Source: an uncultured Hyphomicrobiales bacterium (GTDB lineage: Bacteria; Pseudomonadota; Alphaproteobacteria; Rhizobiales; JAJFHR01). Taken from it: a stretch of 64,000 nucleotides of DNA. Positions 1-64,000 of this stretch are shown piece after piece (within the stretch, counting starts at the first letter, position 1; each line of letters begins with the position of its first letter). The stretch lies in NCBI GenBank assembly GCA_964625235.1, contig CAZVAZ010000001.1, positions 857 to 64,856 of the forward strand, in the 5' to 3' direction. The notes below the pieces were generated by a model. That model saw nothing but the letters and a program-made list of their open reading frames with translations, was not told where the DNA came from and ran no database searches. The translations under genes were made by a program, and so were the position numbers.

Positions 1-978
1 GTAAGCTGCGTGAACCTTGGCTATATTAACGCCGGAAACGCCTGCCCGGGCGGAAATGGTCATGATCCATAAGGCGGCCAGAAACAGGAGACTGATTTTT
101 CCCGTTTCCCAGATACCAAACCAGATAATTATCAGTGGAATGAGTGCCAGAGGGGGGATGGGCCGCATGAATTCGACAATGGGATCAAACCAGCCGCGAA
201 ACCAGTTGTTTAGGCCCATGGCATAGCCCAGAGGTATGCCCACCAGAGAGCCAAGAATGAAGCCGACGATTACCCGGAATAATGACCAGCCGACGTTTTC
301 CAGAAGCGTTACATTCTGATAGCCATCACGGGAAATTTCTATGAAGCGCGAGACAACAGCTTCTGGTGACGGTAACCAGATCGGTTCCATTTGCCAGCCT
401 TTGTCGGGAACAAAAGACAGGCTGCCCTTGGCTGTCATGTTGACAATGCCATCGGCAACTTCAACAGATTGTTTCGGTGCTATTGGCTGGCCATTTATGG
501 CGGTTACGCGATAGCCTTTTTCCTTACCACCTTCATCATTGTTCTGGACGCGAATAAGATTGCTGCGCCATGCGCCCACCTTCATGGCATCATCTTTGGC
601 AAAACCGGATTGAACGTCATCGGAAATTTCCGGCTTTTCGGTTTTCTCCCCCACCGGTCTGACGCGAATGTAAACCGTCGCATCATCACTCTGGTTTTGC
701 GGGTTGGTTGCCGTATATGTAAAAGATGTATCGCCAATAAACGGGCCGGGCACATGCACAGGTGTAAAATTCGAGCCGGTAAAAGCACCCCAGATCAAAA
801 AAATCGAAACAATCGACATCACTGATGCAGCGCGATTGGGGGTAACGGCACTTTCATCGCCGAAGGTAACTGTTTTGCGCGCTGAAATTCCATCCCGGGA
901 AACCATTCGACCGGCAACCAGGCCATAGAGCACATAGGCCAGAATGAATATTGTGACGTAGATTGCCAGAATCAACAC
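1..978 (-). CDS. tauC: ABC transporter permease, TauC/SsuC (taurine/sulfonate/nitrate) family; 3' end runs off the window
   Basis: Absent from the ORF track because its stop lies outside the window. Manual minus-strand translation gives ...LPSPEAVVSRFIEISRDGYQNVTLLENVGWSLFRVIVGFILGSLVGIPLGYAMG...EFMRPIPPLALIPLIIIWFGIWETGKISLLFLAALW..., the core of this permease family. It follows the ATPase directly. Start is ambiguous: GTG 978 adds a hydrophobic helix, ATG 906 does not. Confidence 0.8.
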   Translation of the reverse strand, partial: MLILAIYVTIFILAYVLYGLVAGRMVSRDGISARKTVTFGDESAVTPNRAASVMSIVSIFLIWGAFTGSNFTPVHVPGPFIGDTSFTYTATNPQNQSDDATVYIRVRPVGEKTEKPEISDDVQSGFAKDDAMKVGAWRSNLIRVQNNDEGGKEKGYRVTAINGQPIAPKQSVEVADGIVNMTAKGSLSFVPDKGWQMEPIWLPSPEAVVSRFIEISRDGYQNVTLLENVGWSLFRVIVGFILGSLVGIPLGYAMGLNNWFRGWFDPIVEFMRPIPPLALIPLIIIWFGIWETGKISLLFLAALWIMTISARAGVSGVNIAKVHAAY

Positions 979-982
979 AGCC

Positions 983-1795
983 TTATTCCTTCTTGCCCAT
1001 GATTTCTTCCTCCATCTCCCAGATCATCGTAAGAATTTCCTCACGCTTGTCGCCGTAATCGCTGCGTTTCTTAACCTCGCGCAAATCGGTAGCCACTCCC
1101 ATTTCAGCAAACGGCAGTCGGTATTCCTTGTGAATGCGCCCCGGTCTCGGCGCCATGACCAAAAGGCGCTCGCCAAGCAGTAATGCTTCTTCCACCGAAT
1201 GGGTAATCAGGATGATGGTTTTGCCGGTATCCTTCCACAGTTTGAGGACCAGTCCCTGCATTTTTTCCCGCGTCAGGGCATCAAGGGCACCGAGCGGCTC
1301 ATCCATCAAAATCACGTCGGGGTCATTGGCCAGACACCGCGCCAGAGCCACGCGCTGCTGCATGCCGCCGGAAAGTTCATAAACAGCTTTTTCGCCAAAA
1401 TCATGCAGGCCGACAATTTCCAGCAACTCATCCACGCGCTGTTTTATTTTCGGGGCCGCAACCCCTTTCATGGCAGGGCCGAAGCCGACATTTTTGCGGA
1501 CCGACATCCACTCGAATAAAGCACCCTGCTGAAATACCATGCCGCGCTCAGGCCCGGGGCCCGTGACCTCCTGATCATTTAGAACAACCTGCCCGCCGGT
1601 GGGTGCAAGGAAGCCTGCGATAATATTCAAAAGCGTTGTTTTACCACACCCCGATGGGCCCAGGACCGACATCAATTCGCCTTCGGCAAGGTCAAGCGAA
1701 ACATCCTTCAAGGCTTCAATCGAGTTGCCGCCGGGCAGGGAGAAGGTCATTGAAATCCGGTCTATATGCAAACTGGATTGTGCGGATTGTGTCAA
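983..1795 (-). CDS. tauB: ABC transporter ATP-binding protein, TauB/SsuB family
   Basis: Walker A GPSGCGKTT, signature LSGGMQQRVALARCL and Walker B ILMDEP. The track ORF (983..1822) starts at a TTG. An in-frame TTG at 1795 sits 5 nt after GGAGG and gives a typical N-terminus. Confidence 0.85.
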   Translation of the reverse strand: MTQSAQSSLHIDRISMTFSLPGGNSIEALKDVSLDLAEGELMSVLGPSGCGKTTLLNIIAGFLAPTGGQVVLNDQEVTGPGPERGMVFQQGALFEWMSVRKNVGFGPAMKGVAAPKIKQRVDELLEIVGLHDFGEKAVYELSGGMQQRVALARCLANDPDVILMDEPLGALDALTREKMQGLVLKLWKDTGKTIILITHSVEEALLLGERLLVMAPRPGRIHKEYRLPFAEMGVATDLREVKKRSDYGDKREEILTMIWEMEEEIMGKKE

Positions 1796-1845
1796 AAATT
1801 CCTCCCAACGAATTAGATGCAATCTTCACGATACATAAAATTAAC

Positions 1846-1873
1846 GCAGTCCGTAAGAAATTTTACGGACTGC
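1846..1873 (-). terminator. Intercistronic stem-loop (attenuator or partial terminator) between the binding-protein and ATPase genes
   Basis: Perfect 11-bp inverted repeat GCAGTCCGTAA / TTACGGACTGC with a 6-nt loop. On the transcribed strand it is followed by GTTAATTTTAT. Confidence 0.55.
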
Positions 1874-1903
1874 GCCAGTTCATGATCTGTAACTTCTTGA
1901 AGG

Positions 1904-2926
1904 CTACATTTTTGATGCTGCTTCGAGGTAGCTGGTATCGACAGCGCTTTCGTAGCTGTCACGTGCTTTGGGGATGGTTCCCTGCTTAACAAAGAAATCT
2001 CCAACTTCTTTGAGAAACTTTTGAGTGCCGCCGCCCAGCCATTTGGCGCTGAGTTGTTCTTTGATGGTGGGAAAGATGAAACCATCCAATGTTTCCTTGG
2101 TGGCTTTTTCATCCATACCCGATGCCTTGGCAATCACCGGCAGCATTTCGCCAACACCTCCGGCTGCATATTTGGCGTTCATGTCGGCGGTGACTTTAAG
2201 GAATTTTGCCAGGAGATCAGCATTTTCTTTGGCCCATTGGGTGGAAACAGTTGTGGCATCAAAAACCTGAATGCCAAGTTCTTCTTTTTCAGCCCCGGTC
2301 AATAAAATATTGCCGTACTCTTTCATCCGGCGCAGTGAGCCACCCCAGCCACAGACCATGTCTAAATTTCCTGAGGCGAAGGCGGCCGCACCGTCGGGAG
2401 GAGCCATATCAACAATTTTCATGGTTGAGGTATTGATGCCAAAATGTTCCATCTGTTTCAAAAAGCCGTAATGTGCAGCTGTTCCCAGAGGTACGCCGAC
2501 CTGTTTGCCTTCCAGCTCCTTGGCGTTGGTCTTGTCGATTTCCAGGCTGGTGCGCACGACGCAATTGTCGTTGCTTGAATAAGATACGGCAACATCAACG
2601 ACCTGCAGGTCCTGGCCGGCGGAAGCGGCGACCACAAATGGTGGAATGCCCTGAGAAAACGAAATCTGAACATCGCCACCCGCCATCGCGGCAGACATGG
2701 CTGTCCCGGCATCAAAAGAAACCCACTTGATGTTGACGCCGAGTTTTTCGTTGTAGATTTTTTTGACCTGCGCAAACTGGTTCGGCGTTGGCCACTCAAG
2801 GAAATACCCAACTGTAATTTCCTGTGCCTTGACTGAAGTTGTTGATGCAACTGTTACGACCATTGAACTTGCGGCGATCAGTGCGATTAAACTGGCTCCG
2901 TAAAGCCTGGCTTTGATGAATTTCAT
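1904..2926 (-). CDS. tauA: Taurine/sulfonate ABC transporter periplasmic substrate-binding protein (TauA family)
   Basis: Signal peptide MKFIKARLYGASLIALIAASSMVV...KAQE. The mature protein is collinear with TauA-type proteins (ITVGY...WVSFDAGTAMSAAMAGGDVQISFSQG...VVAASAG...GVPLGTAAHY). GGAGG lies 5 nt upstream of ATG 2926; the track ORF extends to 3028. Confidence 0.8.
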   Translation of the reverse strand: MKFIKARLYGASLIALIAASSMVVTVASTTSVKAQEITVGYFLEWPTPNQFAQVKKIYNEKLGVNIKWVSFDAGTAMSAAMAGGDVQISFSQGIPPFVVAASAGQDLQVVDVAVSYSSNDNCVVRTSLEIDKTNAKELEGKQVGVPLGTAAHYGFLKQMEHFGINTSTMKIVDMAPPDGAAAFASGNLDMVCGWGGSLRRMKEYGNILLTGAEKEELGIQVFDATTVSTQWAKENADLLAKFLKVTADMNAKYAAGGVGEMLPVIAKASGMDEKATKETLDGFIFPTIKEQLSAKWLGGGTQKFLKEVGDFFVKQGTIPKARDSYESAVDTSYLEAASKM

Positions 2927-3157
2927 TTCTTCCTCCCGTTTGTTGGTAAAATTTCCCACATGCCCAAAGGTTCGTGACCTATGGCAGTCAAGTTTATGTG
3001 ACCAATGGCGGTTAAAATTGGCGGGCAAGTCAAGAAAAACAGCCTAGATTTAAAAAAAATGAATTTTGTTTCCATAAATTCTAAACCTTACTACAATGTG
3101 AGCAGGTAATGGCCGCAATACTGTATCCAGTGTCACTAATTTCCAGGCAGGGTCGCA

Positions 3158-4132
3158 ATGGCAAATAAAAACCAACCGGAGCTGACATTGCGCGGTCTGC
3201 GCGCGTTCGTCGCTGTTGAAGAAACCGGTTCGATCAGCGAAGGCGCCAGCCGCATTGGCGGCAGTTCATCAGGCGTCTCGCAACAAATCACATCACTTGA
3301 GAAATCTGTGGGGGCGAGGCTTTTCGACCGAAACTCCCGACCGCTAAAATTAACCCCGGCGGGCCAATTGCTGCATGCTCATGCCCATAGGATTCTTGAT
3401 GCTACCGCAAAGGCTCACGCCGAGCTGGCAAAGCGCGATCTGGTAGATCTGCCGAAACTCACGCTGGCCATAATTGATGATCTCGACACCTCATTGACAC
3501 CGGTTCTGGTGGCTATTTTGCAGCGCCGGTTTCGCAACTGCTTTGTTAATGCCTACTCGGGCCGCTCCGATCATGTAATTGAAATGTTGCAGCAGCGTGA
3601 AGCTGAAATTTGCGTTTCAGCAAGTGTGCCGGACGATGTCAGCGATTTTCGAACCATTCCGATTTTGCGCGAACCCTTCATTCTTGTAACCGCCAGGGGG
3701 TTATTGAAGAATGATCGTGACATAAGTGCACAATTGGCCGATGCGCCGTTTATTCAGTATTCCGAAGATATTCCTATCGGCAAGACAATCGCCCAGCACC
3801 TGAAACGCGTGCGTTTTGATGTGACGAACAGGTTTGCGCTGGAAGCTTCGCGTTCGGTGATTGCAATGGTTGGCCAGGCTAAAGGCTGGACATTGACGAC
3901 GCCGCTGAACCTGCTTGATGCGGAACGGTTTATTTCCCAGATCGATGTGGCTCCGGTACCGTTCCCGGCATTTTCACGCACAATCTGCCTGATTGCCAGG
4001 CGGGCGGAGCTTGGTGATTTGCCAGATCGCCTTGCTGAAGACTGCCGCCATCTGATTGGCACACAGGTAGTCCCGAGATTTTCTGAAATTGTCCCCCATA
4101 TGGCCGATGCTATTGAAATTGCCGAGGGTTAA
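3158..4132 (+). CDS. LysR-family transcriptional regulator
   Basis: N-terminal HTH LRGLRAFVAVEETGSISEGASRIGGSSSGVSQQITSLEKSVGARLFDR followed by a LysR substrate-binding-type C-terminus. Divergent from tauA. Confidence 0.9.
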   Translation: MANKNQPELTLRGLRAFVAVEETGSISEGASRIGGSSSGVSQQITSLEKSVGARLFDRNSRPLKLTPAGQLLHAHAHRILDATAKAHAELAKRDLVDLPKLTLAIIDDLDTSLTPVLVAILQRRFRNCFVNAYSGRSDHVIEMLQQREAEICVSASVPDDVSDFRTIPILREPFILVTARGLLKNDRDISAQLADAPFIQYSEDIPIGKTIAQHLKRVRFDVTNRFALEASRSVIAMVGQAKGWTLTTPLNLLDAERFISQIDVAPVPFPAFSRTICLIARRAELGDLPDRLAEDCRHLIGTQVVPRFSEIVPHMADAIEIAEG

Positions 4133-4156
4133 TGGGTGCAAAAAATGCTTCCTGTT

Positions 4157-4178
4157 AGTACGGATTTCCGTATTTTTT
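4157..4178 (+). terminator. Putative intrinsic terminator after the LysR gene
   Basis: GTACGG-ATTT-CCGTA stem-loop followed immediately by TTTTTT, 25 nt after the stop codon. The stem is short. Confidence 0.45.
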
Positions 4179-4316
4179 GAAAAATTCTTTTAAAAAAACT
4201 AAATATAGTGAAATAGACTGGAAAATTTTCTCCTTCGGGAGTGAACTCCCACAACGAACGGGGAGATCATCGGGGTTTTTATAAAATTATGAAAATCGAC
4301 ACTTAGGAATCAAGGT

Positions 4317-5624
4317 ATGGAATTTGTAAAACGATCTCAGGTAAGCCAGGCGTCCGCAGACGGCGCAGTTCGCGAGGTCGTTGAAGAGATGCTGGACCGC
4401 ATCCGTAAACTTGGTGAACCTGCGGTGGCAGAATACGCGCGAAATCTGGATGACTGGCACGGAGATTTTGTTTTAACGCAGGATAAAAAGGCCAGCCTGA
4501 TTGCAGAAGTCAGTGAACAGGAAAAAGACGACATCCGGTTTTCCCATTCCCAGGTCGAGCGATTTGCTCAGGCCCAAAAGGCGAGCCTGAGAGAGTTTGA
4601 AATTGAAACCGAGCCTGGTGTACGTCTGGGGCAACGAATTGTACCGGTCGAATGTGCCGGATGTTACGTGCCTGGTGGACGTTACGCCCATGTGGCTTCC
4701 GCGATAATGAGTATTACCACCGCCCGGGTTGCAGGCGTGCCGTTTGTTGTTGCAGCCTCGCCACCTCGAAACGGATCAATTTCGCCCCAGATGACGTACG
4801 CGATGGACCTCGCAGGCGCTGACATGATCCTGGAAATGGGAGGAGTGCAGGCCGTAGCCTCCATGGCGTTTGGTCTGTTTGGCACCCGGCCTGCGGATAT
4901 TCTGGTTGGTCCGGGAAATTCGTATGTTGCAGAAGCCAAACGGCTTTTATTCGGCGAGGTTGGCATCGATGTTATTGCCGGTCCGACGGAAAGTGCAATC
5001 ATTGCCGATGAAACTGCTGATGCCATGACGGTTGCAATTGATCTGGCCGCACAGGCTGAACATGGCCCTGATTCGCCGGTGTGGTTGTTTACCACATCGC
5101 GTGAATTGGCCGGCGCTGTTGCCCGTATCATGCCGAAAATTGCCTCAGACATGCCAAGCGGTGACGTGGTTATGGCGGCCTGGCAGGACTATGGTGAAAT
5201 CATTCTGTGTGACAGTCGCGAAGAAATCTGCGCTGTTAGCGACACTTACGCCAGTGAGCACCTTCAGGTCATTGCTGAAGACCTGGATTGGTGGAAAGAG
5301 CGATTGAAAAATTACGGCTCACTGTTTCTGGGTGAAGGGGCCAATGTTACTCATGGCGACAAGTGCTCGGGCACAAACCACATTTTGCCAACCAGAAAGG
5401 CTGCCCGATACACCGGTGGTCTTAATGTTATGAAATTTTTAAAAATTCTCACCTGGCAGGAAATCAGCGAGGAGGCCAACTTGACCTTCAGTGCCGTGGC
5501 TTCGCGTATCAGTCGGCTTGAAGGTATGGACGGGCATGCACGGGCGTGCGACTGGCGATTGAAAAAATATTTCCCTGACGAAGACTGGCCCTTCGAAGTC
5601 AGCGATCAGCAGCGGTACGATTGA
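4317..5624 (+). CDS. Histidinol-dehydrogenase-family NAD-dependent dehydrogenase; paralog, candidate sulfopropanediol 3-dehydrogenase (HpsN)-like enzyme
   Basis: HisD-family motifs: GGVQAVASMAFG, GPGNSYVAEAKRLLFGEVGIDVIAGPTE, AQAEHG, ASEHL and HGDKCSGTNHILPT. There is no his-operon context; it sits next to the sulfonate importer. Confidence 0.8.
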   Translation: MEFVKRSQVSQASADGAVREVVEEMLDRIRKLGEPAVAEYARNLDDWHGDFVLTQDKKASLIAEVSEQEKDDIRFSHSQVERFAQAQKASLREFEIETEPGVRLGQRIVPVECAGCYVPGGRYAHVASAIMSITTARVAGVPFVVAASPPRNGSISPQMTYAMDLAGADMILEMGGVQAVASMAFGLFGTRPADILVGPGNSYVAEAKRLLFGEVGIDVIAGPTESAIIADETADAMTVAIDLAAQAEHGPDSPVWLFTTSRELAGAVARIMPKIASDMPSGDVVMAAWQDYGEIILCDSREEICAVSDTYASEHLQVIAEDLDWWKERLKNYGSLFLGEGANVTHGDKCSGTNHILPTRKAARYTGGLNVMKFLKILTWQEISEEANLTFSAVASRISRLEGMDGHARACDWRLKKYFPDEDWPFEVSDQQRYD

Positions 5625-5626
5625 CA

Positions 5627-6826
5627 ATGAGCAGGCATTTTAAAAAACCCTTCACCCAGCAGGAAGCTATTTCTGAAACTGCCATTGCACGGGTTGGTGA
5701 AATTTTGCGAACCGGTCGATTGCACAGGTATAATACGATTGCAGAAGAAGTGTCAGAGGCAACCCTGCTTGAGCAGGAATTTGCCCAATGGCAGGGGGTG
5801 GAATATTGCCTGGCAACAACGTCTGGCGGCCAGGCCCTTCAGATTGCGTTGCGTGCAGCCGGTGTTGGTCCAGGCGCAAAGGTGTTAGCCAATGCCTATA
5901 CACTTGCACCTGTTCCCGGCGCAATATTTGCCGTTGGCGGTCGTCCGGTGCTGGTCGAGATTGATGAAAACTGGCACACGGATTTAAACGACCTTCGCAC
6001 CAAGGCTGAAGCAAGCGGGGCTGAATATTTTTTGCTCTCGCACATGCGCGGCCATATTGTCGACATGGATGCAATTGTGTCCATCTGTGAAGAATTCTCC
6101 ATTGTTTTAATTGAGGATTGCGCCCATACGATGGGGGCTAAATGGAAAGGCACACGGTCTGGAAATTTTGGTGATGTTGCCTGTTTTTCGACCCAAACCT
6201 ACAAGCATCTGAATTCGGGTGAAGGCGGGCTGCTTACCACAAGTAATCCGGAACTTGCCGCCCGCGCCGTGGTTGGCTCAGGCTCCTACATGCTGTATGG
6301 CTCCCATGGCGCTATTCCTGCGGAAGAGATTTTCCAAAAGGTCAGGCTTGAGAGCCCTAACTGTTCGGCACGGCTGGATAATTTGCGGGCAGCTATTCTT
6401 CGTACGCAATTGCCTGATCTGGAAGAAAATGTGCGCCGCTGGAATGTCCGTTATTCCATCCTTGAAGACGGGTTTGGTTCGGCACCGGGACTGAAAACCG
6501 TAAAGCGTCAGCAATATGAAGAATTTGTCGGCTCCTCAATTCAATTCCAGGCACCGGGGATTGGCGCCGACAACATTCCCGGTTTTCTGGCTCGATGCGC
6601 TGCACGTGGCGTCGAAATCAAATGGTTCGGCGGCAAAGAGCCAGTAGCCTTTACCAGTCGTTACGACAGCTGGCATTATCTTGGAGAAATGGATCCGCTG
6701 CCAAACACGATCAATATACTTTCCACCACCTGCGACATGCGCGTACCTTTGACGTTTACGGAACAGGATTGTCGGGAAATTGCTGAGATCGTCGCCGACG
6801 AAGCCGCATTGAGTTTGCAGACCTGA
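5627..6826 (+). CDS. DegT/DnrJ/EryC1/StrS-family PLP-dependent aminotransferase
   Basis: Fold-type I AT pattern with the catalytic-lysine segment FSTQTYKHLNSGEGGLL and DCAHTMGA. ATG 5627 lies 3 nt after the upstream stop; the track start 5621 is a TTG. Confidence 0.8.
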   Translation: MSRHFKKPFTQQEAISETAIARVGEILRTGRLHRYNTIAEEVSEATLLEQEFAQWQGVEYCLATTSGGQALQIALRAAGVGPGAKVLANAYTLAPVPGAIFAVGGRPVLVEIDENWHTDLNDLRTKAEASGAEYFLLSHMRGHIVDMDAIVSICEEFSIVLIEDCAHTMGAKWKGTRSGNFGDVACFSTQTYKHLNSGEGGLLTTSNPELAARAVVGSGSYMLYGSHGAIPAEEIFQKVRLESPNCSARLDNLRAAILRTQLPDLEENVRRWNVRYSILEDGFGSAPGLKTVKRQQYEEFVGSSIQFQAPGIGADNIPGFLARCAARGVEIKWFGGKEPVAFTSRYDSWHYLGEMDPLPNTINILSTTCDMRVPLTFTEQDCREIAEIVADEAALSLQT

Positions 6827-7276
6827 CTGTCTGACGTCAGCGCCTGCGCGACAATGTGAGAGCTATGGTGCCAGACAATGAGGGGAATTAATTTTCCGGC
6901 AGGTTACTTCTTTTTACTGTCATCAATTTTCGACAATAAAGTTCCATCGCCACCAAGCCCGAGATCTTTCAGCAAAACATCCACAATAGGTGCCTGAGCA
7001 CGATAGCGCCAAGGCGATCAAAGACATCTGCCGAGCTGAGCCCGCAGCAGCGCCAACTAAAAACCTCTTTTTTCTTTGGCGTGTACCATGACGCTCCCAA
7101 CAAATGACGTTAAGTATTGTGTGGAAATTACATGACAATGGATAATTCATCAATTTTAATCCGCCGACATTTGTACCGTCAATGCAAACTGCGGGCGGTT
7201 GATAAAGGTGGCGAAGCGATGGTGGGTGGGAAGCTGCAATCGCAACGGTATGATCTAAGTTAAAACAACAGGCTTT

Positions 7277-7290
7277 TTGACCTTGATCAA
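7277..7290. promoter_or_regulatory. FNR/CRP-type box TTGACCTTGATCAA upstream of the Crp/Fnr gene
   Basis: Matches the TTGAT-N4-ATCAA consensus at 9 of 10 positions. Centred about 61 nt upstream of ATG 7345. Confidence 0.6.
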
Positions 7291-7344
7291 AGAAAAGGCA
7301 GCTTGAAATCGCGATAATACGGGTACGGAATTATTCTTCTAAAA

Positions 7345-8070
7345 ATGGAGTTTGCAATGCCGAATTTCACTGCCGCTCGTTATGGATGCGAGGCTGCAGG
7401 TTCTTTTACCTGTATGGCTTCTGCGGATGATAATGGCGATGCTCTTGCACGACTGCCTTTTCAGTTGACCAATATTGAAAATGCTTTGGAAAATGCCCGG
7501 CGTGCACCCTATCCAATTATCGTTATTTCCAGTGGTGCTGCTGGTTTGCAACATTTTCTCAAAGACGGCAGACGAACCATTTCCACAATATTTCTGGCAG
7601 GTGAAGTCCTGGATTTTAGTCAGATACGGGGAAGTGGCGGCTCATTATGTTGCCTCCTTCCGGGCCAGGCCCGGATGTTCAATGCAGTGGTTCTCGAAAA
7701 TCTGCGACAGGAAAATCCACAAGCCTGGTCGAGCCTGATGATTGGTAAATTCAGGTGTTGCAGTCAGACAACCAATCATTCTGTAGACCTTGCCCGCAAG
7801 TCGGCGGTTGAGAAGCTGGCTTCATTTATTTTTGAATGCCGCAACCGCCAGACTGCAGAGCGTGGCAAACTGATAAACCTGATTTTAAACCGAATTGATA
7901 TTGCTGATTATATGGGGTTGAGACCGGAAACACTTTCACGTGCTTTCACCAAACTGAAACGGTTAAAAATGATAGCCTGCGAGTGCGGTGATTATATTCA
8001 TATTCTCAATGAGCCGGCCTTGCGGCAAATTGCAAATGGCGCAGCCGATGAGTTTGGCTGTGCTGTTTGA
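7345..8070 (+). CDS. Crp/Fnr-family transcriptional regulator
   Basis: cNMP-binding-like middle region and C-terminal HTH RIDIADYMGLRPETLSRAFTKLKRLKMI carrying the E-x2-SR recognition motif that FNR-type proteins use on TTGA half-sites. Confidence 0.85.
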   Translation: MEFAMPNFTAARYGCEAAGSFTCMASADDNGDALARLPFQLTNIENALENARRAPYPIIVISSGAAGLQHFLKDGRRTISTIFLAGEVLDFSQIRGSGGSLCCLLPGQARMFNAVVLENLRQENPQAWSSLMIGKFRCCSQTTNHSVDLARKSAVEKLASFIFECRNRQTAERGKLINLILNRIDIADYMGLRPETLSRAFTKLKRLKMIACECGDYIHILNEPALRQIANGAADEFGCAV

Positions 8071-8074
8071 GCAC

Positions 8075-9472
8075 TTATGCCCTTGCGGAAAACCCTGACC
8101 GGGTATTTGCGGGCGCCACCTGACCTACGTCAGACAGGTAACGGTTGATTTTGTTCGCGGTTGCACGCGCCTGTTCTATGCAACTGGCCACCGACACACC
8201 ACCCAGATAATTCCCGGTAACATATAGTCCAGGCCGACGCTGGTGCAAAGCCTCTAGGGTTGAAACTTTATCGCTGTGTCCAATCTCATACTGCGGTAAA
8301 CTGCGGGCCCATTGACGACACCGGGAAAGAACGGGTTGACCACTGATTCCCAGCAGACCTGACAGCTCACGGTGTACCAGATGGCTGAGTTCATTGCTGT
8401 TCAGGCAAGCTGCATCATGGTTGCAACTGCCGCCCACATAGGCAGAAATTGAGACAAATCCATCCGGTGCCCGATTGGCAAACATGGTCGAAGGAAACTG
8501 TGCGCCGTTGATAATACCGCCTGTCCCCGCCACGCTCAAAAATCCCAGACTATCGAGAGGATGGCTAACCTGCTGGCGGGCATAGGCCAGAAACACAACG
8601 CTAAGGGGTGGAGCATCAATCTCAGCTGCGGCGGTTGCTGCTGGCTCATCCAACGGCTCAAGCAGGCTGGCGGCGACGTGAGGCTGAACGGCAAAGACAA
8701 TTGTTCTGGAAGTCAGATTACCTGATCTGTGGGTCTCGATCCTGTAGCCTTGCGGGTGATTTGAAACGGATTTGACTGCTGTTGCGGTTTTAATGCAACC
8801 GGGCATCGCGGTTGCCAGGGTTCTTGGCAAAGTTCCAACACCATCGCGAAACGAAAACAACCGTTTACCTGGCTCACTGCCTTGTCTGGCGTGAAGTATA
8901 CCTCGGGTGACAGAGCCAAACTCCTGTTCCATTTTCATCAATTTGGGAAAGGCTGATTTCAAGGACAGGTTGTGACTGTCTCCGGCAAATATTCCAGCCA
9001 CCAGCGGTGCCATGATTTTGTCGGCAAACTCGATACCAAAACGGCGGCATACAAAGGCGTGAATGCTTTCATCTTCGTCATTTGCTTTGCGCGGGCGCAA
9101 TATCTCTGTGATGAGACGGAACCGGCCACGAAGAGACAAATAGGGCGAAAGCAGGAAACCAGTGCGGTTAATTCCGATACCGTGCAGGGTGCCACCCTGG
9201 CGCAGGTAGCGTTTGCGTACATCATTGCCCAGGTCCAGCCGCTGGTTTTCAATATCGAGGTTTTGTGTCAACTCAAGCGCCTGAGGCACCAGGGTGTTGA
9301 GTGTGGTGGGACCATGTTCCATCAGGAAACCATTGATGCGCTGGGATATGGCGTTGCCGCCAACGGTTTGCTGGCGTTCCAGAACAATGACCCGGCGGCC
9401 GCATCGCTGCAGGTCATAAGCTGTGGTCAGGCCGGAAATTCCACCGCCGATTATGGCAACGTCGTAAGTCAT
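8075..9472 (-). CDS. hemY: HemY-type protoporphyrinogen/coproporphyrinogen oxidase-like FAD enzyme
   Basis: N-terminal dinucleotide fold YDVAIIGGGISGLTTAYDL...VLERQQTVGGN, a typical length of 465 aa, and the C-terminal LYVTGNYLGGVSVASCIEQA motif. ATGA overlap with the upstream radical-SAM gene. Confidence 0.75.
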   Translation of the reverse strand: MTYDVAIIGGGISGLTTAYDLQRCGRRVIVLERQQTVGGNAISQRINGFLMEHGPTTLNTLVPQALELTQNLDIENQRLDLGNDVRKRYLRQGGTLHGIGINRTGFLLSPYLSLRGRFRLITEILRPRKANDEDESIHAFVCRRFGIEFADKIMAPLVAGIFAGDSHNLSLKSAFPKLMKMEQEFGSVTRGILHARQGSEPGKRLFSFRDGVGTLPRTLATAMPGCIKTATAVKSVSNHPQGYRIETHRSGNLTSRTIVFAVQPHVAASLLEPLDEPAATAAAEIDAPPLSVVFLAYARQQVSHPLDSLGFLSVAGTGGIINGAQFPSTMFANRAPDGFVSISAYVGGSCNHDAACLNSNELSHLVHRELSGLLGISGQPVLSRCRQWARSLPQYEIGHSDKVSTLEALHQRRPGLYVTGNYLGGVSVASCIEQARATANKINRYLSDVGQVAPANTRSGFSARA

Positions 9473-10743
9473 GACAGCCCGGGCCTTTTGATGCCCGGTG
9501 GCAGGCCATTTTTGAACCGCTCTTTGGCCAGATGCGAAAGGTCATCTGCCGTCACAATTGACCCGCCCTTTGAGCGCACATCCGCCTCCACCCGGTTTTT
9601 AACCATGCGGCGAACGAAACCGGGTATCCGGGCAACGCGTTGTTCAGCATCTTGTGTCCAGTTGAGTGTTGCTTCTCCCGGCTTCAGGACTTCGATAATT
9701 GCCCCGTTTTGCGGCTGGTATGAACACAGGAAATCTTCTCCCATGAGATTGTTTGAGCGCGCCAGCGGCCGTGCGCGACAACCACCACACAGTTTTTGAT
9801 ATTCACAGATCCCACATCGTCCTTCCAGTTGAGGCTGGCGCAGGGCTGTGAAAATCTCACCATCATTCCAGATGTCGGAAAAACTGCTGTGACGCAAAGA
9901 CCCGCCGGAGGTTTCTATAAACGGGCAGGGGGTAACCTCGCCTTCCGGCGTCACGCGGGCATATCGAGTGCCGGCAATACAGCCGCCGGCTTCATAACCA
10001 TGGGCCATGGTGATCGGCCATTCCGGGTCGAGCTCCAGCGCCAGTCGCTTGAAATGCGGGGCGCACTTAGCGCGTACCATCAATTGTTTTTCATCGTGGG
10101 CAGCCTCGACCACGCGCTTGAGCACCTTGTCGTAATTTTCAATTGAAATATCGGTATATTTCTCACCGCGACCGGTGCACACCAGAAAAAATACATTGAG
10201 CACCAAAGCTTGCGCCTGCCGGGCAAAACTGATCATGTCGTCAATTTCACCGGCCGTATGATCAGTAACCGAGAAATGTATCTGGAAAGCCAGGTTCTCT
10301 TTGCGGCAGGCATCAATGGCCGCCATGGTTTTCAACCAGGCGCCTTTGCGACCGCGAAAATCATCATGTTTTTGCGGATCAAGTGAATCTATACTCAACC
10401 CTATGCCTGCAACGCCGGATTTTTTGAGGCTTTTCACCCGGTCAGATGTCAAAGTGATGCCGTTGGATCCGATAACGACCATCAGCCCGAGCCCGCTGGC
10501 GTGGGCCGCGAGTTCCTCGATGTCCGGGCGCAACAGTGGCTCACCGCCGGTCAAAACAATCATGCATTCCGGCCCAACGTCGGCAATATCACTGATGGCC
10601 TTTTTAACTTCGTCGGTGGACAATTCATCGGTGCTGCCGTTTTTTAGAATTTCGGCATCAAGATAACAATGGGCGCATGAGAGATTACATCGTTTTGTCA
10701 GATTGAAGGCGACAAGAAAAGGAGCGTCTACCGGTCTAGTCAT
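9469..10743 (-). CDS. Radical SAM/SPASM protein (NirJ/AhbC/AhbD-like) with a C-terminal PCP_red-like domain
   Basis: CNLSCAHCY (C-x3-C-x2-C). Cys-rich SPASM region GGCIAG...TPCPF...GRCGICEYQKLCGGCRARP. C-terminal NWTQDAEQRVARIPGFVRRMVKNRVEADVRSKGGSIVTADDL resembles the BchB/ChlB C-terminal domain. Confidence 0.8.
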   Translation of the reverse strand: MTRPVDAPFLVAFNLTKRCNLSCAHCYLDAEILKNGSTDELSTDEVKKAISDIADVGPECMIVLTGGEPLLRPDIEELAAHASGLGLMVVIGSNGITLTSDRVKSLKKSGVAGIGLSIDSLDPQKHDDFRGRKGAWLKTMAAIDACRKENLAFQIHFSVTDHTAGEIDDMISFARQAQALVLNVFFLVCTGRGEKYTDISIENYDKVLKRVVEAAHDEKQLMVRAKCAPHFKRLALELDPEWPITMAHGYEAGGCIAGTRYARVTPEGEVTPCPFIETSGGSLRHSSFSDIWNDGEIFTALRQPQLEGRCGICEYQKLCGGCRARPLARSNNLMGEDFLCSYQPQNGAIIEVLKPGEATLNWTQDAEQRVARIPGFVRRMVKNRVEADVRSKGGSIVTADDLSHLAKERFKNGLPPGIKRPGLS

Positions 10744-12397
10744 TATTTAACTCGGTTGCACCGGGCTCCGGGCACATGGCTTTTCGCGCTTTGGCAAATC
10801 CACCTTCGGCTACTTCACCGTCAACGCGGGTTGCACCATTTGCGCGTACATAGTCTTCAATGGTCTGTCTGGCTTTAGCCCGAAATATTTCCGGCACTCT
10901 TTGCAATCGCGCCAGACAGGCTGCTGCCCACTCCAGTTCCGTGTGGCAAGTCTCGGCAACAAAGGGTTCCACGTGCTGCGGCAATACCTCGGTGGCGGCA
11001 TCACGCCGGGCGGATTTTTCCGCTCTCAGGCGAATATTTTCCTTCACCGACTGATCGTTCAGTGTGGTCAGTATGGCAGTTGCCGCGGCATTCCAGGCGA
11101 GTGGTTCGAAACCATCGCTAACGGGTGTTTCACTGCCTTCAGTATTGCCGCCAGGCATCATTTTTTTCATCACGTCTTCAACAAAACGGCTAGTGATGAA
11201 TGTATGTCCCTCTGCGTGGGCCTGGCGAATAACCGAGGTGCGGGCGATACCGCGGACAAAATCGGGTGCGCGCGACATCATCGCATCGGCTTCTTCAGAC
11301 CACATGATGGTTTCTTCAGCGATAACATCAAGCGAGGGATAATGGGTCTTTTGACCAATCCAGATGTGACAGGGTGCCACCCTCAACAGGTTTTCCGTAT
11401 TGCCGCCGATGTCGAGTCCTTCATCAGCATGGACGCCAACTTTGCCCACCATCAACAAGCTCGCTTCAACTCTTTCGAGGTATTTTCGGATGGCCTGAAA
11501 CGGTTTTCCTGAAACCAGTTCACAGGTGATGTTGACGCCTTCTTCTTCAGCTACAGTTTTGGCGATGGCAAGATGCGATTGGTAGATTTTTGCAATACCA
11601 TCATCGATCAGTTCCTCGTGCAGCTGTTCCTGCTCTTTGAAACGAAATACCTTGCCCGCCTCATCAGAGAGAACACCGGCAATCTTGTTAAAGGCAACAT
11701 AGTGATAATAAGGATCGTAAGCGGCAACCGCGTGCACATCTGCGCCGGTTTGACGGGCAATCATCAAAGCCGATTTGAGAACCCCGAATGACTGGGGCGA
11801 GCCGTCAATTCCGACAACTATCGGCCCGTCACCAATGCTCATTTTGCGGTGCTTGATCACCAGCACATCAATTGGCGCGCGCCGTACAACGCGTTCACAA
11901 ACGCTGCCGATAATACTGCCTGCAACCGCTCCCAGCCCGCGAGAGCCTAAGGCGAGCACGTCAAATTCACCGGTTTTGGCAGCATCAATGATGCAGGTGT
12001 AGTTTTTGCCTTCGGGACTTAACCTTTTGAAGTTTACATCGGCATTTTTACATTTTTCCTGTGCGTTATCATGATAGCTGTCGGAGATGATACCAAGACC
12101 CTTGCCAATCAGGTCTTCATGCACATCACGCTGATGTTCCATTTCGGTTTCATAGCGATACCGTTCCGGCAATCCGCCTTCCATCTGCTTGAAACGCCGG
12201 TCGTGCATTTTAGCGGCGTAGGCATGAATGCCGATTATGGTTCCATTGATCGGCTTGACCAGTTTGATAGCTTCGAGAACTGCCTGATTGGCGAGATCTG
12301 ATTGATCAAGGGCGACAAGAATATTGTTCAGGCAAACCGGGGCTGAGCTGATCTGTTCATCAGCAATTTTTTCATTAAGCGCCAATGCTGTAGTCAT
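10736..12397 (-). CDS. Tandem universal-stress-protein (Usp) domains fused to three PCP_red-like repeats
   Basis: Two Usp modules (ILVALDQS...GSRGLGAVAGSIIGSVCERVVRRAPIDVLVIK; IVVGIDGS...LLMVGKVG). C-terminal repeats include MWSEEADAMMSRAPDFVRGIARTSV... and LEWAAACLARLQRVPEIFRAKARQTIEDYVRANG.... ATG 12397 has the SD GGAGCAAAAT; the track start 12433 would overlap the upstream mini-ORF. Confidence 0.7.
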   Translation of the reverse strand: MTTALALNEKIADEQISSAPVCLNNILVALDQSDLANQAVLEAIKLVKPINGTIIGIHAYAAKMHDRRFKQMEGGLPERYRYETEMEHQRDVHEDLIGKGLGIISDSYHDNAQEKCKNADVNFKRLSPEGKNYTCIIDAAKTGEFDVLALGSRGLGAVAGSIIGSVCERVVRRAPIDVLVIKHRKMSIGDGPIVVGIDGSPQSFGVLKSALMIARQTGADVHAVAAYDPYYHYVAFNKIAGVLSDEAGKVFRFKEQEQLHEELIDDGIAKIYQSHLAIAKTVAEEEGVNITCELVSGKPFQAIRKYLERVEASLLMVGKVGVHADEGLDIGGNTENLLRVAPCHIWIGQKTHYPSLDVIAEETIMWSEEADAMMSRAPDFVRGIARTSVIRQAHAEGHTFITSRFVEDVMKKMMPGGNTEGSETPVSDGFEPLAWNAAATAILTTLNDQSVKENIRLRAEKSARRDAATEVLPQHVEPFVAETCHTELEWAAACLARLQRVPEIFRAKARQTIEDYVRANGATRVDGEVAEGGFAKARKAMCPEPGATELNND

Positions 12398-12414
12398 ATT
12401 TTGCTCCTGCGATT

Positions 12415-12525
12415 TTATCCGTACAGCAGCCAATAGCCAACAATCAAAGCTATAACTGCAACATTTACAGCCGCACCAGCCAGTACAAAACCGTCAAAGG
12501 CATTAAGCTTTTTCTTGGGTGTCAT
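12415..12525 (-). CDS. 36-aa single-pass membrane mini-protein
   Basis: Manual translation: MTPKKKLNAFDGFVLAGAAVNVAVIALIVGYWLLYG. Basic N-terminus plus one TM helix. It fits exactly between the cupredoxin and Usp genes. Below the track size cutoff. Confidence 0.5.
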   Translation of the reverse strand: MTPKKKLNAFDGFVLAGAAVNVAVIALIVGYWLLYG

Positions 12526-12551
12526 GGCTTGGGTCCCAGATTGCAGAATGA

Positions 12552-13289
12552 TCAGAATGACAGGTCAATTTTGGTGTCTGCGCCAGCAGTGACCTTTACC
12601 TTGCCACTCTTGATCTCACCTAAAAACCCCTGCCACAGCCGAATTTTGTATTCGCCGGGCGGTACGTTATCGATGGTGAATTCACCGTTTTCACCAACAA
12701 CAGCATAATATGGGTTTGAGGCAACAAACATATAGGCGTGCATGAAGTCATGTGCGTCGCACTCAATTTTCATGCCAGCGCCTTTGCGCATTTTTATTTT
12801 TTTGGTTACTTTGTCCCCGGCGTTGGGCTGCGATACGTTTATTGCCGTGCGTCGCGCCCTGCCGATAAGTTCGTAGGTATGAATATTATGCAGGGTTTCG
12901 TCCGAATTCATGGCGGTCAGATTTCCACCATTCGCTATCACTGAGAAGGCAGGAGTAAATTCGCATTTTTTCTGATTGAGAGTTACATTCATCAACTCTT
13001 TCGGAAATGCCTTGCCCTGCTTGACCTTGTAGAGAAAGACAACTGCATTTTTTACTGTGCCGTTTTCTATTATAACAAAGGGAACGGTTCGATTACCTTC
13101 ACCGCAGATTTGCGTATCCTTGGAAATGGTGAATATTTTTGATTTTTCAACAGCGCTGCCTGCCAGGACTTTTCCCGAAATACTGCCACCGTCGGTGACC
13201 TCTATTTCCGTGTACTTTTTGGCTTGAGCCAGTCCGGTAAAACCGACCAGTGCAACTGTGCAAAGCATCCCTTTAAACAGTTTATTCAT
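12552..13289 (-). CDS. Secreted cupredoxin (amicyanin-like type-1 copper site) flanked by carboxypeptidase-regulatory-like Ig segments
   Basis: Signal peptide MNKLFKGMLCTVALVGFTGLAQA. Candidate Cu ligands are HNIH and C-D-A-H-D-F-M (C-x2-H-x2-M, as in amicyanin). C-terminal GEFTIDNVPPGEYKIRLWQ. Confidence 0.65.
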   Translation of the reverse strand: MNKLFKGMLCTVALVGFTGLAQAKKYTEIEVTDGGSISGKVLAGSAVEKSKIFTISKDTQICGEGNRTVPFVIIENGTVKNAVVFLYKVKQGKAFPKELMNVTLNQKKCEFTPAFSVIANGGNLTAMNSDETLHNIHTYELIGRARRTAINVSQPNAGDKVTKKIKMRKGAGMKIECDAHDFMHAYMFVASNPYYAVVGENGEFTIDNVPPGEYKIRLWQGFLGEIKSGKVKVTAGADTKIDLSF

Positions 13290-13324
13290 CGAGGTTTCCT
13301 CTTGTTGGGTGTTGAAATAATACT

Positions 13325-15490
13325 TCAGGCAACGGCTTGAATATCTCCATTGTCCGAATGGCTGAAAAGATCACTAAGAGCTTCGATAGCTACCAGCCAT
13401 ATCCGCTTTTTATCCTCATCCTTGAGAATTTTTAGATATTTATCCGCCGCTTCATTTGCGTTCCAGCCCTTGAGCATGGCGACAATATCGCGGCGGTGCA
13501 TACCATCATGCGCCAGGGTTAATTCAATAAGAATATCCATTTGTGAGCGCCGGCAGGCAAGGGCTTGAGCAGCGGCAATTCGAACCCCGGAATAATTATC
13601 TTCCAGTGCCAGCAACAAGCTCTCCACATGACCTTTCTTGCGACCAAGTGCTGTGACGGCTTCCCGGCGAACATGCACATCTTCATCACCGCACAACTCA
13701 ATAAGGGTTTCTTCAACATCTTTGCCTTTGATGTATGCAAGACAGCGTGCGCTGAGCATTCGAATAAGGCGATCCTGGTGTTGTGTTTCTGTTCGGATTG
13801 CCGGGTACAGGCGTTTTTTCAACTTGCCTCGTGCAGTTCCGATGAGAGCCAGGCTTTCCAGGCAGGCCTGTTTGAGCTCAACGTCATCATCTTCAAGGGC
13901 CTGATTCAGCACCCGGGTTATCCCAGGAAAATCAAAGTCACCCAGCAGACAGGCGGCAAACCGGCGGACATCTTCATGGGGGGCCACCTTGACGTCCAGC
14001 GATACCTTGCTTTTTCTCATTGCCCGCGATTTTGAGATTTTGATGAACTTTTTATCGTCTTCAGAAAGTTCAACTTCCTCAGCTTCCGGCTTTTCTTCCT
14101 CGCCCGGTTCGGTGCGAATTCCATCGCGCAATATCTGGTCCAGTGTCGAAGTGGCCGGGGGTTGTTCTTGGGGTGCAGCAGCCTCAACGTCTTCTGGCGC
14201 TGCTTCTTCTGTGGCGTCACTTTCCTCGACCGCCTCAACAAGTTCTCCGCGAAGGGCTGCCAGGAGACTGTCACCGGCTCTGTTTGGCCATTTGCCTGAG
14301 GCGGCAATTTTTGCCAGGGCAGACATAGTTGAGATACGGATCTGTCTGTTGCTGTTTGCCACAGTATCCAACAGGTAGGGCAAGCCAGCATCGTTGAGCA
14401 GGCTAAGCGCTTCAATTAAGCCAAGTCGAAAAACCAGTGGTTGTTCAGAGTTTTGCAGTGCCCCGCCGAGACTCTTTGCTGATGCCTCTCCGATCAGGGT
14501 TGCCCAGGCAACAGCTGCGGCACCGGCAACATCCGGTATGCCGACAATCGCCGTGCGAACAACTTCTGAAAAGCCTTCTTTTTTGAACGCTTGAGGTTCA
14601 GCGGCAATTGATCTGAAGATTGTCTGCCTGACTTCCGCAGATTTGTCCGACAATCTCTCCATCGCCAGATCAGGTTCTTTTGCGCTTATTGTTTTGGCAA
14701 TCAGGATGCGCACATCAACGTGTTCGTCACTGAAAAACGCGGCAAGACGCGCATCTTCGGGATCAGTATCAATTATTTTCTCGAGGGCAACATAGCGTAC
14801 TTCACCTGCTTTATCGGCCAAACATTTTTGCAAAAGATCATCAATTTCGGCAGATTGCCCCGGCTCCAAAACCGAACAGACCCGGCGGCGCATGCGTGCA
14901 TCACCCTGGTTATATAATGAGGTCAGTGCGGCCACACCTTCGGTGCCCAGTTGGACCAGAACCGGGACTGTAACCTGCGTCAGGTCCTGACCTTCGTCGT
15001 TTTTCAATTCGTTCATAATTACCGCTACGGATTCAGCTGTTCCAATTTTACCGAGCGCCTTGATTGCTGCCAATTGTATGTCCAGCCAGTCATCCCAGCC
15101 CGTAGCGTAATATTCGTCTCCCCAGTTTATCTCTTCATCCCGGCCGGCGACCATTGTGTGCAACCAGGGGACAACCTGTCGATGGTTTGCTTTGGCAAGC
15201 AATTCAATGGCAGACAGTTTGACTTCAGGGCAGGGATCACCGAGAAGATTTTCCATAATGGCACCGGCGGCTTGTGTCTCTTCGAGTTCCAAGAGGGCGG
15301 CTGCGGCATCAGTGCGTACATCTTCATCCTCATCCAGGAGTGCCTGTTGCAGCACTGGTCCGGCTCCGGGATGAGCAATTTTTCCCAACGCTGTTGCAGC
15401 GGCACAACGATGAATATCCACCCCCGACAAAAGGAGTTTGCTCAGTTGGGTAAATGCTCTTTCTTTTGCAGATTTTGCTCTTGTTACCAT
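13325..15490 (-). CDS. HEAT-repeat (PBS-lyase-type) protein, 721 aa, cytoplasmic
   Basis: Many repeats of the D/E-x-VR-x-A-A-x-ALG type (DEDVRTDAAAALLEL, DVHVRREAVTALG, YSGVRIAAAQALA). Acidic linker near the middle. No signal peptide. Confidence 0.75.
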   Translation of the reverse strand: MVTRAKSAKERAFTQLSKLLLSGVDIHRCAAATALGKIAHPGAGPVLQQALLDEDEDVRTDAAAALLELEETQAAGAIMENLLGDPCPEVKLSAIELLAKANHRQVVPWLHTMVAGRDEEINWGDEYYATGWDDWLDIQLAAIKALGKIGTAESVAVIMNELKNDEGQDLTQVTVPVLVQLGTEGVAALTSLYNQGDARMRRRVCSVLEPGQSAEIDDLLQKCLADKAGEVRYVALEKIIDTDPEDARLAAFFSDEHVDVRILIAKTISAKEPDLAMERLSDKSAEVRQTIFRSIAAEPQAFKKEGFSEVVRTAIVGIPDVAGAAAVAWATLIGEASAKSLGGALQNSEQPLVFRLGLIEALSLLNDAGLPYLLDTVANSNRQIRISTMSALAKIAASGKWPNRAGDSLLAALRGELVEAVEESDATEEAAPEDVEAAAPQEQPPATSTLDQILRDGIRTEPGEEEKPEAEEVELSEDDKKFIKISKSRAMRKSKVSLDVKVAPHEDVRRFAACLLGDFDFPGITRVLNQALEDDDVELKQACLESLALIGTARGKLKKRLYPAIRTETQHQDRLIRMLSARCLAYIKGKDVEETLIELCGDEDVHVRREAVTALGRKKGHVESLLLALEDNYSGVRIAAAQALACRRSQMDILIELTLAHDGMHRRDIVAMLKGWNANEAADKYLKILKDEDKKRIWLVAIEALSDLFSHSDNGDIQAVA

Positions 15491-15553
15491 GATTTATATC
15501 CCAGAATTTCCTAAATTGAGAGTTCAATTGAACACATTCGGCTCAAGCCTCCC

Positions 15554-15567
15554 TTGACATATGTCAA
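15554..15567. promoter_or_regulatory. FNR-type box TTGACATATGTCAA upstream of the HEAT-repeat operon
   Basis: Perfect palindrome with a TTGA-N6-TCAA core, centred about 70 nt upstream of start codon 15490. Confidence 0.6.
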
Positions 15568-15628
15568 GTCTGATCTTTCTAAAATATCTGCGCATAGCCA
15601 TTGCTCGCATCGATTTGAACAATAAAAA

Positions 15629-15654
15629 ACCGGAAGAGATAAATCGCTTCCGGT
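15629..15654 (-). terminator. Intrinsic terminator after the molybdoenzyme gene
   Basis: ACCGGAAG-(10 nt)-CTTCCGGT hairpin flanked by an A-run and a T-run (AAAAAACCGGAAG...CTTCCGGTTTTTTTGTTTTT), 38 nt downstream of stop 15692. Confidence 0.8.
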
Positions 15655-15691
15655 TTTTTTGTTTTTCGACTTCAATCAATCGCGTTTGTGA

Positions 15692-18367
15692 TTACACCCC
15701 GATATCGCGCGGTGCAAAAGACATGGACCGGAACGTGTTCTTGTAAGGGGATATGCCGATTTTCTTGATCCTGGCAACGCCCATCTTGAAGTTGTAATTA
15801 CCACTCATCCAGTCAACAACGCGGCCTTCCAGTGCATTTGCAGGCTGTGATGTGTGAAGGAAATCCATATAAAGAACTCCTTTCTTTACCGCCCGGGTGA
15901 CCATGGCTACAGCGGTAACGGCTGCTTCACTGAACTCCACGTTGCCATTTTTCAACTGGCCGGAGAATTTATAATCGTCGCCTTCCACGCCAAGGACTGT
16001 TTCCTTCAGTGAGGGCACACGATCAGAGTAGATCATAACCATATCACCGCTTTCAATGCCACGGGCTTTGGCATCTTCGGTGTTGATTTCAACCCAGTTT
16101 TCAGGCCAGCGCTGCACGATATAGGGGCGACGGCGATCATCAAAACCTGACTGCCAGCGTTCATTTGAACGACCCGATGTGCACCACAATTCGTCATCCT
16201 TGGGTTTCATCCATTCCCAGTAATCCGAAAACCAGGACCATTGCGCCTTTTCAAGATTGCAACGCCCGGTCTGGGAGTTGAAGTGTGTGGTCTTCTTGTT
16301 GACCATGTTGGCTCCGGCAGGGCCGGTTGGCGACAATTTGCGTTGCGTATCGTGCAGTCGTTTTGTGCCAACCAGAGTGCCATCATCCAACATTGACACC
16401 GGGCCCTGAATACCATTGGTGCCAAATTCCCTGAGTTTTTGATGCAGGGTTTTGCCTTCACGTTTGGCTGCCACGTTGATCATGTTGTAATCTTTACGGC
16501 TGCCGCGTGAAAACCGTGCGGTTTCTTCCGCAACTTCGTTGGAGTTTTTCCAGTCAAAGCCTTTAAAGCCCATGCGGGTGGCCAGTTGAGCAATGATCCA
16601 CCAATCCGGTTTTGATTCACCCGGCGGATCATAGAACTTCTGGTACAGCCGCATGCGGCGCTCACCATTGGCGCGCATAAAGTCCTCTTCACCCCAGGTT
16701 GCAGCCGGGAAGATAATGTCCGCAAACTGGTTGCCAATCGGATCGACCAGATAGATGTCCTGGTTAATGATCACCATGCCGCCTGAATCCGCCCGTTTTT
16801 TCAGGGTTTCGATAATCCTCTCTTTATTGAGGGAGCGCACCTGATGAGGATTACCGTTGGTGAGTTCTTGAAACTTGGCGGCCAGCAGGAATGATCCACA
16901 CATGGACTGGATCCAGGTGGTTCCGATGACATGAGCCATGCGGGTGTGACCGGCCATGGTCCAGGTATCGGTGTCAAGTGCCCGACGGCGACGTCCGGGC
17001 AGTTTCATCGGCGATTTGTTGCGTGGATACTTGCCACCTCTGACGCCGCCACGCTGATGCCCGCCGCCGCGACCGATCATCTGGCCAGGTCTGCCGCCGG
17101 CACCGACGATGATGCCCAGAGCAGAGATGGCGACGGTATTACCGGTATTATTTGACCAGTAAAAACCCTTTTCGATCATGATGGATGTTTTCGGGCGCTT
17201 GCCTTTGACAGGTTTTGCCATCATTTCAGCGGCAAGCTGAATTTTCTTTGCATCAATACCCGAAATTTTCGACGCATTTTCCAGCGTGTAATCATCTTGT
17301 GACAACAGCCATTCTTTCCAGTCATCAAAGCCATCGGTCTGGAACTGGCCCCAGGTGGTGCGCCATTGCCACGGCGTGTTACGCGTGCCCTGGCCAAATC
17401 CTGAAGATGATCCCCACTTGTCGTTGACCCAGTTTTTTATCCATTCCTTGTCCTGCCAGCCGTTTTCTACGATGATACGGGCAATTGCATTGACCACAAG
17501 AAGGTCGGTGCCCGGAGTTACATCAAGCCACAGGCCACCATTTTGCTCTATATAGGCGACACCAGCAGTGCGGCGTGGGACCATCATGATGGTTTTCTGT
17601 CCGTTTTGAATGCCTTTCATAATCCACTGGGTGAACAGGATTGTTTTGGTTTCATAAGGATCGGTTCCGCAGATAAACAGTGTTTCTGCATCGCGCCAGT
17701 CTTCATAAGAAGGTGCAAAGTTGTCAAAACCTGCGTTGCGGAAGCCCGGCGTTGAAGATACGTCCGAAGGAGTGTCATGAAAGGTGAAGTTCGCCGTGTT
17801 AATGGATCCGAGCGCGAATTTAGTGATCGCGTAGGTGTTTTCTATAAATTGATAGGAATATGTTTTGACGCCGTAGGCCAAAGGTCCGTGTTTTTCGATC
17901 ACATGTTTGGCAACAGCGGCGGCCACATCAAGAGCCAGATCCCAGGTCACCGGTTGAAGAATGCCGTGAATACGCATTAACGGTGTGGTCAGGCGATCAC
18001 GGGTGGGCGTTTGGGGATTGTAACATTTTTGTGCGATACAGCCACCGCGAAGCGATGAATCACCGTCCGTATTAACCGCTTCAGTGTCCTTGTCAGGCAG
18101 GATTACCACATGGTGGGGTTCATCTTCGTGAAGCACGATATTATGCTGGTTGGGGGCAACCCAGGGCCCGAGCACTTCCACGGGGAAATCGACACCAAAG
18201 GCATTCTCTGAAGCTTTGGCCCCCCCCCGCCTGCCGCCTTTTACCGGCCAGCGATAAACCTTGTAACCGCAGGCGACGACGCAATAATCGCACGCTGTTG
18301 AAATGACATCCGCATCCTTGGGGGGCAGGGGTACATCTGTTTCTGGAATATAATAAGGTGTTGACAT
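15692..18367 (-). CDS. idrA: AioA/IdrA-family molybdopterin oxidoreductase large subunit (putative iodate reductase catalytic subunit)
   Basis: N-terminal 3Fe-4S-type motif CDYCVVACGYKVYRW (C-x2-C-x3-C) followed by ENAFGVDFP. Collinear with arsenite-oxidase-type large subunits through to the C-terminus. GRGGGHQRGG segment. The Idr call rests on the Rieske partner and two peroxidases directly upstream. Confidence 0.7.
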   Translation of the reverse strand: MSTPYYIPETDVPLPPKDADVISTACDYCVVACGYKVYRWPVKGGRRGGAKASENAFGVDFPVEVLGPWVAPNQHNIVLHEDEPHHVVILPDKDTEAVNTDGDSSLRGGCIAQKCYNPQTPTRDRLTTPLMRIHGILQPVTWDLALDVAAAVAKHVIEKHGPLAYGVKTYSYQFIENTYAITKFALGSINTANFTFHDTPSDVSSTPGFRNAGFDNFAPSYEDWRDAETLFICGTDPYETKTILFTQWIMKGIQNGQKTIMMVPRRTAGVAYIEQNGGLWLDVTPGTDLLVVNAIARIIVENGWQDKEWIKNWVNDKWGSSSGFGQGTRNTPWQWRTTWGQFQTDGFDDWKEWLLSQDDYTLENASKISGIDAKKIQLAAEMMAKPVKGKRPKTSIMIEKGFYWSNNTGNTVAISALGIIVGAGGRPGQMIGRGGGHQRGGVRGGKYPRNKSPMKLPGRRRRALDTDTWTMAGHTRMAHVIGTTWIQSMCGSFLLAAKFQELTNGNPHQVRSLNKERIIETLKKRADSGGMVIINQDIYLVDPIGNQFADIIFPAATWGEEDFMRANGERRMRLYQKFYDPPGESKPDWWIIAQLATRMGFKGFDWKNSNEVAEETARFSRGSRKDYNMINVAAKREGKTLHQKLREFGTNGIQGPVSMLDDGTLVGTKRLHDTQRKLSPTGPAGANMVNKKTTHFNSQTGRCNLEKAQWSWFSDYWEWMKPKDDELWCTSGRSNERWQSGFDDRRRPYIVQRWPENWVEINTEDAKARGIESGDMVMIYSDRVPSLKETVLGVEGDDYKFSGQLKNGNVEFSEAAVTAVAMVTRAVKKGVLYMDFLHTSQPANALEGRVVDWMSGNYNFKMGVARIKKIGISPYKNTFRSMSFAPRDIGV

Positions 18368-18384
18368 AACTCTCTTCTCCCGAA

Positions 18385-18969
18385 TTAGCTGTGCAGATTG
18401 TTTTCGCGACCAAAAATAAGTCCGAAAATGCCGGTGGCATAAACACTGTCACCTTCGATTTCGAGCAAAATTTGCGGCAGACTCTGGTAAGCCTGACCCG
18501 AGATCAAAATGCCGTGGCGGGTGAGGTCATAAGTTGAAAGATGAAGCGGACAGGCTCCAAGTGATTTGGTTTCAGCCTTGTAACTTCCCTCCAGTGTGCT
18601 GCCCTGGTGGGTGCAGGCATAATTGTATGCGACAATATCCTGGTCCTTACCTAAACCGCCGCCGGCTTTAACGCCGAGCTTTACCACCATGTTCTCAGAA
18701 TAGGCGCCCTCATCAGGGTAGTTGAAGTCAAACGGTTCATCCTGCTTCAGTTCAGATAATTTACAGATATACTTACGCGGGTAATTGGTGATCTGGGCGG
18801 GCACACTTTTCGCCTCGGCAGTCCCAGCGTTCAAGGTTATCATCACGGTGGCGGTTGTCGCCCCCGTACCAATTAGAAAGTTGCGGCGTGAAACCAGACA
18901 CTTGTGACCGATTTGTTTTGCCAATTTCTTTCTTGACGAGATGTTTTCATAGACAGTTGTTTTGGCCAT
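18385..18969 (-). CDS. idrB: AioB/IdrB-family Rieske [2Fe-2S] small subunit with Tat signal
   Basis: Twin-arginine signal SRRNFLIGTGATTATV. Rieske ligand motifs CTHQG and CPLH. AioB-like C-terminus GLIFGRENNL. Confidence 0.75.
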   Translation of the reverse strand: MAKTTVYENISSRKKLAKQIGHKCLVSRRNFLIGTGATTATVMITLNAGTAEAKSVPAQITNYPRKYICKLSELKQDEPFDFNYPDEGAYSENMVVKLGVKAGGGLGKDQDIVAYNYACTHQGSTLEGSYKAETKSLGACPLHLSTYDLTRHGILISGQAYQSLPQILLEIEGDSVYATGIFGLIFGRENNLHS

Positions 18970-18981
18970 TTTGGGTCCCCT

Positions 18982-20136
18982 TTAATTTTTTGCCGGATTG
19001 GGCAATGGCGCATATGGTGGAAGTTTTGGTGGTTCGATTACCAGTTCCTCCCCGCTGAAGGCATCAAGGAAAGCCACCAGATCTTCGACTTCTTTTTCAG
19101 ACAGTCCCAGCGGCTTGACTAAAGGCGATTTGCTTTTCGCCATGGTGCCATCGGTAAAATCATTTTCGCCGCCACCCTGGTTGTAAAATTCAACAACCTC
19201 GGTCAGATCCCAGAACGCACCATTGTGCATATAAGGAGCGGTGTACTTGAGATAACGCAGAGGGGCGGTCCTGAACTTGCCCATGTCGACCTTTTGCTTG
19301 GTGCGGTAATAGAGACCTGCATCGTCTTTTATTTTACGATACATTTCCTGCGTCACGCCTTTGGCATATTGCTCATAGCGGAAGGTGATTTGGGCCAGGC
19401 CGTCTTCTTCCCACCGTTCGGAAGGAGGTACACCCAGGTTATAATATTTCTGGTCGGTGGCAAGAGCGCCATTATGGCAGGCAATACAACCAGCCTTGCC
19501 ATTAAACAGCTCCATGCCGCGTACCTGCTGAGTGCTGAGGGCTTTTTTGTCACCACGCAAATATTTATCCAATGGTGTATTGTTGTGGATCATCGTGCGT
19601 TCGAACGATGCAATGGCCTTCCAGGCATCTGAAATCAACGGCCATTCAGTGCCAAATGCTTCTTTGAAAAGTTTGCGGTATTCCGGGATGAAAGCCAGTC
19701 GTGCTTCCATCACATCATTTTCACCATTGCCGGCAACGGCCCCTTTGGCGGCACTTGGAGCCTGCTTTTCCAAAGACGAGGCTGCACCGACCCAGAACAG
19801 TTTCAACAGGTAAGCAGAGTTTACCACCGTTTGACTGTTGCGCCAGTGAACTGTGCCGGGATAACCGCGTGACAATGCATCACCAAACCCCCAACCCTGA
19901 TCGGGCTCGTGACAGGTAACACAGCCGGTGGATGCATCACCACCAAGCCGGGGGTCCCAGAATAACATCTTGCCAAGCTTGATTTTAACTTCCGACTGCT
20001 TGTTATCCAGTGGGATGGGAGGATCTCCCAGAGGTGCTAAAGGTGGCACGTCTGATCCCGCATATGCCATGCCAGCAGTGATGGCAGTGATGAGCGCTCC
20101 AGCAAGGAGACCCGATATTTTCTTTGTATATTTCAT
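18982..20136 (-). CDS. Dihaem cytochrome c peroxidase (CCP/MauG family), IdrP-like
   Basis: Signal peptide. Two haem c motifs (CVTCHEPDQGW and CIACHNGA). FRTAPLRYLKYTAPYMHNG family motif. Confidence 0.85.
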   Translation of the reverse strand: MKYTKKISGLLAGALITAITAGMAYAGSDVPPLAPLGDPPIPLDNKQSEVKIKLGKMLFWDPRLGGDASTGCVTCHEPDQGWGFGDALSRGYPGTVHWRNSQTVVNSAYLLKLFWVGAASSLEKQAPSAAKGAVAGNGENDVMEARLAFIPEYRKLFKEAFGTEWPLISDAWKAIASFERTMIHNNTPLDKYLRGDKKALSTQQVRGMELFNGKAGCIACHNGALATDQKYYNLGVPPSERWEEDGLAQITFRYEQYAKGVTQEMYRKIKDDAGLYYRTKQKVDMGKFRTAPLRYLKYTAPYMHNGAFWDLTEVVEFYNQGGGENDFTDGTMAKSKSPLVKPLGLSEKEVEDLVAFLDAFSGEELVIEPPKLPPYAPLPNPAKN

Positions 20137-20154
20137 CGAATTATCTCCCTTGAT

Positions 20155-21276
20155 CTAGTTTTTTACAGCGCGCCAGTTTTTAATGGCGGTATAATTGGTG
20201 GGGATTTTTTTCTTCCAGACAAATTCCTTGGTGTTCAGTGGATCGCCTGTCAGAGCCTCCAGGAAGTCAACAAGATCCTGTTGCTCAACGAATGTCAGTT
20301 TGAGCGGCTTTAAATCCGGGTTTTTGTTTTTGTCTTCACCGCCACCTTGATTGTAAAAAGCAACCACTTCAAATAGCGATTTAAACATGCCGTTGTGCAT
20401 ATAAGGTGCTGTGAATTTCAATTCGCGCAAAGTCGGTGTAACGAACTTTCCAACATTGGAGCCATCGACTTTGGGGTTGATAATACCTGCACCGACGTCA
20501 CGGCGGATATTCATGATATTTTCAATGCCCATAAATGTGCCAAAGGCTACATAAGTCATATGACGCATTGGATCAGACCAGATTTCCGGATTTTCCGGAA
20601 CACCCAGATTATATGCTTTGTCGTTGGTGAAATTTGCCCCGCTATGGCAGGCGGCACATTGAGCTTTGCCTTTAAACAAGTCATATCCGCGTTTGGCCGA
20701 TGCTGTCATGGACCCTTTGTCAAAGGGGGAGTTGCGCGAAGTCAGTGTTTTCAAATACTCAGGTATGGCTTTTCGGACCGCACCGTTGGAAGGCTCGCCA
20801 TAGCCAGCATCTTTAAACATCTTTACATATACAGGGTCCTGCTTGAGGCGCTCCTGCATCAGGCGCATGTCCATGTTCATGATGTAATCTTCAGTGATCA
20901 TCTCGCGTGTGACATCATTCAGATTGGTGCCAATGCGACCGTCAAGGAACCAGTTTTTACGGACTGCGGTATTTATCAAGGTAGGTGTGTTGCGAAACCC
21001 TTTTGAACCCGGATAGGCTTTGGACAAAGCCAGACCGTCGCTGAAGCCTTTGTCAGGCTGGTGGCAGGTGGCACAACTGATTGCGGCATCGCCGGACAGC
21101 CTTGGGTCAAAAAATAAACGTTTGCCCAGTTCGGCTTTTTTGGCATCGACCTTGATCTGTTTTATTGGCCCCTGACCGTCCTGGCCAGCAATTACGGTAC
21201 CCGATAAAACAAAAAAACCAATCAGCCCCACGGACAGCGCCAGCATACATTGTGTTTTGCTACCGAACGTCTTCAT
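20155..21276 (-). CDS. Dihaem cytochrome c peroxidase (CCP/MauG family), IdrP-like paralog
   Basis: CATCHQPDKGF and CAACHSG haem motifs, plus FVTPTLRELKFTAPYMHNG. ATG 21276 has the SD AAGGGAG and begins a signal peptide (MKTFGSKTQCMLALSVGLIGFF). The track start 21378 lies inside the FNR box. Confidence 0.85.
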   Translation of the reverse strand: MKTFGSKTQCMLALSVGLIGFFVLSGTVIAGQDGQGPIKQIKVDAKKAELGKRLFFDPRLSGDAAISCATCHQPDKGFSDGLALSKAYPGSKGFRNTPTLINTAVRKNWFLDGRIGTNLNDVTREMITEDYIMNMDMRLMQERLKQDPVYVKMFKDAGYGEPSNGAVRKAIPEYLKTLTSRNSPFDKGSMTASAKRGYDLFKGKAQCAACHSGANFTNDKAYNLGVPENPEIWSDPMRHMTYVAFGTFMGIENIMNIRRDVGAGIINPKVDGSNVGKFVTPTLRELKFTAPYMHNGMFKSLFEVVAFYNQGGGEDKNKNPDLKPLKLTFVEQQDLVDFLEALTGDPLNTKEFVWKKKIPTNYTAIKNWRAVKN

Positions 21277-21364
21277 GGCGTTACTCCCTTTTATTCCTGG
21301 TGAGTCGACGAGACCTCGTCCACAAATGCTGCGGTACTGTCGCTGGCAATGCGATATGTGGTCA

Positions 21365-21378
21365 TTGACGAATGTCAA
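21365..21378. promoter_or_regulatory. FNR-type box TTGACGAATGTCAA upstream of the peroxidase/Rieske/molybdoenzyme operon
   Basis: TTGAC-N4-GTCAA, centred about 95 nt upstream of ATG 21276. Confidence 0.55.
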
Positions 21379-21460
21379 GAGTGCGAGTGTAAACGTGCGT
21401 TTAAGTGAAAAAAATCAGGGGATTTTGTCTTTTTTCCAAAATTCCGAACAGCCTTATAGG

Positions 21461-23728
21461 CTATGCAGAAAATTTGCGCCGCTGCAACCGCACCAACCCC
21501 AGGAACAACAGGCCGGCAAACAGACCTGTTCCGGCTGGAACAGCGAAAAGGGTTAACCTGTCTTCGCGTGCGCCCAGCTTCAGCCAGTACCATGAGGTAA
21601 GAGAATGGCGGCCACCTTTTTCACCTGCAAGCCCATCCCAGTTGGCAAAGGAAATCGGTATGTATTTTTCTTCCTCAAATTGTAAATCCAGCGCATTGTC
21701 CGTAACCAGACTGCGGTTGAAAACAACCCGCCACTGTCCATTTTTCCAAACGCCTTTTGCTGCAAGTACACCTGCGGCATTACGTGGGGTGGGGGGAAGA
21801 TCGGGCCCGTTTGCATCCAGCAATATGGTGCGCGCATCGTCTTTGGGTTCAACACTCGGTGCCTGCCAGTACCACATGTTAACAGCACGTTTTTTATCGC
21901 CGTGACGAAATCCGGGCTTTTCGGTTGTAACAGGAATTATTCGCGGCAACTGAATAGCAATTGCATCGCGGGATGGCTTTACACCAGCCAGTCTGTATTG
22001 TTTCTCCAGCTTGTCTCCCGGCACCGAATAGGTGCGGTCATCCACATCAACGCGTATGGCCAGATTCTTGTCATTGAAGAGAACGCGGATTGTGACCTGG
22101 TCGTTCAGGGAAAAGAATAATCGCGGCTCCTTGATAATGTTCGGCGCCATGGCAAATGTCATCGGCGATGCTTTATCCCATTCAGGATCGCCTGGTTCTG
22201 TTGGAAGCTCACCATCCACGCGCAGGGCATTGATAACTGTTTCGCCCTGAGACAGCTGAACGGCGGTGTTTCTTAACGACATAACATAATTGGAAATGTT
22301 CCAACGATCATCTGTTGACATAGCGGTTGTATGCTCAGGCATTGGAGTGGAGCGAATACCCGTTGAGATACGTTCAAACACATCTTTCACCGTTTTGGTG
22401 AAGCGCCAGGTCTCCGGTCGTGTCAGGTTGCGTGGCCAAATGCGGTCTTGCCAATCATCTTTCAGTTTTTTGCCGGAGGTAATATTACCACGCCCGGACA
22501 GCCCGTGACATTGTGCGCAGGATTTCACAAACAATTTCCAGCCTTTGGCGATTGACACAGGCGAGGTTTTTACCTGTTGGCCAGGATCAATGGGTATGTT
22601 CTCAAGCTCTTCTTCATCCCACTCACCAAACTTCTTGATTTTCAATATCAGACCGTCCACTTCGCGTGGAGTGAGAAAGGATTTCCATGGTGGCATGGAT
22701 GTACCCGGCAGACCTTGCAGAATAATCTTGCGCAGATCGTCGTCATAGGGAAATTCATTATCTGCACTGGTTGTCTTGTATTTGAATGAGCCCAGGGTGA
22801 AGTCGCGCGGTTTGGGGTAGAGAAATTCAGCCGCCGGGCCTGCACCATCACCTTCCACACCATGACACTGGGCACAGCGTTTGGCGTAAACAGTCCCGAT
22901 TGAAGCTTCCTCAGTTTCTGTATTCTTTAAGGAAGCAGCAGTCTCTGCTGTCTTGTCCTGGGGCTTTTCAAGTTCCCATGATCGCGGTGCATAGCCGGTG
23001 TAATCATAAAGGAATGTGATGAGTTTCCAGATATCATCTTCCTTCAACGTCTCTTTCCAGGCTGGCATGGCAGATGCCCACGGCGTACCTTCGCGCGGCA
23101 GACCGGGGCCGCCGGTGGTTATGCGCCAGAACAGGTATGATTCCTGCAATTGCGCAATAGTGCCAACATCCTGAAAATTAATCGGCCGGGGGTTGAATGC
23201 CGGAGCAAAAATCCCGGCACCATCAAGCGTGTCACCGTGGCAAAATAAACAATTCCTGTAGTAAAGTTTGCTGCCTTCTTCCACCGCTTTTAGATAACCT
23301 TCAGAACCTTTTGGATTGGCATCACGGACCGGGTTGGTCAATTTGAGCAGGTTGAAGGTTTTGCCATAGACCTTGAGTGATGAAGGTGGTGCGGGGTGCA
23401 CCGTGCGCAGTTCTACCGGCGAGGCCGTTGTTGGCTTTATCTTGCTGTAGGTGACGCCAGCGACGCCACCAACAATCACAATCAGGGCAAACCCGCGGGC
23501 CACGGCCATTTTCGGGCTGCCCAGAAGGGTAGTAATTGGCGCGGCGAACCTTTTGGCGCTAGTATTCTCGAAAGTTGCTACCAGGACAACTGCGACCGCT
23601 ATGATTATCATATACTGAATGACGATCGATTGCGGTAAGGGTGGCGAAATAATTTGTGTGAACAGCACGTAGGCACCGACAAGTGTCAGAATAGACAGAA
23701 ACAGGGGATGTGAAAAAAAACGCTTCAT
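21461..23728 (-). CDS. Membrane-anchored trihaem cytochrome c fused to an EB_dh (ethylbenzene dehydrogenase gamma/DOMON-like) haem-binding domain
   Basis: N-terminal TM helices. Three CxxCH motifs (CLFCH, CAQCH, CAQCH). C-terminal domain has the pattern PEWDKASPM...IRVLFNDKNLAIRVDVDD...DAIAIQL...VNMWYWQA...WKNGQWRVVFNRSL...FANWDG, followed by a terminal TM helix. Confidence 0.75.
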   Translation of the reverse strand: MKRFFSHPLFLSILTLVGAYVLFTQIISPPLPQSIVIQYMIIIAVAVVLVATFENTSAKRFAAPITTLLGSPKMAVARGFALIVIVGGVAGVTYSKIKPTTASPVELRTVHPAPPSSLKVYGKTFNLLKLTNPVRDANPKGSEGYLKAVEEGSKLYYRNCLFCHGDTLDGAGIFAPAFNPRPINFQDVGTIAQLQESYLFWRITTGGPGLPREGTPWASAMPAWKETLKEDDIWKLITFLYDYTGYAPRSWELEKPQDKTAETAASLKNTETEEASIGTVYAKRCAQCHGVEGDGAGPAAEFLYPKPRDFTLGSFKYKTTSADNEFPYDDDLRKIILQGLPGTSMPPWKSFLTPREVDGLILKIKKFGEWDEEELENIPIDPGQQVKTSPVSIAKGWKLFVKSCAQCHGLSGRGNITSGKKLKDDWQDRIWPRNLTRPETWRFTKTVKDVFERISTGIRSTPMPEHTTAMSTDDRWNISNYVMSLRNTAVQLSQGETVINALRVDGELPTEPGDPEWDKASPMTFAMAPNIIKEPRLFFSLNDQVTIRVLFNDKNLAIRVDVDDRTYSVPGDKLEKQYRLAGVKPSRDAIAIQLPRIIPVTTEKPGFRHGDKKRAVNMWYWQAPSVEPKDDARTILLDANGPDLPPTPRNAAGVLAAKGVWKNGQWRVVFNRSLVTDNALDLQFEEEKYIPISFANWDGLAGEKGGRHSLTSWYWLKLGAREDRLTLFAVPAGTGLFAGLLFLGLVRLQRRKFSA

Positions 23729-23730
23729 GG

Positions 23731-24564
23731 TTATTCCGGCAGGTTTTTTATATAATCAATGATCAGGTTCAATTCGCTCACCCGCATCTGCTCGCCAAAG
23801 TCATCCGGCATTATTTCCGCCTCAAAGCCTTCGGTGATTTCTGCATTGGGGTTGATAATTGCTTCGGCAATCTTGGCATCATCCATTTTTTTGGAAAGAC
23901 CATTCAATTTGGGGCCGATATCGGCCTCAGACCCCTCCAGATCATGACAGGCACCGCAACTGAACTTATCCAACGCTGCAACCGCTGTGGTTGCGGGGCC
24001 TTCTTCGTCATCACCGTCTTCACTGCTGGTAACAGGTGTTTCATCCGCACTTGGCAGGGGTACTGTGGGTGTGAGCCCGGCCCTGTCCTGCATAAAAGCG
24101 GTTATTGCATTTATCTCAACAGCGGACAGTGAGATTGGTGGCGAGTCAATTTTTGGCATTTGACTGATCGTATCGCCGGAGCCCTTTTTGCCAAATCCAG
24201 CAACCACATATATCGAAGGATCCAGCATTGATTCATGGAGATACTCGCCAATCGCTTCTGCCCCCTGTTTGGTTTTGGCAGCACCGGTGTAACGCGGATC
24301 AGCAAGGCGCTCGGGGAGAACCCTGGCGAGATCGAGTGCCAGAAGATCAGGAGCGCGAAGCCGCTTGTTGTGACACAGGGTGCAGGTGCCTTTACCGGAA
24401 AACAGTTGTTCCCCAAGCGATACCATGCCCGTCATATTGAGGCTGGCCGTATCAATTTCCTCTTCTGCGGGCGGGTCTCCCTGCACTTGCGGCAATATAT
24501 TGGCAAACCCGGTGTAAATGAGCAGGACAAAGAGCGAAAAACCCATAACGCGAAGGAAGGTCAT
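23731..24564 (-). CDS. Membrane-anchored dihaem cytochrome c
   Basis: N-terminal TM helix. CTLCH and CGACH haem motifs separated by an acidic linker. 4-nt overlap with the CydA-like gene. Confidence 0.8.
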   Translation of the reverse strand: MTFLRVMGFSLFVLLIYTGFANILPQVQGDPPAEEEIDTASLNMTGMVSLGEQLFSGKGTCTLCHNKRLRAPDLLALDLARVLPERLADPRYTGAAKTKQGAEAIGEYLHESMLDPSIYVVAGFGKKGSGDTISQMPKIDSPPISLSAVEINAITAFMQDRAGLTPTVPLPSADETPVTSSEDGDDEEGPATTAVAALDKFSCGACHDLEGSEADIGPKLNGLSKKMDDAKIAEAIINPNAEITEGFEAEIMPDDFGEQMRVSELNLIIDYIKNLPE

Positions 24565-26318
24565 GCCGGTTTTTCCTGCCTGGTTTCACCCAGCCTGGAA
24601 AGCCAGAAGACGAAAACCATAATTGCCATGAAACTCAACGTGATGATCGTGATTGTATTGCCGGCTTCTCCAATTGTGGGAATATAGGCTTCAGGGGATT
24701 TGTCTTTCATGATGGTGTAAACATGCCAGTTGGTGCGAAGGCTTGAGCGGATATACCCCATCAAACCCATCAGCCAGGTGAAGGCCACCGGCAGGACGAA
24801 CAAAGCATATTGCGAACGCTCGGGCATGCGGCCCCAATGTACCTTGGTGGTTTTGGCACCCCGTAACATAAAGACGTCAATGACGACGGCAAAAATGATG
24901 ATCGACAGTGTGGTTATCACCTGAGGAACCGAAGCGCCTACTTTATAGACTGTCGGCGTGAGATAGCCGTAGATGCCCGCTGCAATAATATTGGCACAAC
25001 CAATCACGTAAAGTGCGATGATCACCATGTTTCCCTGCCTGGCCCAGGAGACGGTGGGTATGCGGCTGGAGCGATAGAACATCTGAAACGACAGAAAGGT
25101 AAAAACCAGCATCAGATTCACAGCTGTATTCTTGGCAGGCATAATACCAAGTGGCCCCAGAAACTTGTGGCCAACCCCGCCCAGCTGGCGGATTTCCTCA
25201 GTGGTCAAAATGAGTGAGTTCGGTGTCACCCAGACTAAAAACCCGATGACAATGACAGCGGCTATATATTTGACATATTTGGCGTATTCAGCGCCACGGT
25301 CGGTGCGCATCAGACCGCACCACAGATAGTAGTTGGCGGCGAGCACGATGGTGCCGATAAGCACCGCCTGAATGATAAACAACCAGGCCAGGATGCCGCC
25401 CATGGCGGTAATGCCCATCTGCTGCGAATAGGCATAGACTTCGGCCATGAGCCAGTATCCGGCAAAAGGCAGGGGCAGAAAACCGGCGACGGCGATGAAA
25501 TTTGAGGTGTAACCCATCCAGTCATAATGGGCTTTGAGTTCCTTGTTCTTCTCAGCCAGGAACATATAGGCGGCATATCCTCCGACAATGGCTCCGCCAT
25601 AAGCGATATTGGCTAAAAATCGATGCAGATTAACCGGGTTCCACAAGGGATTGCGGGTGGCTTCCCATACGCTGCCAACCACGGCACCTGTGGCGGGATC
25701 AACCCCGGCGGGCGACATCATGAACGTTGCCCAGGCGTTGGCCACAAACATCAATGTCAGCCCGACGGTATTGAGCACAAGACCGATAGACATATGACAC
25801 CACTTGGCGTTGCCGTAACGCAAGGCTTTCCAGGAATAATAATAAAGGTAAAGCGTCACCGATTCCAAAAGAAACAGCAGGGCGTAAAGAAGCATCTGAC
25901 CTTTAAAAACCTTCATCAGATACCCCATCAGATGGGGATAAAGTACAAACAATCCCAGCGCCAGAGAGCCGCCAAACAGGGCCGTCAGTGAATAGGCCGA
26001 CATGGTGATTCTCATGAATTCGTATGCCATGTTATCATAGCGTTCATCACCGGTCACATGGCCCAGAAACTCCATTGAAATTGCAAATAACGGCACAGCG
26101 AGCACGAAGGCTGCCAGGAATAAATGCATTTGCGCCAGACCCCAGACCAAGGTGCGCGAGTTAATGCCGGCTATTTTGGGGTAATCTGCCCGGCCGGGTC
26201 TGGGAGCGCCTGCTGCAACGTCGCCCGCATCGGTTGCCGCAAGCACAAGTTCTGGAAACAGAACCAGCAAGGCCACAGCAAGGAGGATGAAGAGACTTGA
26301 AAAATTTCTAAAGTTCAT
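24561..26318 (-). CDS. Cytochrome bd subunit-I-like (CydA-like) polytopic membrane protein; no CydB partner and no recognisable Q-loop
   Basis: Collinear CydA landmarks: LAQMHLFLAAFVLAVPL (His19 region), FLLESVTLYLYYYSW (FFLES region), MFVANAWATFM (VANGWMQ region), NLHRFLANIAYGG (His186 region). 585 aa, strongly hydrophobic throughout. Confidence 0.75.
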   Translation of the reverse strand: MNFRNFSSLFILLAVALLVLFPELVLAATDAGDVAAGAPRPGRADYPKIAGINSRTLVWGLAQMHLFLAAFVLAVPLFAISMEFLGHVTGDERYDNMAYEFMRITMSAYSLTALFGGSLALGLFVLYPHLMGYLMKVFKGQMLLYALLFLLESVTLYLYYYSWKALRYGNAKWCHMSIGLVLNTVGLTLMFVANAWATFMMSPAGVDPATGAVVGSVWEATRNPLWNPVNLHRFLANIAYGGAIVGGYAAYMFLAEKNKELKAHYDWMGYTSNFIAVAGFLPLPFAGYWLMAEVYAYSQQMGITAMGGILAWLFIIQAVLIGTIVLAANYYLWCGLMRTDRGAEYAKYVKYIAAVIVIGFLVWVTPNSLILTTEEIRQLGGVGHKFLGPLGIMPAKNTAVNLMLVFTFLSFQMFYRSSRIPTVSWARQGNMVIIALYVIGCANIIAAGIYGYLTPTVYKVGASVPQVITTLSIIIFAVVIDVFMLRGAKTTKVHWGRMPERSQYALFVLPVAFTWLMGLMGYIRSSLRTNWHVYTIMKDKSPEAYIPTIGEAGNTITIITLSFMAIMVFVFWLSRLGETRQEKPA

Positions 26319-26324
26319 AAGAGG

Positions 26325-26453
26325 CTACCGTGGCATCAGGTTGAATTTTACCGGCAGGCCCTGGGCCTCCATGATCATCCAGTCCATGGTGTGAAAATAA
26401 GCTGTCCACACAATCAGGGCGGCAATTAACACCACCCATTTATTTGAAAACAT
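26325..26453 (-). CDS. 42-aa single-pass membrane mini-protein (possible small subunit of the bd-like complex)
   Basis: MFSNKWVVLIAALIVWTAYFHTMDWMIMEAQGLPVKFNLMPR. SD GAGGGA upstream of ATG 26453. Ends 7 nt before the CydA-like start. Confidence 0.5.
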   Translation of the reverse strand: MFSNKWVVLIAALIVWTAYFHTMDWMIMEAQGLPVKFNLMPR

Positions 26454-26481
26454 GCTTTCCCTCTTTCTGTTTCCGCCACGC

Positions 26482-26604
26482 TCAATGGGTGGATACAACC
26501 CCATGGTCATAGATCAACAGCCACCAGAAAAAGACCAGCATGGCAATGGTAGTGAGTGCAAATATCGTTTTGCCAATTACTTCGCTGTTTTCATTTGACG
26601 CCAT
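26482..26604 (-). CDS. 40-aa single-pass membrane mini-protein, first gene of the unit
   Basis: Manual translation: MASNENSEVIGKTIFALTTIAMLVFFWWLLIYDHGVVSTH. Below the track cutoff. Positioned between the FNR box and the next mini-ORF. Confidence 0.45.
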   Translation of the reverse strand: MASNENSEVIGKTIFALTTIAMLVFFWWLLIYDHGVVSTH

Positions 26605-26672
26605 AGCAGTGCCGTTTCCCAAAACTGTTTTTCCTAGTGAGGGGAAGTATGCTTGTTGATGATGTTTTGTAA

Positions 26673-26686
26673 TTGACCAAGATCAA
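26673..26686. promoter_or_regulatory. FNR-type box TTGACCAAGATCAA upstream of the bd-like/cytochrome c operon
   Basis: TTGAC-N4-ATCAA, centred about 75 nt upstream of ATG 26604. Confidence 0.6.
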
Positions 26687-26703
26687 TAAGGCGAAATTGG
26701 TTT

Positions 26704-27003
26704 TCAACGGCCAATGCAGGTTTGAATAAGATGAATGCGTAACCGCTCCATATATGCAGTAACGTTCTCATCGCTTTGTTGAGGGACAAGAAAAATCAGT
26801 TTTGCAGCGACAATGAAAGGTCGCTTGCTGGCCTGTCCAACAGGTTCGCCCGTTGTCAAAATGATACCAACCCGCTCAATCACCCCGGTTTGATCGGTGC
26901 AGTATCGTGGTATTGCCGAGCGTTCGGCATATTGTTCTGCGGCTGAGAACACCAGCAGTAACACTGCTGTTGTCACAGCAAATACCAGCAAGATTTTCTT
27001 CAT
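26704..27003 (-). CDS. Hypothetical small membrane-anchored or secreted protein
   Basis: MKKILLVFAVTTAVLLLVFSAAEQ... N-terminal hydrophobic anchor. No recognisable family. The track start 27060 would run into the IS fragment. Confidence 0.45.
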   Translation of the reverse strand: MKKILLVFAVTTAVLLLVFSAAEQYAERSAIPRYCTDQTGVIERVGIILTTGEPVGQASKRPFIVAAKLIFLVPQQSDENVTAYMERLRIHLIQTCIGR

Positions 27004-27044
27004 TTTCGATTTACTTTGAGTTTCAATTTGTGATCTGGTTCCAT

Positions 27045-27150
27045 TGTCCTGGGCATCCATTTTCGCCGCCGATTATTCAACATGCCATTTGGTTGTATTT
27101 CAAGCTTCCACTCAGCTATCGGGATGTGGAAGATTTGCTGGCGAAACAAT
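27045..27150 (+). mobile_element. Remnant of an IS6-family transposase gene (N-terminal ~35 codons only)
   Basis: Translation PGHPFSPPIIQHAIWLYFKLPLSYRDVEDLLAKQ parallels the IS26-type N-terminus KGRHFQRDIILWAVRWYCKYGISYRELQEMLAERG. The similarity then stops and no intact ORF follows. Confidence 0.6.
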
Positions 27151-27188
27151 GTGACAGTACCCTGACGAAACAACAACCAAAAGCTCAA

Positions 27189-27986
27189 CTATCCACCAGG
27201 CGAAATCATGCGTGCCGTTTCCATGACCAATGGGGCAATTTTAGCTGCCATGTCTTTTCTTGAAAATTTGCTTCTGGAACAAGCTGCGGTGATAGTGGCT
27301 ACGACATCGCCAGCGCCGTTAAAGACAGGCGCGGCGAGATTGATATCACCCATAAGGATTTCCTGATCGGTGACGCAATACCCTTGCGAGCGGACAATTT
27401 CGAGTTCATTCATGATGGCGCTGGTATCGGTGATTGTCATTGGTGTGATTTTTTTTCGATCACAGCGTTTGATTATCGCCAGAGCTTTTTCCTCTTTGAG
27501 ATAGGCAAGGAGAACCCGGCCGGTGGTTGAGCAGAACAATGGAACCCGAAACCCCGGATGGGCCGTTCGAAACGCTGCCTGGTTACTCAGCAAAGGTATC
27601 AGATACATAGCGCTTAATCCGTGCCGGCAGCCAAGGCCGATACGGGCGTTGAGTTGACGGCGCAGCTCAACAATATGTGGCATGGCCTTGCTGACCAATG
27701 GGTCGACATGCAAAAAACTGTTGGCGCTCTCCAGAACCCGGCGCGAAAGCATGTAGCGCCGCGATGACGCATCCTTTTCAAGGTATCCCAGGCGGTGAAG
27801 TGTATGCGTGAACCGCTGGGCTGCGCTCTTGTTAAGGCCAGTGCGTTTGATAATTTCCACTAACCCCAAATCGCGTCTGTCAGCATCAAATGCCTCCAGC
27901 ACCCTGAATGCTTTTTCAACAGATTCGACAAAAAGCTGGTCGTCGTTTTTTTTGGTGTTTTTCACCACTTCCACGGCATCGTTCAT
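27189..27986 (-). CDS. IclR-family transcriptional regulator
   Basis: N-terminal wHTH SVEKAFRVLEAF...LGLVEIIKRTGLNKSAAQRFTHTLHRLGYL and an IclR-type effector domain. Divergent from the ABC importer. Confidence 0.9.
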   Translation of the reverse strand: MNDAVEVVKNTKKNDDQLFVESVEKAFRVLEAFDADRRDLGLVEIIKRTGLNKSAAQRFTHTLHRLGYLEKDASSRRYMLSRRVLESANSFLHVDPLVSKAMPHIVELRRQLNARIGLGCRHGLSAMYLIPLLSNQAAFRTAHPGFRVPLFCSTTGRVLLAYLKEEKALAIIKRCDRKKITPMTITDTSAIMNELEIVRSQGYCVTDQEILMGDINLAAPVFNGAGDVVATITAACSRSKFSRKDMAAKIAPLVMETARMISPGG

Positions 27987-28096
27987 TCTGTTCCAATTTT
28001 GTGAGTTTATCCCGACCGCGGCAGCAGACCATTGAAGCTATCACAGTAAAATCTTGACAGTACAAAAAATAATACGCATATTAAATTATCAATATA

Positions 28097-28117
28097 AAGT
28101 ATTACATAACGATACTT
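28097..28117. promoter_or_regulatory. Inverted repeat AAGTAT-N9-ATACTT in the IclR/ABC divergent promoter region (candidate operator)
   Basis: Perfect 6-bp arms located 21 nt upstream of ATG 28138. The assignment to IclR is inference only. Confidence 0.3.
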
Positions 28118-28137
28118 AATGTCAATGGGAGATAAAA

Positions 28138-29658
28138 ATGAATTATTTGAAATACACTTTGACGGGCGCGGTGCTGTTAGGCCTGGCAGTGCTGCCGGAG
28201 CCTGCCCAGGCAGGAAAAGCGGATGACACCCTGAATATCGGCCTTGCACGCGAACTGCAAAATATGGATTCCTATTTCAATACGGATCGGATTGGCATCA
28301 TTTTCGCACGCCACATATGGGATAGCCTGCTGTATCGCGACCCGGTCGATTTCAGCTACAAACCGGCACTTGCCAAATCCTATAAGTGGATTGATGAACT
28401 GACGCTGGAATTCGAACTGCGCAAGGGCATCAAATTTCACAATGGCGAGGTATTTGACGCGGATGATGTTGTCTATACCTTCAACTTCATTTCCAACCCG
28501 GAAAACAAGGTACTGAACCAGCGCAATGTGAACTGGATCAAGAATGCCGAGAAGATTGACGCCTACCGGGTGCGCATCAATCTCAAAAAAACGTTTCCAG
28601 CGGCACTCGATTTCATCGCCGGACCTCTGCCGATTTACCCGAATGAATATTATGCCAAAGTTGGTCCGGAGGGCATGAACAAAAACCCGATTGGCACGGG
28701 GCCATATCGTGTCACCAGTGTGGAGCCGGGCAAGAAAATTGTATTCGAAAAGAATTCTTCTTATTATGCCCAGAGCCCCAAGGGACAACCAGACATCGGC
28801 AAACTGGTATTCCGTATCATCCCGGATGCCAATACTCTGGTGGCGGAATTGATGACAGAGGGTATAGACTGGTTGTGGCAGCTGTCACGCGATCAGGGTG
28901 AAAACCTGAAAGCCAATCCAAACCTGACTGTGACCGGTGGCGGGACCATGCGTATCGGGTATTTGCAAATGGATGCGGCGGGCCGTTCCGGTGATCATCC
29001 ATTAAAGGATGTACGTGTACGCCGCGCGATTGCCCATGCAATCAACCGCCAGGCTGTGGTTGACAATCTCTTGCCCGAGGGTGCCAATGTTGTTGATGCA
29101 GCTTGTTATCCCACGCAGGTTGGCTGCATCAGCGATGTGCCGACTTATGAATACAGCCCGGAGAAGGCCAGGGCACTGTTGGCCGAAGCCGGTTATCCCG
29201 ATGGTTTCACAGTCCCGCTTGACGCCTATCGCGACCGGAGTTTCGCAGAATCGATGATTGGCGATTTGCGTGCTGTCGGCATTAAGGCGGTAATGAAGTT
29301 TAATAAGTATGCGCCCACCCGTGACAATGTGGTTGGCGGCAAATCTACAATCAACTTCATGACCTGGGGATCGTATTCGATCAATGATATTTCGGCGATT
29401 ACCAGCCATTTCTTCAAAAAAGGACCAAATGACATTGCACGCGATGACGATGTGGCAAACTGGCTGGAAATGGGCGACACCTCTGTTGATCCAGCGGTTC
29501 GGACCGAGAATTACTCAAAGGCGCTAAAGAAGATTGCGGATCAGGCCTATTGGCTCTCTTTGTGGAACTACGCCTATATCTATGCGTTCAGCAAGGATCT
29601 CGATTTCACACCGGCGGCAGACGAGATTCCCCGGTTCTTCACGGCGCGTTGGAAGTAG
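28138..29658 (+). CDS. ABC transporter substrate-binding protein, family 5 (peptide/opine/nickel type)
   Basis: Signal peptide, 506 aa, and typical SBP_bac_5 segments (LARELQNMD, YKPALAKSYKWIDELTLEFELRKGIKFHNGE, GTGPYRV). Confidence 0.9.
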   Translation: MNYLKYTLTGAVLLGLAVLPEPAQAGKADDTLNIGLARELQNMDSYFNTDRIGIIFARHIWDSLLYRDPVDFSYKPALAKSYKWIDELTLEFELRKGIKFHNGEVFDADDVVYTFNFISNPENKVLNQRNVNWIKNAEKIDAYRVRINLKKTFPAALDFIAGPLPIYPNEYYAKVGPEGMNKNPIGTGPYRVTSVEPGKKIVFEKNSSYYAQSPKGQPDIGKLVFRIIPDANTLVAELMTEGIDWLWQLSRDQGENLKANPNLTVTGGGTMRIGYLQMDAAGRSGDHPLKDVRVRRAIAHAINRQAVVDNLLPEGANVVDAACYPTQVGCISDVPTYEYSPEKARALLAEAGYPDGFTVPLDAYRDRSFAESMIGDLRAVGIKAVMKFNKYAPTRDNVVGGKSTINFMTWGSYSINDISAITSHFFKKGPNDIARDDDVANWLEMGDTSVDPAVRTENYSKALKKIADQAYWLSLWNYAYIYAFSKDLDFTPAADEIPRFFTARWK

Positions 29659-29703
29659 ACCTTCTCCCTGGCGCGTTAATTGTCACATGCCACGCGCGGA
29701 TTT

Positions 29704-29731
29704 GGGGCTCCAGAACTGGAGCCCCATTTTT
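29704..29731 (+). terminator. Strong stem-loop with T-run after the binding-protein gene (intra-operon attenuator/terminator)
   Basis: GGGGCTCCAG-AA-CTGGAGCCCC, perfect 10-bp arms, followed by ATTTTT. Confidence 0.75.
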
Positions 29732-29754
29732 CTACCTATAATAAGGAACTGGAT

Positions 29755-30672
29755 ATGCTTGCGTTCACAATGAAGCGTCTTGGAATAGCATTGCTGGTTG
29801 CGTTCACCGTGTCGATCATCAGTTTCAGCCTGGTCCGCATGACAGGTGATGTCGCCACCGCGATTGCCGGAGAAGGTGCTACGGAAGCCGACATCAAAAA
29901 CATCACCCAGTTATATGGACTTGATCGGCCTTTGGTCGTGCAATACCTGGAATGGGCTGGAAAAATCGTGCGTGGTGATCTGGGAGATTCGTTGTTCTTT
30001 CGGCGCCCGGTAGCGGAATTGATGGCGGAAAAACTTCCGATCACCTTGACGCTTGGATTATTCGCGCTCGGATTTGCCATTTTGCTTGCTGTCCCATTGG
30101 GCGTATTGGCGGCGGTACGTCCCAACAGCCTGTTTGACCGTATCAGCCTGTTTATCGCCGTAATGGGCCAGGCAATGCCGACATTCTGGTTTTCTCTTGT
30201 AATGATGATATTTTTCGGGGTCACATTGCGATGGTTGCCTGTATCGGGTACTGGCACGCTGGCGCATTTTGTCATGCCGGCCATCGCGCTTGGCTATCAT
30301 GCCACGCCTGCGATTATGCGGCTGACACGTGCGGGCATGCTGGATGTGCTCTCGTCCGACTATATTCGGACCGCCAGGGCCAAGGGGCTGGATACCCACG
30401 TCATCTTGTTTAAACACGCGCTGCGCAATGCGGTAATACCGGTGGTGGCACTCGCCGCTGTGCAACTGGGTTTTATGCTTGGCGGCTCGATTATTGTCGA
30501 ATCCATATTCTCCATTCAAGGCGTTGGGCATCTGGCGCTACTGTCGATTGAACGCGCTGATTTTCCTGTCGTTCAAGGGATCGTACTGGTGCTGGCGGTG
30601 CTTTACATCCTTCTCACATTGTTGGCCGATCTATTGAATGGCTGGCTCGATCCACGCATCCGGCTTGCTTGA
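29755..30672 (+). CDS. ABC transporter permease (DppB/OppB type)
   Basis: MLAFTMKRLGIALLVAF... typical N-terminus, with SD AAGGAA upstream. BPD_transp_1 core YIRTARAKGL. The track start 29680 is upstream of the terminator hairpin. Confidence 0.9.
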   Translation: MLAFTMKRLGIALLVAFTVSIISFSLVRMTGDVATAIAGEGATEADIKNITQLYGLDRPLVVQYLEWAGKIVRGDLGDSLFFRRPVAELMAEKLPITLTLGLFALGFAILLAVPLGVLAAVRPNSLFDRISLFIAVMGQAMPTFWFSLVMMIFFGVTLRWLPVSGTGTLAHFVMPAIALGYHATPAIMRLTRAGMLDVLSSDYIRTARAKGLDTHVILFKHALRNAVIPVVALAAVQLGFMLGGSIIVESIFSIQGVGHLALLSIERADFPVVQGIVLVLAVLYILLTLLADLLNGWLDPRIRLA

Positions 30673-30683
30673 GGATTATAATC

Positions 30684-31589
30684 ATGACATCAAAGACCAC
30701 CATACAAAATCCATCAACACCAAATCTGCGGCCAACGCCGCGCCAGCAGATGATTGCCCGGATCAAAACGCATTACAGCCTTCAGTTTGGTGCAGCGGTC
30801 CTGATTTTTATCATTCTAATGGCGGTTTTCGCGCCCCTCTTGGCGCCGCATGATCCCTATGCCCAGGATCTTTCCAACAGACTGATCGACCCTATCTGGG
30901 GTTCCACTGGCACCTGGGTGCATCCTTTGGGAACGGATTCACTGGGCCGTGATTATTTGAGCAGATTGATGTACGGGTCGCGTATCGCGCTCTTGATCGG
31001 GTTTTCCGCCATGTTGATTTCCGGTGTGATAGGGACGGTACTAGGGGTGTCTGCCGGTTATTTCGGCGGTCGGGTTGATACCGTGATCAGCTTTTTCATT
31101 CTCAACAGGCTGTCATTACCGGTCACACTGGTGGCGCTCGCGGTTGTTTCCGTGATTGGAAGTTCCTTAATTGTTGTGGTGACGGTGCTTGGATTGCTGA
31201 TCTGGGACCGTTTTGCCGTTGTGTTGCGCGCCGCCACGCTGCAGGTGCGCAACATGGAGTATGTTGCTGCAGCCGAGGTTTTGGGCGCAAGTACACCACG
31301 CATTATTTTTAAAGACATCCTGCCCAATATCAGTAATCACCTGATCGTTGTGGCAACCCTTGAAATGGCCCATGCCATTCTGCTTGAGGCGGCTTTGTCG
31401 TTTTTGGGAATGGGCGTACAGCCACCGCTTCCATCGTGGGGGCTGATGGTATCGGAAGGTCGTGATTTCATGTTTTTCAAGGCCTGGATGATTACGGTAC
31501 CAGGCGCGGCCCTGTTCCTTCTCGTATTGGCAATCAACCTGCTCGGAGACGGCATTCGTGACGTTACGACACCGGAGGGGAGGAATTAG
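30684..31589 (+). CDS. ABC transporter permease (DppC/OppC type)
   Basis: LLAPHDPY and LGTDSLGRDYLSRLMYGSR motifs, plus YVAAAEVLGAS. ATG 30684 follows GAGGA; the track start 30669 is a TTG. Confidence 0.9.
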   Translation: MTSKTTIQNPSTPNLRPTPRQQMIARIKTHYSLQFGAAVLIFIILMAVFAPLLAPHDPYAQDLSNRLIDPIWGSTGTWVHPLGTDSLGRDYLSRLMYGSRIALLIGFSAMLISGVIGTVLGVSAGYFGGRVDTVISFFILNRLSLPVTLVALAVVSVIGSSLIVVVTVLGLLIWDRFAVVLRAATLQVRNMEYVAAAEVLGASTPRIIFKDILPNISNHLIVVATLEMAHAILLEAALSFLGMGVQPPLPSWGLMVSEGRDFMFFKAWMITVPGAALFLLVLAINLLGDGIRDVTTPEGRN

Positions 31590-31590
31590 A

Positions 31591-33231
31591 ATGAAACGCT
31601 CCAGTACGACTGAAGCCGTTCTCAGCATCGAAGGCCTGTCGATTACCCTGCCAGTCGGGGGCGACCGGCCATTTGCAGTCGAAAACATCGATCTTGAGGT
31701 AAGGTCGGGAGAAATCCTCTGCGTTGTTGGGGAATCGGGTTCGGGTAAATCGGTCACCGCCTTTGCCACCATGGGTCTGTTGCCGAAAACTCTCAATCCG
31801 TCTTCAGGCCGGATTATGTTTGAGGGACAGGATTTACTCACCCTGCCGGAGAAAGACCGCAAGAAGTTGCGTGGCAACCGCATGGCGATGATTTTCCAGG
31901 AACCTATGTCGGCGCTCAATCCCTGTTACACGGTCGGCAACCAGATCGAGGAAGTGTTCAAGAAGCATCGCCGAATGAGTGCATCGCAACGCCGGTCACA
32001 AGTGCTGCGGCTTCTTGATGAGGTTAAACTCCCGGATCCCGAGCACCTTCGTTTCGCCTATCCCCACCAGCTTTCCGGTGGTCAGCGTCAGCGTGTCATG
32101 ATCGCAATGGCGCTGGCGCTGGATCCCAAACTGTTGATCGCCGACGAACCGACGACGGCACTGGATGTGACCACACAGGCGCAGATCCTGAAACTGATCA
32201 AACAACTGAAAACCACTCACAGTGCGGGGATCATGTTCGTTACCCATGATTTCGGCGTTGTGGCCGAGATCGCCGACCGTATTGTTGTTATGCAAAATGG
32301 CCACATTGTCGAGCAGGGCAGCGCCGATGAAGTCCTGAACCGACCCCGGCACCCTTATACAAAACTCCTGATTGCGGCGGTGCCGCGAAAAAGTGAGCGG
32401 CCAGAGCGGCCCATTCAGGACAATCCTGTCGCCCTGAGGGCCGATAAGGTAGTCAAGACGTTTCAATCTCCCGGCCGCCTGTTTGGCAAGGGCCGGACGG
32501 TCCACGCGGTCAAGGCGGCGGATTTCACGGTTCGGCGGGGAGAAACACTTGGCATTGTCGGAGAATCCGGCTCCGGCAAAACCACATTGGTACGCTGCCT
32601 GATCCGTTTGATTGATCCTGATAGCGGAGAAATTGATATCAACGGCGTTGACTTCGCCGGATTGAGCAAGGGCGCATTGCGCCAACATCGAAAAGACATT
32701 CAGATCGTCTTTCAGGATCCTTATGGATCGCTCAATCCACGCCGAACTATCGGTGATCTGATCATCGAGGGACCGATTAATTTCGGTGTGCCTCGTGGAG
32801 AAGCGCTGAAGCGCGCGCGCGAACTGCTTGAAATTGTCCGTCTCGATCCCGACTGCATGAGCCGTTATCCGTCCCAATTTTCCGGTGGCCAGCGGCAGCG
32901 GATCTGCATCGCACGCGCTCTTGCGGTCGAGCCCAAGGTGCTGATCGCGGATGAGGCGGTGTCGGCACTTGATGTATCGGTGCAAAAAGAAGTGCTGGCG
33001 CTGATCAATGATATCCGTGACAGCTTCGGCCTGACTGTCCTTTTTATCACCCATGATCTGCGCGTGGCAGCACAGATTTGCGACAATATTATTGTCATGA
33101 AGGATGGCGAGATTGTCGAGCGCGGTGGTGTCGGCAAGGTGTTTGGCGCACCTGAACACGAATATACAAAAACGCTATTGGCCGCCGAGCCCGGCAAGGA
33201 CTGGATTATTCCGGAGTTTCACAATGCGTGA
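31591..33231 (+). CDS. Fused double ATP-binding protein of the peptide-type ABC importer (DppD/DppF fusion)
   Basis: Two Walker A motifs (GESGSGKSV, GESGSGKTT) and two LSGGQRQR signatures. ATG 31591 follows GGAGG. Confidence 0.9.
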   Translation: MKRSSTTEAVLSIEGLSITLPVGGDRPFAVENIDLEVRSGEILCVVGESGSGKSVTAFATMGLLPKTLNPSSGRIMFEGQDLLTLPEKDRKKLRGNRMAMIFQEPMSALNPCYTVGNQIEEVFKKHRRMSASQRRSQVLRLLDEVKLPDPEHLRFAYPHQLSGGQRQRVMIAMALALDPKLLIADEPTTALDVTTQAQILKLIKQLKTTHSAGIMFVTHDFGVVAEIADRIVVMQNGHIVEQGSADEVLNRPRHPYTKLLIAAVPRKSERPERPIQDNPVALRADKVVKTFQSPGRLFGKGRTVHAVKAADFTVRRGETLGIVGESGSGKTTLVRCLIRLIDPDSGEIDINGVDFAGLSKGALRQHRKDIQIVFQDPYGSLNPRRTIGDLIIEGPINFGVPRGEALKRARELLEIVRLDPDCMSRYPSQFSGGQRQRICIARALAVEPKVLIADEAVSALDVSVQKEVLALINDIRDSFGLTVLFITHDLRVAAQICDNIIVMKDGEIVERGGVGKVFGAPEHEYTKTLLAAEPGKDWIIPEFHNA

Positions 33232-33266
33232 GCCGGTCAAAAAATGCTGAATTCGTTCATGACATC

Positions 33267-34694
33267 ATGAGTACAAAAATGAACAACATTATCGAAACAA
33301 GGGCTGTGGATATTGTCTCAGCACTTCGCCGCGAAGAAATCTCCCCGCACGACCTTCTTGATGCGCTTGAAACACGCATTGGCGAGGTTGATGGCGATGT
33401 TAATGCACTGCCGATACTGTGCTTTGATCGCGCAAGAGTTCACGCCGATCAATTGCTGCGCCTGCCAGTGGAAAATCGGGGAACCCTGTGTGGCCTGCCG
33501 ATACCAATCAAGGATTTGACACATGTCAAGGGTATGCGGACGACATTCGGTTCTCCTGTTTATGCCGATCATATCTCGGATCACAGCGATGTAATGGTTG
33601 AGCGGCTGGAAACCGAAGGCGCCATTGTCTTTGCCAAATCCAACACACCGGAATTCGGTGCCGGTGCCAATACATTCAACAAAGTCCTTGGCACCACCCG
33701 CAATCCATATGATCTGTCCCGGTCCGTTGCGGGGTCATCCGGTGGTGCTGCCGCATCATTGTCAACGGGTACGGCCTGGTTGGCGCAAGGCTCTGACAAT
33801 GCCGGCTCTCTTCGTAATCCGGCAAGTTTCTGCGGTGTTGTTGGACTGCGGCCATCACTGGGCCGAGTGGCACAGGGGCCGACCCCCAATCCTTATCAAA
33901 CACTTGCGGTGAGCGGTCCAATGGCCCGTAATGTTGAGGATACCGCGTTGTTTCTGGATGCTATGTCAGGCGAAAACCCACAAGATCCCATGTCCCTGCC
34001 AAAGCCGAAATCGTCGTTTCTGCGCCAAGCGCGCCAGCGTCGCAAACCGGTCAAAATCGCTTTCAGTGTCGATCTTGGCATTACACCAGTCGACCCGGAG
34101 ATCGCTGAAATCTGCAGAAGTGCTGCTCTTCGATTCCAGGGCATTGGCGTGATTGTTGAAGAAGCTGCACCAGATTTTACCGGTGTTCATGAAACCTACC
34201 AGACATTGCGTGCCTACGATTTTGCATCAGCCCGCGGTGAACTCCTGAGTTTTCACCGGGAAAGTTTGAATCCTGATTTGATCGATAATATTGAAAAAGG
34301 CATTAACCTGACAATGGATGATCTTTTGAGGGCAAAACGGGCTCGGGTTGTTCTTCGTCAAAACGCCATGAGCTTTTTCGAAGATTTCGACCTCTTGCTG
34401 ACACCCGCCACAATCGTTCCTCCTTACCCGGTTGAACAACGCTACGTGGAGAACTGCAATGGCGTTGCCTTCACCAGCTATATCGATTGGCTGGCCATCG
34501 CTTACGCAATAACACTTGTTTCCCTGCCCGCATTGTCACTGCCGTGCGGCTTCACCAAAACCGGCCTGCCTGTCGGCTTGCAGATAGTTGGCCGTGCTCG
34601 CGGTGAGGCTGACCTGCTTGCAGGTGCTTTGTTGCTGGAAGAAGCTCTCGACCTTGACCTTCGACCCGTCAAGCCAGCCAAACAACTACATTGA
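33267..34694 (+). CDS. Amidase-signature (AS) family amidase
   Basis: GGSSGGAAA signature (VAGSSGGAAASLSTG) and the GLPIPIKD motif. The start among 33228, 33267 and 33279 is uncertain. Confidence 0.85.
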   Translation: MSTKMNNIIETRAVDIVSALRREEISPHDLLDALETRIGEVDGDVNALPILCFDRARVHADQLLRLPVENRGTLCGLPIPIKDLTHVKGMRTTFGSPVYADHISDHSDVMVERLETEGAIVFAKSNTPEFGAGANTFNKVLGTTRNPYDLSRSVAGSSGGAAASLSTGTAWLAQGSDNAGSLRNPASFCGVVGLRPSLGRVAQGPTPNPYQTLAVSGPMARNVEDTALFLDAMSGENPQDPMSLPKPKSSFLRQARQRRKPVKIAFSVDLGITPVDPEIAEICRSAALRFQGIGVIVEEAAPDFTGVHETYQTLRAYDFASARGELLSFHRESLNPDLIDNIEKGINLTMDDLLRAKRARVVLRQNAMSFFEDFDLLLTPATIVPPYPVEQRYVENCNGVAFTSYIDWLAIAYAITLVSLPALSLPCGFTKTGLPVGLQIVGRARGEADLLAGALLLEEALDLDLRPVKPAKQLH

Positions 34695-35109
34695 GAAGTC
34701 AGTAGCCAAGCATGAAATGGAAATACAGCCAGACCGCATGCTGGATGTTTAGTCCCGGAGCGGTTCAGCTTGGCACGGACGGTAAATACCTGCTGTTGTC
34801 CTATGACCAACTCAAGATAGCTCCCCTCACGGTTGAACGCACACAAGATCAGCCGACAATGAAATCAGGAAGGAAAAGTTCATAAACGGAACAGGACCTG
34901 ACAGACACAACCGCAAAAACCGGTAACCGTCAGATCAGGTCCGCACCACTACATTTTAATGGGTCAATTCCACCGTGCCTTGCTTTGAATGACTGCCGGG
35001 GAAAACTGATAGCGTATTTAAAAATTTTGTTCATTTTCTAAACGTAAAATGTATTGATAAATCTGACCAGCAAGTTAACCTGACGATAGCGAAGGATGCC
35101 CGGTTGACC

Positions 35110-36915
35110 ATGTCTGAAACATTGAAAATCATCACTGAACACAACACCCCTGGGTCCCTCCTGTTCACTTTTGCAATTATTACTGATACGCATATTCGCC
35201 CGGCGCAAGGCGATCAGTCATCGCCTTTTGCGGTCAATGAGCTTGCCAATGGGCGGGCGCGTTTTGCTGTTGCGGCAATCGCCCGCCATGCACCGGATTT
35301 TACCATTCATCTGGGCGACATGGTGCATCCGCTGCCAAATTTGCCGAGCTATGGATCGGCTGCGGATGAAGCTCTGTCGATCCTGGAGCCGATCGCCAAA
35401 GGTCTGCGTTTCGTTGCGGGCAATCATGACGTTGGCGACAAACCCATGCCGGCCACGCCGGCGGCCCCGGTCGATCAACACAGTATCAAAATTTACCAGA
35501 AATATTTCGGTCCCGGCCACTACAGTTTTGACCATGGCGGTGTGCATTTTGTTGTCGTAAATTCGTCCCTCGTCAATGCCGCCAACAGCTTTGAGGAAAG
35601 CCAGCGACAGTGGCTTGAAAACGATCTGGCCCAGAACACAGCTGAGCGGACAATCCTGTTTTCCCATTACCCGCCGTTCATCGATGATGCATCAGAACCG
35701 TCGCATTATGACAATTACGGCGAGCCGGGCCGCTCGTGGCTGCTTGGTCTGCTTGAGCGCTACAATGTGGAGGCGGTTTTTTCCGGTCATGTGCACCAGT
35801 TTTTCTATAACCGCATTGCGGACATGAAACTTTACTGTCTGCCGCCGACGAGTTTTACCCGGCAGGATTACAGTGAGCTTTATGGTATTGGTCCGGCCGA
35901 CCAGTATGGCCGCAATGATACCGGCAAATTCAGCTATGCGATGATAGATGTCTTTGAGCGCGGACACCGGCTCAGGGTCTATCCTACCGAAGGTCAGGGC
36001 CTCGATGAAGGTGTGGCTATTGAGCCGGATACCGTTCCGGGCGGTGGAACAATGAACCCCGTCACCGTGCATTTGCGTCACGGCTGGGCGAGGTCGATGG
36101 ACATGCCTTACAACGGCCCGATGGAGGAGTTTTCGCGCAAGCGCGCCCGCAACGACTATCCCTTGTTGCGCCTGTGGCAGATGGGCATCAGCCGCATCAG
36201 AACACCGCTGTCCGATTTGCTTGACGAGGAGTATGGTGCCCGGGTTCAGGATTATCACGCCGCTGGATGCAGCTTTACTTTTTTCTGCGCCGGGGTGCCG
36301 GAGAAAACCGTATGGGAGCAGTGCTGCCAAAACGCTGAATTGATTGATGCGGTGGAGTTTGTTTCCTGCGCTGCTGACCTTTCGGACATAGGCGATGCTG
36401 TGAAAGCTTTTGAGCCTGGAACAGGGCCAGAGATTCACCTTGGAAAATTTCATTCCTCTGCCGATGAACCCAAACACGGCTCAACATTCGCCCATTCGGT
36501 GAGCTTTGGATTCAAATGGGACGACCGCCACGTGCTGCTTGCGGCACTGCGAGGAATTGACCCTACCGGCCTCATCAAGGCGCTGGTCTTTCAGGTTAAT
36601 CTCGAGGATGATCTTGCCACGCGGCTGGGTGAGCTGGATCAATTGGCAAACGACAATGGGGTGAAGGTGGTCGCCAATATCCGCTTCGCCAATGTCAACC
36701 CGGCAATTGCCAGCTTTGACGATGAGATAATTTCAATGCGCGTCGAAGAAGCCGTAAACCTTGCGTCCGGCTTAAAATACACCACCCTGCAATTCGATAC
36801 GTTTGCTGATATTGACCGTGGTTACCATCCCCGCCACGGGTTACTTGATGGGCGTTATAATTTTCGCCGTGCCGGTCGCGTGTTGATGGAGCGCTTTAAT
36901 CGAACTCCGGCTTAA
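35110..36915 (+). CDS. Calcineurin-like metallophosphoesterase fused to a ~300-aa C-terminal domain of unknown function
   Basis: MPE motifs ITDTH, HLGDMVH, GNHD, FSHYPP and GHVH lie in the first ~250 aa. I do not recognise the remainder. Confidence 0.7.
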   Translation: MSETLKIITEHNTPGSLLFTFAIITDTHIRPAQGDQSSPFAVNELANGRARFAVAAIARHAPDFTIHLGDMVHPLPNLPSYGSAADEALSILEPIAKGLRFVAGNHDVGDKPMPATPAAPVDQHSIKIYQKYFGPGHYSFDHGGVHFVVVNSSLVNAANSFEESQRQWLENDLAQNTAERTILFSHYPPFIDDASEPSHYDNYGEPGRSWLLGLLERYNVEAVFSGHVHQFFYNRIADMKLYCLPPTSFTRQDYSELYGIGPADQYGRNDTGKFSYAMIDVFERGHRLRVYPTEGQGLDEGVAIEPDTVPGGGTMNPVTVHLRHGWARSMDMPYNGPMEEFSRKRARNDYPLLRLWQMGISRIRTPLSDLLDEEYGARVQDYHAAGCSFTFFCAGVPEKTVWEQCCQNAELIDAVEFVSCAADLSDIGDAVKAFEPGTGPEIHLGKFHSSADEPKHGSTFAHSVSFGFKWDDRHVLLAALRGIDPTGLIKALVFQVNLEDDLATRLGELDQLANDNGVKVVANIRFANVNPAIASFDDEIISMRVEEAVNLASGLKYTTLQFDTFADIDRGYHPRHGLLDGRYNFRRAGRVLMERFNRTPA

Positions 36916-38356
36916 CCCCGGGTGGCATGGAAAATCCCAGATCGCCGCGCTCAATAACAGCTGCGCGCCCGCCTTTTTCCTGCAGCAGTTTTTTCTGCGC
37001 CTCTTTGGCTTCGGTGTCGATGGCATGAGGGTCGCAAACCTTAAACAACTCAGCCGTCAACTCGTCCAGAACAGGCTTGGCGTTGGCATCTTCTGCAATA
37101 TCATTGAGTTCTTCCGGGTCGCTTTCAAGGTCAAACAGTTGCGGCGGGTAATGGGCGTAATAGATAAGTTTGTATGCGCCTTTGCGGATCATGTAGGCGG
37201 CGGTTTTCGAGCCCATGGCGTGGTATTCGGAAAATACCGCGCGGCTCTTTTCCTCCCCGGCAATCAGCCGCATCACATCGATGCCCGGGTGGTCATCACT
37301 GATGGTATCGGGTGAAGCTTCGCCTGCGCATTGCATGAAGAAGGGATAAAGATCGAGTAGATTGGTCGGCGTATCCACTGACATGCCAGCGGGAATATCG
37401 GGACCGCTCATGATTAGCGGCACGCCTACTGATTCCTCCAGCATGGTCGATTTGCCCCATAGCCCGCGTGCTCCCAGATTGTCACCATGATCAGAAGTGT
37501 AAACAACGCGCGTAGTGCCGTTCAACCCGGCATCCTCCATCGCCTGAAGAACGTTGCCGATATTGTTGTCGAGAAAACTGCACAGGCCGAGGTATCCCGC
37601 CTGGGCGCGCTTGACCATATCCGCAGTTTCAAAAAAATCATCATAGGCGAAGGATTTACGGTAGTCCTCCAGGAACGGATGCAGCGGCTCATTACGCGAA
37701 GCGTAAAGTTTTGGCTCCGGTAAATCCTGATCATAATAAGGGTAAAAGTATTCCGGTGGTGCCGTTAGTGGAAAATGCGGGCAGACGAAGGAAACAAACA
37801 GCACCCAGGGCTTGTCGGTATATTTTCCGGCCTCCTCACGCAGCCACACCTGCGCGCGCGCCGCAATCTCGCGATCATAGGTGGTGTAAACAGATTCGCC
37901 CGGCCCCGCCATGCGGGCCATCTTGTAGGCCCCGGCACGTTTGGGCATATCCTCATCACGCACAAGGCCGAGTAAATCGCCGTCGCCATCAATAATGTGC
38001 ATACCGATCTGCTCGTCGGAAAATCCGTTGTCATCGTCACTGGAATGAAAATGAAGCTTTCCGATTGAAACCACCTGATGTCCGCGATCGCGCAACAGCG
38101 CATGCCAGTTGGGCAATGAGCCGTCAAACGGCATGGCATTATCCCACAGTCCGATCTGATGGACATATTTACCGGTTGCAAAAGCGCCCCGTGCCGGGAC
38201 ACAGACCGGACACGGCGTGTAAGCTGCCTCAAACCGCGTACCTTCTTGCGCCACCCGGTCAAGGTTAGGAGTTTTGACAATGTCATGACCATAGCACCCC
38301 GCCAGCCTGCGGTTGTGCTGGTCAGACATGATGATGATAAGATTGCTCGGTTTCAT
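36896..38356 (-). CDS. Cys-type (formylglycine) sulfatase
   Basis: NLIIIMSDQHN and the active-site signature CPVCVPARGAFATGK (C-x-P-x-R). The 3' end overlaps the convergent gene by 20 nt. Confidence 0.85.
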   Translation of the reverse strand: MKPSNLIIIMSDQHNRRLAGCYGHDIVKTPNLDRVAQEGTRFEAAYTPCPVCVPARGAFATGKYVHQIGLWDNAMPFDGSLPNWHALLRDRGHQVVSIGKLHFHSSDDDNGFSDEQIGMHIIDGDGDLLGLVRDEDMPKRAGAYKMARMAGPGESVYTTYDREIAARAQVWLREEAGKYTDKPWVLFVSFVCPHFPLTAPPEYFYPYYDQDLPEPKLYASRNEPLHPFLEDYRKSFAYDDFFETADMVKRAQAGYLGLCSFLDNNIGNVLQAMEDAGLNGTTRVVYTSDHGDNLGARGLWGKSTMLEESVGVPLIMSGPDIPAGMSVDTPTNLLDLYPFFMQCAGEASPDTISDDHPGIDVMRLIAGEEKSRAVFSEYHAMGSKTAAYMIRKGAYKLIYYAHYPPQLFDLESDPEELNDIAEDANAKPVLDELTAELFKVCDPHAIDTEAKEAQKKLLQEKGGRAAVIERGDLGFSMPPGVKPEFD

Positions 38357-38358
38357 AT

Positions 38359-40644
38359 CTACCTGAAAATATAAATCGGGCTCGACCAGGCCTGGTGGCC
38401 ATCCTCCTGGGTAACTCTGACATAGAGGGCATTGTCGCCCGTATCAGTTAGTTCTATGTCCTGCTCAATTGTCATGGCGAGGTGAGAATTTTCGTTTGGC
38501 AAACGGAACAGCCGCAGCTTGCGGCCAAGCTTGCCTGCATCGAACACGATATCATCAAAGCCAATATCAGCAATATCAACGCTCTGCGTCATCACCGGTG
38601 TCTGAATATTGATGCTTCCGTTTTTTGCGTCTTCAAGCCAGGCATCAAAACCGCCATAATTCCCGGTGGTAAGCGCCTTCCATTGCAGCAAGTTGCCGCT
38701 GGTCATATCGAGTTTTTTGTCTTTGTTGAGAAAGTTGATGCCGCTTGCCCGGGTCATGTTATTGCCCTTGATTTCGGCCTGACCATCCCAGATAACCTGG
38801 CGGAAACGGCCACGATATTCAGCACCCTCCCAGATCACCCGGATGCGATTACCCAACTCGTCTTCGGTGTAGGGGCGATGTGTCGATACATGCTCAAGAC
38901 CGTTGAAAATATCAACCCGTTCGATTGGTGCCGAGCCGACCACATCAATTTCGAGCACCGTACCACCTGAGTGCAGTTGCACGATATCGCCCATTATGGC
39001 GACGCGTGACGGTCTGCCTTGCGCGTCTCCAAGTGCGGGATCATCATGGTAGAGTTGTCCCTCTGCTTCGAAGCGCGCTTTAACATCAAGGATCATGCGG
39101 TTGCCGGTGGTGCCATAGTGGTGCCGCTTGCGGTAACAGTCAAAAATTGCTGCCCGCGTCAATTCTGATGTGAGGAAGCAGGTAAGCCCGCCAATGGCGC
39201 CGAATTTGGCTGAGCCGGGGTAGCTTGCACCGGGCCTGCCCTTGTGGCCATCGGAGTTGCAGACAACGCCCATGCGATAGCCCATCTCAAGGGCATCGTG
39301 CAAAATCCACTCAAAAGTTCCCCATGAGGAATGGACTTCAACAGCTGTTTCCACCCGGCCATCATGAGCCACTTTTACGTCAGCATAGCGGCCACCGCAG
39401 TGCGCCAGACAGACGGCATCTTCGCCATTTTCGATGAGCTTTTCAAACAACTCGGCAGCGGTGCCGCAATCGGTTTCAGCATCGCTAAGATCGTTTATGA
39501 GGGCGTGCGAGGAGCGGTAAATTGGCCTGTCTTCTGTCATGTAGAACACGTTGCGGTCGCCACCGAGAAATGTGTTTCCCGACCATTCATAGCCGGGCAG
39601 GGTGACGAATTCTCCCGGCGCGTTAAACTCACCAATCAAGTTGTTGAGTTCGGCCCAGAATTCTTTGGTGATCTGAAAGTCGTTGCCCTGATGGCCGGTG
39701 ACATCGACAAACGCCTTGTCGCGCGCGAATTCGAGGTACTCACGTGCACTGCCGGTGCCGATAGTTTCCTCGCTCTGGCCATGCACATCGCCCCAGAAAT
39801 GCAGCAACTGGTCCGGAGTTTGCTCAACGATGCGGATGGGATTGCTCACCGCCAGTATGTCACCGGCGTCATCCAGAACTTCAATAGTGTAGACCCCTGG
39901 CACATCCGCCTTGAGCCCCTCCACTACATGCGAGAATTCACCGGGAACAAACGACACGCTTTCGGGCAGACCCGGCAGGGGCGGGGTGCAGCGTAACTTG
40001 ACGCTTGCGCTGATTTGGTTGCTCGGATTATCCCATTTATCCTCAGCCTTCAAACAAAGCCGGAACGGCTGCCCCACCGGATGCATTGTCGGTGCAATGG
40101 CGCGCCAGGTCTCGGGCGGACCCGGTACAATGGAGATTACCGGCTGGTCAGGTAAGGAGGCATAGGTGTAGGTGGCGATGGCATCGACGAGGACGCGGAA
40201 TTCGAATGTGTCTTCGCAAAATGTCTGCAGCCGCATGCCGGGTGAGCCGCCGCTCTGGTCGCCAAAGACGATGGTGATTGTATCACCTTCCTTCATGAAG
40301 CCGTTGACGATTTTGATATAGAGCGTTCTGTCCCAGGGTCTGACATTGCCCTTGGGGTCGTAGCGGACCTCCAGTTTGGCATTGTTGCTGGCGGTGACAG
40401 TGGTGTAACCCGGTGCGGTGGGATCATCGAACTGGGGATTGGTCTGGTCAGAGGCGAAGCGCGACACAATTTTGAGGCTGCCACTGTCATCGATGCCGTA
40501 AAAGCCCGCTGTATAGGTAAGTGTAAAGGTAGCCCAGGAGCCAGCCTCAATTGCACCCGATGGCTCTATGGTTGCGGTCCCTGAAAGTTCCAGCGGGATA
40601 TTCCCTGAAAGATTGCCCAGAAACTGGTTATGGCTTGCCTCCAC
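38359..40644 (-). CDS. Large DUF3604/PHP-like putative metal-dependent hydrolase with an N-terminal beta-rich region
   Basis: Ordered motifs resemble DUF3604: FWGDVHGQSEET, GYEWSGNTFLGGDRNVFY, LAHCGG, EVHSSWGTFEW, CNSDGHKGRPG, HYGTTGNRM. In-frame GTG 40644 lies 7 nt after AAGGAG; the track start is 40713. Confidence 0.55.
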   Translation of the reverse strand: MEASHNQFLGNLSGNIPLELSGTATIEPSGAIEAGSWATFTLTYTAGFYGIDDSGSLKIVSRFASDQTNPQFDDPTAPGYTTVTASNNAKLEVRYDPKGNVRPWDRTLYIKIVNGFMKEGDTITIVFGDQSGGSPGMRLQTFCEDTFEFRVLVDAIATYTYASLPDQPVISIVPGPPETWRAIAPTMHPVGQPFRLCLKAEDKWDNPSNQISASVKLRCTPPLPGLPESVSFVPGEFSHVVEGLKADVPGVYTIEVLDDAGDILAVSNPIRIVEQTPDQLLHFWGDVHGQSEETIGTGSAREYLEFARDKAFVDVTGHQGNDFQITKEFWAELNNLIGEFNAPGEFVTLPGYEWSGNTFLGGDRNVFYMTEDRPIYRSSHALINDLSDAETDCGTAAELFEKLIENGEDAVCLAHCGGRYADVKVAHDGRVETAVEVHSSWGTFEWILHDALEMGYRMGVVCNSDGHKGRPGASYPGSAKFGAIGGLTCFLTSELTRAAIFDCYRKRHHYGTTGNRMILDVKARFEAEGQLYHDDPALGDAQGRPSRVAIMGDIVQLHSGGTVLEIDVVGSAPIERVDIFNGLEHVSTHRPYTEDELGNRIRVIWEGAEYRGRFRQVIWDGQAEIKGNNMTRASGINFLNKDKKLDMTSGNLLQWKALTTGNYGGFDAWLEDAKNGSINIQTPVMTQSVDIADIGFDDIVFDAGKLGRKLRLFRLPNENSHLAMTIEQDIELTDTGDNALYVRVTQEDGHQAWSSPIYIFR

Positions 40645-40752
40645 CTCATTCTCCTTTAATTTTCCGGCCCGGTTCAGGCACACAGATGGCCACCGGGCGA
40701 AATGCAACAACATTACACCGTAAATACGGAATTCTTATCAGTTATGCCCCTC

Positions 40753-41616
40753 TCAGGCCGCAGCAGCCTGGCGCAATGCTGCACCTTTGATCGTCGTTCG
40801 ATGCATGGTTCGTTCATGTGCAGAAAAATCGTAAGGCGTGGCACAGTGCATCGTACAGCGGTTATCCCACATCACAATGTCACCGGCTTGCCATTTGTGG
40901 GCATAGATAAATTCAGGCTGAACGGCGTGAGCGTAGAGCCGTGCCAGCAGAGCCTCGCTTTCGGCAGGTTCCATCCCCTTGATTGAAACCGTGAACCCCT
41001 CATTGACGAACAACGCCTTGCGTCCGCTTTCAGGATGCGTGAGCACAATTCCATGCTCAGTGTCGCGCCACTGGGCCAGTTGCTCCGCCGTTGGTGCGGC
41101 ACGTTTTCCACCTTCGGCCATTTTCATATAGCGGTGGCGGTAGGAATGAATGGCAGTTCGCCCTTCGATCAACGCCTTGGTTTCATCATCCAGCGCCGCA
41201 TATGCTGCGTACATGTCGGTATAGAGCGTATCGCCACCTTCGGGTGGCACGATAAGGCCGTGCAGTATCGACCCCATCGGCGGAACAAGCTCATATGTCA
41301 TGTCGGAATGCCAATAGGCACCGCCGTTATCCAGCGGCTTGACACCGCCGCGCCCGCGGTTGGACAGCACGAGTATTTCGGGATGGGCAGGTAAAAGCCA
41401 ATCCTTTACGGTGTGATCCTGCAGGTCGCCTAAATGGCGGGAAAAGGCAATATGTTGTTCTTCGGTAATTTTTTGACCGCGCAGCACCAGAATTGAATGG
41501 TCCCACCACGCCTGACGGATTGCTGCAATTGTTTTGGCATCCACAGGCTTTGACAGGTCAATGCCCTCGACTTCAGCAACAAAAGCATTACCTGTCTTTT
41601 TCAACGACATTGTCAT
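40753..41616 (-). CDS. TauD/TfdA-family Fe(II)/2-oxoglutarate dioxygenase (taurine dioxygenase or AtsK-like)
   Basis: WHSDMTYELVPPMGSILHGLIVPPEGGDTLYTDM (H-x-D facial-triad region) and a C-terminal CTMHCATPYD region. Confidence 0.85.
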   Translation of the reverse strand: MTMSLKKTGNAFVAEVEGIDLSKPVDAKTIAAIRQAWWDHSILVLRGQKITEEQHIAFSRHLGDLQDHTVKDWLLPAHPEILVLSNRGRGGVKPLDNGGAYWHSDMTYELVPPMGSILHGLIVPPEGGDTLYTDMYAAYAALDDETKALIEGRTAIHSYRHRYMKMAEGGKRAAPTAEQLAQWRDTEHGIVLTHPESGRKALFVNEGFTVSIKGMEPAESEALLARLYAHAVQPEFIYAHKWQAGDIVMWDNRCTMHCATPYDFSAHERTMHRTTIKGAALRQAAAA

Positions 41617-41625
41617 GATGTTCTC

Positions 41626-42528
41626 CTAACGCTGCATGCCCCACCGGTTAACGGTGCGACGCTCAATATTCCTGAACACTATATTTTCTACGAAAAATCC
41701 AATCAGAATGACCATAAACAGACCGGCAAAAACGCCGTCTGTATCGATGTTCTGGCTCGATTCGAAAATGTACCAGCCAAGGCCGCCGCTGCCTGATGAT
41801 GCACCAAACACCAACTCGGCACCAATCAGCGTTCGCCAGGCAAACGCCCAGCCAATTTTCATGCCGGCAAGGATTGAGGGTAAGGCTGCGGGAACGAGAA
41901 TTTTCCAGACATAGCCGAAACCTTTCAAGCCATAATTTCGCCCGATCATCCGCAAAGTCTGGCTTACACCTTCAAAGCCGCTGTGGGTGCTGAGGGCCAC
42001 CGCCCACAAAACCGAGTGGATGAGAACGAACACCAGGCTTGCTGTGCCAAGGCCAAACCACAGCATGGCCAAGGGCAAAAGAGCAATGGCGGGTAACGGA
42101 TTGAACATGGCGGTTGACATGGAAATAAAGTCACTGCCAAACCGTGAAACAGTCGCCCACAGGATCAGGATAGCGGCCAGGAACAATCCGGCAGTGTAGC
42201 CGATGAGCAATACTTTTATCGAAAACCAGACCTTCCAAATGAGATCGCTGTAGAACAGATCCCTGATCAGCGTCGAAAAAGACACCCAGAAACTCGGCAG
42301 CATTAAAGGTTCGACATCCAATCCAACCGTATAGACCTGCCAGGCAACGACCAGACTGAGCAGAATGGTGAACTTGCGAACGCCGTCGATATTCCAGATG
42401 CGCTCAAGCGTTGACAGTTTGCGCGCAACTTCAGTCGTTTGCGCCTGTTCAATACCTGAAACTTCAAATTCCGGACGGAAGACCAGTTGCGGAATTGAGT
42501 TTTTTTCATTTTTTACCGGAGTGTTCAT
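41626..42528 (-). CDS. ABC transporter permease, SsuC/TauC family (second of two)
   Basis: MFNPLPAIALLPLAMLWFGLG core. ATG 42528 overlaps the upstream stop (ATGA). Confidence 0.85.
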   Translation of the reverse strand: MNTPVKNEKNSIPQLVFRPEFEVSGIEQAQTTEVARKLSTLERIWNIDGVRKFTILLSLVVAWQVYTVGLDVEPLMLPSFWVSFSTLIRDLFYSDLIWKVWFSIKVLLIGYTAGLFLAAILILWATVSRFGSDFISMSTAMFNPLPAIALLPLAMLWFGLGTASLVFVLIHSVLWAVALSTHSGFEGVSQTLRMIGRNYGLKGFGYVWKILVPAALPSILAGMKIGWAFAWRTLIGAELVFGASSGSGGLGWYIFESSQNIDTDGVFAGLFMVILIGFFVENIVFRNIERRTVNRWGMQR

Positions 42529-43424
42529 CGTGCCTGCATCCCCCATTTGCGGATCGTAAGGCTCTCGATTTTGTTAAAGACGACGGTTTCAACCACAACG
42601 CCTACTAAAATGACCATGAACAATCCGGCAAATACATAAGCGATGCGCAAATCCATCTGGCTGGCGAAAATGAACCAGCCAAGACCACCGGACGCTCCTT
42701 CGCTGGTATCCGAGATGGAGCCGCCGAACACCAGTTCGGCTGCAATCAGCGTGCGCCACGCATAGGACCAGCCGATTTTAAGACCCATCAGTATTTGCGG
42801 GAAAGCGGCAGGGATAAGAAGCTTGACGACGTAAACAATACCGCGCAGGCCGTAATTGCGCCCGACCATGCGCTGGGTTTCGCTGACGCTCATAAAACCC
42901 ACATGTGCATTAAGGGCAACCGGCCAGATAACCGAATGCAACAGCGTGAAAATAATAGCATCGGCACCGAGCCCGAACCACAACAGAGCCAGCGGCAAAA
43001 GAGCAATCGCGGGCAACGGATTGAGCATTGCTGTTAGCGTCGAGAGAATATCACTGCCAAAACGCGTTGTCGCCGCGGCTGTGGTCAGCAAAGTTGCAAT
43101 CACGATACCGATTACATAGCCGGTTATCAGTACGGTGATTGAATTCCACACCATATAAAGAAGTTGTTCGCTGAACACGGCATCGGCCAGTGCTAATGCG
43201 GTCGCCGAGAATTTCGGCATGATCAACTCGGAAACACCGCTAAATTGCGAATAAACTTCCCATACGATGATCAGCATCACCAGGATGGAAAGCTTGCGCA
43301 CGGAATTCATGTCCGATATGCGCTCCATCAGCGTCAGTTTGCGCGCAACATCCGCCTTACTGGCTTTGCCAAGGTCGCTGGCCTCAAATTCCGGGCGGAC
43401 AAGAACGTCGGGAATTTTACTCAT
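42525..43424 (-). CDS. ABC transporter permease, SsuC/TauC family (first of two)
   Basis: MLNPLPAIALLPLALLWFGLG core, paralogous to the downstream permease. TGATG overlap with the ATPase stop. Confidence 0.85.
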   Translation of the reverse strand: MSKIPDVLVRPEFEASDLGKASKADVARKLTLMERISDMNSVRKLSILVMLIIVWEVYSQFSGVSELIMPKFSATALALADAVFSEQLLYMVWNSITVLITGYVIGIVIATLLTTAAATTRFGSDILSTLTAMLNPLPAIALLPLALLWFGLGADAIIFTLLHSVIWPVALNAHVGFMSVSETQRMVGRNYGLRGIVYVVKLLIPAAFPQILMGLKIGWSYAWRTLIAAELVFGGSISDTSEGASGGLGWFIFASQMDLRIAYVFAGLFMVILVGVVVETVVFNKIESLTIRKWGMQAR

Positions 43425-44272
43425 CAGCTCTTGTCTCCGGCCTGAATTTCATCTTCCAGGATTCTGTCCGCGAATAACATGTCGTGGATGCGCTGCTGCA
43501 CCCTGGTAAACTCTTTGGTGCCGACATTTTCGTGGTTGAGATCAAAGGCGTTGAGTTCGGCCTTGACCTGACCGGGATGGGGGGAGAGTACCAAAATTCT
43601 GCTGCCGACAATAAGCGCTTCTTCAATGGAGTGGGTTACGAACAGCACCGTAAAGTGGGTGTCCTCCCACAATTGCAGCAGCTCTTTTTGCATTTGCAGA
43701 CGCGTAAGCGCATCAAGTGCTGCGAATGGTTCATCCATCAACAACACGTCCGGCTCCATCGCCATACCGCGCGCTATCGCGACGCGCTGTTTCATACCGC
43801 CTGACAGCATATGCGGATATGTGTCTTCAAAACCACTCAGCTTGACCTTCTGGATATACTCCATGGCGATATCGTTGGCCTCAGCCGCACTGCTGGATTT
43901 ACCACCATTTTGAAGCGCGAAAGTGATGTTTTGCTTGACTGTCTTCCACGGCAGCAACTGGTCGAATTCCTGAAACACCATGACCCGGTCGGGTCCGGGG
44001 TCGGAAATTTCCTTACCCTTGAGACGAATGGCACCTTCCACCGGCTTCATGTAACCGGCAATGCCCTTCAGCAGGGTTGACTTGCCACAGCCTGAGGGGC
44101 CGAGAAGTACGAACCTGTCAGCCGGATAGACATCGAACCCGACGCGATATGTCGCGGTGATCAGATGCTCTTTGGTCTTGTACTGAAGCGTGACCCCGTC
44201 AACCTCAAGAATCGGTTTGGCGTCAGCTGCAGCGGGCGTGGAGCCCGCTGCAGTTGTATTTTTCGTATTCAT
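43424..44272 (-). CDS. ABC transporter ATP-binding protein, SsuB/TauB family
   Basis: Walker A GPSGCGKSTLLK, signature LSGGMKQRVAIARG and Walker B LLMDEP. Confidence 0.9.
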   Translation of the reverse strand: MNTKNTTAAGSTPAAADAKPILEVDGVTLQYKTKEHLITATYRVGFDVYPADRFVLLGPSGCGKSTLLKGIAGYMKPVEGAIRLKGKEISDPGPDRVMVFQEFDQLLPWKTVKQNITFALQNGGKSSSAAEANDIAMEYIQKVKLSGFEDTYPHMLSGGMKQRVAIARGMAMEPDVLLMDEPFAALDALTRLQMQKELLQLWEDTHFTVLFVTHSIEEALIVGSRILVLSPHPGQVKAELNAFDLNHENVGTKEFTRVQQRIHDMLFADRILEDEIQAGDKS

Positions 44273-44275
44273 AGA

Positions 44276-45322
44276 TCAACTACCGTCCTGATCGTAGTTA
44301 TTTTCCCAGTAGTAGTCTTTCCAGCTCGTTGGCATATTCTTGATGGAGCCGATGGAATTCATGAATTTCGCAAATTCCATGGTCCGCTCCGGTTTGTACG
44401 AATACAGCATCTCGTTGGGATCGCCGATCATCTTTTCCACATCGGCAAGTGCCAGCTTGGATTTGGTGAAGCGAACATACAGTGCTGCTGCATCTTTCTT
44501 GTTGCCGTTGATCCAGTCAATCGCCGTGCGATATGAACTGGCAACGCAGTCATAAAGCTTGGGATTGGATTTTTTCCACTTCTCCTTATTATACATGGCA
44601 ACGGTGGAATGGCGTCCGCCGAGCACATCATAAGAAGTGAGAACTGTGCGTATTTTGTCACTTTTCAGTTCCATAAAAGAAGTCGGCAGAGTGGCAAAAT
44701 GGCTCTTCACCGCCTGACCACCGGCCATAAGGGCTGCCATTGCTGAGGGATGTTTCATCGAAACCGTCATCGAATCAAGTTTGAATGCCTGATCTGCGCC
44801 CCATTTTTTCTTTGCGGCCATTTGCAGAACCACCGCCTGTATTGATACCTTGACCGAAGGTGTTGCGATTTTGTGATCTTCCAGTCCGACAAAGTCCTCA
44901 ATCTTGGTGACCCGCGGATCGTTGGTATTCAACTTGAGCGGCATGGCTGAAAGCGTCATCATGGCGCGAACATTAAGGCGACCTTTGGTTTTGTCCCAGA
45001 GCTTCAGAAGCGGGCCCATACCCCCGGCTGCAAAATCCACATTGTCAGACAACAGAGCCTGGTTGACAGCGGCACCGCCACTGAAGCGATGCATGGTGAC
45101 CTTGATGTCGCCAAGGCCGGCTTTGGACGCACAGCCCTGCACCAGCTTTTTGTCAACGACCACATGCATGGGGAGATAAAGCAGCCCGAATTGCTGGGCA
45201 AATCTCACCTGGTTGGCTTCCTGTGCAAAAGCGGTTACCGGTATAGAAGTCCCGGCGATCGCAAGGATTGCCACACTGGCGGCAATTCTGCGAATTGGAT
45301 GTTTTTTAAAAGTTTTCGTCAC
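44276..45322 (-). CDS. ABC transporter substrate-binding protein, NMT1/SsuA-like
   Basis: Signal peptide ending AFAQE. 348 aa periplasmic protein leading a sulfonate/nitrate-type ABC operon. GTG start 8 nt after GGAGG. Confidence 0.75.
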   Translation of the reverse strand: MTKTFKKHPIRRIAASVAILAIAGTSIPVTAFAQEANQVRFAQQFGLLYLPMHVVVDKKLVQGCASKAGLGDIKVTMHRFSGGAAVNQALLSDNVDFAAGGMGPLLKLWDKTKGRLNVRAMMTLSAMPLKLNTNDPRVTKIEDFVGLEDHKIATPSVKVSIQAVVLQMAAKKKWGADQAFKLDSMTVSMKHPSAMAALMAGGQAVKSHFATLPTSFMELKSDKIRTVLTSYDVLGGRHSTVAMYNKEKWKKSNPKLYDCVASSYRTAIDWINGNKKDAAALYVRFTKSKLALADVEKMIGDPNEMLYSYKPERTMEFAKFMNSIGSIKNMPTSWKDYYWENNYDQDGS

Positions 45323-45433
45323 TTGGTATTCCTCCCTTTTTTATGCTGCTCGATGAATGGCCCGATATTATTGTATGGACCGGTTTTTAAACTCTCGTCA
45401 CTTGTTTGATCGCGTCGGGGATTTTCCTCCACC

Positions 45434-46258
45434 TCACTCCGCCGCCACTGCCAGACAATCCGGCCCCACGACACTGAGACCAACGCGCAAGGCTTCGGTT
45501 TCAAAAACATCATGAGGCATTACATTGGCCAGATTGACATCCGGGCCAAATTCCGAAATCAGAAATTTCTTAAGATCATAAACGTCGCAATTATGCGTGC
45601 CGGGTACCCACGGTCCGATCAACTCGAAAATCACCCGGCTCACATCAAGGCCGTCGCGAAGCTCGCTCAGTAACGCCCGGTTGGGCTCACCATTGATGAG
45701 AAGCTCTGCACCCTCCACCAGAACGACGTCCGCTCCGGCATCAAAACATTCCTCCGCCTGTGCAATAAGTGTTGCTGCACCGGTGTCTTCGCTTTTCGAG
45801 CCGACTTCACCATGGACCTCCAGGCCGCAGTCTACGGCAGTACGTATCAGGGTCCGGCGCGCCTGACTGTCCAGCGGCACGCAATTGTCCGACACTTCAA
45901 TTGCTTCGAAACCAAGTCGTTTAGCTTCTTCAAAATACGGTTTCGCGCTTGCCAGGCCTTGCGTTGCATATATATATTCGAGGAACTGGCCGCCGATAAA
46001 CGGATGCACATTATGGTTTTTATACAGCGCTATCTTTTGCAGCAGATAGTCTTCTTCATAAAGCCGGGCAGTGCCGGCAACGAACTTGGCCAGATCGATA
46101 AATGGCGCATTGAGATCGAGCCATTCCCGCTGTGCGCCCAGCGGCAGGCCCCAGTCCATCATCATCGTCACCCCGCTTTTGCGCGGCTTGTCCATGGAGC
46201 GATCAACTGAACGCGGAACAAGGGAGAAAGGCTCCGAATGTGACACAGGACCTGTCAT
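45434..46258 (-). CDS. Phosphosulfolactate synthase (ComA) family protein
   Basis: DKPRKSGVTMMMDWGLPLG...FIDLAKFVAGTARLY...HPFIGGQFLEY...AKRLGFEAIEVSDNCVPL...GLEVHGEVGSK follows the ComA/YitD family pattern. ATGA overlap with the upstream GntR gene. Confidence 0.75.
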   Translation of the reverse strand: MTGPVSHSEPFSLVPRSVDRSMDKPRKSGVTMMMDWGLPLGAQREWLDLNAPFIDLAKFVAGTARLYEEDYLLQKIALYKNHNVHPFIGGQFLEYIYATQGLASAKPYFEEAKRLGFEAIEVSDNCVPLDSQARRTLIRTAVDCGLEVHGEVGSKSEDTGAATLIAQAEECFDAGADVVLVEGAELLINGEPNRALLSELRDGLDVSRVIFELIGPWVPGTHNCDVYDLKKFLISEFGPDVNLANVMPHDVFETEALRVGLSVVGPDCLAVAAE

Positions 46259-47148
46259 TCCAACCTCTCCGAAAGCTCAAGAGGCAGGTGGCCGGGGGGA
46301 AGAAAAACCTGCTGGTAGGTTGCGGGCGCATCCCGGTAGGAGCGGCCAAGGATTTGCCAGAATGTGCCGAAGCTGCCCTCGGCAAGCCCCAGTTTTTTGC
46401 AAACATCAGGAGCGAATTGTTCGCACTGCACCAGATGCTCGAAACGAAAGGTGGGCATGTTGAAGGTCTTGTTGAGGTACTCGCGCAAGGTCAGCCCGCT
46501 CAATTCCTCAGGAGTTCGCTCAAGCAAGGATCCGCATCGTTCGAACGGCAGATAGAACCGGGTAAATCCTTTAAAGCGATCAGCAACATTCATGATGCGC
46601 TCTATTCGAACCAGCGATTTTCCAGTAGTCAGAAATTCCGCCCAGGGAAATTTGAGTCCCTCCGCCACGGGGTCAATTTTCGCAATGGACTCAACGTGCA
46701 GATATATGGGCAGAAGTGGTTGACTATTGTCTGACCTGAAACGGAAATGGAGCAGTTCGACCTTTGCGACCTTTTTTTCATCTGAGAGATCGGCTTGCGA
46801 GGCAGCACCGGAAACGAACGTGCCCATCCCAGCGCGCCGGAAGACAACGCCCTGTTCCACAAGAGCGTTCATTGCCTTTTGAATTGTACCCAGGCTGATG
46901 GGCAGGGTATCCATCAGGTCTCTTTCACCCGGCATCTTTGAACCTGGTCTGTATTCGCCGGATTCAATCGCGTCCAGCATGGCATTGGACAATCGGAGAT
47001 ATTTCGGAACCCTCTCCATGCCAAAGGCCGACGATTGCGAAAATCGCTGTGCAATGGAAGATGTGTTGTGAGTTTGGCTCACGTTCGCATGTCCCCCCAA
47101 TCCCGTTGACACCGGCTCATTAAGGCCATGAACGGGACCTACATCCAT
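46255..47148 (-). CDS. GntR-family transcriptional regulator (HutC/UTRA-like effector domain likely)
   Basis: wHTH YLRLSNAMLDAIESGEYRPGSKMPGERDLMDTLPISLGTIQKAMNALVEQGVVFRRAGMGTFV. The start may be ATG 47019 rather than 47148. Confidence 0.8.
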   Translation of the reverse strand: MDVGPVHGLNEPVSTGLGGHANVSQTHNTSSIAQRFSQSSAFGMERVPKYLRLSNAMLDAIESGEYRPGSKMPGERDLMDTLPISLGTIQKAMNALVEQGVVFRRAGMGTFVSGAASQADLSDEKKVAKVELLHFRFRSDNSQPLLPIYLHVESIAKIDPVAEGLKFPWAEFLTTGKSLVRIERIMNVADRFKGFTRFYLPFERCGSLLERTPEELSGLTLREYLNKTFNMPTFRFEHLVQCEQFAPDVCKKLGLAEGSFGTFWQILGRSYRDAPATYQQVFLPPGHLPLELSERLE

Positions 47149-47169
47149 AAACTATATAGCTTTATAGCT

Positions 47170-47625
47170 TTATGAGGTGGCGCTGTCAATGTCATCTTGC
47201 GTCCTCCTGATGATTGTCAGTCTGCCCGTGGCCGGATTAACCTCGACAATGTCGCCGGTTTCAACGAAGCCGGTTACATCCTGCTCGAAACGGTCCAGCA
47301 ACGGCAAATCCGCGTAAGCTGCGCCTTGCGCCATGATCGGATTGGCAAAATTGAGCACCAGTGCCTTCGGCCCCATGTTGCGCGACACCATTTCCCTGAG
47401 CATCCAGGCAGAGGCGACACCGCCCTTGGCGGCATTGAGAATGAGGATCCTATCCACATAGCTCTGGCCAAACAGCCTGTGCTGCGGCCGCGAAAACACT
47501 CCCTTCAACCGGTCCAGATCATAACGCGCACTAAAGTTATCCAGCGCTACCAGAGCCTCGCCCTGGACCGTCTGCCCAATCCCGGTATGGCCTTTGAGAA
47601 TTCTGACTTCTGCTGTCGTGGTCAT
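47170..47625 (-). CDS. Aconitase X small (swivel, DUF126) subunit
   Basis: VQGEALVALDNFSARYDLD...GQSYVDRILILNAAKGGVASAWMLREM pattern. 4-nt overlap with the DUF521 gene upstream. Confidence 0.75.
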   Translation of the reverse strand: MTTTAEVRILKGHTGIGQTVQGEALVALDNFSARYDLDRLKGVFSRPQHRLFGQSYVDRILILNAAKGGVASAWMLREMVSRNMGPKALVLNFANPIMAQGAAYADLPLLDRFEQDVTGFVETGDIVEVNPATGRLTIIRRTQDDIDSATS

Positions 47626-48875
47626 CGCACCAGCCTTCCCTTGATGGCTGATTCCACGCAGCTCTCCAGCGATGCCAGCACCGGCTCATAGCCATAACCG
47701 CCAATGATATTGACCAGCTTGGCAGAATTGGTCAGCAGCCGCTTCCATCCGTTCGCTTCGCCGATTTCGCGGGCGCACATCTGATAAAAACAAACGCCCT
47801 GAAGCAGCATGGCACCTGAGCCCTCGATCTTTGCCGTTATTCCCATGCGGTCGGCGGCTGATTTCACTTCCGGCGACACTGTGGCGATAACAGCAACCTT
47901 TTCATTGATGTGGCGGCCATCAAGCAAATCTGCAAGCGCACTAATTTCAATCAGTGACAGTTGCGGAGCAGCGAAAACCACCACATCCACAACGTCGTCG
48001 GCGGGCCAGTAAGCCTCGATAAAGGCATCGATATCGCCTTTGCTGACCGGCGTCATTGTTTGCGGCTGGTCAACCATCGCCACGCGTCCATCGGCAGCTT
48101 CCGGCGTAACACCGGGCATATGAAACAGCGGCGTTGAACCGTAGCTCGCCAGGGCAGCGCCAAAATGCTTGAGTTCGTCCGAATTAGGTCTTTGATCGAG
48201 CGAGGCAAGTTCAATCACCGGCACATCCCAGTAAGAATCCATCTGCCGCCCGATGATACCGCCAAGTGCGCCCCATTGGGCAAAGTCATCGGGACGATCA
48301 CTCACCTTGAATATCTTACTCCCCCGGCGGCATTCGTCGAGATGAAAACCATACCGCGGTGCCCGCCCGGTCAGTGCCGAAGCAAGTGCGGAAGGCCCGC
48401 CCTGAAAATTGGTGCGCGCGCCCTGCACAGAATTAGCATAGATTGTCGAGCCGGTATCACCAAAGGCCAGATGTTCGCCCAGCACCGGCGGCATGATGGT
48501 CTGGTAGTTGATGCAGGTATCTGTCATCATCACACCGAGGGCACGAAAGGCATCAATGGCGCGTTGCTCCAGATCGGCCTGGGCATCACTTTGACCAAGG
48601 GCTTTATAATGCTCGAAATCGATCCCGCGCGGGTCAGTTACCGTCGGTACCTTGACGTGGCGAAGTTCCTCAGGGTACCCCGCCAGCTTTTCAAGGAATA
48701 AAACACCATCCTCACCCAGCGATTCGGTGTCGGCCATCAGATGCACCTGGGCAATCTCGACACAATCTTCGGCATCGAAAAAATTTCCGACCGTGACGAT
48801 CTGCTCCATACCGAACTGGCGCGGCCAGCCGTGTTTGCCTTCGAGCATGTCCTGCTCATATTCACTCAATCGCAT
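47622..48875 (-). CDS. Aconitase X catalytic (DUF521) large subunit
   Basis: MRLSEYEQDMLEGKHG N-terminus and the AFGDTGSTIYANSVQGARTN region are typical of DUF521. ATG 48875 follows GGAGGG; the track start is 48911. Confidence 0.75.
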   Translation of the reverse strand: MRLSEYEQDMLEGKHGWPRQFGMEQIVTVGNFFDAEDCVEIAQVHLMADTESLGEDGVLFLEKLAGYPEELRHVKVPTVTDPRGIDFEHYKALGQSDAQADLEQRAIDAFRALGVMMTDTCINYQTIMPPVLGEHLAFGDTGSTIYANSVQGARTNFQGGPSALASALTGRAPRYGFHLDECRRGSKIFKVSDRPDDFAQWGALGGIIGRQMDSYWDVPVIELASLDQRPNSDELKHFGAALASYGSTPLFHMPGVTPEAADGRVAMVDQPQTMTPVSKGDIDAFIEAYWPADDVVDVVVFAAPQLSLIEISALADLLDGRHINEKVAVIATVSPEVKSAADRMGITAKIEGSGAMLLQGVCFYQMCAREIGEANGWKRLLTNSAKLVNIIGGYGYEPVLASLESCVESAIKGRLVR

Positions 48876-48914
48876 TGACCCTCCAAACCCTCCTGTACCT
48901 GTTGGTTGCATTGC

Positions 48915-50291
48915 TTACGAAACCCCGGCTTCCTCAAGCCGGTAACTTGCCTCTTCAACATAGCGCGTGGTCGCCAGTTCCTCGCAAAAAACAGGATCGC
49001 GCAGAACCTGATCGAGAAACGCCAGATTTGTCGAAACACCTTCGATTTTAATTTCGCCCAGCGCCTGCAACATCTGTGCAATGGCCTCACCACGGGTTTT
49101 TCCCCGCGTAATGACCTTGGCGATCATCGGATCATAGTAGGGCGTGATACGATCACCTTGCCGCAGGCCGGTATCAATACGCAGCACGTCGCTTTCCTCG
49201 GGAAAGTCAAAGCATGTCAATTCTCCCGGCGAGGGCAGAAAATTTTTCTCCGGGCGCTCGGCATATATGCGGCATTCGATGGCATGGCCATCGGCTGAAA
49301 TCGCACTCTGCTCAGGCAGTATGAATTCTCCCGCCGCCAGTTCAATCTGGGCCGCCACCAGATCGGCCCCGGTAATCATCTCGGTTACGGCATGCTCAAC
49401 CTGTATGCGGGTGTTCATTTCCAGGAAATAGAAGACCTGTGCTTCGCGGTCATAGATGAATTCGACCGTCCCGGCACCGCGATAATTGACATGTTTGACC
49501 AGCGCCAGTGCGGCAGCGCTTAAGGCGGTGCGTATGTCATCAGACAGGCCCGGTGCCGGGGCTTCTTCGATGATCTTTTGAAAACGCCGCTGCACCGAAC
49601 AATCCCGGTCGAGAAAATGCACACCCCTGCCATCGCCCATGCCAAAGACCTGAACCTCGATATGGCGGGCACGTGGGATAAAGCGTTCCAGATAGACCGT
49701 ACCATCGCCGAAACTGCGTTCGGCCAGGCTCTGTGTGGTCTCAACCTGGGCCTGCAAATCCTGGGGGTCGGTGACGAGGCGCATGCCGATACCGCCGCCG
49801 CCTGCCGCCGCTTTAACCAGAAGCGGATAGCCAACTTCTTTGCCCGCCGCCGCCAACCCGGTTGTATCGCCGGGCGAAAACCGTGCACTCCCCGGCACCA
49901 CGGGAATACCGGCGGCACGGGCTATTTCCCGGGCGCGCTCCTTGTCCCCCATGGCCTCAATGGTTTCAGGCCGCGGCCCGATCCAGATGCAGTCCATACG
50001 CTCCACTGCTTCGGCAAAGCGAGCGTTTTCGGCTAAAAATCCGTACCCCGGGTGCACGGCGTCCGCGCCCGATACACGTAGCGCCATAAGCAAAGCATCC
50101 TGGTTGAGATAACTCTTGGCCACTGGTGCGGGGCCGATCTCAAGACTATGGCTGGCCTCAGCCACATGCAGTGCGTCTGCATCAGCTTGTGAATAGACCG
50201 CCACCGTTTTGATGTTCATCGCACGGCAGCTGCGAATGATCCGGCAGGCGATTTCGCCGCGATTGGCGATAAAAACTTTGGCGATGCTCAT
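48915..50291 (-). CDS. Biotin carboxylase subunit (ATP-grasp) of a biotin-dependent carboxylase
   Basis: KVFIANRGEIACRIIRSCRAMNIKTVAVYS, GYPLLVKAAAGGGGIGMR, EMNTRIQVEH. Confidence 0.9.
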   Translation of the reverse strand: MSIAKVFIANRGEIACRIIRSCRAMNIKTVAVYSQADADALHVAEASHSLEIGPAPVAKSYLNQDALLMALRVSGADAVHPGYGFLAENARFAEAVERMDCIWIGPRPETIEAMGDKERAREIARAAGIPVVPGSARFSPGDTTGLAAAGKEVGYPLLVKAAAGGGGIGMRLVTDPQDLQAQVETTQSLAERSFGDGTVYLERFIPRARHIEVQVFGMGDGRGVHFLDRDCSVQRRFQKIIEEAPAPGLSDDIRTALSAAALALVKHVNYRGAGTVEFIYDREAQVFYFLEMNTRIQVEHAVTEMITGADLVAAQIELAAGEFILPEQSAISADGHAIECRIYAERPEKNFLPSPGELTCFDFPEESDVLRIDTGLRQGDRITPYYDPMIAKVITRGKTRGEAIAQMLQALGEIKIEGVSTNLAFLDQVLRDPVFCEELATTRYVEEASYRLEEAGVS

Positions 50292-50301
50292 ACCGGGTAC
50301 C

Positions 50302-51897
50302 TCATGGCGCTACACCCGCCCTGGCACGAGGCCCGAGATTGATCTTCAGGCGCTGTTGAGCCAGTGCCACATAATCGCACAAGACAGGTCTGGTTTCGCG
50401 CGGGTCTATAATCTCCTCCACGCCCAGCGCTTCAGCTGTGCGGAAGGGCGAGGTATAGGCGCGCAACTCAGCTTCCAGTTCCTTCTCGCGCGCCTTGGGG
50501 TCATCAGCTGCTGCGATTTCACGGCGAAAGGCTGCCGCCACGCCGCCTTCGACCGGCAGTGATCCCCATTCGCCACTGGGCCAGGCAAGCTTCAGATCGA
50601 TGTCGTTCTTGTTGCAGGTGGCCATACCGGCCATGCCGTAGCATTTGCGGATAACGAGCGTCAGCGTTGGCACTTTTAACTGCCCGGCGGTATAGACAAC
50701 GCGCATACCCTCGCGCAATGTGCCTTCCTGTTCCGCCTTGAGGCCGACCATAAAGCCCGGCACGTCGACAAGAAATACCAGCGGGATGTGGAAGGTATCG
50801 CACAGCTCCATAAAGTGTATCTGCTTGCGTGCGGCATCGGCATCCATGGCACCGCCATAGATCATCGGATTATTGGCAATGATACCCACAGGCCGCCCGC
50901 CAAGGCGTGCCAGCATGGTGATAACGGCGCGGCCAAAAGCAGGCCGGATTTCAAACCCGGAATTGCGGTCGATGACCAGTTCAACCAGCTTTTTCATATT
51001 GTACGGCCGGGTCCGCTGTTCGGGCACTATGCTTAAAAGTGCCTCTTCGCAGCGTTCAACGGGATCTTCTACGGGCAGAACCGGCGGCAGCTCCCAGACA
51101 TTCTGCGGCATGAAGGAGAGGAAACGTTTGATCTGGACAAAAGCATCTTCTTCGCTTGCCGCCACATTGTGTATGGAGCCGGCCTTTTTGACCGCAACAT
51201 CCGGGCCGCCCAAGTCTTCCTTGGAGATGGTCTGTCCCAAAGAGCGCTTCACCACCGGCGGTCCGGCCGCGAATATCTGGCTGGTACCTTCAACCATGAC
51301 GGAAAAATGCGACAGGATGGCGCGGCCTGCCGGACCGCCCGCTGCAGTTCCCAGAACAGCGGAGATCACCGGAACCTCACCCAGCAATCCGACCGAGCGC
51401 TCGAAGCCGTCAACACCGGGAAAGACAACAAACCCCCGTCGTTTGGCCGATGTAACCGAGCCACCGGCACCATCAATGAGATTTATCAGCGGTATCTTGT
51501 AGTGATAGGCGAGGTCCTCAATATACCCGCCTTGACCGCCCTTGCGGCGCATGGCACCAAAACTGATGCCGCCACGGACTGTAAAATCCTCACCGCCAAT
51601 AGCAACCGGGCGTCCTTCGATGCGGGCTGTTCCGGCCACATAAGTGGCGGGGGTCACTTTTTTCAGCTTTAAATTGTCATCATATTCTCCGGTTCCAGCC
51701 AGCGTGCCGATTTCGCGAAAGCTGCTTTTATCGGTGAGCTGGGCGAGGCGCTCACGCACGGTGAGGCGGCCCGCGTCATGCTGGCGTGCGATATTTTCCG
51801 CACCCCCCATCTCAGCGGCAAAGGCTCGTCTGCGGTTGAGTTCATCTATCTGTTCAGCCCAGAATCCGGCACCTTCTTCTAGCTCTCGATCAGGCAT
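50302..51897 (-). CDS. Carboxyltransferase subunit (PccB/MccB-type), paralog 2
   Basis: Crotonase-fold CT pattern: GRLTVRERL, GRPVAIGGEDFTVRGG, AGGPAGRA, GRPVGIIANNP. Confidence 0.85.
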   Translation of the reverse strand: MPDRELEEGAGFWAEQIDELNRRRAFAAEMGGAENIARQHDAGRLTVRERLAQLTDKSSFREIGTLAGTGEYDDNLKLKKVTPATYVAGTARIEGRPVAIGGEDFTVRGGISFGAMRRKGGQGGYIEDLAYHYKIPLINLIDGAGGSVTSAKRRGFVVFPGVDGFERSVGLLGEVPVISAVLGTAAGGPAGRAILSHFSVMVEGTSQIFAAGPPVVKRSLGQTISKEDLGGPDVAVKKAGSIHNVAASEEDAFVQIKRFLSFMPQNVWELPPVLPVEDPVERCEEALLSIVPEQRTRPYNMKKLVELVIDRNSGFEIRPAFGRAVITMLARLGGRPVGIIANNPMIYGGAMDADAARKQIHFMELCDTFHIPLVFLVDVPGFMVGLKAEQEGTLREGMRVVYTAGQLKVPTLTLVIRKCYGMAGMATCNKNDIDLKLAWPSGEWGSLPVEGGVAAAFRREIAAADDPKAREKELEAELRAYTSPFRTAEALGVEEIIDPRETRPVLCDYVALAQQRLKINLGPRARAGVAP

Positions 51898-52103
51898 AGT
51901 ATCTGGTCCTCCTCCACGGATTCTTCGGGCATCACTTTGATCTCAACAAGAACACCGGCCACGGGTGCCTCGACCGGGATTTCCATTTTCATAGATTCCA
52001 GAATCATGATCAGATCACCCTCAGAAATACTGTCTCCAACGGCTTTTTCGACTTTCCATACGGTGCCAATCACCTCAGAGGTAACCTCGGTTGTTGCCAT
52101 CAA
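51879..52103 (-). CDS. Biotin carboxyl carrier protein (stand-alone lipoyl/biotinyl domain)
   Basis: Biotinylation motif ILESMKMEIPVEAPVAGVL in a 74-aa protein. Confidence 0.85.
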   Translation of the reverse strand: MMATTEVTSEVIGTVWKVEKAVGDSISEGDLIMILESMKMEIPVEAPVAGVLVEIKVMPEESVEEDQILCLIES

Positions 52104-52117
52104 TATTTCTCCCTTGT

Positions 52118-53656
52118 TTAAAAAGTCGTCGGCCAGGCGGCCATACGGTGTGCGCCGACATTGCCCGACAGGCGCATTTGGTGAATTTCAAGCTGCTGGA
52201 TCAGGTATCGCCGTGTCTCAGTTGGATCTATCACCGCCTGGGCTGCGTAAATTTCGGCAAGACCATAGGCAGAGTTGTCCTTTTCCATCTGCGCGCGGAT
52301 TTCCTGCTTGCGTTCATCCGTTGCCTGCTGACCCCATGTTACGATCTCGGTGGCAAAGTGGGGGTCCATGAAGCTGATCTCGGCGCTCGGCCACACAGCA
52401 ACATCATCCGAGTTGCGCCCGCCGCCCATGTTCAGGTAGGCTTGGCCGTAGCTCTTGCGCATGATGATTGAAAGTTTCGGCACTGTGCACATCTGCAGGG
52501 CCTGCATGAAATTCATGATTTTCCCCGGTGCCTTCTGCTTCTCGCCTTCGATGCCGATAACAAAACCCGGCGTATCGACGAGCAGTATCAGGGGGATGTT
52601 GAAGCTGTCGCACATAACTGTGAAGCGCGTTGCTTTCTCGCAACCGGCAACATCGAGCGCACCGGCCTTGCCCATGGGGTTGGAGGCGATAAAGCCGACG
52701 GTGCGCCCGTCCATCCGCGCAAGGCCGGTTACCGCCGTGCGCCCGAATTTCGGCTTGAATTCAAAAAAACTGTCGAGATCAACCAGGCATTCAATAATCT
52801 TGCGCACATCATAAGCACGCTTGCGGCTTTCGGGAAGAATGTCAGCAATACGCACGGAGCCCTCATCGCTGCCAGCGGGCACGGACACACGCGGCGGTGG
52901 CTCGCCGCAATGAGACGGCATATAGCTTAAGAACTTCCTGATTTCGGCCAGTGCTTCTTCGTCGGTTTCAACCACACGGTCGATGAGGCCGGAAACCTGA
53001 GCATGCAGTTTCCATCCGCCCAACTCCTCCGCCTCCACCTTCTGGCCGATGGCAAACGAAGCAAGGCCGGGGCTTGCCACTGCCATGATCGCGCCTTTGC
53101 GCATGACGACGAAATCGGAAAGACACGTATACCAGGCCGAAGACCCGTAACATTGCCCGAGCACGGCTGCAGCCCACGGGGTCTGGCGGGTGCGCACATA
53201 TTGCTGCGGGTCGTGGCCAAGGTTGGATCCCATGCCCCTGGAGCCCATGTTGTCGGGCATGCGGGCACCGGAGGACTCACCAAAAAAGACCAGCGGCAGG
53301 CCACGCTCCGTCGCCACCCGTTTGACGTGGCCGACCTTTTTCATGTTGGTGGCGCTGGATGAAGCGCCTTTTACGGTAAAGTCATTGGACGCAATGGCCA
53401 CCATGCGACCGTCCACTTTGGCAAATCCGGTAACCTTGCCGTCAGCGGGGGTTTTTTCGCGGTCTTCCGCTACCATGGAGGAAACCGCCAGCAGCCCGGT
53501 TTCCACCCAGGTCCCGGGGTCGATGAACGCCTCAATCCGGCTGCGCGCATTGAGCAGACCTTGAGCTTCGCGCCGTGCCAACCGGTCAGGCCCGCCCATG
53601 GCTCTTGCCTTGGCTTCGCGGGTTTTCAGGTCTTTGAGCCTGTCATCTAAACTCAT
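52118..53656 (-). CDS. Carboxyltransferase subunit (PccB/MccB-type), paralog 1
   Basis: GLLNARSRIE, GRMVAIASNDFTVKGAS, GRTVGFIASNP. Confidence 0.85.
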   Translation of the reverse strand: MSLDDRLKDLKTREAKARAMGGPDRLARREAQGLLNARSRIEAFIDPGTWVETGLLAVSSMVAEDREKTPADGKVTGFAKVDGRMVAIASNDFTVKGASSSATNMKKVGHVKRVATERGLPLVFFGESSGARMPDNMGSRGMGSNLGHDPQQYVRTRQTPWAAAVLGQCYGSSAWYTCLSDFVVMRKGAIMAVASPGLASFAIGQKVEAEELGGWKLHAQVSGLIDRVVETDEEALAEIRKFLSYMPSHCGEPPPRVSVPAGSDEGSVRIADILPESRKRAYDVRKIIECLVDLDSFFEFKPKFGRTAVTGLARMDGRTVGFIASNPMGKAGALDVAGCEKATRFTVMCDSFNIPLILLVDTPGFVIGIEGEKQKAPGKIMNFMQALQMCTVPKLSIIMRKSYGQAYLNMGGGRNSDDVAVWPSAEISFMDPHFATEIVTWGQQATDERKQEIRAQMEKDNSAYGLAEIYAAQAVIDPTETRRYLIQQLEIHQMRLSGNVGAHRMAAWPTTF

Positions 53657-54906
53657 GATTTATCTCCATCTGGCCCAAGGCCGGGACCGGCGACAACGCC
53701 ATCACGGGCCAGCGTTTCAATTTCGGCTTCGGCCAGATTGAGTTCAGTCTTGAGGACATCCACCGTATCCGCGCCGATATCGCGCCCGGCCCAGCGAACC
53801 GAGCCCGGCGTTGCAGATAATTTTGGTACAACACCGGTGACGGTTACCGGCCCCAACTCTCGGTCCTCGACTTCTAAAAGCATGTCGCGGCTGCGGTAGT
53901 GGGGATCAGCGAAAATATCCTCAACTGTATAAATCGGTGCGGCGGGAACTTTAGCTGCCTTGAGGGCCGTTTCAACCTGCTCCAGATCGAGAGAACGGGT
54001 CCAGTTTGCAATAATGGCATCACAGGCATCTTCATTCTCCACCCGCTTTAAAGCGGTGGCAAAACGCGGATCGTTTTCCAGCGCAGGCTTCCCCATGGCT
54101 TTTGCCAGGCGGGCAAAAACCGGGTTGGAGGCTGCTGCCAGAACGATATGGCGGTGATCGCGGGTCTCATAAAGAGAGTTCGGTGTATTGCCGGGCAGTC
54201 TCGGGCCTGCCCGCCTGGCGATCTCTCCCAATTGCTGAAAGGCCGGGATATGCGGTTCCATGAAACTGAAAGAACCCTCATAAAGTGCTGAATCGACAAT
54301 CTGTCCTTGCCCTGTGTTAACACGTTCCAGCAGCGCCATTACCGCACCGAAGGCACCATATAACCCGGCGACATAGTCGGTCAGCGAAGTGGCGATGCGC
54401 GGGGGAGGGCGGTCCGGGTCTCCGGTAATCTCGCGTAGTCCGCTGACCGCCTCGCAGACAACGCCGTAGCCGCCGCGGCTACTGTAAGGCCCGTCCTGGC
54501 CAAAGCCGCTGATGCGCACCATGACCAGACCCGGATTGACCGCGCTCAATGTGTCATAGCCCAGCCCCCAGCGCTCCATGGTTTGGGGGCGGAAGTTTTC
54601 GATGACAATATCGGCCTTTTCGCACAGGCGGCGCACCAGAGTGCGGCCTTCTTCAGTGCGCAGATTAATTGAGACCGCACGCTTGCCGCGCAATATCGAT
54701 GCGCCATAAAGCGAACGCCCCTTGCACTGGCGGCCCATGGAGCGCACCGCATCTCCCTCGCCCTGTTCGACCTTGATGACATCAGCGCCGAAGTCGGCCA
54801 GAAGGCGGGCGCAAAACGGTCCGGCGACAGTCGAACCCAGTTCAATGGCACGCATCCCGGCCAGCGGACCTGATGCCTGTGGTTCAGTTTTCGCTTCGGC
54901 CATCAT
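53653..54906 (-). CDS. Family III CoA-transferase (CaiB/BaiF type)
   Basis: PLAGMRAIELGSTVAGPFCARLLADFGADVIKVE is a typical N-terminus. ATG 54906 or 54903 follows AGGGGA; the track start 54954 would overlap the GntR gene. Confidence 0.85.
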   Translation of the reverse strand: MMAEAKTEPQASGPLAGMRAIELGSTVAGPFCARLLADFGADVIKVEQGEGDAVRSMGRQCKGRSLYGASILRGKRAVSINLRTEEGRTLVRRLCEKADIVIENFRPQTMERWGLGYDTLSAVNPGLVMVRISGFGQDGPYSSRGGYGVVCEAVSGLREITGDPDRPPPRIATSLTDYVAGLYGAFGAVMALLERVNTGQGQIVDSALYEGSFSFMEPHIPAFQQLGEIARRAGPRLPGNTPNSLYETRDHRHIVLAAASNPVFARLAKAMGKPALENDPRFATALKRVENEDACDAIIANWTRSLDLEQVETALKAAKVPAAPIYTVEDIFADPHYRSRDMLLEVEDRELGPVTVTGVVPKLSATPGSVRWAGRDIGADTVDVLKTELNLAEAEIETLARDGVVAGPGLGPDGDKS

Positions 54907-54910
54907 TCCC

Positions 54911-55600
54911 CTACAAAAGATATTTCTGATAATTTTTGAACCAGTCGCGGGCACTGCGAATATTGGCCCGCTTCAGTTGCTCAGCTTCGTCGGCCTTTCC
55001 TGCACGCATGGCGGCGAGGATTTCGCGGTGCTGGCGCATGCCCTCCTGCATCCGCCCGGGTACCAGTATGAGACGCCGGATCAGCACCTGGGTGCGGTCA
55101 TAAAGACTGTCGAGAAGATTGCTCAGCACTTCATTGTCGGCAGCAGTGATACATTTTCGCCGGAACTGGTAGTTGGCTTGCGCATAGGCATCGAAATCGT
55201 TTCGGGCCAGCGTGTCTTCCATAGCGGGGCCGAACAGGTCAATCAGTTCATCCCAGGTCTCGGGCGGTGCCTTTTGCGTCGCCAGGCGCACCATCTGTGC
55301 TTCCAGAGCCTCGCGGACCTCGAACAGTTCCTTGACCTTGTCTGCTTCGAGCCGGGTAACGATGGCACCGCGATTGGGGATTCGCTCGATCAGCCCGCGT
55401 TCTTCAAGTATCCCGAACGTTTCACGGATGCGGGCCCGGGATACGCCGAATTCGTCGGCTAAATCCTGCTCACGCAACCGCGATCCGGGGGCAAGTTCAT
55501 GATTGACGATGCGCCGCCGCAACTCACTGAGCAGCTTTTCCGCTCCCGGATTGAGGCTGTCCAGCCCTATCACTTTTCTGCTTGTTTTTCGCACCGCCAC
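54911..55600 (-). CDS. GntR-family regulator with FCD effector domain
   Basis: wHTH LSELRRRIVNHELAPGSRLREQDLADEFGVSRARIRETFGILEERGLIERIPNRGAIV plus an alpha-helical C-terminal domain. Confidence 0.85.
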   Translation of the reverse strand: MAVRKTSRKVIGLDSLNPGAEKLLSELRRRIVNHELAPGSRLREQDLADEFGVSRARIRETFGILEERGLIERIPNRGAIVTRLEADKVKELFEVREALEAQMVRLATQKAPPETWDELIDLFGPAMEDTLARNDFDAYAQANYQFRRKCITAADNEVLSNLLDSLYDRTQVLIRRLILVPGRMQEGMRQHREILAAMRAGKADEAEQLKRANIRSARDWFKNYQKYLL

Positions 55601-55890
55601 AACGGTTCCCCCCGGTTGAAAGAGGTGTAGGTTGAATTATGGCGGCAATATTGTCAACAATTTTAACAACAATCTTTGATTTTTAGCTACCTTGCCATTA
55701 CATCATTGTCACTTTCGCCATAAAGTTCCTTCGATGCATGCGTTGCGTGCCATTTGAAATTGCACTCTACAACTGCCGCATCTTGATTATGATGTGGAAA
55801 TCTGTTTGGAGTATGCCCGCGTGGTTAATCCGGACATTAAAAGCCATCCGGCTTTCAGCAAAAATGGCGAGACTCCAGAGGCATCTGATA

Positions 55891-56604
55891 ATGATTTCAA
55901 TTTTGTTTTTAGGATTTTTACTGGGCATGCGTCACGCTGTTGAAGCCGACCATATTGCTGCGGTTGCCTCGTTGTCATCGCGCACCGATTCAATCCGGGA
56001 AGGCGTGCGGCAGGGGGCTGCCTGGGGTCTGGGACACACGCTCACTTTGTTTCTTTTCGGCTCTATTGTGCTATTTGTCGCCAATATTGTGCCCGAACAG
56101 ATAGTTCGCGGCATCGAATTTGTCGTCGGCATCATGTTGATTGTTCTGGGTGGTGATGTGCTCAGGCATGTGCTTCGTGATCGCGTCCATTTTCACACCC
56201 ATACACATACTCAAATTGACGGGTCTGACACGCGCCACTTTCATGCCCATTCTCACAAAGGTGAAGAAAAACGCGACCATAATGCTGCCAGCCACCAGCA
56301 TGTCCACCCGCGAGGTTTTCCCGTCCGCGCCCTGCTGGTGGGTTTGATGCATGGTATGGCGGGCTCAGCTGCCTTGATTTTACTGACCTTGCAAACCCTG
56401 TCCTCGCCGTGGCTCGGCTTAGTCTATATTGCTGTATTCGGCATTGGCTCGATTGCCGGAATGGCGCTGTTTTCAATCGTCATTGCAATTCCTCTGCGCG
56501 CCGCCCGCCACATGACACTGGTGTACAACGGTCTGCAGACAACCATTGGTGTTGCCACTATCGCCTTGGGCATATTCATTCTGGTTCAAAATTCCAGTGT
56601 CTAA
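55891..56604 (+). CDS. NicO/RcnA-type nickel/cobalt transporter family membrane protein
   Basis: Signature LLGMRHAVEADHIAAV, the His-rich loop HFHTHTHTQIDGSDTRHFHAHSH, and GLMHGMAGSAA. Start chosen at the MISILFLG hydrophobic N-terminus. Confidence 0.65.
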   Translation: MISILFLGFLLGMRHAVEADHIAAVASLSSRTDSIREGVRQGAAWGLGHTLTLFLFGSIVLFVANIVPEQIVRGIEFVVGIMLIVLGGDVLRHVLRDRVHFHTHTHTQIDGSDTRHFHAHSHKGEEKRDHNAASHQHVHPRGFPVRALLVGLMHGMAGSAALILLTLQTLSSPWLGLVYIAVFGIGSIAGMALFSIVIAIPLRAARHMTLVYNGLQTTIGVATIALGIFILVQNSSV

Positions 56605-56660
56605 GCGGGAATCAAAAACAGTTTATTGATTTAATTTATTGGTCCTGCCCCCCAAGTGCC

Positions 56661-57215
56661 TCAACACCCTGCAAATGGTACTGAGCGGTATCGGATCAGA
56701 ATTTCTTCGCCACTGGCTATGGGTCGAATGGCAATCATGTCCATTTGCTCTTCTTTTGTATGTTGAACCATCACCGCATTGGCCTGGTTTTCATCGGCTG
56801 CATGATTGCACAATCCTGCAACTCCAAAAACAATGGCAGCTGTCTCACCGCCCTGGTCGGCTGGACGGTTCCAGACAAACATGTACATTATTGAGCTTTT
56901 TGCCGCCGTGTAAGACTGGTCGGAACCAAGGACAGCGTCAGGGTTGTGCAGCAAAACTTCCAGGCTTTTTGTTAAAACCTTGACCGCTGGCCAGTCATGA
57001 TCAGCCAGTTGCCTTTCGGCATAGCTGTCCAGTGCCGGCATCATCCGCAACATGCTGAATTCGAGATCACCAAGTATTTTAACCGGCGCGCGACTAATCA
57101 GTTCATCCGCGGCAATGTTGCTGGCGGCGACAATGCCGCGTCCTTTTGCTCCCACCGGTTTAATCACAACCTTTGGATTGTCACTATTCATCAGGAAACC
57201 CCAGATTTTGTTCAA
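56661..57215 (-). CDS. SET-domain protein (putative lysine methyltransferase)
   Basis: GRGIVAASNIAADELI, LCNHAADENQANA (NHS/C-type motif) and a C-terminal GEEILIRY. Confidence 0.65.
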   Translation of the reverse strand: MNKIWGFLMNSDNPKVVIKPVGAKGRGIVAASNIAADELISRAPVKILGDLEFSMLRMMPALDSYAERQLADHDWPAVKVLTKSLEVLLHNPDAVLGSDQSYTAAKSSIMYMFVWNRPADQGGETAAIVFGVAGLCNHAADENQANAVMVQHTKEEQMDMIAIRPIASGEEILIRYRSVPFAGC

Positions 57216-57438
57216 CGAGTTTTACAAACCGGTGGACAGGCAGGTGGTAGTGAACGGAAATCTCCGCTTCAGATAATCCAAATGTCAGCTGACCAAATCG
57301 GTTGCGCAAGGATAATACCAATTGCTCAACAGCTTTTTGCCATTGCTGCCGGGTTTTCTGGTTGGCTGGTATCAAATTCGTATCGCGATGTTCATCTGGT
57401 ATTTCAAGAAACTCAAAAAGCCGTTTTTCTATAGACAT
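57184..57438 (-). CDS. Hypothetical 84-aa protein upstream of the SET-domain gene
   Basis: ORF only, no family recognised. Overlaps or abuts the SET gene, which suggests co-transcription. Confidence 0.35.
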   Translation of the reverse strand: MSIEKRLFEFLEIPDEHRDTNLIPANQKTRQQWQKAVEQLVLSLRNRFGQLTFGLSEAEISVHYHLPVHRFVKLVEQNLGFPDE

Positions 57439-57677
57439 GCCTCAGCCTCGTGTTGAGAAAGTTACTTCAGCAGTTGCCCGGTCGAATTTTTCACCCGGTT
57501 TTTAACCGTGACATCTGGTGGGTTTGTTACCTGGACAGACCTTTGGGCATGTGCCGTGAACTCAACGTGATTCTGTCGCAGCATCGACACATTTTGTGGT
57601 GCTAAATAGCAATCACGGAAGAATCACGTTCGCAATGGTTTGTTTTAAATGACCTGTCAGGTGAAAGGGAACGCAGT

Positions 57678-59465
57678 ATGGGATTTCATGGCGAATTGGA
57701 TGGCGGTTTCGATAATCCCGTCGAAATACATGACGGTACCGGCTCAAACGATCCACGAAATCAGCAAAGATCGAGCACTTCATCGCAGCACCCAAATGAT
57801 TATACAAATATTTTCGGTTCCCCGGAAAGCAGGTCTGATTATTTTATCGGGGTCAGGAAACCGGGCTCAGACAACGTTCGCGATGTCGCCAAAACACAGG
57901 CCTTGATTGACAAATTATCGTTGCGAATGATGCGAAAGGCGGATTGGAGCGGCCAAGCCAAAGTAAACAAAAATATTCCCGCCGGATATACATACTTTGG
58001 CCAAATAATTGCCCATGATCTCGTCCAAAGCAGTACGCCTTTTTCAGGAGGCGGAGGGGGAGGAGCTGTAAGCCCGCAACGCGACTTTAGAGATGCGAGG
58101 CTCGTGCTTGACACGATTTACGGCGGCGGGCCGGGCATAACACCATTGGCCTATGAGCCGCCAGACCCGACGGGGGATGGTGTTGTGCTGCTGCGATTGG
58201 GCCCAACAAAAATGGATGGTGATCTCGAGGGTGAGCCAAGTGGCCCGGTACGTGATTTTTCACGCGGGGCAGGGTGTCCGTTCGTTGAGGGCAATACATC
58301 GAACATGCAACTTCGTCGCGATGTTTATGTGGCCGATCCGCGCAACGATGACAATTTCTTTGTGTCGCAACTGTCCACTCTGTTCTTCACTTTTCACAAT
58401 CTTGTATATCGCAGCTTGAGCGAGGAGCGATTTGACGGTTACTTCGCAGTTCCGAACAATACGGAGCTGAAACGTTTTTCACTTGCAAGACGGATTACCG
58501 CCCTGGTTTACCGCCGCGCGGTGGAAAATGATTTTCTCAAAAAAATACTGAACGAAGATGTCTGGAAACTGTATACGCAGGGAAAGCTCGCCAGTGGCAC
58601 ACTAGGTTCGCAGCTGGACCAGCGCATCCCGGTGGAATTTTCCCATGCGGCATTCCGGCTGGGCCATGCGATGGTGCTCGATGACTACAAAGTCAATGAC
58701 ACTTTACCAACCGATGCCGGGGTGGGGTCTGCTACCGGGCGCTTAAGATTAAGTGAAGCGCTCAGGTCGTCGTCGGCGAGATTTTTGAATTTTGTACCGA
58801 TTAAAACGACCTGGCTCATTAGCTGGGCAAAGTTTTTTAAAGTTAAAGATCCTGCCAACCCGCAATCAAGCCGGCGCATCAGTCCGTTTATGGCGGGTGC
58901 TCTGCGTAAAAGCGAATTGGGCTTCTTTCCTAATGTAAATGGCAATGGCACCGGGTTGATCTTTCGCGATCTTCTGCGCAGTGCCAACACCGGGCTGCGG
59001 TCGGTCACCTCCATAATGGCCAGCCTGCAAACTCAGCTGGAGGCGGCTGACAGTGATATTTTCGAAGAATACCGAAGCCAGTATGACACCCACTGGAATG
59101 AAACCACTCTTGGTGAGTGGCTGAACGCTGAAGATGACATTGAATTTACTGCCGAAGAGATATCGCAGCTCCATTTTGATCCACCATTGTTTTTCTATTT
59201 ATTGTTCGAGGCATTCAAGTTTGAAGATGGCTATAAATGGGGGCTGATGTCTTCCATCATTGTTGCCGAAGTTATTTTTTCGGCAAAGAACCAAACAAAA
59301 ATATTCATCGAGGATGACCCGGAAGTCAATGAGCTTGCGCAGATGATTTTTGAAAACAACGTACCCGATACCATGCCGGGAATGATTGGCTGGATGGCCG
59401 ATAAAGTAAAAGACAACCCTGATTTCAATGCCGGGGAAGGTGATGAATTTCCGGCATTTATCTGA
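57678..59465 (+). CDS. Peroxidase-cyclooxygenase superfamily (animal haem peroxidase-like) protein
   Basis: Distal-side motif YTYFGQIIAHDL and proximal-His motif FSHAAFRLGHAM. SD AAAGGGAA lies upstream. No signal peptide is evident. Confidence 0.7.
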   Translation: MGFHGELDGGFDNPVEIHDGTGSNDPRNQQRSSTSSQHPNDYTNIFGSPESRSDYFIGVRKPGSDNVRDVAKTQALIDKLSLRMMRKADWSGQAKVNKNIPAGYTYFGQIIAHDLVQSSTPFSGGGGGGAVSPQRDFRDARLVLDTIYGGGPGITPLAYEPPDPTGDGVVLLRLGPTKMDGDLEGEPSGPVRDFSRGAGCPFVEGNTSNMQLRRDVYVADPRNDDNFFVSQLSTLFFTFHNLVYRSLSEERFDGYFAVPNNTELKRFSLARRITALVYRRAVENDFLKKILNEDVWKLYTQGKLASGTLGSQLDQRIPVEFSHAAFRLGHAMVLDDYKVNDTLPTDAGVGSATGRLRLSEALRSSSARFLNFVPIKTTWLISWAKFFKVKDPANPQSSRRISPFMAGALRKSELGFFPNVNGNGTGLIFRDLLRSANTGLRSVTSIMASLQTQLEAADSDIFEEYRSQYDTHWNETTLGEWLNAEDDIEFTAEEISQLHFDPPLFFYLLFEAFKFEDGYKWGLMSSIIVAEVIFSAKNQTKIFIEDDPEVNELAQMIFENNVPDTMPGMIGWMADKVKDNPDFNAGEGDEFPAFI

Positions 59466-59500
59466 GTGACCCTACATCAACAATAACAGGAGAAAAGAAA

Positions 59501-60013
59501 ATGACGAAATTAGGCACAAACGTCCTTGGTCCCAATTATGTTGGACTGGGCCGCGATAAAGTTTCCAAATGGGCCAAAGGAGGAACGGGTTCCTGGCCTG
59601 CCGGGACGGACCTGGATTTCGGTGACGGATTGACTGCGCGCAATGTGGCGGATGTCGGAGAACCTTCCGGCCCCAATCCCGCAGACCCTGATGGCCCGCT
59701 TGTCGAGGGCTCAGGCCTTAAAGGCGAGTTGTGGCCGATTGAGGAGGGTGAAAATCAGATGGTCAGGCTCCCGGACAGAATTTGCCGCATCGTTTTTGTT
59801 CAACCTGACAATGAGACTTATATTGTACGGCTGCCGCCCAAAGATCTGGTGGAACAGTCCGAAGTGGAAAACAAAGCGGATGGCAGCGATTACGGGTTTC
59901 ATAAATTTTACATTCGTCAACTGGTGCCCGGTTCCGGGCTCGGTGACAAACTGGATAATATTGATGTATTGTACAGCCGTATTGCCGATTATACCTTTGC
60001 CCATTGCAAATAA
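59501..60013 (+). CDS. Hypothetical 170-aa protein, probably co-transcribed with the peroxidase-like gene
   Basis: Starts 36 nt after the peroxidase stop, with the SD AGGAGAAAAG. No family recognised. Confidence 0.45.
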   Translation: MTKLGTNVLGPNYVGLGRDKVSKWAKGGTGSWPAGTDLDFGDGLTARNVADVGEPSGPNPADPDGPLVEGSGLKGELWPIEEGENQMVRLPDRICRIVFVQPDNETYIVRLPPKDLVEQSEVENKADGSDYGFHKFYIRQLVPGSGLGDKLDNIDVLYSRIADYTFAHCK

Positions 60014-60047
60014 GCACCTGTAAGCCGACGGCTTGCGACCTGGTGTT

Positions 60048-62102
60048 TTACTCGACGCGAACGCCTGCGAGAACCAAACCATCACGCAGGCGTTCCCAGA
60101 CTTTTTGATCACGAATTGGAAAGCAGTGTAACAGCCATCTGGCTATCTCTGCGTCATTGGGATTTGAACTGCCCCGCCAGTTTTTTCGAGTAACCTGCAG
60201 AAATTTCTGTGCCTCGTCGCGGGCTTCTTCAGGGCGTTTCAAGTGGGCCAGCGCGGCTGATTTCCATGCCGATACATATCCAATTGTATCTTTCGACTGG
60301 CTGGCAGCTTCAATGCAGGCCTCATAATCCCCACAGATAAAATGAACACCGGCGCGATAGGCCAGATGCAGCGGGGATGAACTAAGGCCAACGGCAAGAG
60401 CCTGTGTGCTTAAATTGGCGGCCTCGTCGGGTTCGCCGCAATATGCCAGACCAAGCGCGCTGGACACAAGTGTCCACGGATCATTTTCATTTAACTGGCC
60501 GGCGAGGCGATAGTTGAGGATTGCCTTGTCGTAACTGGCATTCATTGCATATGACCAGGCCAGCGAAAGCTGGGTTCGCGAATCAAGGGGATCATTTCTC
60601 ACCGCTTTTTTGGCAAATTCCAAAGCTTCGATGTGTTGTTCATCGGAACGAAAGATGCCTGGATGAATGTGATGTCGGGAATTCATAATTTGGGCCAGGC
60701 TGCTGTAGGCGGTCGCATACTGGGGGCTATCATCGATGATCGAGCGGAAAATTTCTTCGGCCTTTTCTTCATCCCCAAACCGCCAGCGATAGCTTAATTC
60801 CTGGCCGAGGAGCCAGCGGCCGTAAATATCCGACGAGACTGCGATTTGCCCGGTCGTTCGCTGCATCCTGTCAACTGACAGGTAAACATTGAGCGATATT
60901 GCCACGCGACGAACAATGAGCCGTTGCGCCTTGAACCAGCTTTCATCCGTCAGGTCGAGACGTTCACTCCAGACATATCGGGATTGCCCGGTATCTTTAA
61001 GGGTTATAACCATGTGAACACTGTCACCATCTTCCAGATAAGAGCCTTCCAGTGAATAGTCGGTTACAATCCGCGAAGCGGTGGCATCGTCAGTGTTCGT
61101 GTTAAGCTCATCAAACGGGTGGCCCTGCTCAATTATCGACCATTCTCTAAATCGAATGAGGGCTGCTACCATTTCGCGCCTGAAACCATCAATCAGGAAT
61201 TTTTCGCGTCGCCACGGGCCAGCTTGAACAAAGTTTCGAATACCAATGACCGGCAGCTTTTCTTCAGGTGTAATTATTGGCTTTCCCGGCGGGGGGGTGG
61301 TTACCACAATGCGGTTTGATACTACATAGGTTCCACTCTTGACTTCTCCAATAAGATTGACGGTCTCACCATCCGGCTCCATATCGAATTCATTGTCGAG
61401 ATGGTCCCAGAGAGATTTGTATTGCTTCAAAGCGGCAGGCGTGTTGCCCATGTCGGCGTAGTGGCGAATTAAATGGCGATGGGCTTCTTCATGGGTTGGA
61501 TCAATTCTCACCAGCGCCTCAGCCGCTCTGGCGGTTTGAGATGCGCTGAAATCCCCGTTTTTCATGATGGTTTGCAAACCACCATTCAACCGGTCATGCC
61601 AATGCTTTCGAACCACATGGAGCCAGGCGCCAAAAGAGTCGTCCAGCGCTTCATAGCCATAAAGAATACGCTCGGGAATTGATGGTCCATCTGTCAATAT
61701 ATCGTTGACGTGGCCCTCTTTCAGATCATCGTCAATAGAGTTGAGATCCAGGTGAATGAAGTTTCTGTCGAGGAGGACTTCCTGTCGCTCAACCTGCAAT
61801 CCGCCAAAGCCAGTCCTGTCGCATTGATCACGAAGTTGTTTGAGGCATTGTCTGAGGGATGCGCGGGCACGCTCTTCGTCCCGCTCACTCCACAATAAGC
61901 CGGCGATGCGTTCGCGGCTTTCAATTTGATTTTGACCAAGGACCAGATACGCAAGGATTCCGCGGGCCTTGCGGTTTGTGATTGATATTTGTTCCCCGTT
62001 CGCATTTTCCAGCGCGAAACCATCAATTAATCTGACTATCCACCGCTCACCATCAGCGACCTGCTGGATAGATGCCAGCGTACCCATCCACGCCCCAAAC
62101 AA
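60048..62102 (-). CDS. SARP/BTAD-type transcriptional regulator with C-terminal TPR region
   Basis: OmpR-type wHTH (RKARGILAYLVL...SRERIAGLLW). BTAD segment (EEAHRHLIRHYADMGNTPAALKQYKSLWDHLDNEFDMEP). TPR-like helical repeats toward the C-terminus. Confidence 0.7.
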   Translation of the reverse strand: MFGAWMGTLASIQQVADGERWIVRLIDGFALENANGEQISITNRKARGILAYLVLGQNQIESRERIAGLLWSERDEERARASLRQCLKQLRDQCDRTGFGGLQVERQEVLLDRNFIHLDLNSIDDDLKEGHVNDILTDGPSIPERILYGYEALDDSFGAWLHVVRKHWHDRLNGGLQTIMKNGDFSASQTARAAEALVRIDPTHEEAHRHLIRHYADMGNTPAALKQYKSLWDHLDNEFDMEPDGETVNLIGEVKSGTYVVSNRIVVTTPPPGKPIITPEEKLPVIGIRNFVQAGPWRREKFLIDGFRREMVAALIRFREWSIIEQGHPFDELNTNTDDATASRIVTDYSLEGSYLEDGDSVHMVITLKDTGQSRYVWSERLDLTDESWFKAQRLIVRRVAISLNVYLSVDRMQRTTGQIAVSSDIYGRWLLGQELSYRWRFGDEEKAEEIFRSIIDDSPQYATAYSSLAQIMNSRHHIHPGIFRSDEQHIEALEFAKKAVRNDPLDSRTQLSLAWSYAMNASYDKAILNYRLAGQLNENDPWTLVSSALGLAYCGEPDEAANLSTQALAVGLSSSPLHLAYRAGVHFICGDYEACIEAASQSKDTIGYVSAWKSAALAHLKRPEEARDEAQKFLQVTRKNWRGSSNPNDAEIARWLLHCFPIRDQKVWERLRDGLVLAGVRVE

Positions 62103-62156
62103 ATTAATTCAATTAAACTGTGCAAAAATCGATTGTTCCACAATTTACCAAAGTAA

Positions 62157-63515
62157 TCAAATCGGGGAGAGTTTGTTTTCAAAACTGCAATGATCAGCAC
62201 CGGTTTTACTGGCGATGTTTTTGAGTCTTGGACTTATCCAATCGGCTTTTGCCGATTGTAGCCCGGGCACGAGAACACGAACGACAGGTATGTTTATATC
62301 CGGTCGACTGAGATCGATGACGAAGGGGGTGAAGCCGGATTGATCCAGCATCTCAATGACCATGTTATGAGGATCTGACCAAGTTGCCGAAAGGGGGCGA
62401 GTGGCCGGTTTGCATTCTGTCAGCAGGGGGTATTTCCTGATGGACAGGTTTTTATGGCGATTGAGCCAGATGCGGTCTTGTGCACTTAGTCGATTTTCAC
62501 CAAAATACTCGTGCTTGGCTATCGAAATCTCCTGGGCAATTTCCATCTGACACACTTCAAGAAACGCCTTTTTTGCGGCGATTAAAGGATCCGGGTCAGC
62601 TGCAAAGCCAGCGACAACAGCGCTGCCATCAGGCATGGAAGAAAATGCCGCAACTACCGGTACGGCAATCTCGGTGGAAATATCCAGAAACCATATCTGG
62701 CGATCACTGGTACCGCGGCAATCGAGAATAACCTCTTTGAATTCGCTGTTATTTTCAATTTCCGGATTTAAGGCGTATGCGGGTTTTTCACCAAACCACC
62801 ACAAGGCAAAGGCATCACGCTCTATCACTTCTGTCATGCCGGAAAAAACGGCGTGATTGTAATCCCGGCCAGCTCCCACGCCATTACTTTCGGCAGGCCG
62901 CTGTGCCCAGCGAGCGTTGCCAGGCTGTCTTAGAACCAGTCCGCCGGGAAACCAGACGGTGCGCTCATCAATCAGTGAGCTGGCCTGTATCCGAGCGTCC
63001 ATCCCGGGAGCGTCCGGTTGGCCAGGCCCCAATACAGCCTGCACCCAGTCGCGTTCTTGCGGCTGCAGGCCGTCATCGCCATTTCTCAATATGACAACAG
63101 GGTCATTTGGTCTTTGCAGAAATGACAGGTATTCTGCAGCTTCGCCAACACAGCTCTCAAACGCCTGTTGAACAGTGTAGCCACGTCCACCAACGCCGAC
63201 CGACGTTTTACCAAAGCCAAAGAACCCGAATGTTTCAGGTTCTATTATCGCTCCAAAAAAACTGACCTTTGACGAGTACCGGCTCGGCAGGTGAAAAATA
63301 TCCTTAAGCCGCGAGGCGAGGCCCAGCAATGCGCAACGATTCTGGATCGAAGCAGGGGATTGATTTTCCTCAGGCAAATAATTGAGTGTGCTCAAAAAAT
63401 TGGTAACCTGCTGATCCTGAAACCGCGTCTGTGCTGAGTGCGCCAAATGCCTCTCGCAATCGAGAAAAAAGTTCGATTGTACAGGCACGTACTCTGTTTG
63501 ATGTGCTTCAGACAA
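62157..63515 (-). CDS. YcaO-domain protein (ATP-dependent amide-activating enzyme), stand-alone
   Basis: AFESCVGEAAEYLS, ESNGVGAGRDYNHAVFSGMTEVIERDAF and a C-terminal NIPVVRVLVPGLQ. Confidence 0.75.
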   Translation of the reverse strand: MSEAHQTEYVPVQSNFFLDCERHLAHSAQTRFQDQQVTNFLSTLNYLPEENQSPASIQNRCALLGLASRLKDIFHLPSRYSSKVSFFGAIIEPETFGFFGFGKTSVGVGGRGYTVQQAFESCVGEAAEYLSFLQRPNDPVVILRNGDDGLQPQERDWVQAVLGPGQPDAPGMDARIQASSLIDERTVWFPGGLVLRQPGNARWAQRPAESNGVGAGRDYNHAVFSGMTEVIERDAFALWWFGEKPAYALNPEIENNSEFKEVILDCRGTSDRQIWFLDISTEIAVPVVAAFSSMPDGSAVVAGFAADPDPLIAAKKAFLEVCQMEIAQEISIAKHEYFGENRLSAQDRIWLNRHKNLSIRKYPLLTECKPATRPLSATWSDPHNMVIEMLDQSGFTPFVIDLSRPDINIPVVRVLVPGLQSAKADWISPRLKNIASKTGADHCSFENKLSPI

Positions 63516-64000
63516 AACCTATATCCTCCGGGCCGTCAACGATTTTTATTTCGTCGGTTGCTTCAAATGCACCACCAGAAACGTCATGGGGTTGAACTGC
63601 AGACAGATCAAGTCCGCTGAGTTCTGCGATAATATGTATTGGCAGGCGATGGGTTTTGTAATCGCCGAAAGCTTCTTCGATTGAAGGAATGAGGTTTTTT
63701 TGCGTATGAAGATAACCAACGGATCGTAATTCCGATCCGGTTTTGGCGACCGCCACTTTCCAGTAATCTGCCGGTACCTGTACCAGGTTGCGATACAGGG
63801 GATCATCGGCCCGAAAAACCGGCCCGGTAAAAATGGTCAGGCGCTGGCCTTTGTCTTCAGCCCAGTTCAAAAGATAATCTTCAAGCTCCAGCCAGATTTT
63901 GCGGTTCAGCCGGGCATGTTGAGGAGCGGATACGGTATAATGGAATGTGTCAGCTTCAGCGAAACGTGCATCATCCTGCGACCCCCACATTGGTGCCAGG
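63508..64000 (-). CDS. DNA/RNA non-specific (NS/NucA-type) endonuclease, 5' end outside the window
   Basis: The frame is open to the window edge. SAPQHARLNRKIWLELEDYL matches the N-x(n)-PQ-x(n)-N-x2-W-x2-LE core of the family. 8-nt overlap with the YcaO start. Confidence 0.6.
   Translation of the reverse strand, partial: LAPMWGSQDDARFAEADTFHYTVSAPQHARLNRKIWLELEDYLLNWAEDKGQRLTIFTGPVFRADDPLYRNLVQVPADYWKVAVAKTGSELRSVGYLHTQKNLIPSIEEAFGDYKTHRLPIHIIAELSGLDLSAVQPHDVSGGAFEATDEIKIVDGPEDIGFV

Follow-up and report, generated by a model that had tools for sequence, protein, structure and literature searches.

The window, a stretch of 64,000 nucleotides, derives from a marine alphaproteobacterium. Between positions 7277 and 27060 it carries 16 genes that share one orientation and fall into three packed units; together they form a composite low-oxygen respiratory locus in which two conserved systems, an iodate reductase and a bd-like membrane module, are joined. 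A sequence-only reading of this region had described three tightly packed units, which the gene and domain calls bear out, but its total of 18 co-oriented genes becomes, on recounting, 15 from its own list plus orf118, which it had missed. Also as it described, a Crp/Fnr gene with its own box abuts the block, and an IS6 transposase fragment lies at the right edge. The GC content of the block is not distinct from that of the flanks, and mobility as an "island", the term used in that reading, is without support from composition. The features are as follows.

7277-7290, no strand: Crp/Fnr-family box TTGACCTTGATCAA, 55 bp upstream of the regulator gene
7345-8070, plus: divergent Crp/Fnr-family regulator, nearest FixK, no FNR Cys motif; convergent with HemY
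8075-9472, minus: HemY-type protoporphyrinogen/coproporphyrinogen oxidase (FAD); TIGR00562 276 bits, cut-off 98
9469-10743, minus: radical SAM/SPASM enzyme of the AhbC/AhbD/NirJ group, C-terminal PCP_red domain
10736-12397, minus: protein with two Usp and two PCP_red domains; start taken as the ATG at 12397
12415-12525, minus: 36-aa single-helix mini-protein, kept in related loci
12552-13289, minus: p245, periplasmic; invariant H/C/H/M type-1-copper-like pattern and CarboxypepD_reg beta-sandwich
13325-15490, minus: 721-aa cytoplasmic HEAT-repeat protein, PBS-lyase-type repeats
15554-15567, no strand: Crp/Fnr-family box upstream of HEAT; position kept in related loci
15692-18367, minus: IdrA, Aio/Idr-type Mo-bisPGD catalytic subunit; N-terminal 3Fe-4S; Rieske_3, Molybdopterin and Molydop_binding domains; TIGR02693 406 bits
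18385-18969, minus: IdrB, Rieske 2Fe-2S small subunit, Tat signal (SRRNFL)
18982-20136, minus: IdrP, dihaem cytochrome c peroxidase/MauG-family protein (domain search and haem motifs)
20155-21276, minus: IdrP, dihaem cytochrome c peroxidase/MauG-family protein; start 21276, 373 aa as in public records
21365-21378, no strand: Crp/Fnr-family box ahead of the idr unit; position kept in related loci
21461-23728, minus: membrane-anchored fusion of a trihaem cytochrome c with an EB_dh haem-b domain, resembling alt-NxrC; 3 CxxCH, PF09459, TM helices at both ends
23731-24564, minus: membrane-anchored dihaem cytochrome c, 2 CxxCH
24561-26318, minus: CydA-like "bd-like" protein; PF01654 matched only at profile positions 10-251 of 418; ~14 TM helices
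26325-26510, minus: mini membrane protein 1, likely start 26453, ~42 aa
26482-26622, minus: mini membrane protein 2 (mini2), ~46 aa
26673-26686, no strand: Crp/Fnr-family box ahead of mini2 and the bd-like unit; position kept in related loci
26704-27060, minus: orf118, 118-aa signal-peptide protein, no family match; kept beside the bd-like module in related loci
27063-27150 (approximate start), plus: remnant of an IS6-family transposase N-terminus at the right edge of the block; 73% identity to annotated IS6 transposases, E 1e-6

Unit 2 is predicted to be an idrP1P2BA-type iodate reductase cluster. Its molybdenum subunit scores above the cut-offs of both TIGR02693 and TIGR02694 and shares 74-96% identity with its best 120 database matches, the named ones being alphaproteobacterial; identity to the protein of Labrenzia alba (L077), listed among organisms with DIR genes in Table S3 of Reyes-Umana, is 75%. 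AioAB arsenite oxidase belongs to the same enzyme family and has the same cofactor set as IdrAB here, but the score to solved AioA is only 275 bits and Idr here has two adjoining peroxidase genes, the feature by which Idr is told from Aio in the literature. Both peroxidase genes were found in 66 of 66 idrA loci and the Rieske gene in 65 of 66. The block has the order P-P-B-A, versus the A-B-P1-P2 (idrA-idrB-idrP1-idrP2) implied by the published name of the cluster. The idrABP1P2 clusters of Pseudomonas sp. SCT, Denitromonas sp. IR-12 and Roseovarius azorensis likewise encode an AioA-like 3Fe-4S molybdenum subunit, a Tat-dependent Rieske protein and a neighbouring pair of dihaem peroxidases. 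Horizontal transfer is established for the idr cluster, which its authors compared with the perchlorate reduction genomic island, also a horizontally spread oxyanion-reductase cluster with electron-transfer and regulatory accessories; that island differs in enzyme family and accessory genes, and no chlorite-dismutase-type gene was found in the block. The iodate-reduction-island paper reports poor conservation around idrABP1P2 and its description ends at four genes, to which the idrA loci studied here add a HEAT gene after idrA (59/68 loci) and a bd-like module (~70% of well-flanked loci).

Unit 1 encodes the core of the bd-like module, whose small proteins are the two mini-subunits and orf118. 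Similarity of the CydA-like protein to CydA is limited to the N-terminal core; homology ends after the haem core and no quinol-binding site is recognisable. It has no Q-loop, and no CydB partner is present in the gene cluster. His65, Glu152, His232 and Met393 are invariant; the equivalents of His19 and His186 and one channel glutamate are kept, and the second proton-channel glutamate is replaced by Tyr. All ten top PDB fold matches of the AF2 model (pLDDT 71, ~14 TM helices) are CydA. The protein thus shares with canonical CydAB(X) the CydA fold and N-terminal haem-binding helices, but has ~14 rather than 9 helices, lacks CydB and the Q-loop/quinol-binding region, and has c-type cytochrome partners. 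The EB_dh part of the trihaem protein also matches Kuenenia NxrC.

This membrane module had been proposed as undescribed. However, unit 1 and the cupredoxin-like protein appear to match a known kind of gene set, the bd-like/alt-NxrC/cytochrome c cluster beside nitrite oxidoreductase (NXR) and the OR-N2 (Murali et al.) or TO_1 (Ca. Manganitrophus) complexes, a likeness drawn component by component from the published descriptions consulted. In those descriptions the set adjoins NXR in Nitrospira, Nitrospina and Kuenenia, with its function termed enigmatic. Common to them and the block are a CydA-like protein of 14 TM helices that retains the haem b ligands but has no Q-loop, membrane c-type cytochromes, a TM-anchored c-haem EB_dh (NxrC-like) protein, and cupredoxin-like proteins adjoining a periplasmic molybdoenzyme. 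The partner differs (an Aio/Idr-family reductase here, a type II DMSO-reductase NXR there), as do the hosts, here heterotrophic marine Alphaproteobacteria, and the control, which here lies with Crp/Fnr-type sites or with a sigma-54 two-component system. The mini-proteins, orf118, HEAT and the HemY/radical-SAM/Usp-PCP_red trio are not mentioned in the parts of the NXR-cluster accounts drawn on here.

The accessory operon of the bd-like module (HEAT, cupredoxin-like p245, a mini-protein, Usp-PCP_red, radical-SAM-PCP_red and HemY) makes up unit 3. The cupredoxin first proposed here has no significant Pfam cupredoxin match, but an H134/C177/H180/M183 pattern is invariant in 27 homologues, and on this motif p245 may be called cupredoxin-like. 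Among the enzymes of coproporphyrin-dependent or alternative haem b synthesis (CgoX/HemY, AhbD, NirJ), HemY passes TIGR00562, and the radical SAM/SPASM enzyme is closest to NirJ2 and AhbD; at 300 and 286 bits it stays under the cut-offs of 500 and is therefore not an equivalog of either. It differs from the enzymes of alternative haem b synthesis in its extra PCP_red domain and in pairing with the Usp-PCP_red protein. Lacking in the block is a gene for ferrochelatase. In Profundibacter, a ferrochelatase gene adjoins the Crp/Fnr gene. The trio occurs at 10 of 11 loci with the window-type bd-like variant and at 0 of 25 with the other type; in more distant genomes, HEAT, p245 and the trio stand beside bd-like modules without idr genes in the flanking sequence examined. 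Unit 3 is therefore not obviously the Idr cofactor-maturation set that it had been taken for. From family membership below equivalog cut-offs, we infer a role in haem tailoring.

An exact copy of a Crp/Fnr-type box (consensus TTGAY-N4-RTCAA) lies in the gap ahead of each of the three units, as reported earlier, ~57-95 bp before the first start codon of each transcription unit. The form TTGAYNNNNRTCAA has five exact copies in the window versus 0.56 expected, and none of 100 shuffles reached five. Four are intergenic (7277, 15554, 21365 and 26673); the fifth, at 33516 within an amidase ORF, is probably due to chance. In related loci the box positions before mini2, the first peroxidase gene and HEAT are kept although spacer sequences differ. 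The "FNR-controlled" label stands as far as the conserved Crp/Fnr-family site goes, but the neighbouring regulator is FixK-like, a search of it for the FNR cysteine motif found none, and sister lineages have a PAS kinase and a sigma-54 regulator in its place.

The linkage of the units extends far outside the window and is seen across dozens of genomes. Of 43 idrA loci flanked by 6 kb or more on each side, 30 have the bd-like module and two more have it inverted; 12-14 of the 43, including Roseibium and Labrenzia, have no module within 6-10 kb. Conversely, idr follows the window-type bd-like locus in 27 of 29 cases, and around divergent bd-like modules the flanking sequence examined contains no molybdoenzyme gene. 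Many species-level alphaproteobacterial genomes, and metagenome contigs, share the three-unit arrangement, down to boxes in the same three gaps. Three different gene orders join the two systems, among them a single uninterrupted co-directional string in a Kiloniellaceae genome (idrP1P2BA-HEAT-p245-CydA-like-cytochromes-EB_dh), where a faint FixO-like cytochrome follows the module. Across loci, identities to the window fall together for IdrA and the CydA-like protein. A literature search found no paper naming idrA with cytochrome bd, or iodate with bd-like, and to that extent the combination does appear undescribed.

We tentatively favour, at a probability of roughly 0.45, a locus in which the bd-like module conducts electrons from quinone to Idr and the haem genes serve that module. 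Low oxygen would trigger expression, acting via the Crp/Fnr-type sites. The bd-like protein would take electrons from the quinone pool and act as their exit, like alternative complex III, a role proposed in the literature consulted for the module beside NXR; from there their route would run by way of the c haems, haem b of EB_dh and the cupredoxin-like protein into the Rieske/3Fe-4S/Mo centre of IdrAB, where iodate would be reduced, with the two peroxidases clearing reactive by-products. Usp-PCP_red, radical SAM and HemY, and probably also HEAT, may supply or tailor haem for the bd-like module and not mature the molybdoenzyme. The earlier outline of an electron-input complex, a terminal reductase and a cofactor set stays viable as a whole, except that its third part does not obviously belong to Idr. 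The favoured reading is weakened by the want of a recognisable quinol-binding site, by the published OR-N2/TO_1 view, as far as those accounts were consulted, that cytochrome c gives electrons to an oxygen-reducing site, by the idrA loci that miss the module, and by the divergent modules away from any molybdoenzyme gene. Moreover, an alphaproteobacterial MAG idr cluster expressed in E. coli reduces iodate; idrABP1P2 alone suffices, so Idr activity does not depend on the module.

The main rival, somewhat improbable in our estimate, is that the module is a terminal oxidase fed by cytochrome c or cupredoxin and co-expressed with Idr at low oxygen, scavenging O2 that inactivates Idr, or O2 or peroxide from iodate reduction (the Pseudomonas SCT model), while bc1 and soluble cytochrome c feed Idr. 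Models for the iodate respirers characterised so far do have bc1 with soluble cytochrome c, and cytochrome c551, as donors, and in the Yamazaki model O2 is formed and a terminal oxidase takes part. The CydA-like fold keeps the histidine equivalents, one channel glutamate and the invariant Met, and because the Q-loop is absent, cytochrome c is the obvious donor of the bd-like protein. The FixO-like cytochrome in Kiloniellaceae, the modules without idr genes nearby, and the aerobic marine carriers, which reduce iodate solely under oxygen limitation and do not grow anaerobically on it, are also consistent with an oxidase, which is how the TO_1 literature consulted regards the complex. However, the parts of the OR-N2/TO_1 accounts drawn on here give no demonstrated oxygen reduction, and one of the two proton-channel glutamates is Tyr. 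As described in the literature consulted, the module is kept beside periplasmic molybdoenzymes of two unrelated families and in strictly anaerobic anammox bacteria, and the latter argues against an obligatory O2-reducing role.

That Idr and the bd-like complex with its haem genes are uncoupled, two separately useful low-oxygen modules that are clustered and co-transferred, is improbable. It would account for the many idrA loci and bd-like loci in which one occurs without the other in the flanking sequence examined, for the varying regulators, for the IS remnant at the block edge and for the known horizontal transfer of idr; against it stand the three gene orders with their uninterrupted string, the near-constant placing of idr directly after window-type modules, the parallel drop of IdrA and CydA-like identities and the box positions kept for all three units. 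Less probable still is an oxidative chain, as in NXR or arsenite oxidase, in which a high-potential donor (such as iodide or hypoiodous acid) would be oxidised by the Aio/Idr-type enzyme and its electrons would reach the bd-like oxidase by way of cupredoxin and cytochromes c. AioAB enzymes give electrons to periplasmic high-potential partners, azurin or cytochrome c, and the NCBIfam family name is "arsenate reductase (azurin)". The architecture also parallels the NXR, alt-NxrC, cytochrome c, cupredoxin and bd-like set in the nitrite-oxidiser accounts consulted, and the carriers are aerobes in which the physiological use of idr has been termed unclear. However, related marine alphaproteobacteria reduce iodate, solely under oxygen limitation, with induction of idr by iodate, which with the heterologous expression favours the reductive direction here by analogy; iodide oxidation with O2 yields very little energy (IO3-/I- at +0.72 V), and Crp/Fnr-type control suggests low-oxygen expression.

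In the literature consulted, the bd-like complex has been discussed so far mainly in nitrite oxidisers and anammox bacteria. Its linkage to idr is testable in a cultured carrier, because Profundibacter amoris carries unit 1, unit 2 and then the HEAT gene, ordered as in the window.

The long open reading frames between 7277 and 27150 all lie on the minus strand, with the exception of one regulator gene. Nearly every domain call of the sequence-only reading was reproduced with Pfam and NCBIfam, and the respiratory block stands as observed in its gene content, packing and boxes. The count of 18 genes was too high, as there are 15 listed genes and one co-oriented gene, orf118, that had been omitted. 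Within the units, genes overlap or are separated by a few bases up to ~40 bp, and the two gaps between units are ~200 bp. The features are:

26704-27060, minus strand: orf118, 118 aa, signal peptide, without a family match in Pfam or NCBIfam; missing from the earlier list
26622 to 21461, minus strand: unit 1, encoding two small membrane proteins (mini2 and mini1), a CydA-like protein, a dihaem cytochrome c (c2) and a trihaem cytochrome c (c3-EB_dh)
unit 1: CydA-like protein, 585 aa, matching the Pfam CydA profile at positions 10-251 of 418 only
unit 1: c2, 277 aa, an N-terminal helix and two CxxCH motifs
21461-23728, minus strand, last gene of unit 1: c3-EB_dh, 755 aa, a helix at each terminus, three CxxCH motifs, EB_dh haem-b domain
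21276 to 15692, minus strand: unit 2 (idrP1P2BA), encoding two dihaem peroxidases, a Rieske protein and a molybdenum subunit
15490 to 8075, minus strand: unit 3, encoding a HEAT protein (721 aa), the secreted protein p245 (245 aa), a 36-aa one-helix protein and the trio of Usp-PCP_red, rSAM and HemY
unit 3, fourth gene: Usp-Usp-PCP_red-PCP_red protein
unit 3, fifth gene: radical SAM/SPASM/PCP_red enzyme
unit 3, last gene: HemY, passing the protoporphyrinogen oxidase model

The longest-start open reading frames of mini1 (26325-26510) and mini2 (26482-26622) overlap by 29 bp. As publicly annotated homologues are 40-52 aa long, the start of mini1 is probably the ATG at 26453 (MFSNKW...). Homologues of orf118 (37-75% identity) are kept just upstream of the bd-like module (the genes of the unit 1 type) or just after HemY in related loci, including Profundibacter amoris and the idr-less contig L084.

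The molybdenum subunit of unit 2 (IdrA, 891 aa) contains PF18465 (Rieske_3, N-terminal 3Fe-4S), PF00384 and PF01568, and passes the arsenite oxidase large-subunit model (TIGR02693, 406 bits). The Rieske subunit (TIGR02694, 113 bits) carries CTH...CPLH motifs and an SRRNFL twin-arginine motif, from which Tat export is predicted. The two adjacent PF03150 proteins have two CxxCH motifs each, and two adjacent dihaem peroxidases are the criterion by which the authors who defined the IdrA clade separate idr from aio loci. IdrA is 75% identical to a protein of Labrenzia alba, which is among the organisms listed by those authors as having DIR genes, and matches solved AioA only distantly (about 275 bits), which hints indirectly at a place in the IdrA rather than the AioA clade. 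Relatives with such a cluster reduce iodate when oxygen-limited, with idr induced 43-102-fold and IdrA found in the activity band, and the idr cluster of an alphaproteobacterial OMZ MAG works in E. coli (PMC13455634). By analogy with these relatives, we predict that unit 2 encodes iodate reduction. Marine aerobes with idr reduce iodate only under oxygen limitation and do not grow anaerobically on it, by a mechanism that the authors call unclear.

The CydA-like protein of unit 1 has invariant His65, His232 and Met393 among its homologues. Proteins down to 45% identity retain residues equivalent to His19 and His186, together with one of the channel glutamates and an invariant Met. The sequence matches a PDB entry at E 8.5e-6. 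An AF2 model (32 homologues, pLDDT 71) has ~14 membrane helices after the leader, and the ten best PDB matches in a Foldseek search with this model were all CydA. The loop after the His232 helix is short, and no homology to the Q-loop or quinol-binding region was found in the Pfam match, the PDB match or the alignment. A cydB gene is absent and the packing of the genes leaves no room for one. Thus, the module differs from canonical CydAB, which has both CydB and a quinol-binding Q-loop.

Directly downstream of the CydA-like gene are c2 and c3-EB_dh, and the EB_dh part of the latter matches EbdC and Kuenenia NxrC. A match at E 4e-37 to PDB 6h5l_B ('conserved hypothetical cytochrome protein') covers residues 278-485 of c3-EB_dh, which hold its second and third cytochrome c domains; all other solved cytochromes match far less well. 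For OR-N2, a published bd-like class, the CydA-like protein is described as having 14 helices and the operons as containing an EbdC homologue together with several cytochromes c. Similarly, the account of a conserved cluster beside NXR in Nitrospira, Nitrospina and Kuenenia lists mono- and dihaem cytochromes c, a pair of cupredoxin-like proteins, an alternative NxrC that has c-haem sites, and a bd-like protein of 14 helices without any quinol-binding residues. Its function is there called 'enigmatic', possibly that of an alternative complex III moving electrons between NXR and quinone. Judged from published descriptions, the fold and the EB_dh match, unit 1 corresponds component for component to the OR-N2, TO_1 (of Ca. 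Manganitrophus) and NXR-associated set. Although part of a block put forward as an undescribed system, it is itself a known, published gene set. The trio and HEAT are absent from those passages of this literature on the bd-like module that were available.

In p245, the residues H134, C177, H180 and M183 (C-x2-H-x2-M) and a Cys pair are invariant across 27 homologues of 31-77% identity. Profile evidence is weak, with Copper-bind (PF00127) found in 2 of the 27 homologues at E 0.02 in a Pfam search at E up to 1. The match to a PDB blue copper protein has E 0.32, and the single-sequence AF2 model (pLDDT 39) was left out of the fold search. The motif points to a cupredoxin-like protein, and p245 fits as the counterpart of the cupredoxin-like member of the NXR-side set.

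Several features of unit 3 relate to tetrapyrroles: HemY, an enzyme of the AhbC/AhbD/NirJ type, three PCP_red domains (a name derived from the BchB C-terminus) and PBS-lyase-type HEAT repeats. The radical SAM enzyme scores 300 bits for NirJ2 and 286 bits for AhbD, both under the equivalog cut-off of 500, and is predicted to belong to the wider AhbC/AhbD/NirJ group only. Among 19 aligned HEAT proteins, 20 positions are near-invariant but form no recognisable metal or catalytic motif, and a literature search on PCP_red/PF08369 found nothing relevant. In Profundibacter amoris (CP032125; locus L083), the bd-like/idr locus is flanked by a Crp/Fnr gene, and directly beside this gene is one for ferrochelatase (7294-8334). 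With HemY and the AhbD-like enzyme, a ferrochelatase would complete a coproporphyrin-type haem branch.

The linkage of the three units extends well beyond the window. An IdrA alignment scan with one genome per species returned 80 loci of 75-96% identity, nearly all from Alphaproteobacteria (Hyphomicrobiales, Rhodobacterales, Rhodospirillales, Kiloniellaceae, Sneathiellales, Roseibium/Labrenzia and Pseudovibrio). Features were counted by tblastn with all window proteins, using as denominators the loci with enough flank.

Occurrence of window features among the idrA loci of the genome scan. Counts of the bd-like module refer to loci with at least 6 kb on both sides of idrA.
Both peroxidases: 66/66
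Rieske gene: 65/66
HEAT directly after idrA: 59/68
p245 gene: 46/67
bd-like module upstream, ordered as in the window: 11/43
bd-like module following p245 (its 35-46%-identical version): 19/43
bd-like module farther downstream and in inverted orientation: 2/43
bd-like module absent from the sequence in view: 12/43

A Kiloniellaceae genome has the uninterrupted co-directional string CCP-CCP-Rieske-IdrA-HEAT-p245-CydA-like-cyt c-cyt c-(cyt c)2-EB_dh-cyt c-cyt c. In Profundibacter amoris, a cultured species whose genome is complete, ferrochelatase-Crp/Fnr is followed by orf118-mini-mini-CydA-like-cyt c-c3/EB_dh-CCP-CCP-Rieske-IdrA-HEAT. Roseibium album has only Crp/Fnr and CCP-CCP-Rieske-IdrA-HEAT, with molybdenum cofactor genes upstream. 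The paper that defined idr reported poor conservation around idrABP1P2. A metagenome scan seeded with a CydA-like protein gave 80 further loci. Where the CydA-like protein is at least 69% identical to that of the window and enough downstream sequence is available, idr follows the module in 27 of 29 loci; the two exceptions are of one lineage and have a transposase fragment after the module.

Unit 3 had been suggested, as a working hypothesis, to be a cofactor-maturation set. The trio follows idr in 10 of the 11 loci with the window-type bd-like module vs none of the 25 with the other type. A 537-kb metagenome contig without idr in view carries the trio, orf118 and a 166-aa protein immediately upstream of a kinase/regulator pair and the bd-like module. 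The idr-less locus L084/L085 was not weighted as strong evidence alone, as the DDE transposase fragment after its module may reflect rearrangement. In a more distant group (CydA-like proteins 60-66% identical), HEAT-p245-mini-Usp-PCP_red-rSAM-HemY is divergent beside mini-CydA-like-c2-c3/EB_dh. Several of these loci extend 5-7 kb past the module; no molybdoenzyme gene was found in them, and they have adhesin-like giants, ABC transporters or unrelated genes instead. Given this co-occurrence in both idr-less and window-type loci, we conclude that unit 1 is the primary partner of unit 3 and orf118, and that idr sits between them in the window. An assignment of HEAT and p245 to idr, leaving the trio alone with the bd-like module, was dropped because the divergent loci have HEAT-p245-mini-trio beside the bd-like module without idr in the available sequence. 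The Roseibium-type loci, with idr alone and a weakly similar HEAT gene, are not explained by this grouping.

Some of the divergent loci have further distinctive surroundings. Giant Big_1/invasin-repeat proteins (~1950-2040 aa) adjoin idr-less modules on two unrelated contigs (L157, 12397-18252; L160, 661-6786). In L160, DNA methylase/restriction-type genes lie between c2 and c3-EB_dh and again after the module (12680-14143 and 17605-18525), and this module may be disrupted or carry a mobile insertion. The independent contigs L145, L146 and L147, with the divergent HEAT-trio/bd-like arrangement, all stop 1.5-2 kb past c3-EB_dh, which suggests a repeat or assembly-breaking element at this point.

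The description of the block as an island was over-stated. GC content is ~0.50 both inside the block and in its near flanks, so that it is not set apart by composition; the window contains no tRNA genes, and the right edge has a ~30-codon IS6 transposase remnant on that side only. A stronger GC anomaly than any in the respiratory block occurs at 47000-55000 (0.55-0.59 vs ~0.50 in the rest of the window), where minus-strand genes encode AcnX, biotin carboxylase, two carboxyltransferases and a CoA-transferase III.

There are five copies of the box TTGAYNNNNRTCAA in the 64 kb vs 0.56 expected, and none of 100 shuffles gave as many. Four exact sites of the TTGAT-N4-ATCAA type are at promoter distance, one in each of the four relevant intergenic gaps, and related loci have boxes at the corresponding places ahead of HEAT, mini2 and the first peroxidase gene, despite differing spacers. 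The fifth exact box (TTGAC-N4-GTCAA, 33516-33529) lies within an amidase gene (33228-34694) in a peptide-transporter/amidase region; given these unrelated surroundings it is probably due to chance and was set aside. A scan of the block for sigma-70 and terminator consensus sequences was uninformative.

The best match of the adjacent regulator is FixK (64 bits; cut-off 300), and the C-x2-C-x5-C motif of the FNR N-terminal Cys cluster was not identified in it. Based on its sequence, it is predicted to be a divergent FixK-like Crp/Fnr protein. Thus, the conserved FNR-type sites uphold part of the proposed FNR control, but the name 'FNR' claims too much for a regulator without the cysteine motif. 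A global FNR may be encoded elsewhere in the genome. In other lineages, a PAS histidine kinase and sigma-54 response regulator, or a BTAD regulator, precede the module or idr. The kinase/sigma-54 pair replaces the Crp/Fnr-type arrangement before the idr operon or bd-like module in L023, L025, L031, L034, L040, L062, L064 and L068 (about 3000-6800), and the same arrangement occurs in L086, L087, L090, L093, L102, L110 and L114. A second, divergently oriented p245-like gene is present in the genome-scan loci L023, L031, L034, L040, L062, L064 and L068. As the regulators vary by lineage, the conserved part is the structural genes, with interchangeable regulators.

We favour a model, at a probability of about 0.45, in which the bd-like module is a conduit from quinone to IdrAB. 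Electrons from the quinone pool would enter the bd-like module, cross its c haems and EB_dh haem b, and reach periplasmic IdrAB by way of the cupredoxin-like protein; this is the NXR route suggested for nitrite oxidisers and anammox bacteria, run in the forward direction. The role of unit 3 would be to supply or modify haem for the bd-like module. This conduit is preferred because the module recurs beside periplasmic molybdoenzymes of two unrelated families and occurs in strict anaerobes, but there is no visible quinol site and Idr works without the module in E. coli. The main alternative is that the module is an oxidase fed by cytochrome c, which would act in parallel with Idr at low oxygen; this is the commoner reading in the OR-N2/TO_1 literature. 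It fits both the published iodate model with O2 formation and the aerobic lifestyle of the carriers, and we give it a somewhat lower probability than the conduit. An oxidative NXR-like chain is less likely, as is co-location without coupling; the relatives of this enzyme reduce iodate, and the gene sets are linked in many genomes.

A broader version of the conduit is improbable. The module could be a general reversible adaptor, an energy-coupled alternative complex III that connects periplasmic high-potential molybdoenzymes of unrelated families (NXR; here Idr) to the quinone pool and relies on a new haem-tailoring pathway of its own. HemY, the AhbD/NirJ-like rSAM-PCP_red enzyme, Usp-PCP_red and HEAT would then make or insert a special haem for the bd-like subunit.

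Because every component belongs to a known family, the block is not a new kind of system. No paper was found that joins idrA and cytochrome bd, or iodate and a bd-like protein, in a search that had most subscription-journal papers outside its scope, so a prior description is possible; work on marine carriers published in 2024 and 2026 covers idrABP1P2 alone. The claim of an undescribed system appears to hold for the idr/bd-like partnership, for which linkage is real, and fails for unit 1, already a known module.

In the literature consulted, the bd-like module is discussed mainly in hard-to-grow lithotrophs. Here, its hosts are marine heterotrophs of the Alphaproteobacteria, one of them the cultured Profundibacter amoris, and it lies beside an enzyme with substrate and direction known from relatives. 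As a dedicated membrane module in the same regulon, it is an obvious candidate for what is missing from the explanation of how marine bacteria reduce iodate when oxygen is limiting, and it is relevant to the debate on the involvement of a terminal oxidase in iodate reduction. If the module is a reversible adaptor, marine 'aerobes' would conserve energy via this complex when they reduce iodate under oxygen limitation. Genome surveys of OMZs that score idrABP1P2 only overlook a conserved accessory set, which could serve as a marker that splits iodate reducers into physiological types.

Follow-up and report, generated by a model that had tools for sequence, protein, structure and literature searches.

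Putative FNR/FixK-type boxes at four promoters of an iodate-reductase island and its neighbouring regulator gene in a marine alphaproteobacterium

We found four putative FNR/FixK-type boxes, each in a promoter, across the 20 kb of an iodate-reductase island and its neighbouring regulator gene in a marine alphaproteobacterium. The window, that is, the whole stretch of DNA that was analysed, is 64 kb long. We propose, with a probability of roughly 0.72, that the four boxes are class II operators of a dimeric CRP/FNR-family activator, that the island is co-induced through them at low oxygen, and that the island's own regulator is the most likely binder.

Boxes and transcription units of the island

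A preliminary description of the window had reported four boxes, and their sequences were confirmed at 7277 (TTGACCTTGATCAA), 15554 (TTGACATATGTCAA), 21365 (TTGACGAATGTCAA) and 26673 (TTGACCAAGATCAA). All four match exactly the 14-bp inverted repeat TTGA(T/C)-N4-(A/G)TCAA. A scan of the whole 64-kb window with the strict motif TTGAY-N4-RTCAA (TTGAYNNNNRTCAA) gave five distinct sites, against 0.17 sites per window expected from mononucleotide shuffles and 0.45 from dinucleotide shuffles with both strands counted; none of 100 dinucleotide shuffles reached the observed count. Non-coding DNA makes up 5.8% of the window and holds four of the five sites (binomial probability about 5e-5). The scan also covered the coding sequence, which the preliminary description had skipped, and there it recovered just one copy, most likely a chance occurrence outside the regulon. 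The sites and their predicted promoter elements are as follows.

Box 1, 7277..7290, plus strand: TTGACCTTGATCAA, regulator-gene promoter; predicted -10 GATAAT (7313-7318), predicted start about 7325
Box 2, 15554..15567, minus strand: TTGACATATGTCAA, HEAT-operon promoter; predicted extended -10 TGtTCAATT (15534-15526), predicted start about 15519
Box 3, 21365..21378, minus strand: TTGACATTCGTCAA on the gene strand, idr-operon promoter; predicted -10 GACAGT (21341-21336), predicted start about 21329
Box 4, 26673..26686, minus strand: TTGATCTTGGTCAA on the gene strand, promoter of the small-peptide/CydA-like operon; predicted -10 CATACT/ATACTT (26651-26645), predicted start about 26638
Fifth exact match, 33516..33529, no strand assigned: TTGACACATGTCAA, inside an amidase coding sequence

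The centres of boxes 1 to 4 lie 61.5 (ATG 7345) or 73.5 (ATG 7357), 70.5, 95.5 and 75.5 nt from the start codons, in agreement with the 60-95 nt given before. The boxes do occupy intergenic gaps, but these are not, as had been stated, the only sizeable gaps of the island: a 118-bp gap (12434-12551) and a 128-bp gap (27061-27188) carry no box. The gene that comes first after box 4 is a 40-codon ORF (26604-26482), not the 585-aa gene. Downstream of the boxes, the following units were mapped.

7357..8070, plus strand: CRP/FNR-family regulator gene, downstream of box 1
8075..15490, minus strand: operon of box 2, encoding a HEAT-repeat protein of 721 aa (15490-13325), a secreted 245-aa protein, a Usp+PCP_red protein of 565 aa and then two enzymes, a radical SAM/SPASM NirJ2/AhbD-like protein of 424 aa and a HemY-like amine oxidase of 465 aa
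15624..15653, minus strand: intrinsic terminator 3' of the Mo-subunit gene (fold -19.2 kcal/mol, z = -5.25, then a U-tract)
15692..21276, minus strand: idrP2-idrP1-idrB-idrA-type operon, downstream of box 3
21276-20155 and 20136-18982, minus strand: two di-haem cytochrome c peroxidases (both PF03150)
18969-18385, minus strand: Rieske subunit (TIGR02694)
18367-15692, minus strand: AioA/IdrA-like molybdopterin subunit with a Rieske_3 domain (PF18465, PF00384, PF01568)
21461..26604, minus strand: operon of box 4; its products are a pair of small membrane peptides (26604-26482 and 26453-26325), a CydA-like protein of 585 aa and two c-type cytochromes, one of 277 aa and the other a multihaem protein of 755 aa that has an EB_dh haem-b domain

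The strong terminator between idrA and box 2 indicates that the idr and HEAT operons are separate transcription units. Enzymes of the HEAT operon may serve in haem or cofactor maturation.

The central operon is a putative iodate reductase of the idrABP1P2 type. It combines an AioA-like molybdopterin subunit, carrying an N-terminal [3Fe-4S] Rieske_3 domain, with a Rieske small subunit, and two PF03150 di-haem peroxidase genes lie directly upstream of the Rieske/Mo genes. Such an adjacent peroxidase gene pair is the feature that separates idr from aio loci (Reyes-Umana et al.), and the same set of components makes up the published idrABP1P2 island (Yamazaki 2020; Reyes-Umana 2021). The gene order is shared with Azonexus hydrophilus NCP973, a confirmed iodate respirer, at 49% identity, and the homologue in Labrenzia alba, which Reyes-Umana et al. 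list among the idr carriers, is 75% identical. Activity is supported indirectly by related alphaproteobacterial clusters, for which iodate reduction was reported in culture or upon expression in E. coli (PMC11445184, PMC13455634). Whereas the flanks of idr islands are described as poorly conserved in the published accounts, the core in the window is framed by a conserved accessory operon on either side, and each of the three has a box.

Conservation and promoter geometry of the boxes

For comparison we used 80 related loci from marine Alphaproteobacteria, whose Mo subunits are 75-96% identical. The HEAT gene adjoins the Mo-enzyme gene in 66 of the 80 loci, the gene of the 245-aa protein (p245) does so in 54, and the genes of the box 4 operon are kept with the Mo-enzyme gene in 42-47. 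Strict boxes number 74 in these loci against 2.55 expected; 52 of them fall within 300 nt upstream of idrP2, HEAT, sm1, p118 or regulator homologues, a space that amounts to 2.9% of the sequence, and only one was found in mapped coding sequence. In other genera, orthologous promoters keep the boxes at corresponding positions. A strict box also occupies the HEAT-operon position of box 2 in 20 related loci, where the spacers vary; that of box 3 before idrP2 in 15 related loci, 93-134 nt upstream of the start; and that of box 4 before the sm1 homologue in eight, 70-87 nt upstream. The position of box 1 is likewise filled in four further genomes (L003, L081, L084 and L087), where a strict box stands 62-76 nt upstream of the homologous regulator gene, at 64.5-75.5 nt from its start. 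Between orthologous promoters the N4 spacer and the flanking sequence vary, but the half-sites do not change. About half of the related islands, mostly of the Rhodospirillales type, are free of boxes, and other neighbouring regulators are used there.

Alignment of 46 promoters on the box showed TGAC immediately behind it, T/A at 37/38, T at 41/42 and A at position 49, with the conserved -10-like element 19-22 nt past the box end. Taken as a -10 hexamer and a start-site A, these elements fit a box centre at a predicted -41.5, where class II activators sit. Box 1 agrees well, with GATAAT exactly in place, and box 3 (GACAGT) only weakly.

This geometry bears on two other accounts of the boxes. 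The matches could be chance, or plain sigma-70 -35 hexamers needing no regulator, given that boxes 2 and 3 read TTGACA on the gene strand. However, neither half-site varies among orthologous promoters, shuffled sequence is exceeded about 30-fold, and the -10-like element would have to lie 9 nt from the box end if the left half-site were the -35. We regard such a reading as effectively refuted by the enrichment, the 80-locus conservation and the geometry of the 46 promoters. Very improbable, too, is that the boxes are repressor operators, at which a CRP/FNR-family dimer sitting over the -35 would hold the island off until a signal arrives. The box does overlap the -35 region, repression from such sites occurs with some members of the FNR/FixK family, and FixK2-type factors negatively autoregulate. 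Against this, the four window promoters have no standard -35/-10 pair of their own, the 46 promoters place their -10-like element at the -41.5 spacing that is classical for activation, and related idr genes were published as induced, not derepressed, by low oxygen. We infer activation, rather than repression, at these sites.

The regulator and the likely reader of the boxes

The regulator is 237 aa long from ATG 7357, which follows a GGAG Shine-Dalgarno sequence and is the public gene call, or 241 aa from ATG 7345. It has a C-terminal Crp-type winged HTH (Pfam PF13545, HTH_Crp_2, 1.9e-13; PF00325, 2e-5), and the Pfam cNMP_binding model did not match. The AF2 model (pLDDT 79.9) places strands at 54-108 and a helix at 121-146, which points to an N-terminal beta-roll sensor domain and a long dimerisation helix; its top Foldseek matches were FNR, FixK2, GlxR and CRP. 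The best solved relative is FixK2 (4i2o), followed by Aliivibrio fischeri FNR. An E-x2-SR helix had been claimed for this protein, and it was indeed found as RPETLSRAF, which aligns with ETVSRAL of FixK2 and ETISRLL of FNR. E-x2-SR is the class of recognition helix that reads TTGA.

The term FNR-type, used previously for the boxes, holds for these, which are of the FNR/FixK class, but not for the sensor of the regulator. A search for an Fe-S ligand set, meaning three N-terminal cysteines plus a central one kept in orthologues, found none in this protein. Its only N-terminal cysteines, C11 and C19 in the 237-aa form, are absent from orthologues P0014 to P0049, and the segment is predicted to be disordered; Marinosulfonomonas-type relatives, unlike the window regulator, retain C-x2-C-x9-C and the central Cys. 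Since a conserved Fe-S cysteine cluster is lacking, the regulator is probably FixK/NnrR-like and not a direct oxygen sensor. On the NCBIfam FixK equivalog, whose cut-off is 300 bits, it scores 64.4. Lacking an Fe-S sensor, it is therefore probably driven by an FnrL-type protein through box 1 or self-amplifying.

We propose the following mechanism. When oxygen becomes limiting, a dimeric CRP/FNR-family activator would bind the boxes about 41.5 bp upstream of the starts and contact RNA polymerase directly. Four units would be driven in this way, namely the regulator gene, the small-peptide/CydA-like/cytochrome operon, idrP2-idrP1-idrB-idrA, and the HEAT/secreted/maturation operon, so that the whole 20-kb island would come on together. 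The binder would most likely be the island's own FixK/NnrR-like regulator, itself probably induced via box 1 by an oxygen-sensing FnrL-type protein from elsewhere, or else amplifying its own synthesis. Box 1 could equally serve autoregulation or receive the input of an oxygen-sensing FnrL at the head of a cascade. The earlier idea of a local regulon that includes the regulator's own promoter thus stands as far as four box-marked units within 20 kb, one of them the regulator gene; that the adjacent regulator binds them is what we infer.

It is possible, though unlikely, that a global oxygen-sensing regulator of the FnrL/FixK type reads the boxes instead, in which case no dedicated local regulon would exist and the adjacent regulator would be a further target or control other genes. 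Any paralogue could bind a motif that is the generic FNR/FixK/NnrR box, and the adjacent regulator has no conserved cysteine cluster. Close relatives of the regulator, moreover, occur at nirS clusters or away from respiratory genes, and there, too, a box precedes the gene that encodes them. The distribution of the boxes speaks on both sides. Strict boxes were found in 5 of 11 loci with the regulator and in 22 of 67 that hold no regulator homologue in the retrieved sequence, which is not a significant difference (p = 0.5); many regulator-free loci, however, end at a contig edge next to the island. When one mismatch was allowed, all 11 loci with the regulator had a box, placed before idrP2 or HEAT, against 31 of the 67 without (p = 6e-4, uncorrected for phylogeny). 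In the window and in L002, L003, L082 and L085, a CRP/FNR-family gene also stands on the edge of the island, and in Marinosulfonomonas and Roseibium loci one stands beside idrP2 or p118, which argues for the island's own regulator as the reader.

Known systems and meaning for iodate respiration

Class II TTGA-N6-TCAA 'anaeroboxes' precede microaerobic respiration genes in the FixK/FixK2 and FnrL regulons. The FixK/FixK2 regulons of rhizobia and the FnrL regulon of Rhodobacter share with the window the 14-bp palindrome TTGA(C/T)-N4-(G/A)TCAA, the E-x2-SR helix, box centres near -41.5 (predicted here), respiratory operon targets and a box before the regulator's own gene. They differ in that FixK proteins are only about 24-30% identical to the window regulator and in that their targets are fixNOQP or hemN rather than an iodate-reductase island; no fixLJ genes were found in the 64-kb window. 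Dnr/NnrR-type regulators are cysteine-less CRP/FNR proteins encoded beside nir/nor and often under ANR/FnrL control. Compared by description, the window regulator resembles them in its cysteine-less sensor domain, its place at the edge of a respiratory island and the FNR-type box in its own promoter, and some of its close relatives are encoded beside nirS clusters (L083, L086); unlike denitrification islands, this island holds no NO-related genes. FNR of E. coli and Aliivibrio fischeri agrees with this system in fold (Foldseek E 6e-14), recognition helix and box, whereas its C-x2-C-x5-C and central-Cys [4Fe-4S] ligands are missing from the window regulator. The Azonexus idr locus has a sensor kinase and a sigma-54 activator in place of this box and CRP/FNR arrangement. 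The published descriptions found by literature search name no regulator or promoter element for idr genes.

Marine bacterial iodate reduction shapes iodide in oxygen minimum zones and at the sea surface. In published work, idr expression in 'aerobic' marine Alphaproteobacteria was confined to oxygen limitation, and idrA transcripts reached their maximum within oxygen minimum zones. For both observations, the FNR/FixK-type box conserved upstream of idrP2 offers a concrete candidate mechanism. The box common to idr and to two conserved, undescribed accessory operons nominates these operons as parts of the pathway. A further reading, which we hold to be doubtful, is that the cysteine-less regulator does not just pass on the oxygen signal but is the missing sensor behind the iodate-dependent induction known from Roseovarius azorensis at 0.1 uM iodate, responding to iodate, HOI or H2O2 via a divergent beta-roll, and that the two accessory operons are unrecognised iodate-respiration machinery. 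If this were true, the sensor would represent a new effector specificity within the CRP/FNR family, and the accessory parts would comprise the CydA-like protein and multihaem cytochromes, together with the HEAT-repeat protein, the radical-SAM enzyme and the HemY-like oxidase. The low-oxygen switch that we favour would itself be of a textbook kind; what is new is its sighting on the poorly understood iodate pathway.

FNR-type boxes and the units behind them

The entire window, coding sequence included, was scanned for TTGAYNNNNRTCAA, and five distinct sites were identified where mononucleotide shuffles of the window gave 0.17; with dinucleotide shuffles and both strands counted, 0.45 sites were expected, and none of 100 shuffles matched the observed count. 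Four of these are the FNR/FixK-type sites (TTGAY-N4-RTCAA; boxes 1-4) placed by the preliminary description at 7277, 15554, 21365 and 26673, and all were confirmed at these positions. They lie in the non-coding 5.8% of the window and span at most 20 kb, while the fifth strict site (an exact motif match), at 33516 within an amidase gene downstream of a dipeptide ABC-transporter operon, was treated as a chance copy.

With one mismatch allowed, 11 additional sites were found (5.5 ± 2.2 expected), three of them intergenic (6913, 15666 and 57362). The site TTTACTGTCATCAA (6913-6926) shares its gap with box 1 and lies 364 nt upstream of it, and TCGACTTCAATCAA (15666-15679) is flanked by the idrA stop codon and a terminator. 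The third, TTGGCTGGTATCAA at 57362, lies in the 462-bp gap upstream of the gene for an animal-haem-peroxidase-like 595-aa protein (57678-59465, +), which adjoins a BTAD/TPR regulator (60048-62102, -); with an iodate-reductase island nearby, such a haem peroxidase could be relevant to iodide oxidation.

Pfam and NCBIfam scans, together with inspection of intergenic gaps, gave the following layout.

Transcription units behind the four boxes
Box 1, 7277 (+): precedes the CRP/FNR-family regulator gene
Box 2, 15554 (-): precedes genes for a 721-aa HEAT-repeat protein, a secreted 245-aa protein (p245), a Usp+PCP_red protein, a NirJ2/AhbD-like radical SAM/SPASM protein and a HemY-like amine oxidase
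Box 3, 21365 (-): precedes genes for two di-haem cytochrome c peroxidases, a Rieske protein and an 891-aa AioA-like molybdopterin subunit with Rieske_3
Box 4, 26673 (-): precedes genes for two membrane peptides of 40-42 codons (the first is sm1), a CydA-like 585-aa protein, a 277-aa cytochrome c and a 755-aa multihaem cytochrome c with an EB_dh haem-b domain

The regulator ATG at 7357, preceded by a GGAG Shine-Dalgarno sequence, yields the 237-aa form of the public gene calls; nothing convincing was found among small ORFs in the 518-bp gap upstream of this gene. The box 2 unit is convergent with the regulator gene at its 3' end, and the box 3 unit is set off from box 2 by a strong intrinsic terminator of -19.2 kcal/mol (z = -5.25). 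No box was found upstream of the Usp/PCP_red gene in the window or in 18 related loci, and the gene probably belongs to the transcript of the HEAT operon. Searches of the window against Rfam and for tRNAs returned no matches, indicating that it holds no riboswitch or integration-site tRNA.

The box 3 unit is organised as idrP2-idrP1-idrB-idrA, and its two peroxidase genes distinguish idr from arsenite-oxidase loci (Reyes-Umana et al., PMC8692401). Azonexus hydrophilus NCP973, a confirmed iodate respirer, has the same gene order on its plasmid (large subunit 49% identity), and the Labrenzia alba homologue (L075, 75% identity) belongs to the idr carriers listed by Reyes-Umana et al. (PMC8692401). 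The Mo subunit (15692-18367) had no 100% match in the protein search, the best among the matches listed being 96%; the regulator, by contrast, had a 100% identity match, on a 68-kb contig.

Conservation of the boxes and promoter geometry

A search of one genome per species gave 366 Mo-subunit relatives, and the best 80 of these (75-96% identity), all from marine Alphaproteobacteria, were used for comparison. When the window proteins were mapped on the 80 loci, the HEAT gene was recovered in 66 and p245 in 54, and 42-47 loci had the CydA-like and cytochrome genes, indicating that the island is larger than the four idr genes. These loci contain 74 strict boxes in 1.44 Mb, versus 2.55 ± 1.4 in shuffles; 52 of the 74 lie at most 300 nt upstream of homologues of idrP2, HEAT, sm1, the regulator or p118 (a 118-aa membrane-anchored protein), an interval set that makes up 2.9% of the sequence, and only one falls inside mapped coding sequence.

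Distance from the strict box centre to the gene start
idrP2: 93-134 nt (15 loci)
HEAT gene: 37-76 nt (about 20 loci)
sm1: 70-87 nt (8 loci)

Between genera the half-sites are invariant, and the four spacer bases and the flanks vary, which at the level of sequence is the signature of a selected protein-binding site. The box is absent in about half of the loci, mostly those with the Rhodospirillales-type order (CydA-like genes after p245). Boxless islands adjoin other regulators, such as a PAS+BTAD protein in a Kiloniellaceae MAG (L036 5404-6594), and the Azonexus hydrophilus NCP973 plasmid carries a sensor kinase and a sigma-54 activator beside idr (L088 279-3933); no strict FNR box was found upstream of idrP2 in either.

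We then aligned 46 box-bearing promoters on the box in gene-ward orientation, numbering from the first box base. Outside the box, information peaked at TGAC in positions 15-18, immediately 3' of the box, and at G in 35, with further peaks at T/A in 37/38, T in 41/42 (31/46 promoters at position 42) and A in 49 (25/46). If positions 37-42 are taken as the -10 hexamer, the predicted start would be position 49 and the box would be centred at -41.5. This is the position of a class II activator.

Predicted promoter elements
Box 1: -10 GATAAT 7313-7318; start about 7325 (+)
Box 2: -10 TG-n-TCAATT 15534-15526; start about 15519 (-)
Box 3: -10 GACAGT 21341-21336, a weak match; start about 21329 (-)
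Box 4: -10 CATACT/ATACTT 26651-26645; start about 26638 (-)

A generic sigma-70 scan found no canonical self-sufficient -35/-10 pair at any of the four boxes, as expected for activator-dependent promoters. The left half-site as a mere -35 hexamer was rejected because the spacing is wrong, the conserved -10-like element lying 19-22 nt past the box end, not 9 nt. Downstream of box 3, the idrP2 leader carries a hairpin (GACGAG..CUCGUC, 21305-21322, -). Such leader hairpins, differing in sequence and located 10-35 nt downstream of the predicted transcription start, occur across several genera, in the window and in the related loci L003, L007, L008 and L053, and they are not statistically separable from shuffles (folding z 0.18 to -1.49).

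The regulator and the candidate binders

In Pfam the regulator matches the Crp-type HTH only. Its AF2 model (pLDDT 79.9, pTM 0.74) predicts a beta-roll, a long dimerisation helix and a winged HTH, with Aliivibrio fischeri FNR and Bradyrhizobium FixK2 as the best structural neighbours; FixK2 is also its best solved relative by sequence (E 7e-11). The E-x2-SR recognition helix proposed earlier is present, as RPETLSRAF aligned with ETVSRAL of FixK2 and ETISRLL of FNR. The regulator is not a strict FNR: it has two N-terminal cysteines, missing in orthologues and located in a predicted disordered segment. In NCBIfam it scores just 64 bits, the FixK cut-off being 300 bits. The idr-adjacent CRP/FNR genes of other genera encode different N-termini, with an FnrN-like C-x2-C-x9-C plus a central Cys in the Marinosulfonomonas type and another, unlike cysteine-rich segment in the Roseibium type.

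Neighbourhoods of the regulator family
Island edge: window, L002, L003, L082, L085
Beside nirS clusters: L083 (assembly shared with L002), L086
Unrelated neighbourhoods: L081, L084, L087

The proposal that the regulator's own promoter is boxed was borne out: in the window, L003, L081, L084 and L087 the start is preceded at 62-76 nt by a strict box. In L086 and L083 the distance is 117-137 nt, and the box is missing only where a PAS histidine kinase gene precedes the regulator gene. Its recurrence at varied neighbourhoods indicates a trait of the regulator family, not of this island. Strict boxes also precede nirS and nirE-like genes (L083 6683, 6714, 2559; L086 17720), with a regulator paralogue alongside, suggesting that in island-bearing genomes the motif serves denitrification genes too.

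The island's own regulator is the most likely occupant of the boxes (probability about 0.55-0.6). The main rival, a purely global binder, is rather unlikely. The box is of a generic kind that would suit FNR, FnrL, FixK, NnrR and Dnr proteins alike. Strict boxes are not significantly associated with the regulator (5/11 loci with it versus 22/67 without). Boxes with at most one mismatch occur in 11/11 loci with the regulator versus 31/67 without (p = 6e-4), a comparison confounded by phylogeny and by contig ends, at which many loci stop. If the island's regulator binds, box 1 would provide positive autoregulation and/or a point at which an Fe-S FnrL encoded at another locus feeds in the oxygen signal; the ANR-to-Dnr and FixLJ-to-FixK cascades are known examples of such an arrangement. 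Published data are consistent with low oxygen as the signal; the experimentally studied Roseovarius azorensis gave no match so named among the best 120 of 1340 relatives in the protein search. The cysteine-less regulator might itself be a sensor of iodate or of reactive products of iodate, but this seems improbable; if true, it would explain the sub-micromolar iodate induction, for which we know of no sensor.

Accessory operons and the target of the box

The operon at 21461-26604 (-), with the membrane peptides, the CydA-like protein and the cytochromes, adjoins the idr genes in 42-47/80 related loci. One possible role is that of a dedicated quinol-to-Idr electron-transfer module; the operon is not described in the idr literature examined. 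In the operon at 8075-15490 (-), the radical SAM/SPASM protein bears a PCP_red tail, and the relatives in L082 and L085 add an FGE-sulfatase-like gene and moeA; this operon looks like a putative haem or cofactor-maturation module. Twelve loci keep the p118 gene (26704-27060, -), whose product has no family match, at the island edge. In L043, L062 and L066 p118 is part of a box-controlled unit, since the box is there located upstream of p118 and not between p118 and sm1.

In published accounts the flanks of idrABP1P2 are poorly conserved, whereas this alphaproteobacterial clade keeps two accessory operons, both with a box. The papers that could be searched name neither a regulator nor a promoter element for the idr genes. 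FNR/FixK boxes upstream of alternative-respiration operons are textbook; the novelty here lies in the target of the box, the idr genes, and not in the regulatory arrangement.

Follow-up and report, generated by a model that had tools for sequence, protein, structure and literature searches.

With moderate confidence, we propose that a coupled set of three genes, encoding a Usp protein with PCP_red repeats, a radical SAM/SPASM (rSAM) enzyme and a HemY-family oxidase, supplies the last steps of protohaem synthesis when induced by low oxygen. The best reading of this module is as a variant of known chemistry that appears to be unstudied. In the proposed mechanism the rSAM enzyme, a divergent AhbD relative, would draw on SAM and its three [4Fe-4S] clusters to turn the ring A and ring B propionates of a coproporphyrin-type tetrapyrrole into vinyls in an O2-independent reaction. 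The Usp-PCP_red protein would form a complex with this enzyme, in which the three PCP_red units of the Usp protein and the one of the rSAM enzyme would each hold the tetrapyrrole or close over it like a small lid, in the manner of the BchB C-terminus within protochlorophyllide reductase. The ATP-binding-type Usp domains may gate the hand-over or tie it to the energy state. In Pseudomonas, hemN adjoins anr and the cbb3 oxidase genes, and the same reasoning would account for the place of the module beside low-oxygen respiratory clusters rich in haem.

Organisation, control and distribution of the gene set

The window, that is, the whole stretch of 64,000 nucleotides analysed, contains the following features around the module.

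7345-8070, plus strand: Crp/Fnr-family regulator, convergent with HemY (HTH_Crp_2, 50.6 bits)
8075-9472, minus strand: 465-aa FAD oxidase of the HemY family, resembling protoporphyrinogen oxidases (TIGR00562 at 276 bits; cut-off, 97.85)
9469-10743, minus strand: radical SAM/SPASM enzyme of the AhbD/NirJ2 lineage, 424 aa, C-terminal PCP_red (Radical_SAM 86 bits, SPASM 32 bits)
10736-12397, minus strand: tandem-Usp protein, 553 aa, three C-terminal PCP_red repeats (Pfam Usp, 126.3 bits, two domains)
12415-12525, minus strand: 36-aa single-helix membrane ORF, MTPKKKLNAFDGFVLAGAAVNVAVIALIVGYWLLYG (conserved; called as a gene in metagenome records)
12552-13289, minus strand: p245, a secreted 245-aa protein (family-invariant HNIHTYE motif and ECDxHxFM motif, C-x2-H-x2-M)
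13325-15490, minus strand: HEAT-repeat protein, 721 aa, with PBS-lyase-type HEAT repeats, heading the unit (Pfam HEAT_2, 150.7 bits; HEAT_PBS)
15554-15567: FNR/FixK-type palindrome TTGACATATGTCAA, 64 nt ahead of the HEAT start codon
15618-15663, minus strand: hairpin followed by a U-run, terminator-like, 3' of the idrA-like gene (dG -19.6 kcal/mol, z -6.0)
15692-21378: iodate-reductase-like island idrABP1P2 (Molybdopterin with Rieske_3, Rieske, two CCP_MauG)

The Usp, rSAM and HemY genes are three minus-strand ORFs in the ORF list. The translational coupling that the first-pass annotation had described was read directly from the sequence: the rSAM stop and HemY start overlap at 9469-9472, sharing ...GTCATGACT (ATGA), and the Usp stop and rSAM start overlap by 8 nt at 10736-10743, sharing ATGACTAG. 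The module genes also stood within the bounds first given to them, but the upper bound of 12525 is not the Usp start: this position is the ATG of the separate 36-aa membrane ORF, and the Usp gene begins at the ATG at 12397, behind GGAG, giving a 553-aa product to which a 553-aa protein on record (P0121) is 100% identical. The pattern FD.F.LAG..N..V...YW of the 36-aa ORF is kept in 23 loci, while p245, the motifs of which form a possible copper site, was found in 32 of 81 loci, and the HEAT gene lies ahead of the module in 29 of 81. Weak NblB/CpcE matches were also seen for the HEAT protein. The HEAT gene, p245, the 36-aa ORF, Usp, rSAM and HemY probably form one transcription unit.

The three genes had been placed under an FNR box. 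Low-oxygen control was upheld, since the boxes are conserved across lineages, but a box at the module itself was not: directly upstream of the Usp gene there is no FNR box in the window, and the box that is present lies about 3 kb upstream of Usp, rSAM and HemY, ahead of the HEAT gene in the co-directional gene string. This palindrome probably serves as a low-oxygen promoter element for the unit from HEAT to HemY, which the hairpin at 15618-15663 sets apart from the idrA-like operon. None of 200 shuffles was as stable as this hairpin, which a terminator consensus scan missed because its outer loop exceeds 8 nt. About 22 related loci have an equivalent FNR/FixK-type box fewer than 350 nt ahead of HEAT or Usp, against 47 boxes in the whole 1.36 Mb, and the position of these boxes ahead of the first module gene is conserved in many lineages. 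The adjacent Crp/Fnr-family protein, the gene of which has its own FNR-type box at 7277-7290 and also neighbours the module in three other loci (L004, L006, L085), is a candidate regulator of the module; its scores with FixK/Fnr models fall below cut-off. In the neighbouring island, an AioA-like Mo subunit, a Rieske subunit and two di-haem cytochrome c peroxidases lie in synteny, the arrangement by which idrABP1P2 is recognised (PMC8692401). The assignment to iodate reductases rests on this synteny, because the Mo subunit scores above the cut-off of the arsenite-oxidase model TIGR02693 as well (406 against 359).

The 80 loci used for comparison were the nearest of at least 591 matches, and the counts therefore lean towards the lineage of the window. 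Across the 81 loci surveyed, the Usp-PCP_red gene is upstream of rSAM in 67 of 70 and HemY is downstream of rSAM in 59 of 71; in two loci (L056 and L064) the Usp protein and rSAM enzyme are fused in-frame. The module occurs widely among uncultured marine bacteria and in Nitrospira. Of the 51 loci with sufficient upstream sequence, 41 have Idr-like or bd-like/multihaem clusters within 10 kb of the module, a closer linkage than a plain housekeeping role would call for. ResB, DUF420 and CcdA-like genes flank the module in a zetaproteobacterial MAG. The Nitrospiraceae copies are without HemY, an FNR box or respiratory neighbours, and carry a CopD/DUF4149-like membrane protein in place of HemY.

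PCP_red repeats and the radical SAM enzyme

Four PCP_red units were located in the window, one on the rSAM enzyme and three on the Usp protein.

9526-9660, minus strand: PCP_red domain of the rSAM enzyme, aa 362-406 (Pfam, 47.5 bits, residues 362-403)
10796-10930, minus strand: PCP_red repeat 3 of the Usp protein, aa 490-534 (local match of the NCBIfam BchB model, 471-542 of the 565-aa ORF)
10961-11095, minus strand: degenerate PCP_red repeat 2, aa 435-479 (family conservation and AlphaFold model)
11168-11302, minus strand: PCP_red repeat 1, aa 366-410 (best Pfam stretch, 378-420 in 565-aa ORF numbering, which corresponds to 366-408)

The domain calls of the first-pass annotation were borne out by HMM searches, with 126 bits for Usp, 32 for SPASM and 174 for Amino_oxidase. 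PCP_red matched the Usp protein in two stretches at 65.3 bits and the rSAM enzyme at 47.5 bits, both above the Pfam gathering threshold of 32.5 bits, and there were local matches to the C-terminal ends of BchB equivalog models. The motif had been counted once on the rSAM enzyme and about three times on the Usp protein. Repeats 1 and 3 were detected with our own HMM (iE 2.7e-25 and 1.9e-23), and an HMM built from the rSAM C-terminal repeat alone matched Usp residues 366-410 (iE 2.6e-7) and 490-534 (iE 2.5e-8); with the same HMM, repeat 2 gave a near-register match, about one residue off (iE 0.0075). The count of about three nevertheless holds, because the degenerate middle repeat is family-invariant at W435, A439, D448, N454, R458, E460, K461, R464, R465 and D466 and has the strand-helix-helix-strand-helix unit that the AlphaFold model gives to all three Usp repeats and the rSAM repeat. 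In the latter, helices 364-370, 375-391 and 399-409 were modelled with confidence.

Domain 1 of the Usp pair carries G151-x2-G154-x9-G164-S165, in which the three Gly are invariant and the last position is Ser or Thr, and domain 2 carries G-x2-G-x9-G-G; the model of the protein fits solved tandem Usp structures, among them TTHA0350 with ATP. Where the contig covers the whole Usp protein, two to five PCP_red units are present, mostly three or five. A rubredoxin-like insert is found in the Usp proteins of Nitrospiraceae, and one locus (L070) encodes PCP_red as a stand-alone three-repeat protein. All family rSAM enzymes examined with an intact C-terminus have at least one PCP_red, and some in Gammaproteobacteria have three. 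By analogy, PCP_red units are putative caps or holders of tetrapyrrole outside BchB.

The rSAM enzyme has the CX3CX2C motif (C19-X3-C23-X2-C26), with C19, C23 and C26 invariant in 25 family members, and eight SPASM cysteines, all invariant, spaced C227-X27-C255-X17-C273-X36-C310-X2-C313-X5-C319-X2-C322-X17-C340. This spacing fits the full AhbD SPASM motif, CX20-33CX17CX36-37CX2CX5CX2CX17-35C (PMC10452713). The tetrapyrrole theme first proposed for the module agrees with the best NCBIfam families of this enzyme, matched end to end, which were NirJ2 (TIGR04055, 300.3 bits) and AhbD (TIGR04545, 286.2 bits), both well below the trusted cut-off of 500; NirJ (170 bits) and AhbC (164 bits) were weaker. 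A Nitrospiraceae homologue scored 317 and 329 bits with the AhbD and NirJ2 models. On these sequence features the enzyme belongs to the AhbD/NirJ2 lineage. Membership of HemN/CgdH was rejected, as SPASM is present and the Pfam matches (Radical_SAM, SPASM and PCP_red only) include no HemN_C domain; no HemN model appeared among the best 25 of 80 NCBIfam matches. Among the Pfam-annotated neighbours in the 10-kb flanks of L001-L004, no Ahb-like genes were found.

The oxidase, the order of steps and other readings

The TIGR00562 match of the oxidase covers residues 3-447, with the FAD motif GxGxxG as IIGGGISG at residues 7-14. Among solved structures M. xanthus PPO is the closest (2IVD, E 7.5e-56), and the alignment with PPOs characterised by experiment spans the whole protein. 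The first-pass annotation had called it HemY/CgoX-type; the HemY family stood but CgoX looks less likely, as R88 aligns with tobacco R98 and an Arg is invariant here in all 62 module HemYs compared, where B. subtilis CgoX has Ser. We take this Arg (R98 of tobacco PPO2, R95 of M. xanthus) to be a propionate contact. A gammaproteobacterial module HemY scored 245 bits with TIGR00562, and alpha- and gammaproteobacterial module HemYs are 34% identical, no closer than to M. xanthus or tobacco PPO, while the corresponding rSAM enzymes keep 53% identity; this divergence fits a generic PPO job. From its sequence, the oxidase thus looks like a protoporphyrinogen oxidase rather than CgoX. A ferrochelatase is divergently adjacent to the module in L003 and L013, and that of L003 is of the protoporphyrin type, its best match being human FECH (104 bits against 49 for CpfC). 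Since the module HemYs have the PgoX-type Arg and the ferrochelatase beside the module in one MAG is protoporphyrin-type, the order of steps may be classical, with the rSAM enzyme replacing HemN. We weakly favour this rSAM-first order, in which the rSAM enzyme would act on coproporphyrinogen III (HemN's job), HemY would oxidise protoporphyrinogen IX and an ordinary protoporphyrin ferrochelatase would follow. The normal O2 dependence of HemY-type oxidases (PMC13564367) is awkward, being at odds with an anaerobic role.

The pairing of an AhbD/NirJ-lineage enzyme with a HemY-family oxidase, as first annotated, is supported by the family scores, the AhbD cysteine spacing and TIGR00562. It could also be read in the coproporphyrin order, with HemY as CgoX, a ferrochelatase making coprohaem and the rSAM enzyme as an AhbD-type decarboxylase in place of ChdC, which would give Gram-negatives a copy of the coproporphyrin pathway that includes AhbD. 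We regard this as possible but doubtful. AhbD and NirJ2 are the nearest curated families and the AhbD cysteine motif is present, AhbD serves coproporphyrin-pathway organisms without other Ahb genes (PMC13564367, PMC7242693), and some HemYs oxidise both protoporphyrinogen and coproporphyrinogen (PMC5095920). However, at the position of tobacco R98 and M. xanthus R95 all module HemYs compared have Arg where B. subtilis CgoX has Ser, the L003 ferrochelatase is twice as strongly protoporphyrin-type as CpfC-type, the rSAM enzyme scores below the AhbD cut-off, and HemQ/AhbD are reported to be largely absent from classical-pathway Proteobacteria (PMC5095920). The CgoX and AhbD hybrid proposed in the first-pass annotation would also not be new, the pairing being already described for Gram-positives (PMC13564367, PMC7242693).

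The neighbourhood of the module invites a different reading, which we consider unlikely, in which a non-standard haem-type cofactor is matured for the bd-like/EB_dh multihaem complex or the iodate-reductase-like system, and HEAT, p245 and the 36-aa protein deliver or insert it. The linkage to Idr-like or bd-like/multihaem clusters (41 of 51 loci), the many Rhodospirillaceae MAGs with the module directly 3' of the bd-like cluster, the association of HEAT, p245 and the 36-aa ORF with the module and the tailoring of haem precursors by NirJ-lineage enzymes (PMC7242693) all fit it. The oxidase, however, is an ordinary-looking PPO, acting on porphyrinogens rather than finished haems; the module keeps its own FNR box even after a bd-like cluster; and two different respiratory partners argue against one specific client. 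Moreover, the module also lies beside ferrochelatase and cytochrome c biogenesis genes (ResB/CcdA), and in Nitrospiraceae it stands alone, without respiratory genes. The earlier suggestion that the module tailors a cofactor for the cytochromes nearby or for the bd-like protein is not directly supported. It is very improbable that the rSAM enzyme is a SPASM peptide or protein maturase acting on the 36-aa product or p245, with PCP_red in peptide or protein recognition. Most SPASM enzymes are peptide maturases, there is a small conserved ORF immediately ahead, and SkfB, PqqE and SuiB have the nearest solved folds, but AhbD models themselves most resemble SuiB (PMC10452713). The NirJ2 and AhbD scores are well above those of the best peptide/cofactor maturase models in the same scan (PqqE 124, WgkB 126.5 bits), most of the loci in which Usp, rSAM and HemY are retained lack the 36-aa ORF and p245, the partner gene encodes a PPO, and the C-terminus of BchB is a homologue of PCP_red.

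Comparison with known systems

The rSAM enzyme resembles AhbD (TIGR04545; NirJ2, TIGR04055) in its CX3CX2C motif, eight-cysteine SPASM spacing and end-to-end alignment, and the same chemistry is predicted, the O2-independent conversion of the ring A and B propionates to vinyls. It differs in scoring 286-300 bits against the 500-bit cut-off, in its extra C-terminal PCP_red and in its pairing with a Usp-PCP_red protein. Its hosts are Proteobacteria and Nitrospiraceae, in contrast to archaea, sulfate reducers and Gram-positives, and its substrate may be coproporphyrinogen rather than coprohaem. With HemN/CgdH it would share the pathway step and the radical decarboxylation, and with the anr-hemN-cco arrangement it shares FNR-family control, low-oxygen respiratory clusters and a Crp/Fnr regulator gene nearby. 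HemN, however, has HemN_C and no SPASM clusters, so that the module enzyme is not a member by sequence, and HemN acts alone, without a PCP_red partner.

The homologous 45-residue unit links the repeats to the C-terminal domain of BchB/ChlB (PF08369), but in the module PCP_red is detached from the nitrogenase-like BchB body and sits on a Usp, rSAM or stand-alone protein as a single copy or as up to five in tandem. To our knowledge, substrate capping by PCP_red is known only for BchB, from DPOR crystal structures. The oxidase aligns over its full length with HemY/PgoX (2IVD; tobacco PPO2, 1SEZ), and keeps the FAD-binding N-terminus and the R95/R98 Arg; it is, however, only about 30-35% identical, and, although HemY enzymes use O2, its gene shares an operon and an FNR-type box with that of an oxygen-independent enzyme. 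AhbD substitutes for ChdC in some coproporphyrin-pathway Gram-positives (PMC13564367, PMC7242693), where a HemY-family oxidase and an AhbD-lineage enzyme likewise occur in one organism without other Ahb genes. In contrast, the module genes are translationally coupled in one operon, their hosts are Gram-negative, the HemY has the PgoX-type Arg and the neighbouring ferrochelatase is protoporphyrin-type. Finally, the Usp protein shares two Usp domains with Rv2623, TTHA0350 (with ATP) and UspE (model TM up to 0.8, target-relative), and an ATP-type G-2x-G-9x-G-S motif in domain 1, but is distinguished from them by its C-terminal PCP_red array and its pairing, and occasional fusion, with the rSAM enzyme.

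Gene string and probable transcription unit in the window

The genes for the Usp-PCP_red protein, the radical SAM/SPASM/PCP_red enzyme (rSAM) and the HemY-type oxidase, which together form the module, close a single co-directional gene string on the minus strand (26318 to 8075).

Features of the gene string, with coordinates in the window
Within 26318-8075, minus: bd-like CydA relative, preceding the peroxidase-peroxidase-Rieske-Mo block
Within 26318-8075, minus: cytochrome c, after the bd-like CydA relative
Within 26318-8075, minus: multihaem cytochrome with an EB_dh domain
Within 15692-26318, minus: two di-haem cytochrome c peroxidases
Within 15692-26318, minus: Rieske protein
Within 15692-26318, minus: AioA-like molybdoprotein (Mo subunit), 891 aa
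13325-15490, minus: HEAT-repeat protein (HEAT), 721 aa, downstream of the AioA-like gene
12552-13289, minus: secreted 245-aa protein (p245)
12415-12525, minus: 36-aa single-helix membrane ORF
10736-12397, 9469-10743 and 8075-9472, minus: Usp-PCP_red, rSAM and HemY genes, the last three of the string, ending at 8075

The ATGA and 8-nt gene overlaps described in the first-pass annotation are real and can be read from the sequence. The peroxidase-peroxidase-Rieske-Mo gene order is the synteny by which iodate reductase loci were defined by Reyes-Umana et al. (PMC8692401); the Mo subunit also passes an arsenite-oxidase model, and the iodate assignment of this iodate-reductase-like (Idr-like) block is therefore one of synteny alone. 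Two further boxes of FNR type were seen, at 26673 and 21365.

A stable hairpin with a U-run was located 3' of the Mo-subunit gene (15618-15663; dG -19.6 kcal/mol, z -6). With an A-run on one side and a U-run on the other, and placed between the idrA-like and HEAT genes, it is possibly a bidirectional terminator, which the consensus terminator scan missed owing to its loop size. The first-pass annotation had placed the three module genes under an FNR box. Searching with the strict FNR consensus gave none adjoining the Usp gene; a relaxed pattern placed one 5' of HEAT, the perfect palindrome TTGACATATGTCAA (15554-15567), 64 nt from that gene. With the hairpin after the Mo-subunit gene and the palindrome before HEAT, the HEAT, p245, 36-aa ORF, Usp, rSAM and HemY genes therefore likely form one transcription unit.

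Convergent on the end of this unit is a gene for a Crp/Fnr-family regulator (7345-8070), whose sole Pfam match is an HTH domain, with neither a cNMP-binding domain nor an FNR-type N-terminal cysteine cluster detected; a box, TTGACCTTGATCAA, lies 5' of it at 7277. Family scans revealed no further haem gene in the rest of the window. A mobile-element or defence reading was rejected, as scans of the flanking genes on both sides found no such family. At 36896-50291, genes for a sulfatase, DUF3604, TauD, an ABC transporter, a ComA-like phosphosulfolactate synthase, a GntR regulator, aconitase X and biotin carboxylase are suggestive of organosulfonate metabolism, with no relation to the module.

Domain architecture of the three module proteins

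Pfam assigned Radical_SAM, SPASM and PCP_red (47.5 bits) domains to rSAM, and two Usp domains and PCP_red (65.3 bits) to its partner, bearing out the earlier recognition of PCP_red (PF08369, cut-off 32.5 bits) on both proteins. The rSAM protein aligned end to end with the NirJ2 (300 bits) and AhbD (286 bits) models, scores that lie below the 500-bit cut-offs of both. Matches to NirJ (170 bits) and AhbC (164 bits) were well below these, as were the top-scoring maturases of peptides or cofactors in that scan, PqqE (124 bits) and WgkB (126.5 bits). Its eight C-terminal cysteines match exactly the spacing of the full SPASM motif of AhbD, and its model fold resembles SkfB, PqqE and SuiB, a likeness also reported for AhbD (PMC10452713). 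We therefore place rSAM in the AhbD lineage, as a divergent member to which a PCP_red domain has been added. Exact look-up returned no record for this protein. Against plasmids, megablast with the module gave no match and tblastn only distant TIGR04053-type enzymes (at most 37% identity) without PCP_red, and no cultured plasmid-borne copy was found by these searches.

The Usp gene starts at ATG 12397 (a TTG start at 12433 was rejected), giving a protein of 553 aa; a record with the identical protein exists, found only on short JGI metagenome contigs. By structure, the closest counterparts of the Usp part are tandem Usp proteins, among them TTHA0350 with ATP, and domain 1 retains the ATP-type glycine motif. 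An HMM built solely from the rSAM repeat matched residues 366-410 and 490-534 (iE about 1e-7), and gave only a near-register match to a degenerate middle repeat at 435-479 (iE 0.0075). This middle repeat is strongly conserved among 27 homologues, and AlphaFold models it as a strand-helix-helix-strand-helix unit like the other Usp repeats and the rSAM C-terminus, so that the original count of about three repeats holds. With the full models as queries, the Foldseek matches were all to Usp proteins or to radical SAM enzymes of the SPASM type, with no BchB structure among them for a comparison of the PCP_red unit. The repeats are homologous to the BchB C-terminal domain, which in protochlorophyllide reductase serves as a substrate cap contributed by the partner subunit; here they are carried by a radical SAM enzyme and its Usp partner.

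The HemY-type oxidase passes the protoporphyrinogen oxidase (PPO) model (276 versus 97.85 bits) and aligns over its full length with the Myxococcus xanthus, tobacco and Bacillus subtilis enzymes. Its R88 aligns with tobacco R98, which in crystal structures contacts a substrate propionate. The equivalent arginine is invariant in 62/62 module oxidases, whereas B. subtilis coproporphyrinogen oxidase (CgoX) has serine at that column. Between alpha- and gammaproteobacterial members, identity is 53% for the rSAMs and only 34% for the HemYs, which resemble one another no more than they resemble the characterised PPOs. The comparison fits an ordinary PPO task for the module HemY, not a specialised one.

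Conservation and variants across genomes

Confirmed loci of the rSAM-PCP_red family number at least 591 in species-representative genomes, and its metagenomic proteins run into thousands; module-bearing genomes include those of Nitrospira and of many Alpha- and Gammaproteobacteria from oxygen-minimum zones and hydrothermal habitats. The comparison covered 81 non-redundant loci, sampled as the query's closest relatives, in Alpha-, Gamma- and Zetaproteobacteria and Nitrospiraceae. The Usp-PCP_red gene lies directly 5' of rSAM in 67/70 loci with room for it, and HemY is downstream in 59/71, being absent there from nine Nitrospiraceae, two Zetaproteobacteria and one Paracoccaceae MAG. In two loci (L056:2-3220 and L064:8279-11479) the Usp protein and rSAM form a single reading frame. 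These fusions point to a physical complex of the two proteins. Both frames run from Usp-Usp-PCP_red repeats into radical SAM/SPASM/PCP_red, and come from two unrelated MAGs in which assembly error is possible.

Complete Usp proteins carry two to five PCP_red repeats, mostly three or five, and rSAMs one or three. Three-repeat rSAMs of about 670-720 aa occur in some Gammaproteobacteria and Burkholderiales (loci L054, L055, L051, L057 and L071), with Usp partners that mostly have five repeats (three in L071). The p245 protein accompanies HEAT and the module in 32/81 loci. Its family invariants are C62, C109, HNIHTYE and ECDxHxFM, the last an amicyanin-like C-x2-H-x2-M pattern that hints at a copper site, with no cupredoxin match in Pfam. 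The 36-aa ORF is kept in 23 related loci (FD.F.LAG..N..V...YW) and is a gene call in several metagenome records. In some Alphaproteobacteria (L001:7447-8283 and nine other loci) a protein with an FGE-sulfatase/EgtB-like domain and an N-terminal membrane helix, absent from the window, is encoded between this ORF and Usp.

An Idr-like block, a bd-like/cytochrome block or both were found in 41/51 loci whose upstream flank measures 8 kb or more, and the remaining neighbours are likewise haem-related, being ferrochelatase or a ResB/CcdA-like set. Two MAGs have a ferrochelatase gene as the divergent neighbour of the set; that of locus L003 scores 104 bits to human ferrochelatase versus about 49 to coproporphyrin ferrochelatases. 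TTGAY-N4-RTCAA boxes are rare across the loci (47 in 1.36 Mb), and about 22 of the 47 lie less than 350 nt 5' of the first module gene (HEAT if present, Usp if not), and this holds also for sets that come straight after a bd-like cluster.

The Nitrospiraceae copies (L074:7734-11866, and L072-L084) are without HemY, FNR boxes and respiratory neighbours. Their Usp-PCP_red protein has a rubredoxin-like domain between repeats, and in HemY's place after rSAM stands a CopD/DUF4149-like membrane protein of 170 aa that is encountered very often in Nitrospira metagenomes. Examined as a possible HemJ-type PPO, it matches CopD at 34.9 bits and HemJ only weakly (13.8 bits, E 0.046), and its homologues are labelled 'uncharacterized membrane protein' or 'putative copper export protein'. 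A zetaproteobacterial MAG (L070:1806-10143) has the set between ResB and a CcdA-like gene, a cytochrome-maturation neighbourhood in which HemY is absent; it encodes a five-repeat Usp-PCP_red, rSAM, a free-standing PCP_red protein of three repeats and a membrane protein with DUF420.

A putative role in late haem synthesis

The best-supported reading, which we hold with moderate confidence, is that the set is hypoxia-induced and serves the last haem steps. The AhbD-lineage enzyme would carry out an oxygen-independent propionate-to-vinyl decarboxylation and the HemY enzyme would oxidise the ring, while the Usp-PCP_red partner may dock on rSAM and hold or cap the tetrapyrrole in the manner of the BchB C-terminal domain. 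In the classical order, rSAM would act on coproporphyrinogen III, replacing HemN. The first-pass annotation had instead proposed the coproporphyrin order, a serious rival that we nevertheless judge unlikely. Reviews have AhbD substituting for ChdC in some Gram-positives (PMC13564367, PMC7242693), which speaks for that order, and a CgoX-like plus AhbD-like hybrid is in principle already known. However, AhbD relatives and HemQ are described as largely missing from classical-pathway Proteobacteria (PMC5095920), and we tilt towards the classical order because the HemY arginine is conserved and the neighbour ferrochelatase is of protoporphyrin type. HemY enzymes normally require O2 (PMC13564367), and therefore the 'anaerobic' role may really be micro-oxic.

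That the set makes a dedicated cofactor for the neighbouring complexes seems improbable, given an oxidase that is an ordinary PPO, an independent FNR box and varied neighbours. Least credible is rSAM as a peptide maturase, since the small ORF is patchily present and the family matches are tetrapyrrole-specific. Returning to the classical order, we tentatively raise the possibility that rSAM-PCP_red and Usp-PCP_red constitute a third, so far unrecognised class of coproporphyrinogen III decarboxylase in Gram-negatives and Nitrospira, alongside HemF and HemN, in which an AhbD-lineage SPASM enzyme would have been retargeted to a metal-free porphyrinogen and would need a tetrapyrrole carrier of its own, multi-lid and nucleotide-binding. 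If true, PCP_red would have a general substrate-capping role outside chlorophyll synthesis.

Late haem synthesis at scarce oxygen in HemY-dependent bacteria is an only partly solved problem. Should the proposed function hold, an enzyme-plus-carrier variant would be added to the haem pathway map, PCP_red would gain a role outside protochlorophyllide reductase, and the hypoxic haem supply of haem-rich iodate-reducing and bd-like respiratory systems would be explained. It would also correct routine annotation, which currently labels module genes 'radical SAM protein' and 'universal stress protein'. The module is worth experimental follow-up. We found no paper in which haem synthesis is connected with PCP_red or with the Usp partner, and nothing on this architecture in the literature on PF08369 and on AhbD, SPASM or Usp; the iodate papers leave the module neighbours of the Idr-like block unmentioned.

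The module is real and conserved and has apparently not been studied before; it is best read as a variant on known chemistry of haem synthesis, and it does not represent a new kind of system. What is new is the accessory architecture, with PCP_red domains, proposed to act as lids, on both the enzyme and its Usp partner. In Pseudomonas, hemN is FNR/Anr-controlled and stands beside anr and the cbb3 oxidase genes, and the FNR-type boxes and respiratory neighbours of the module match this classical behaviour of hemN.
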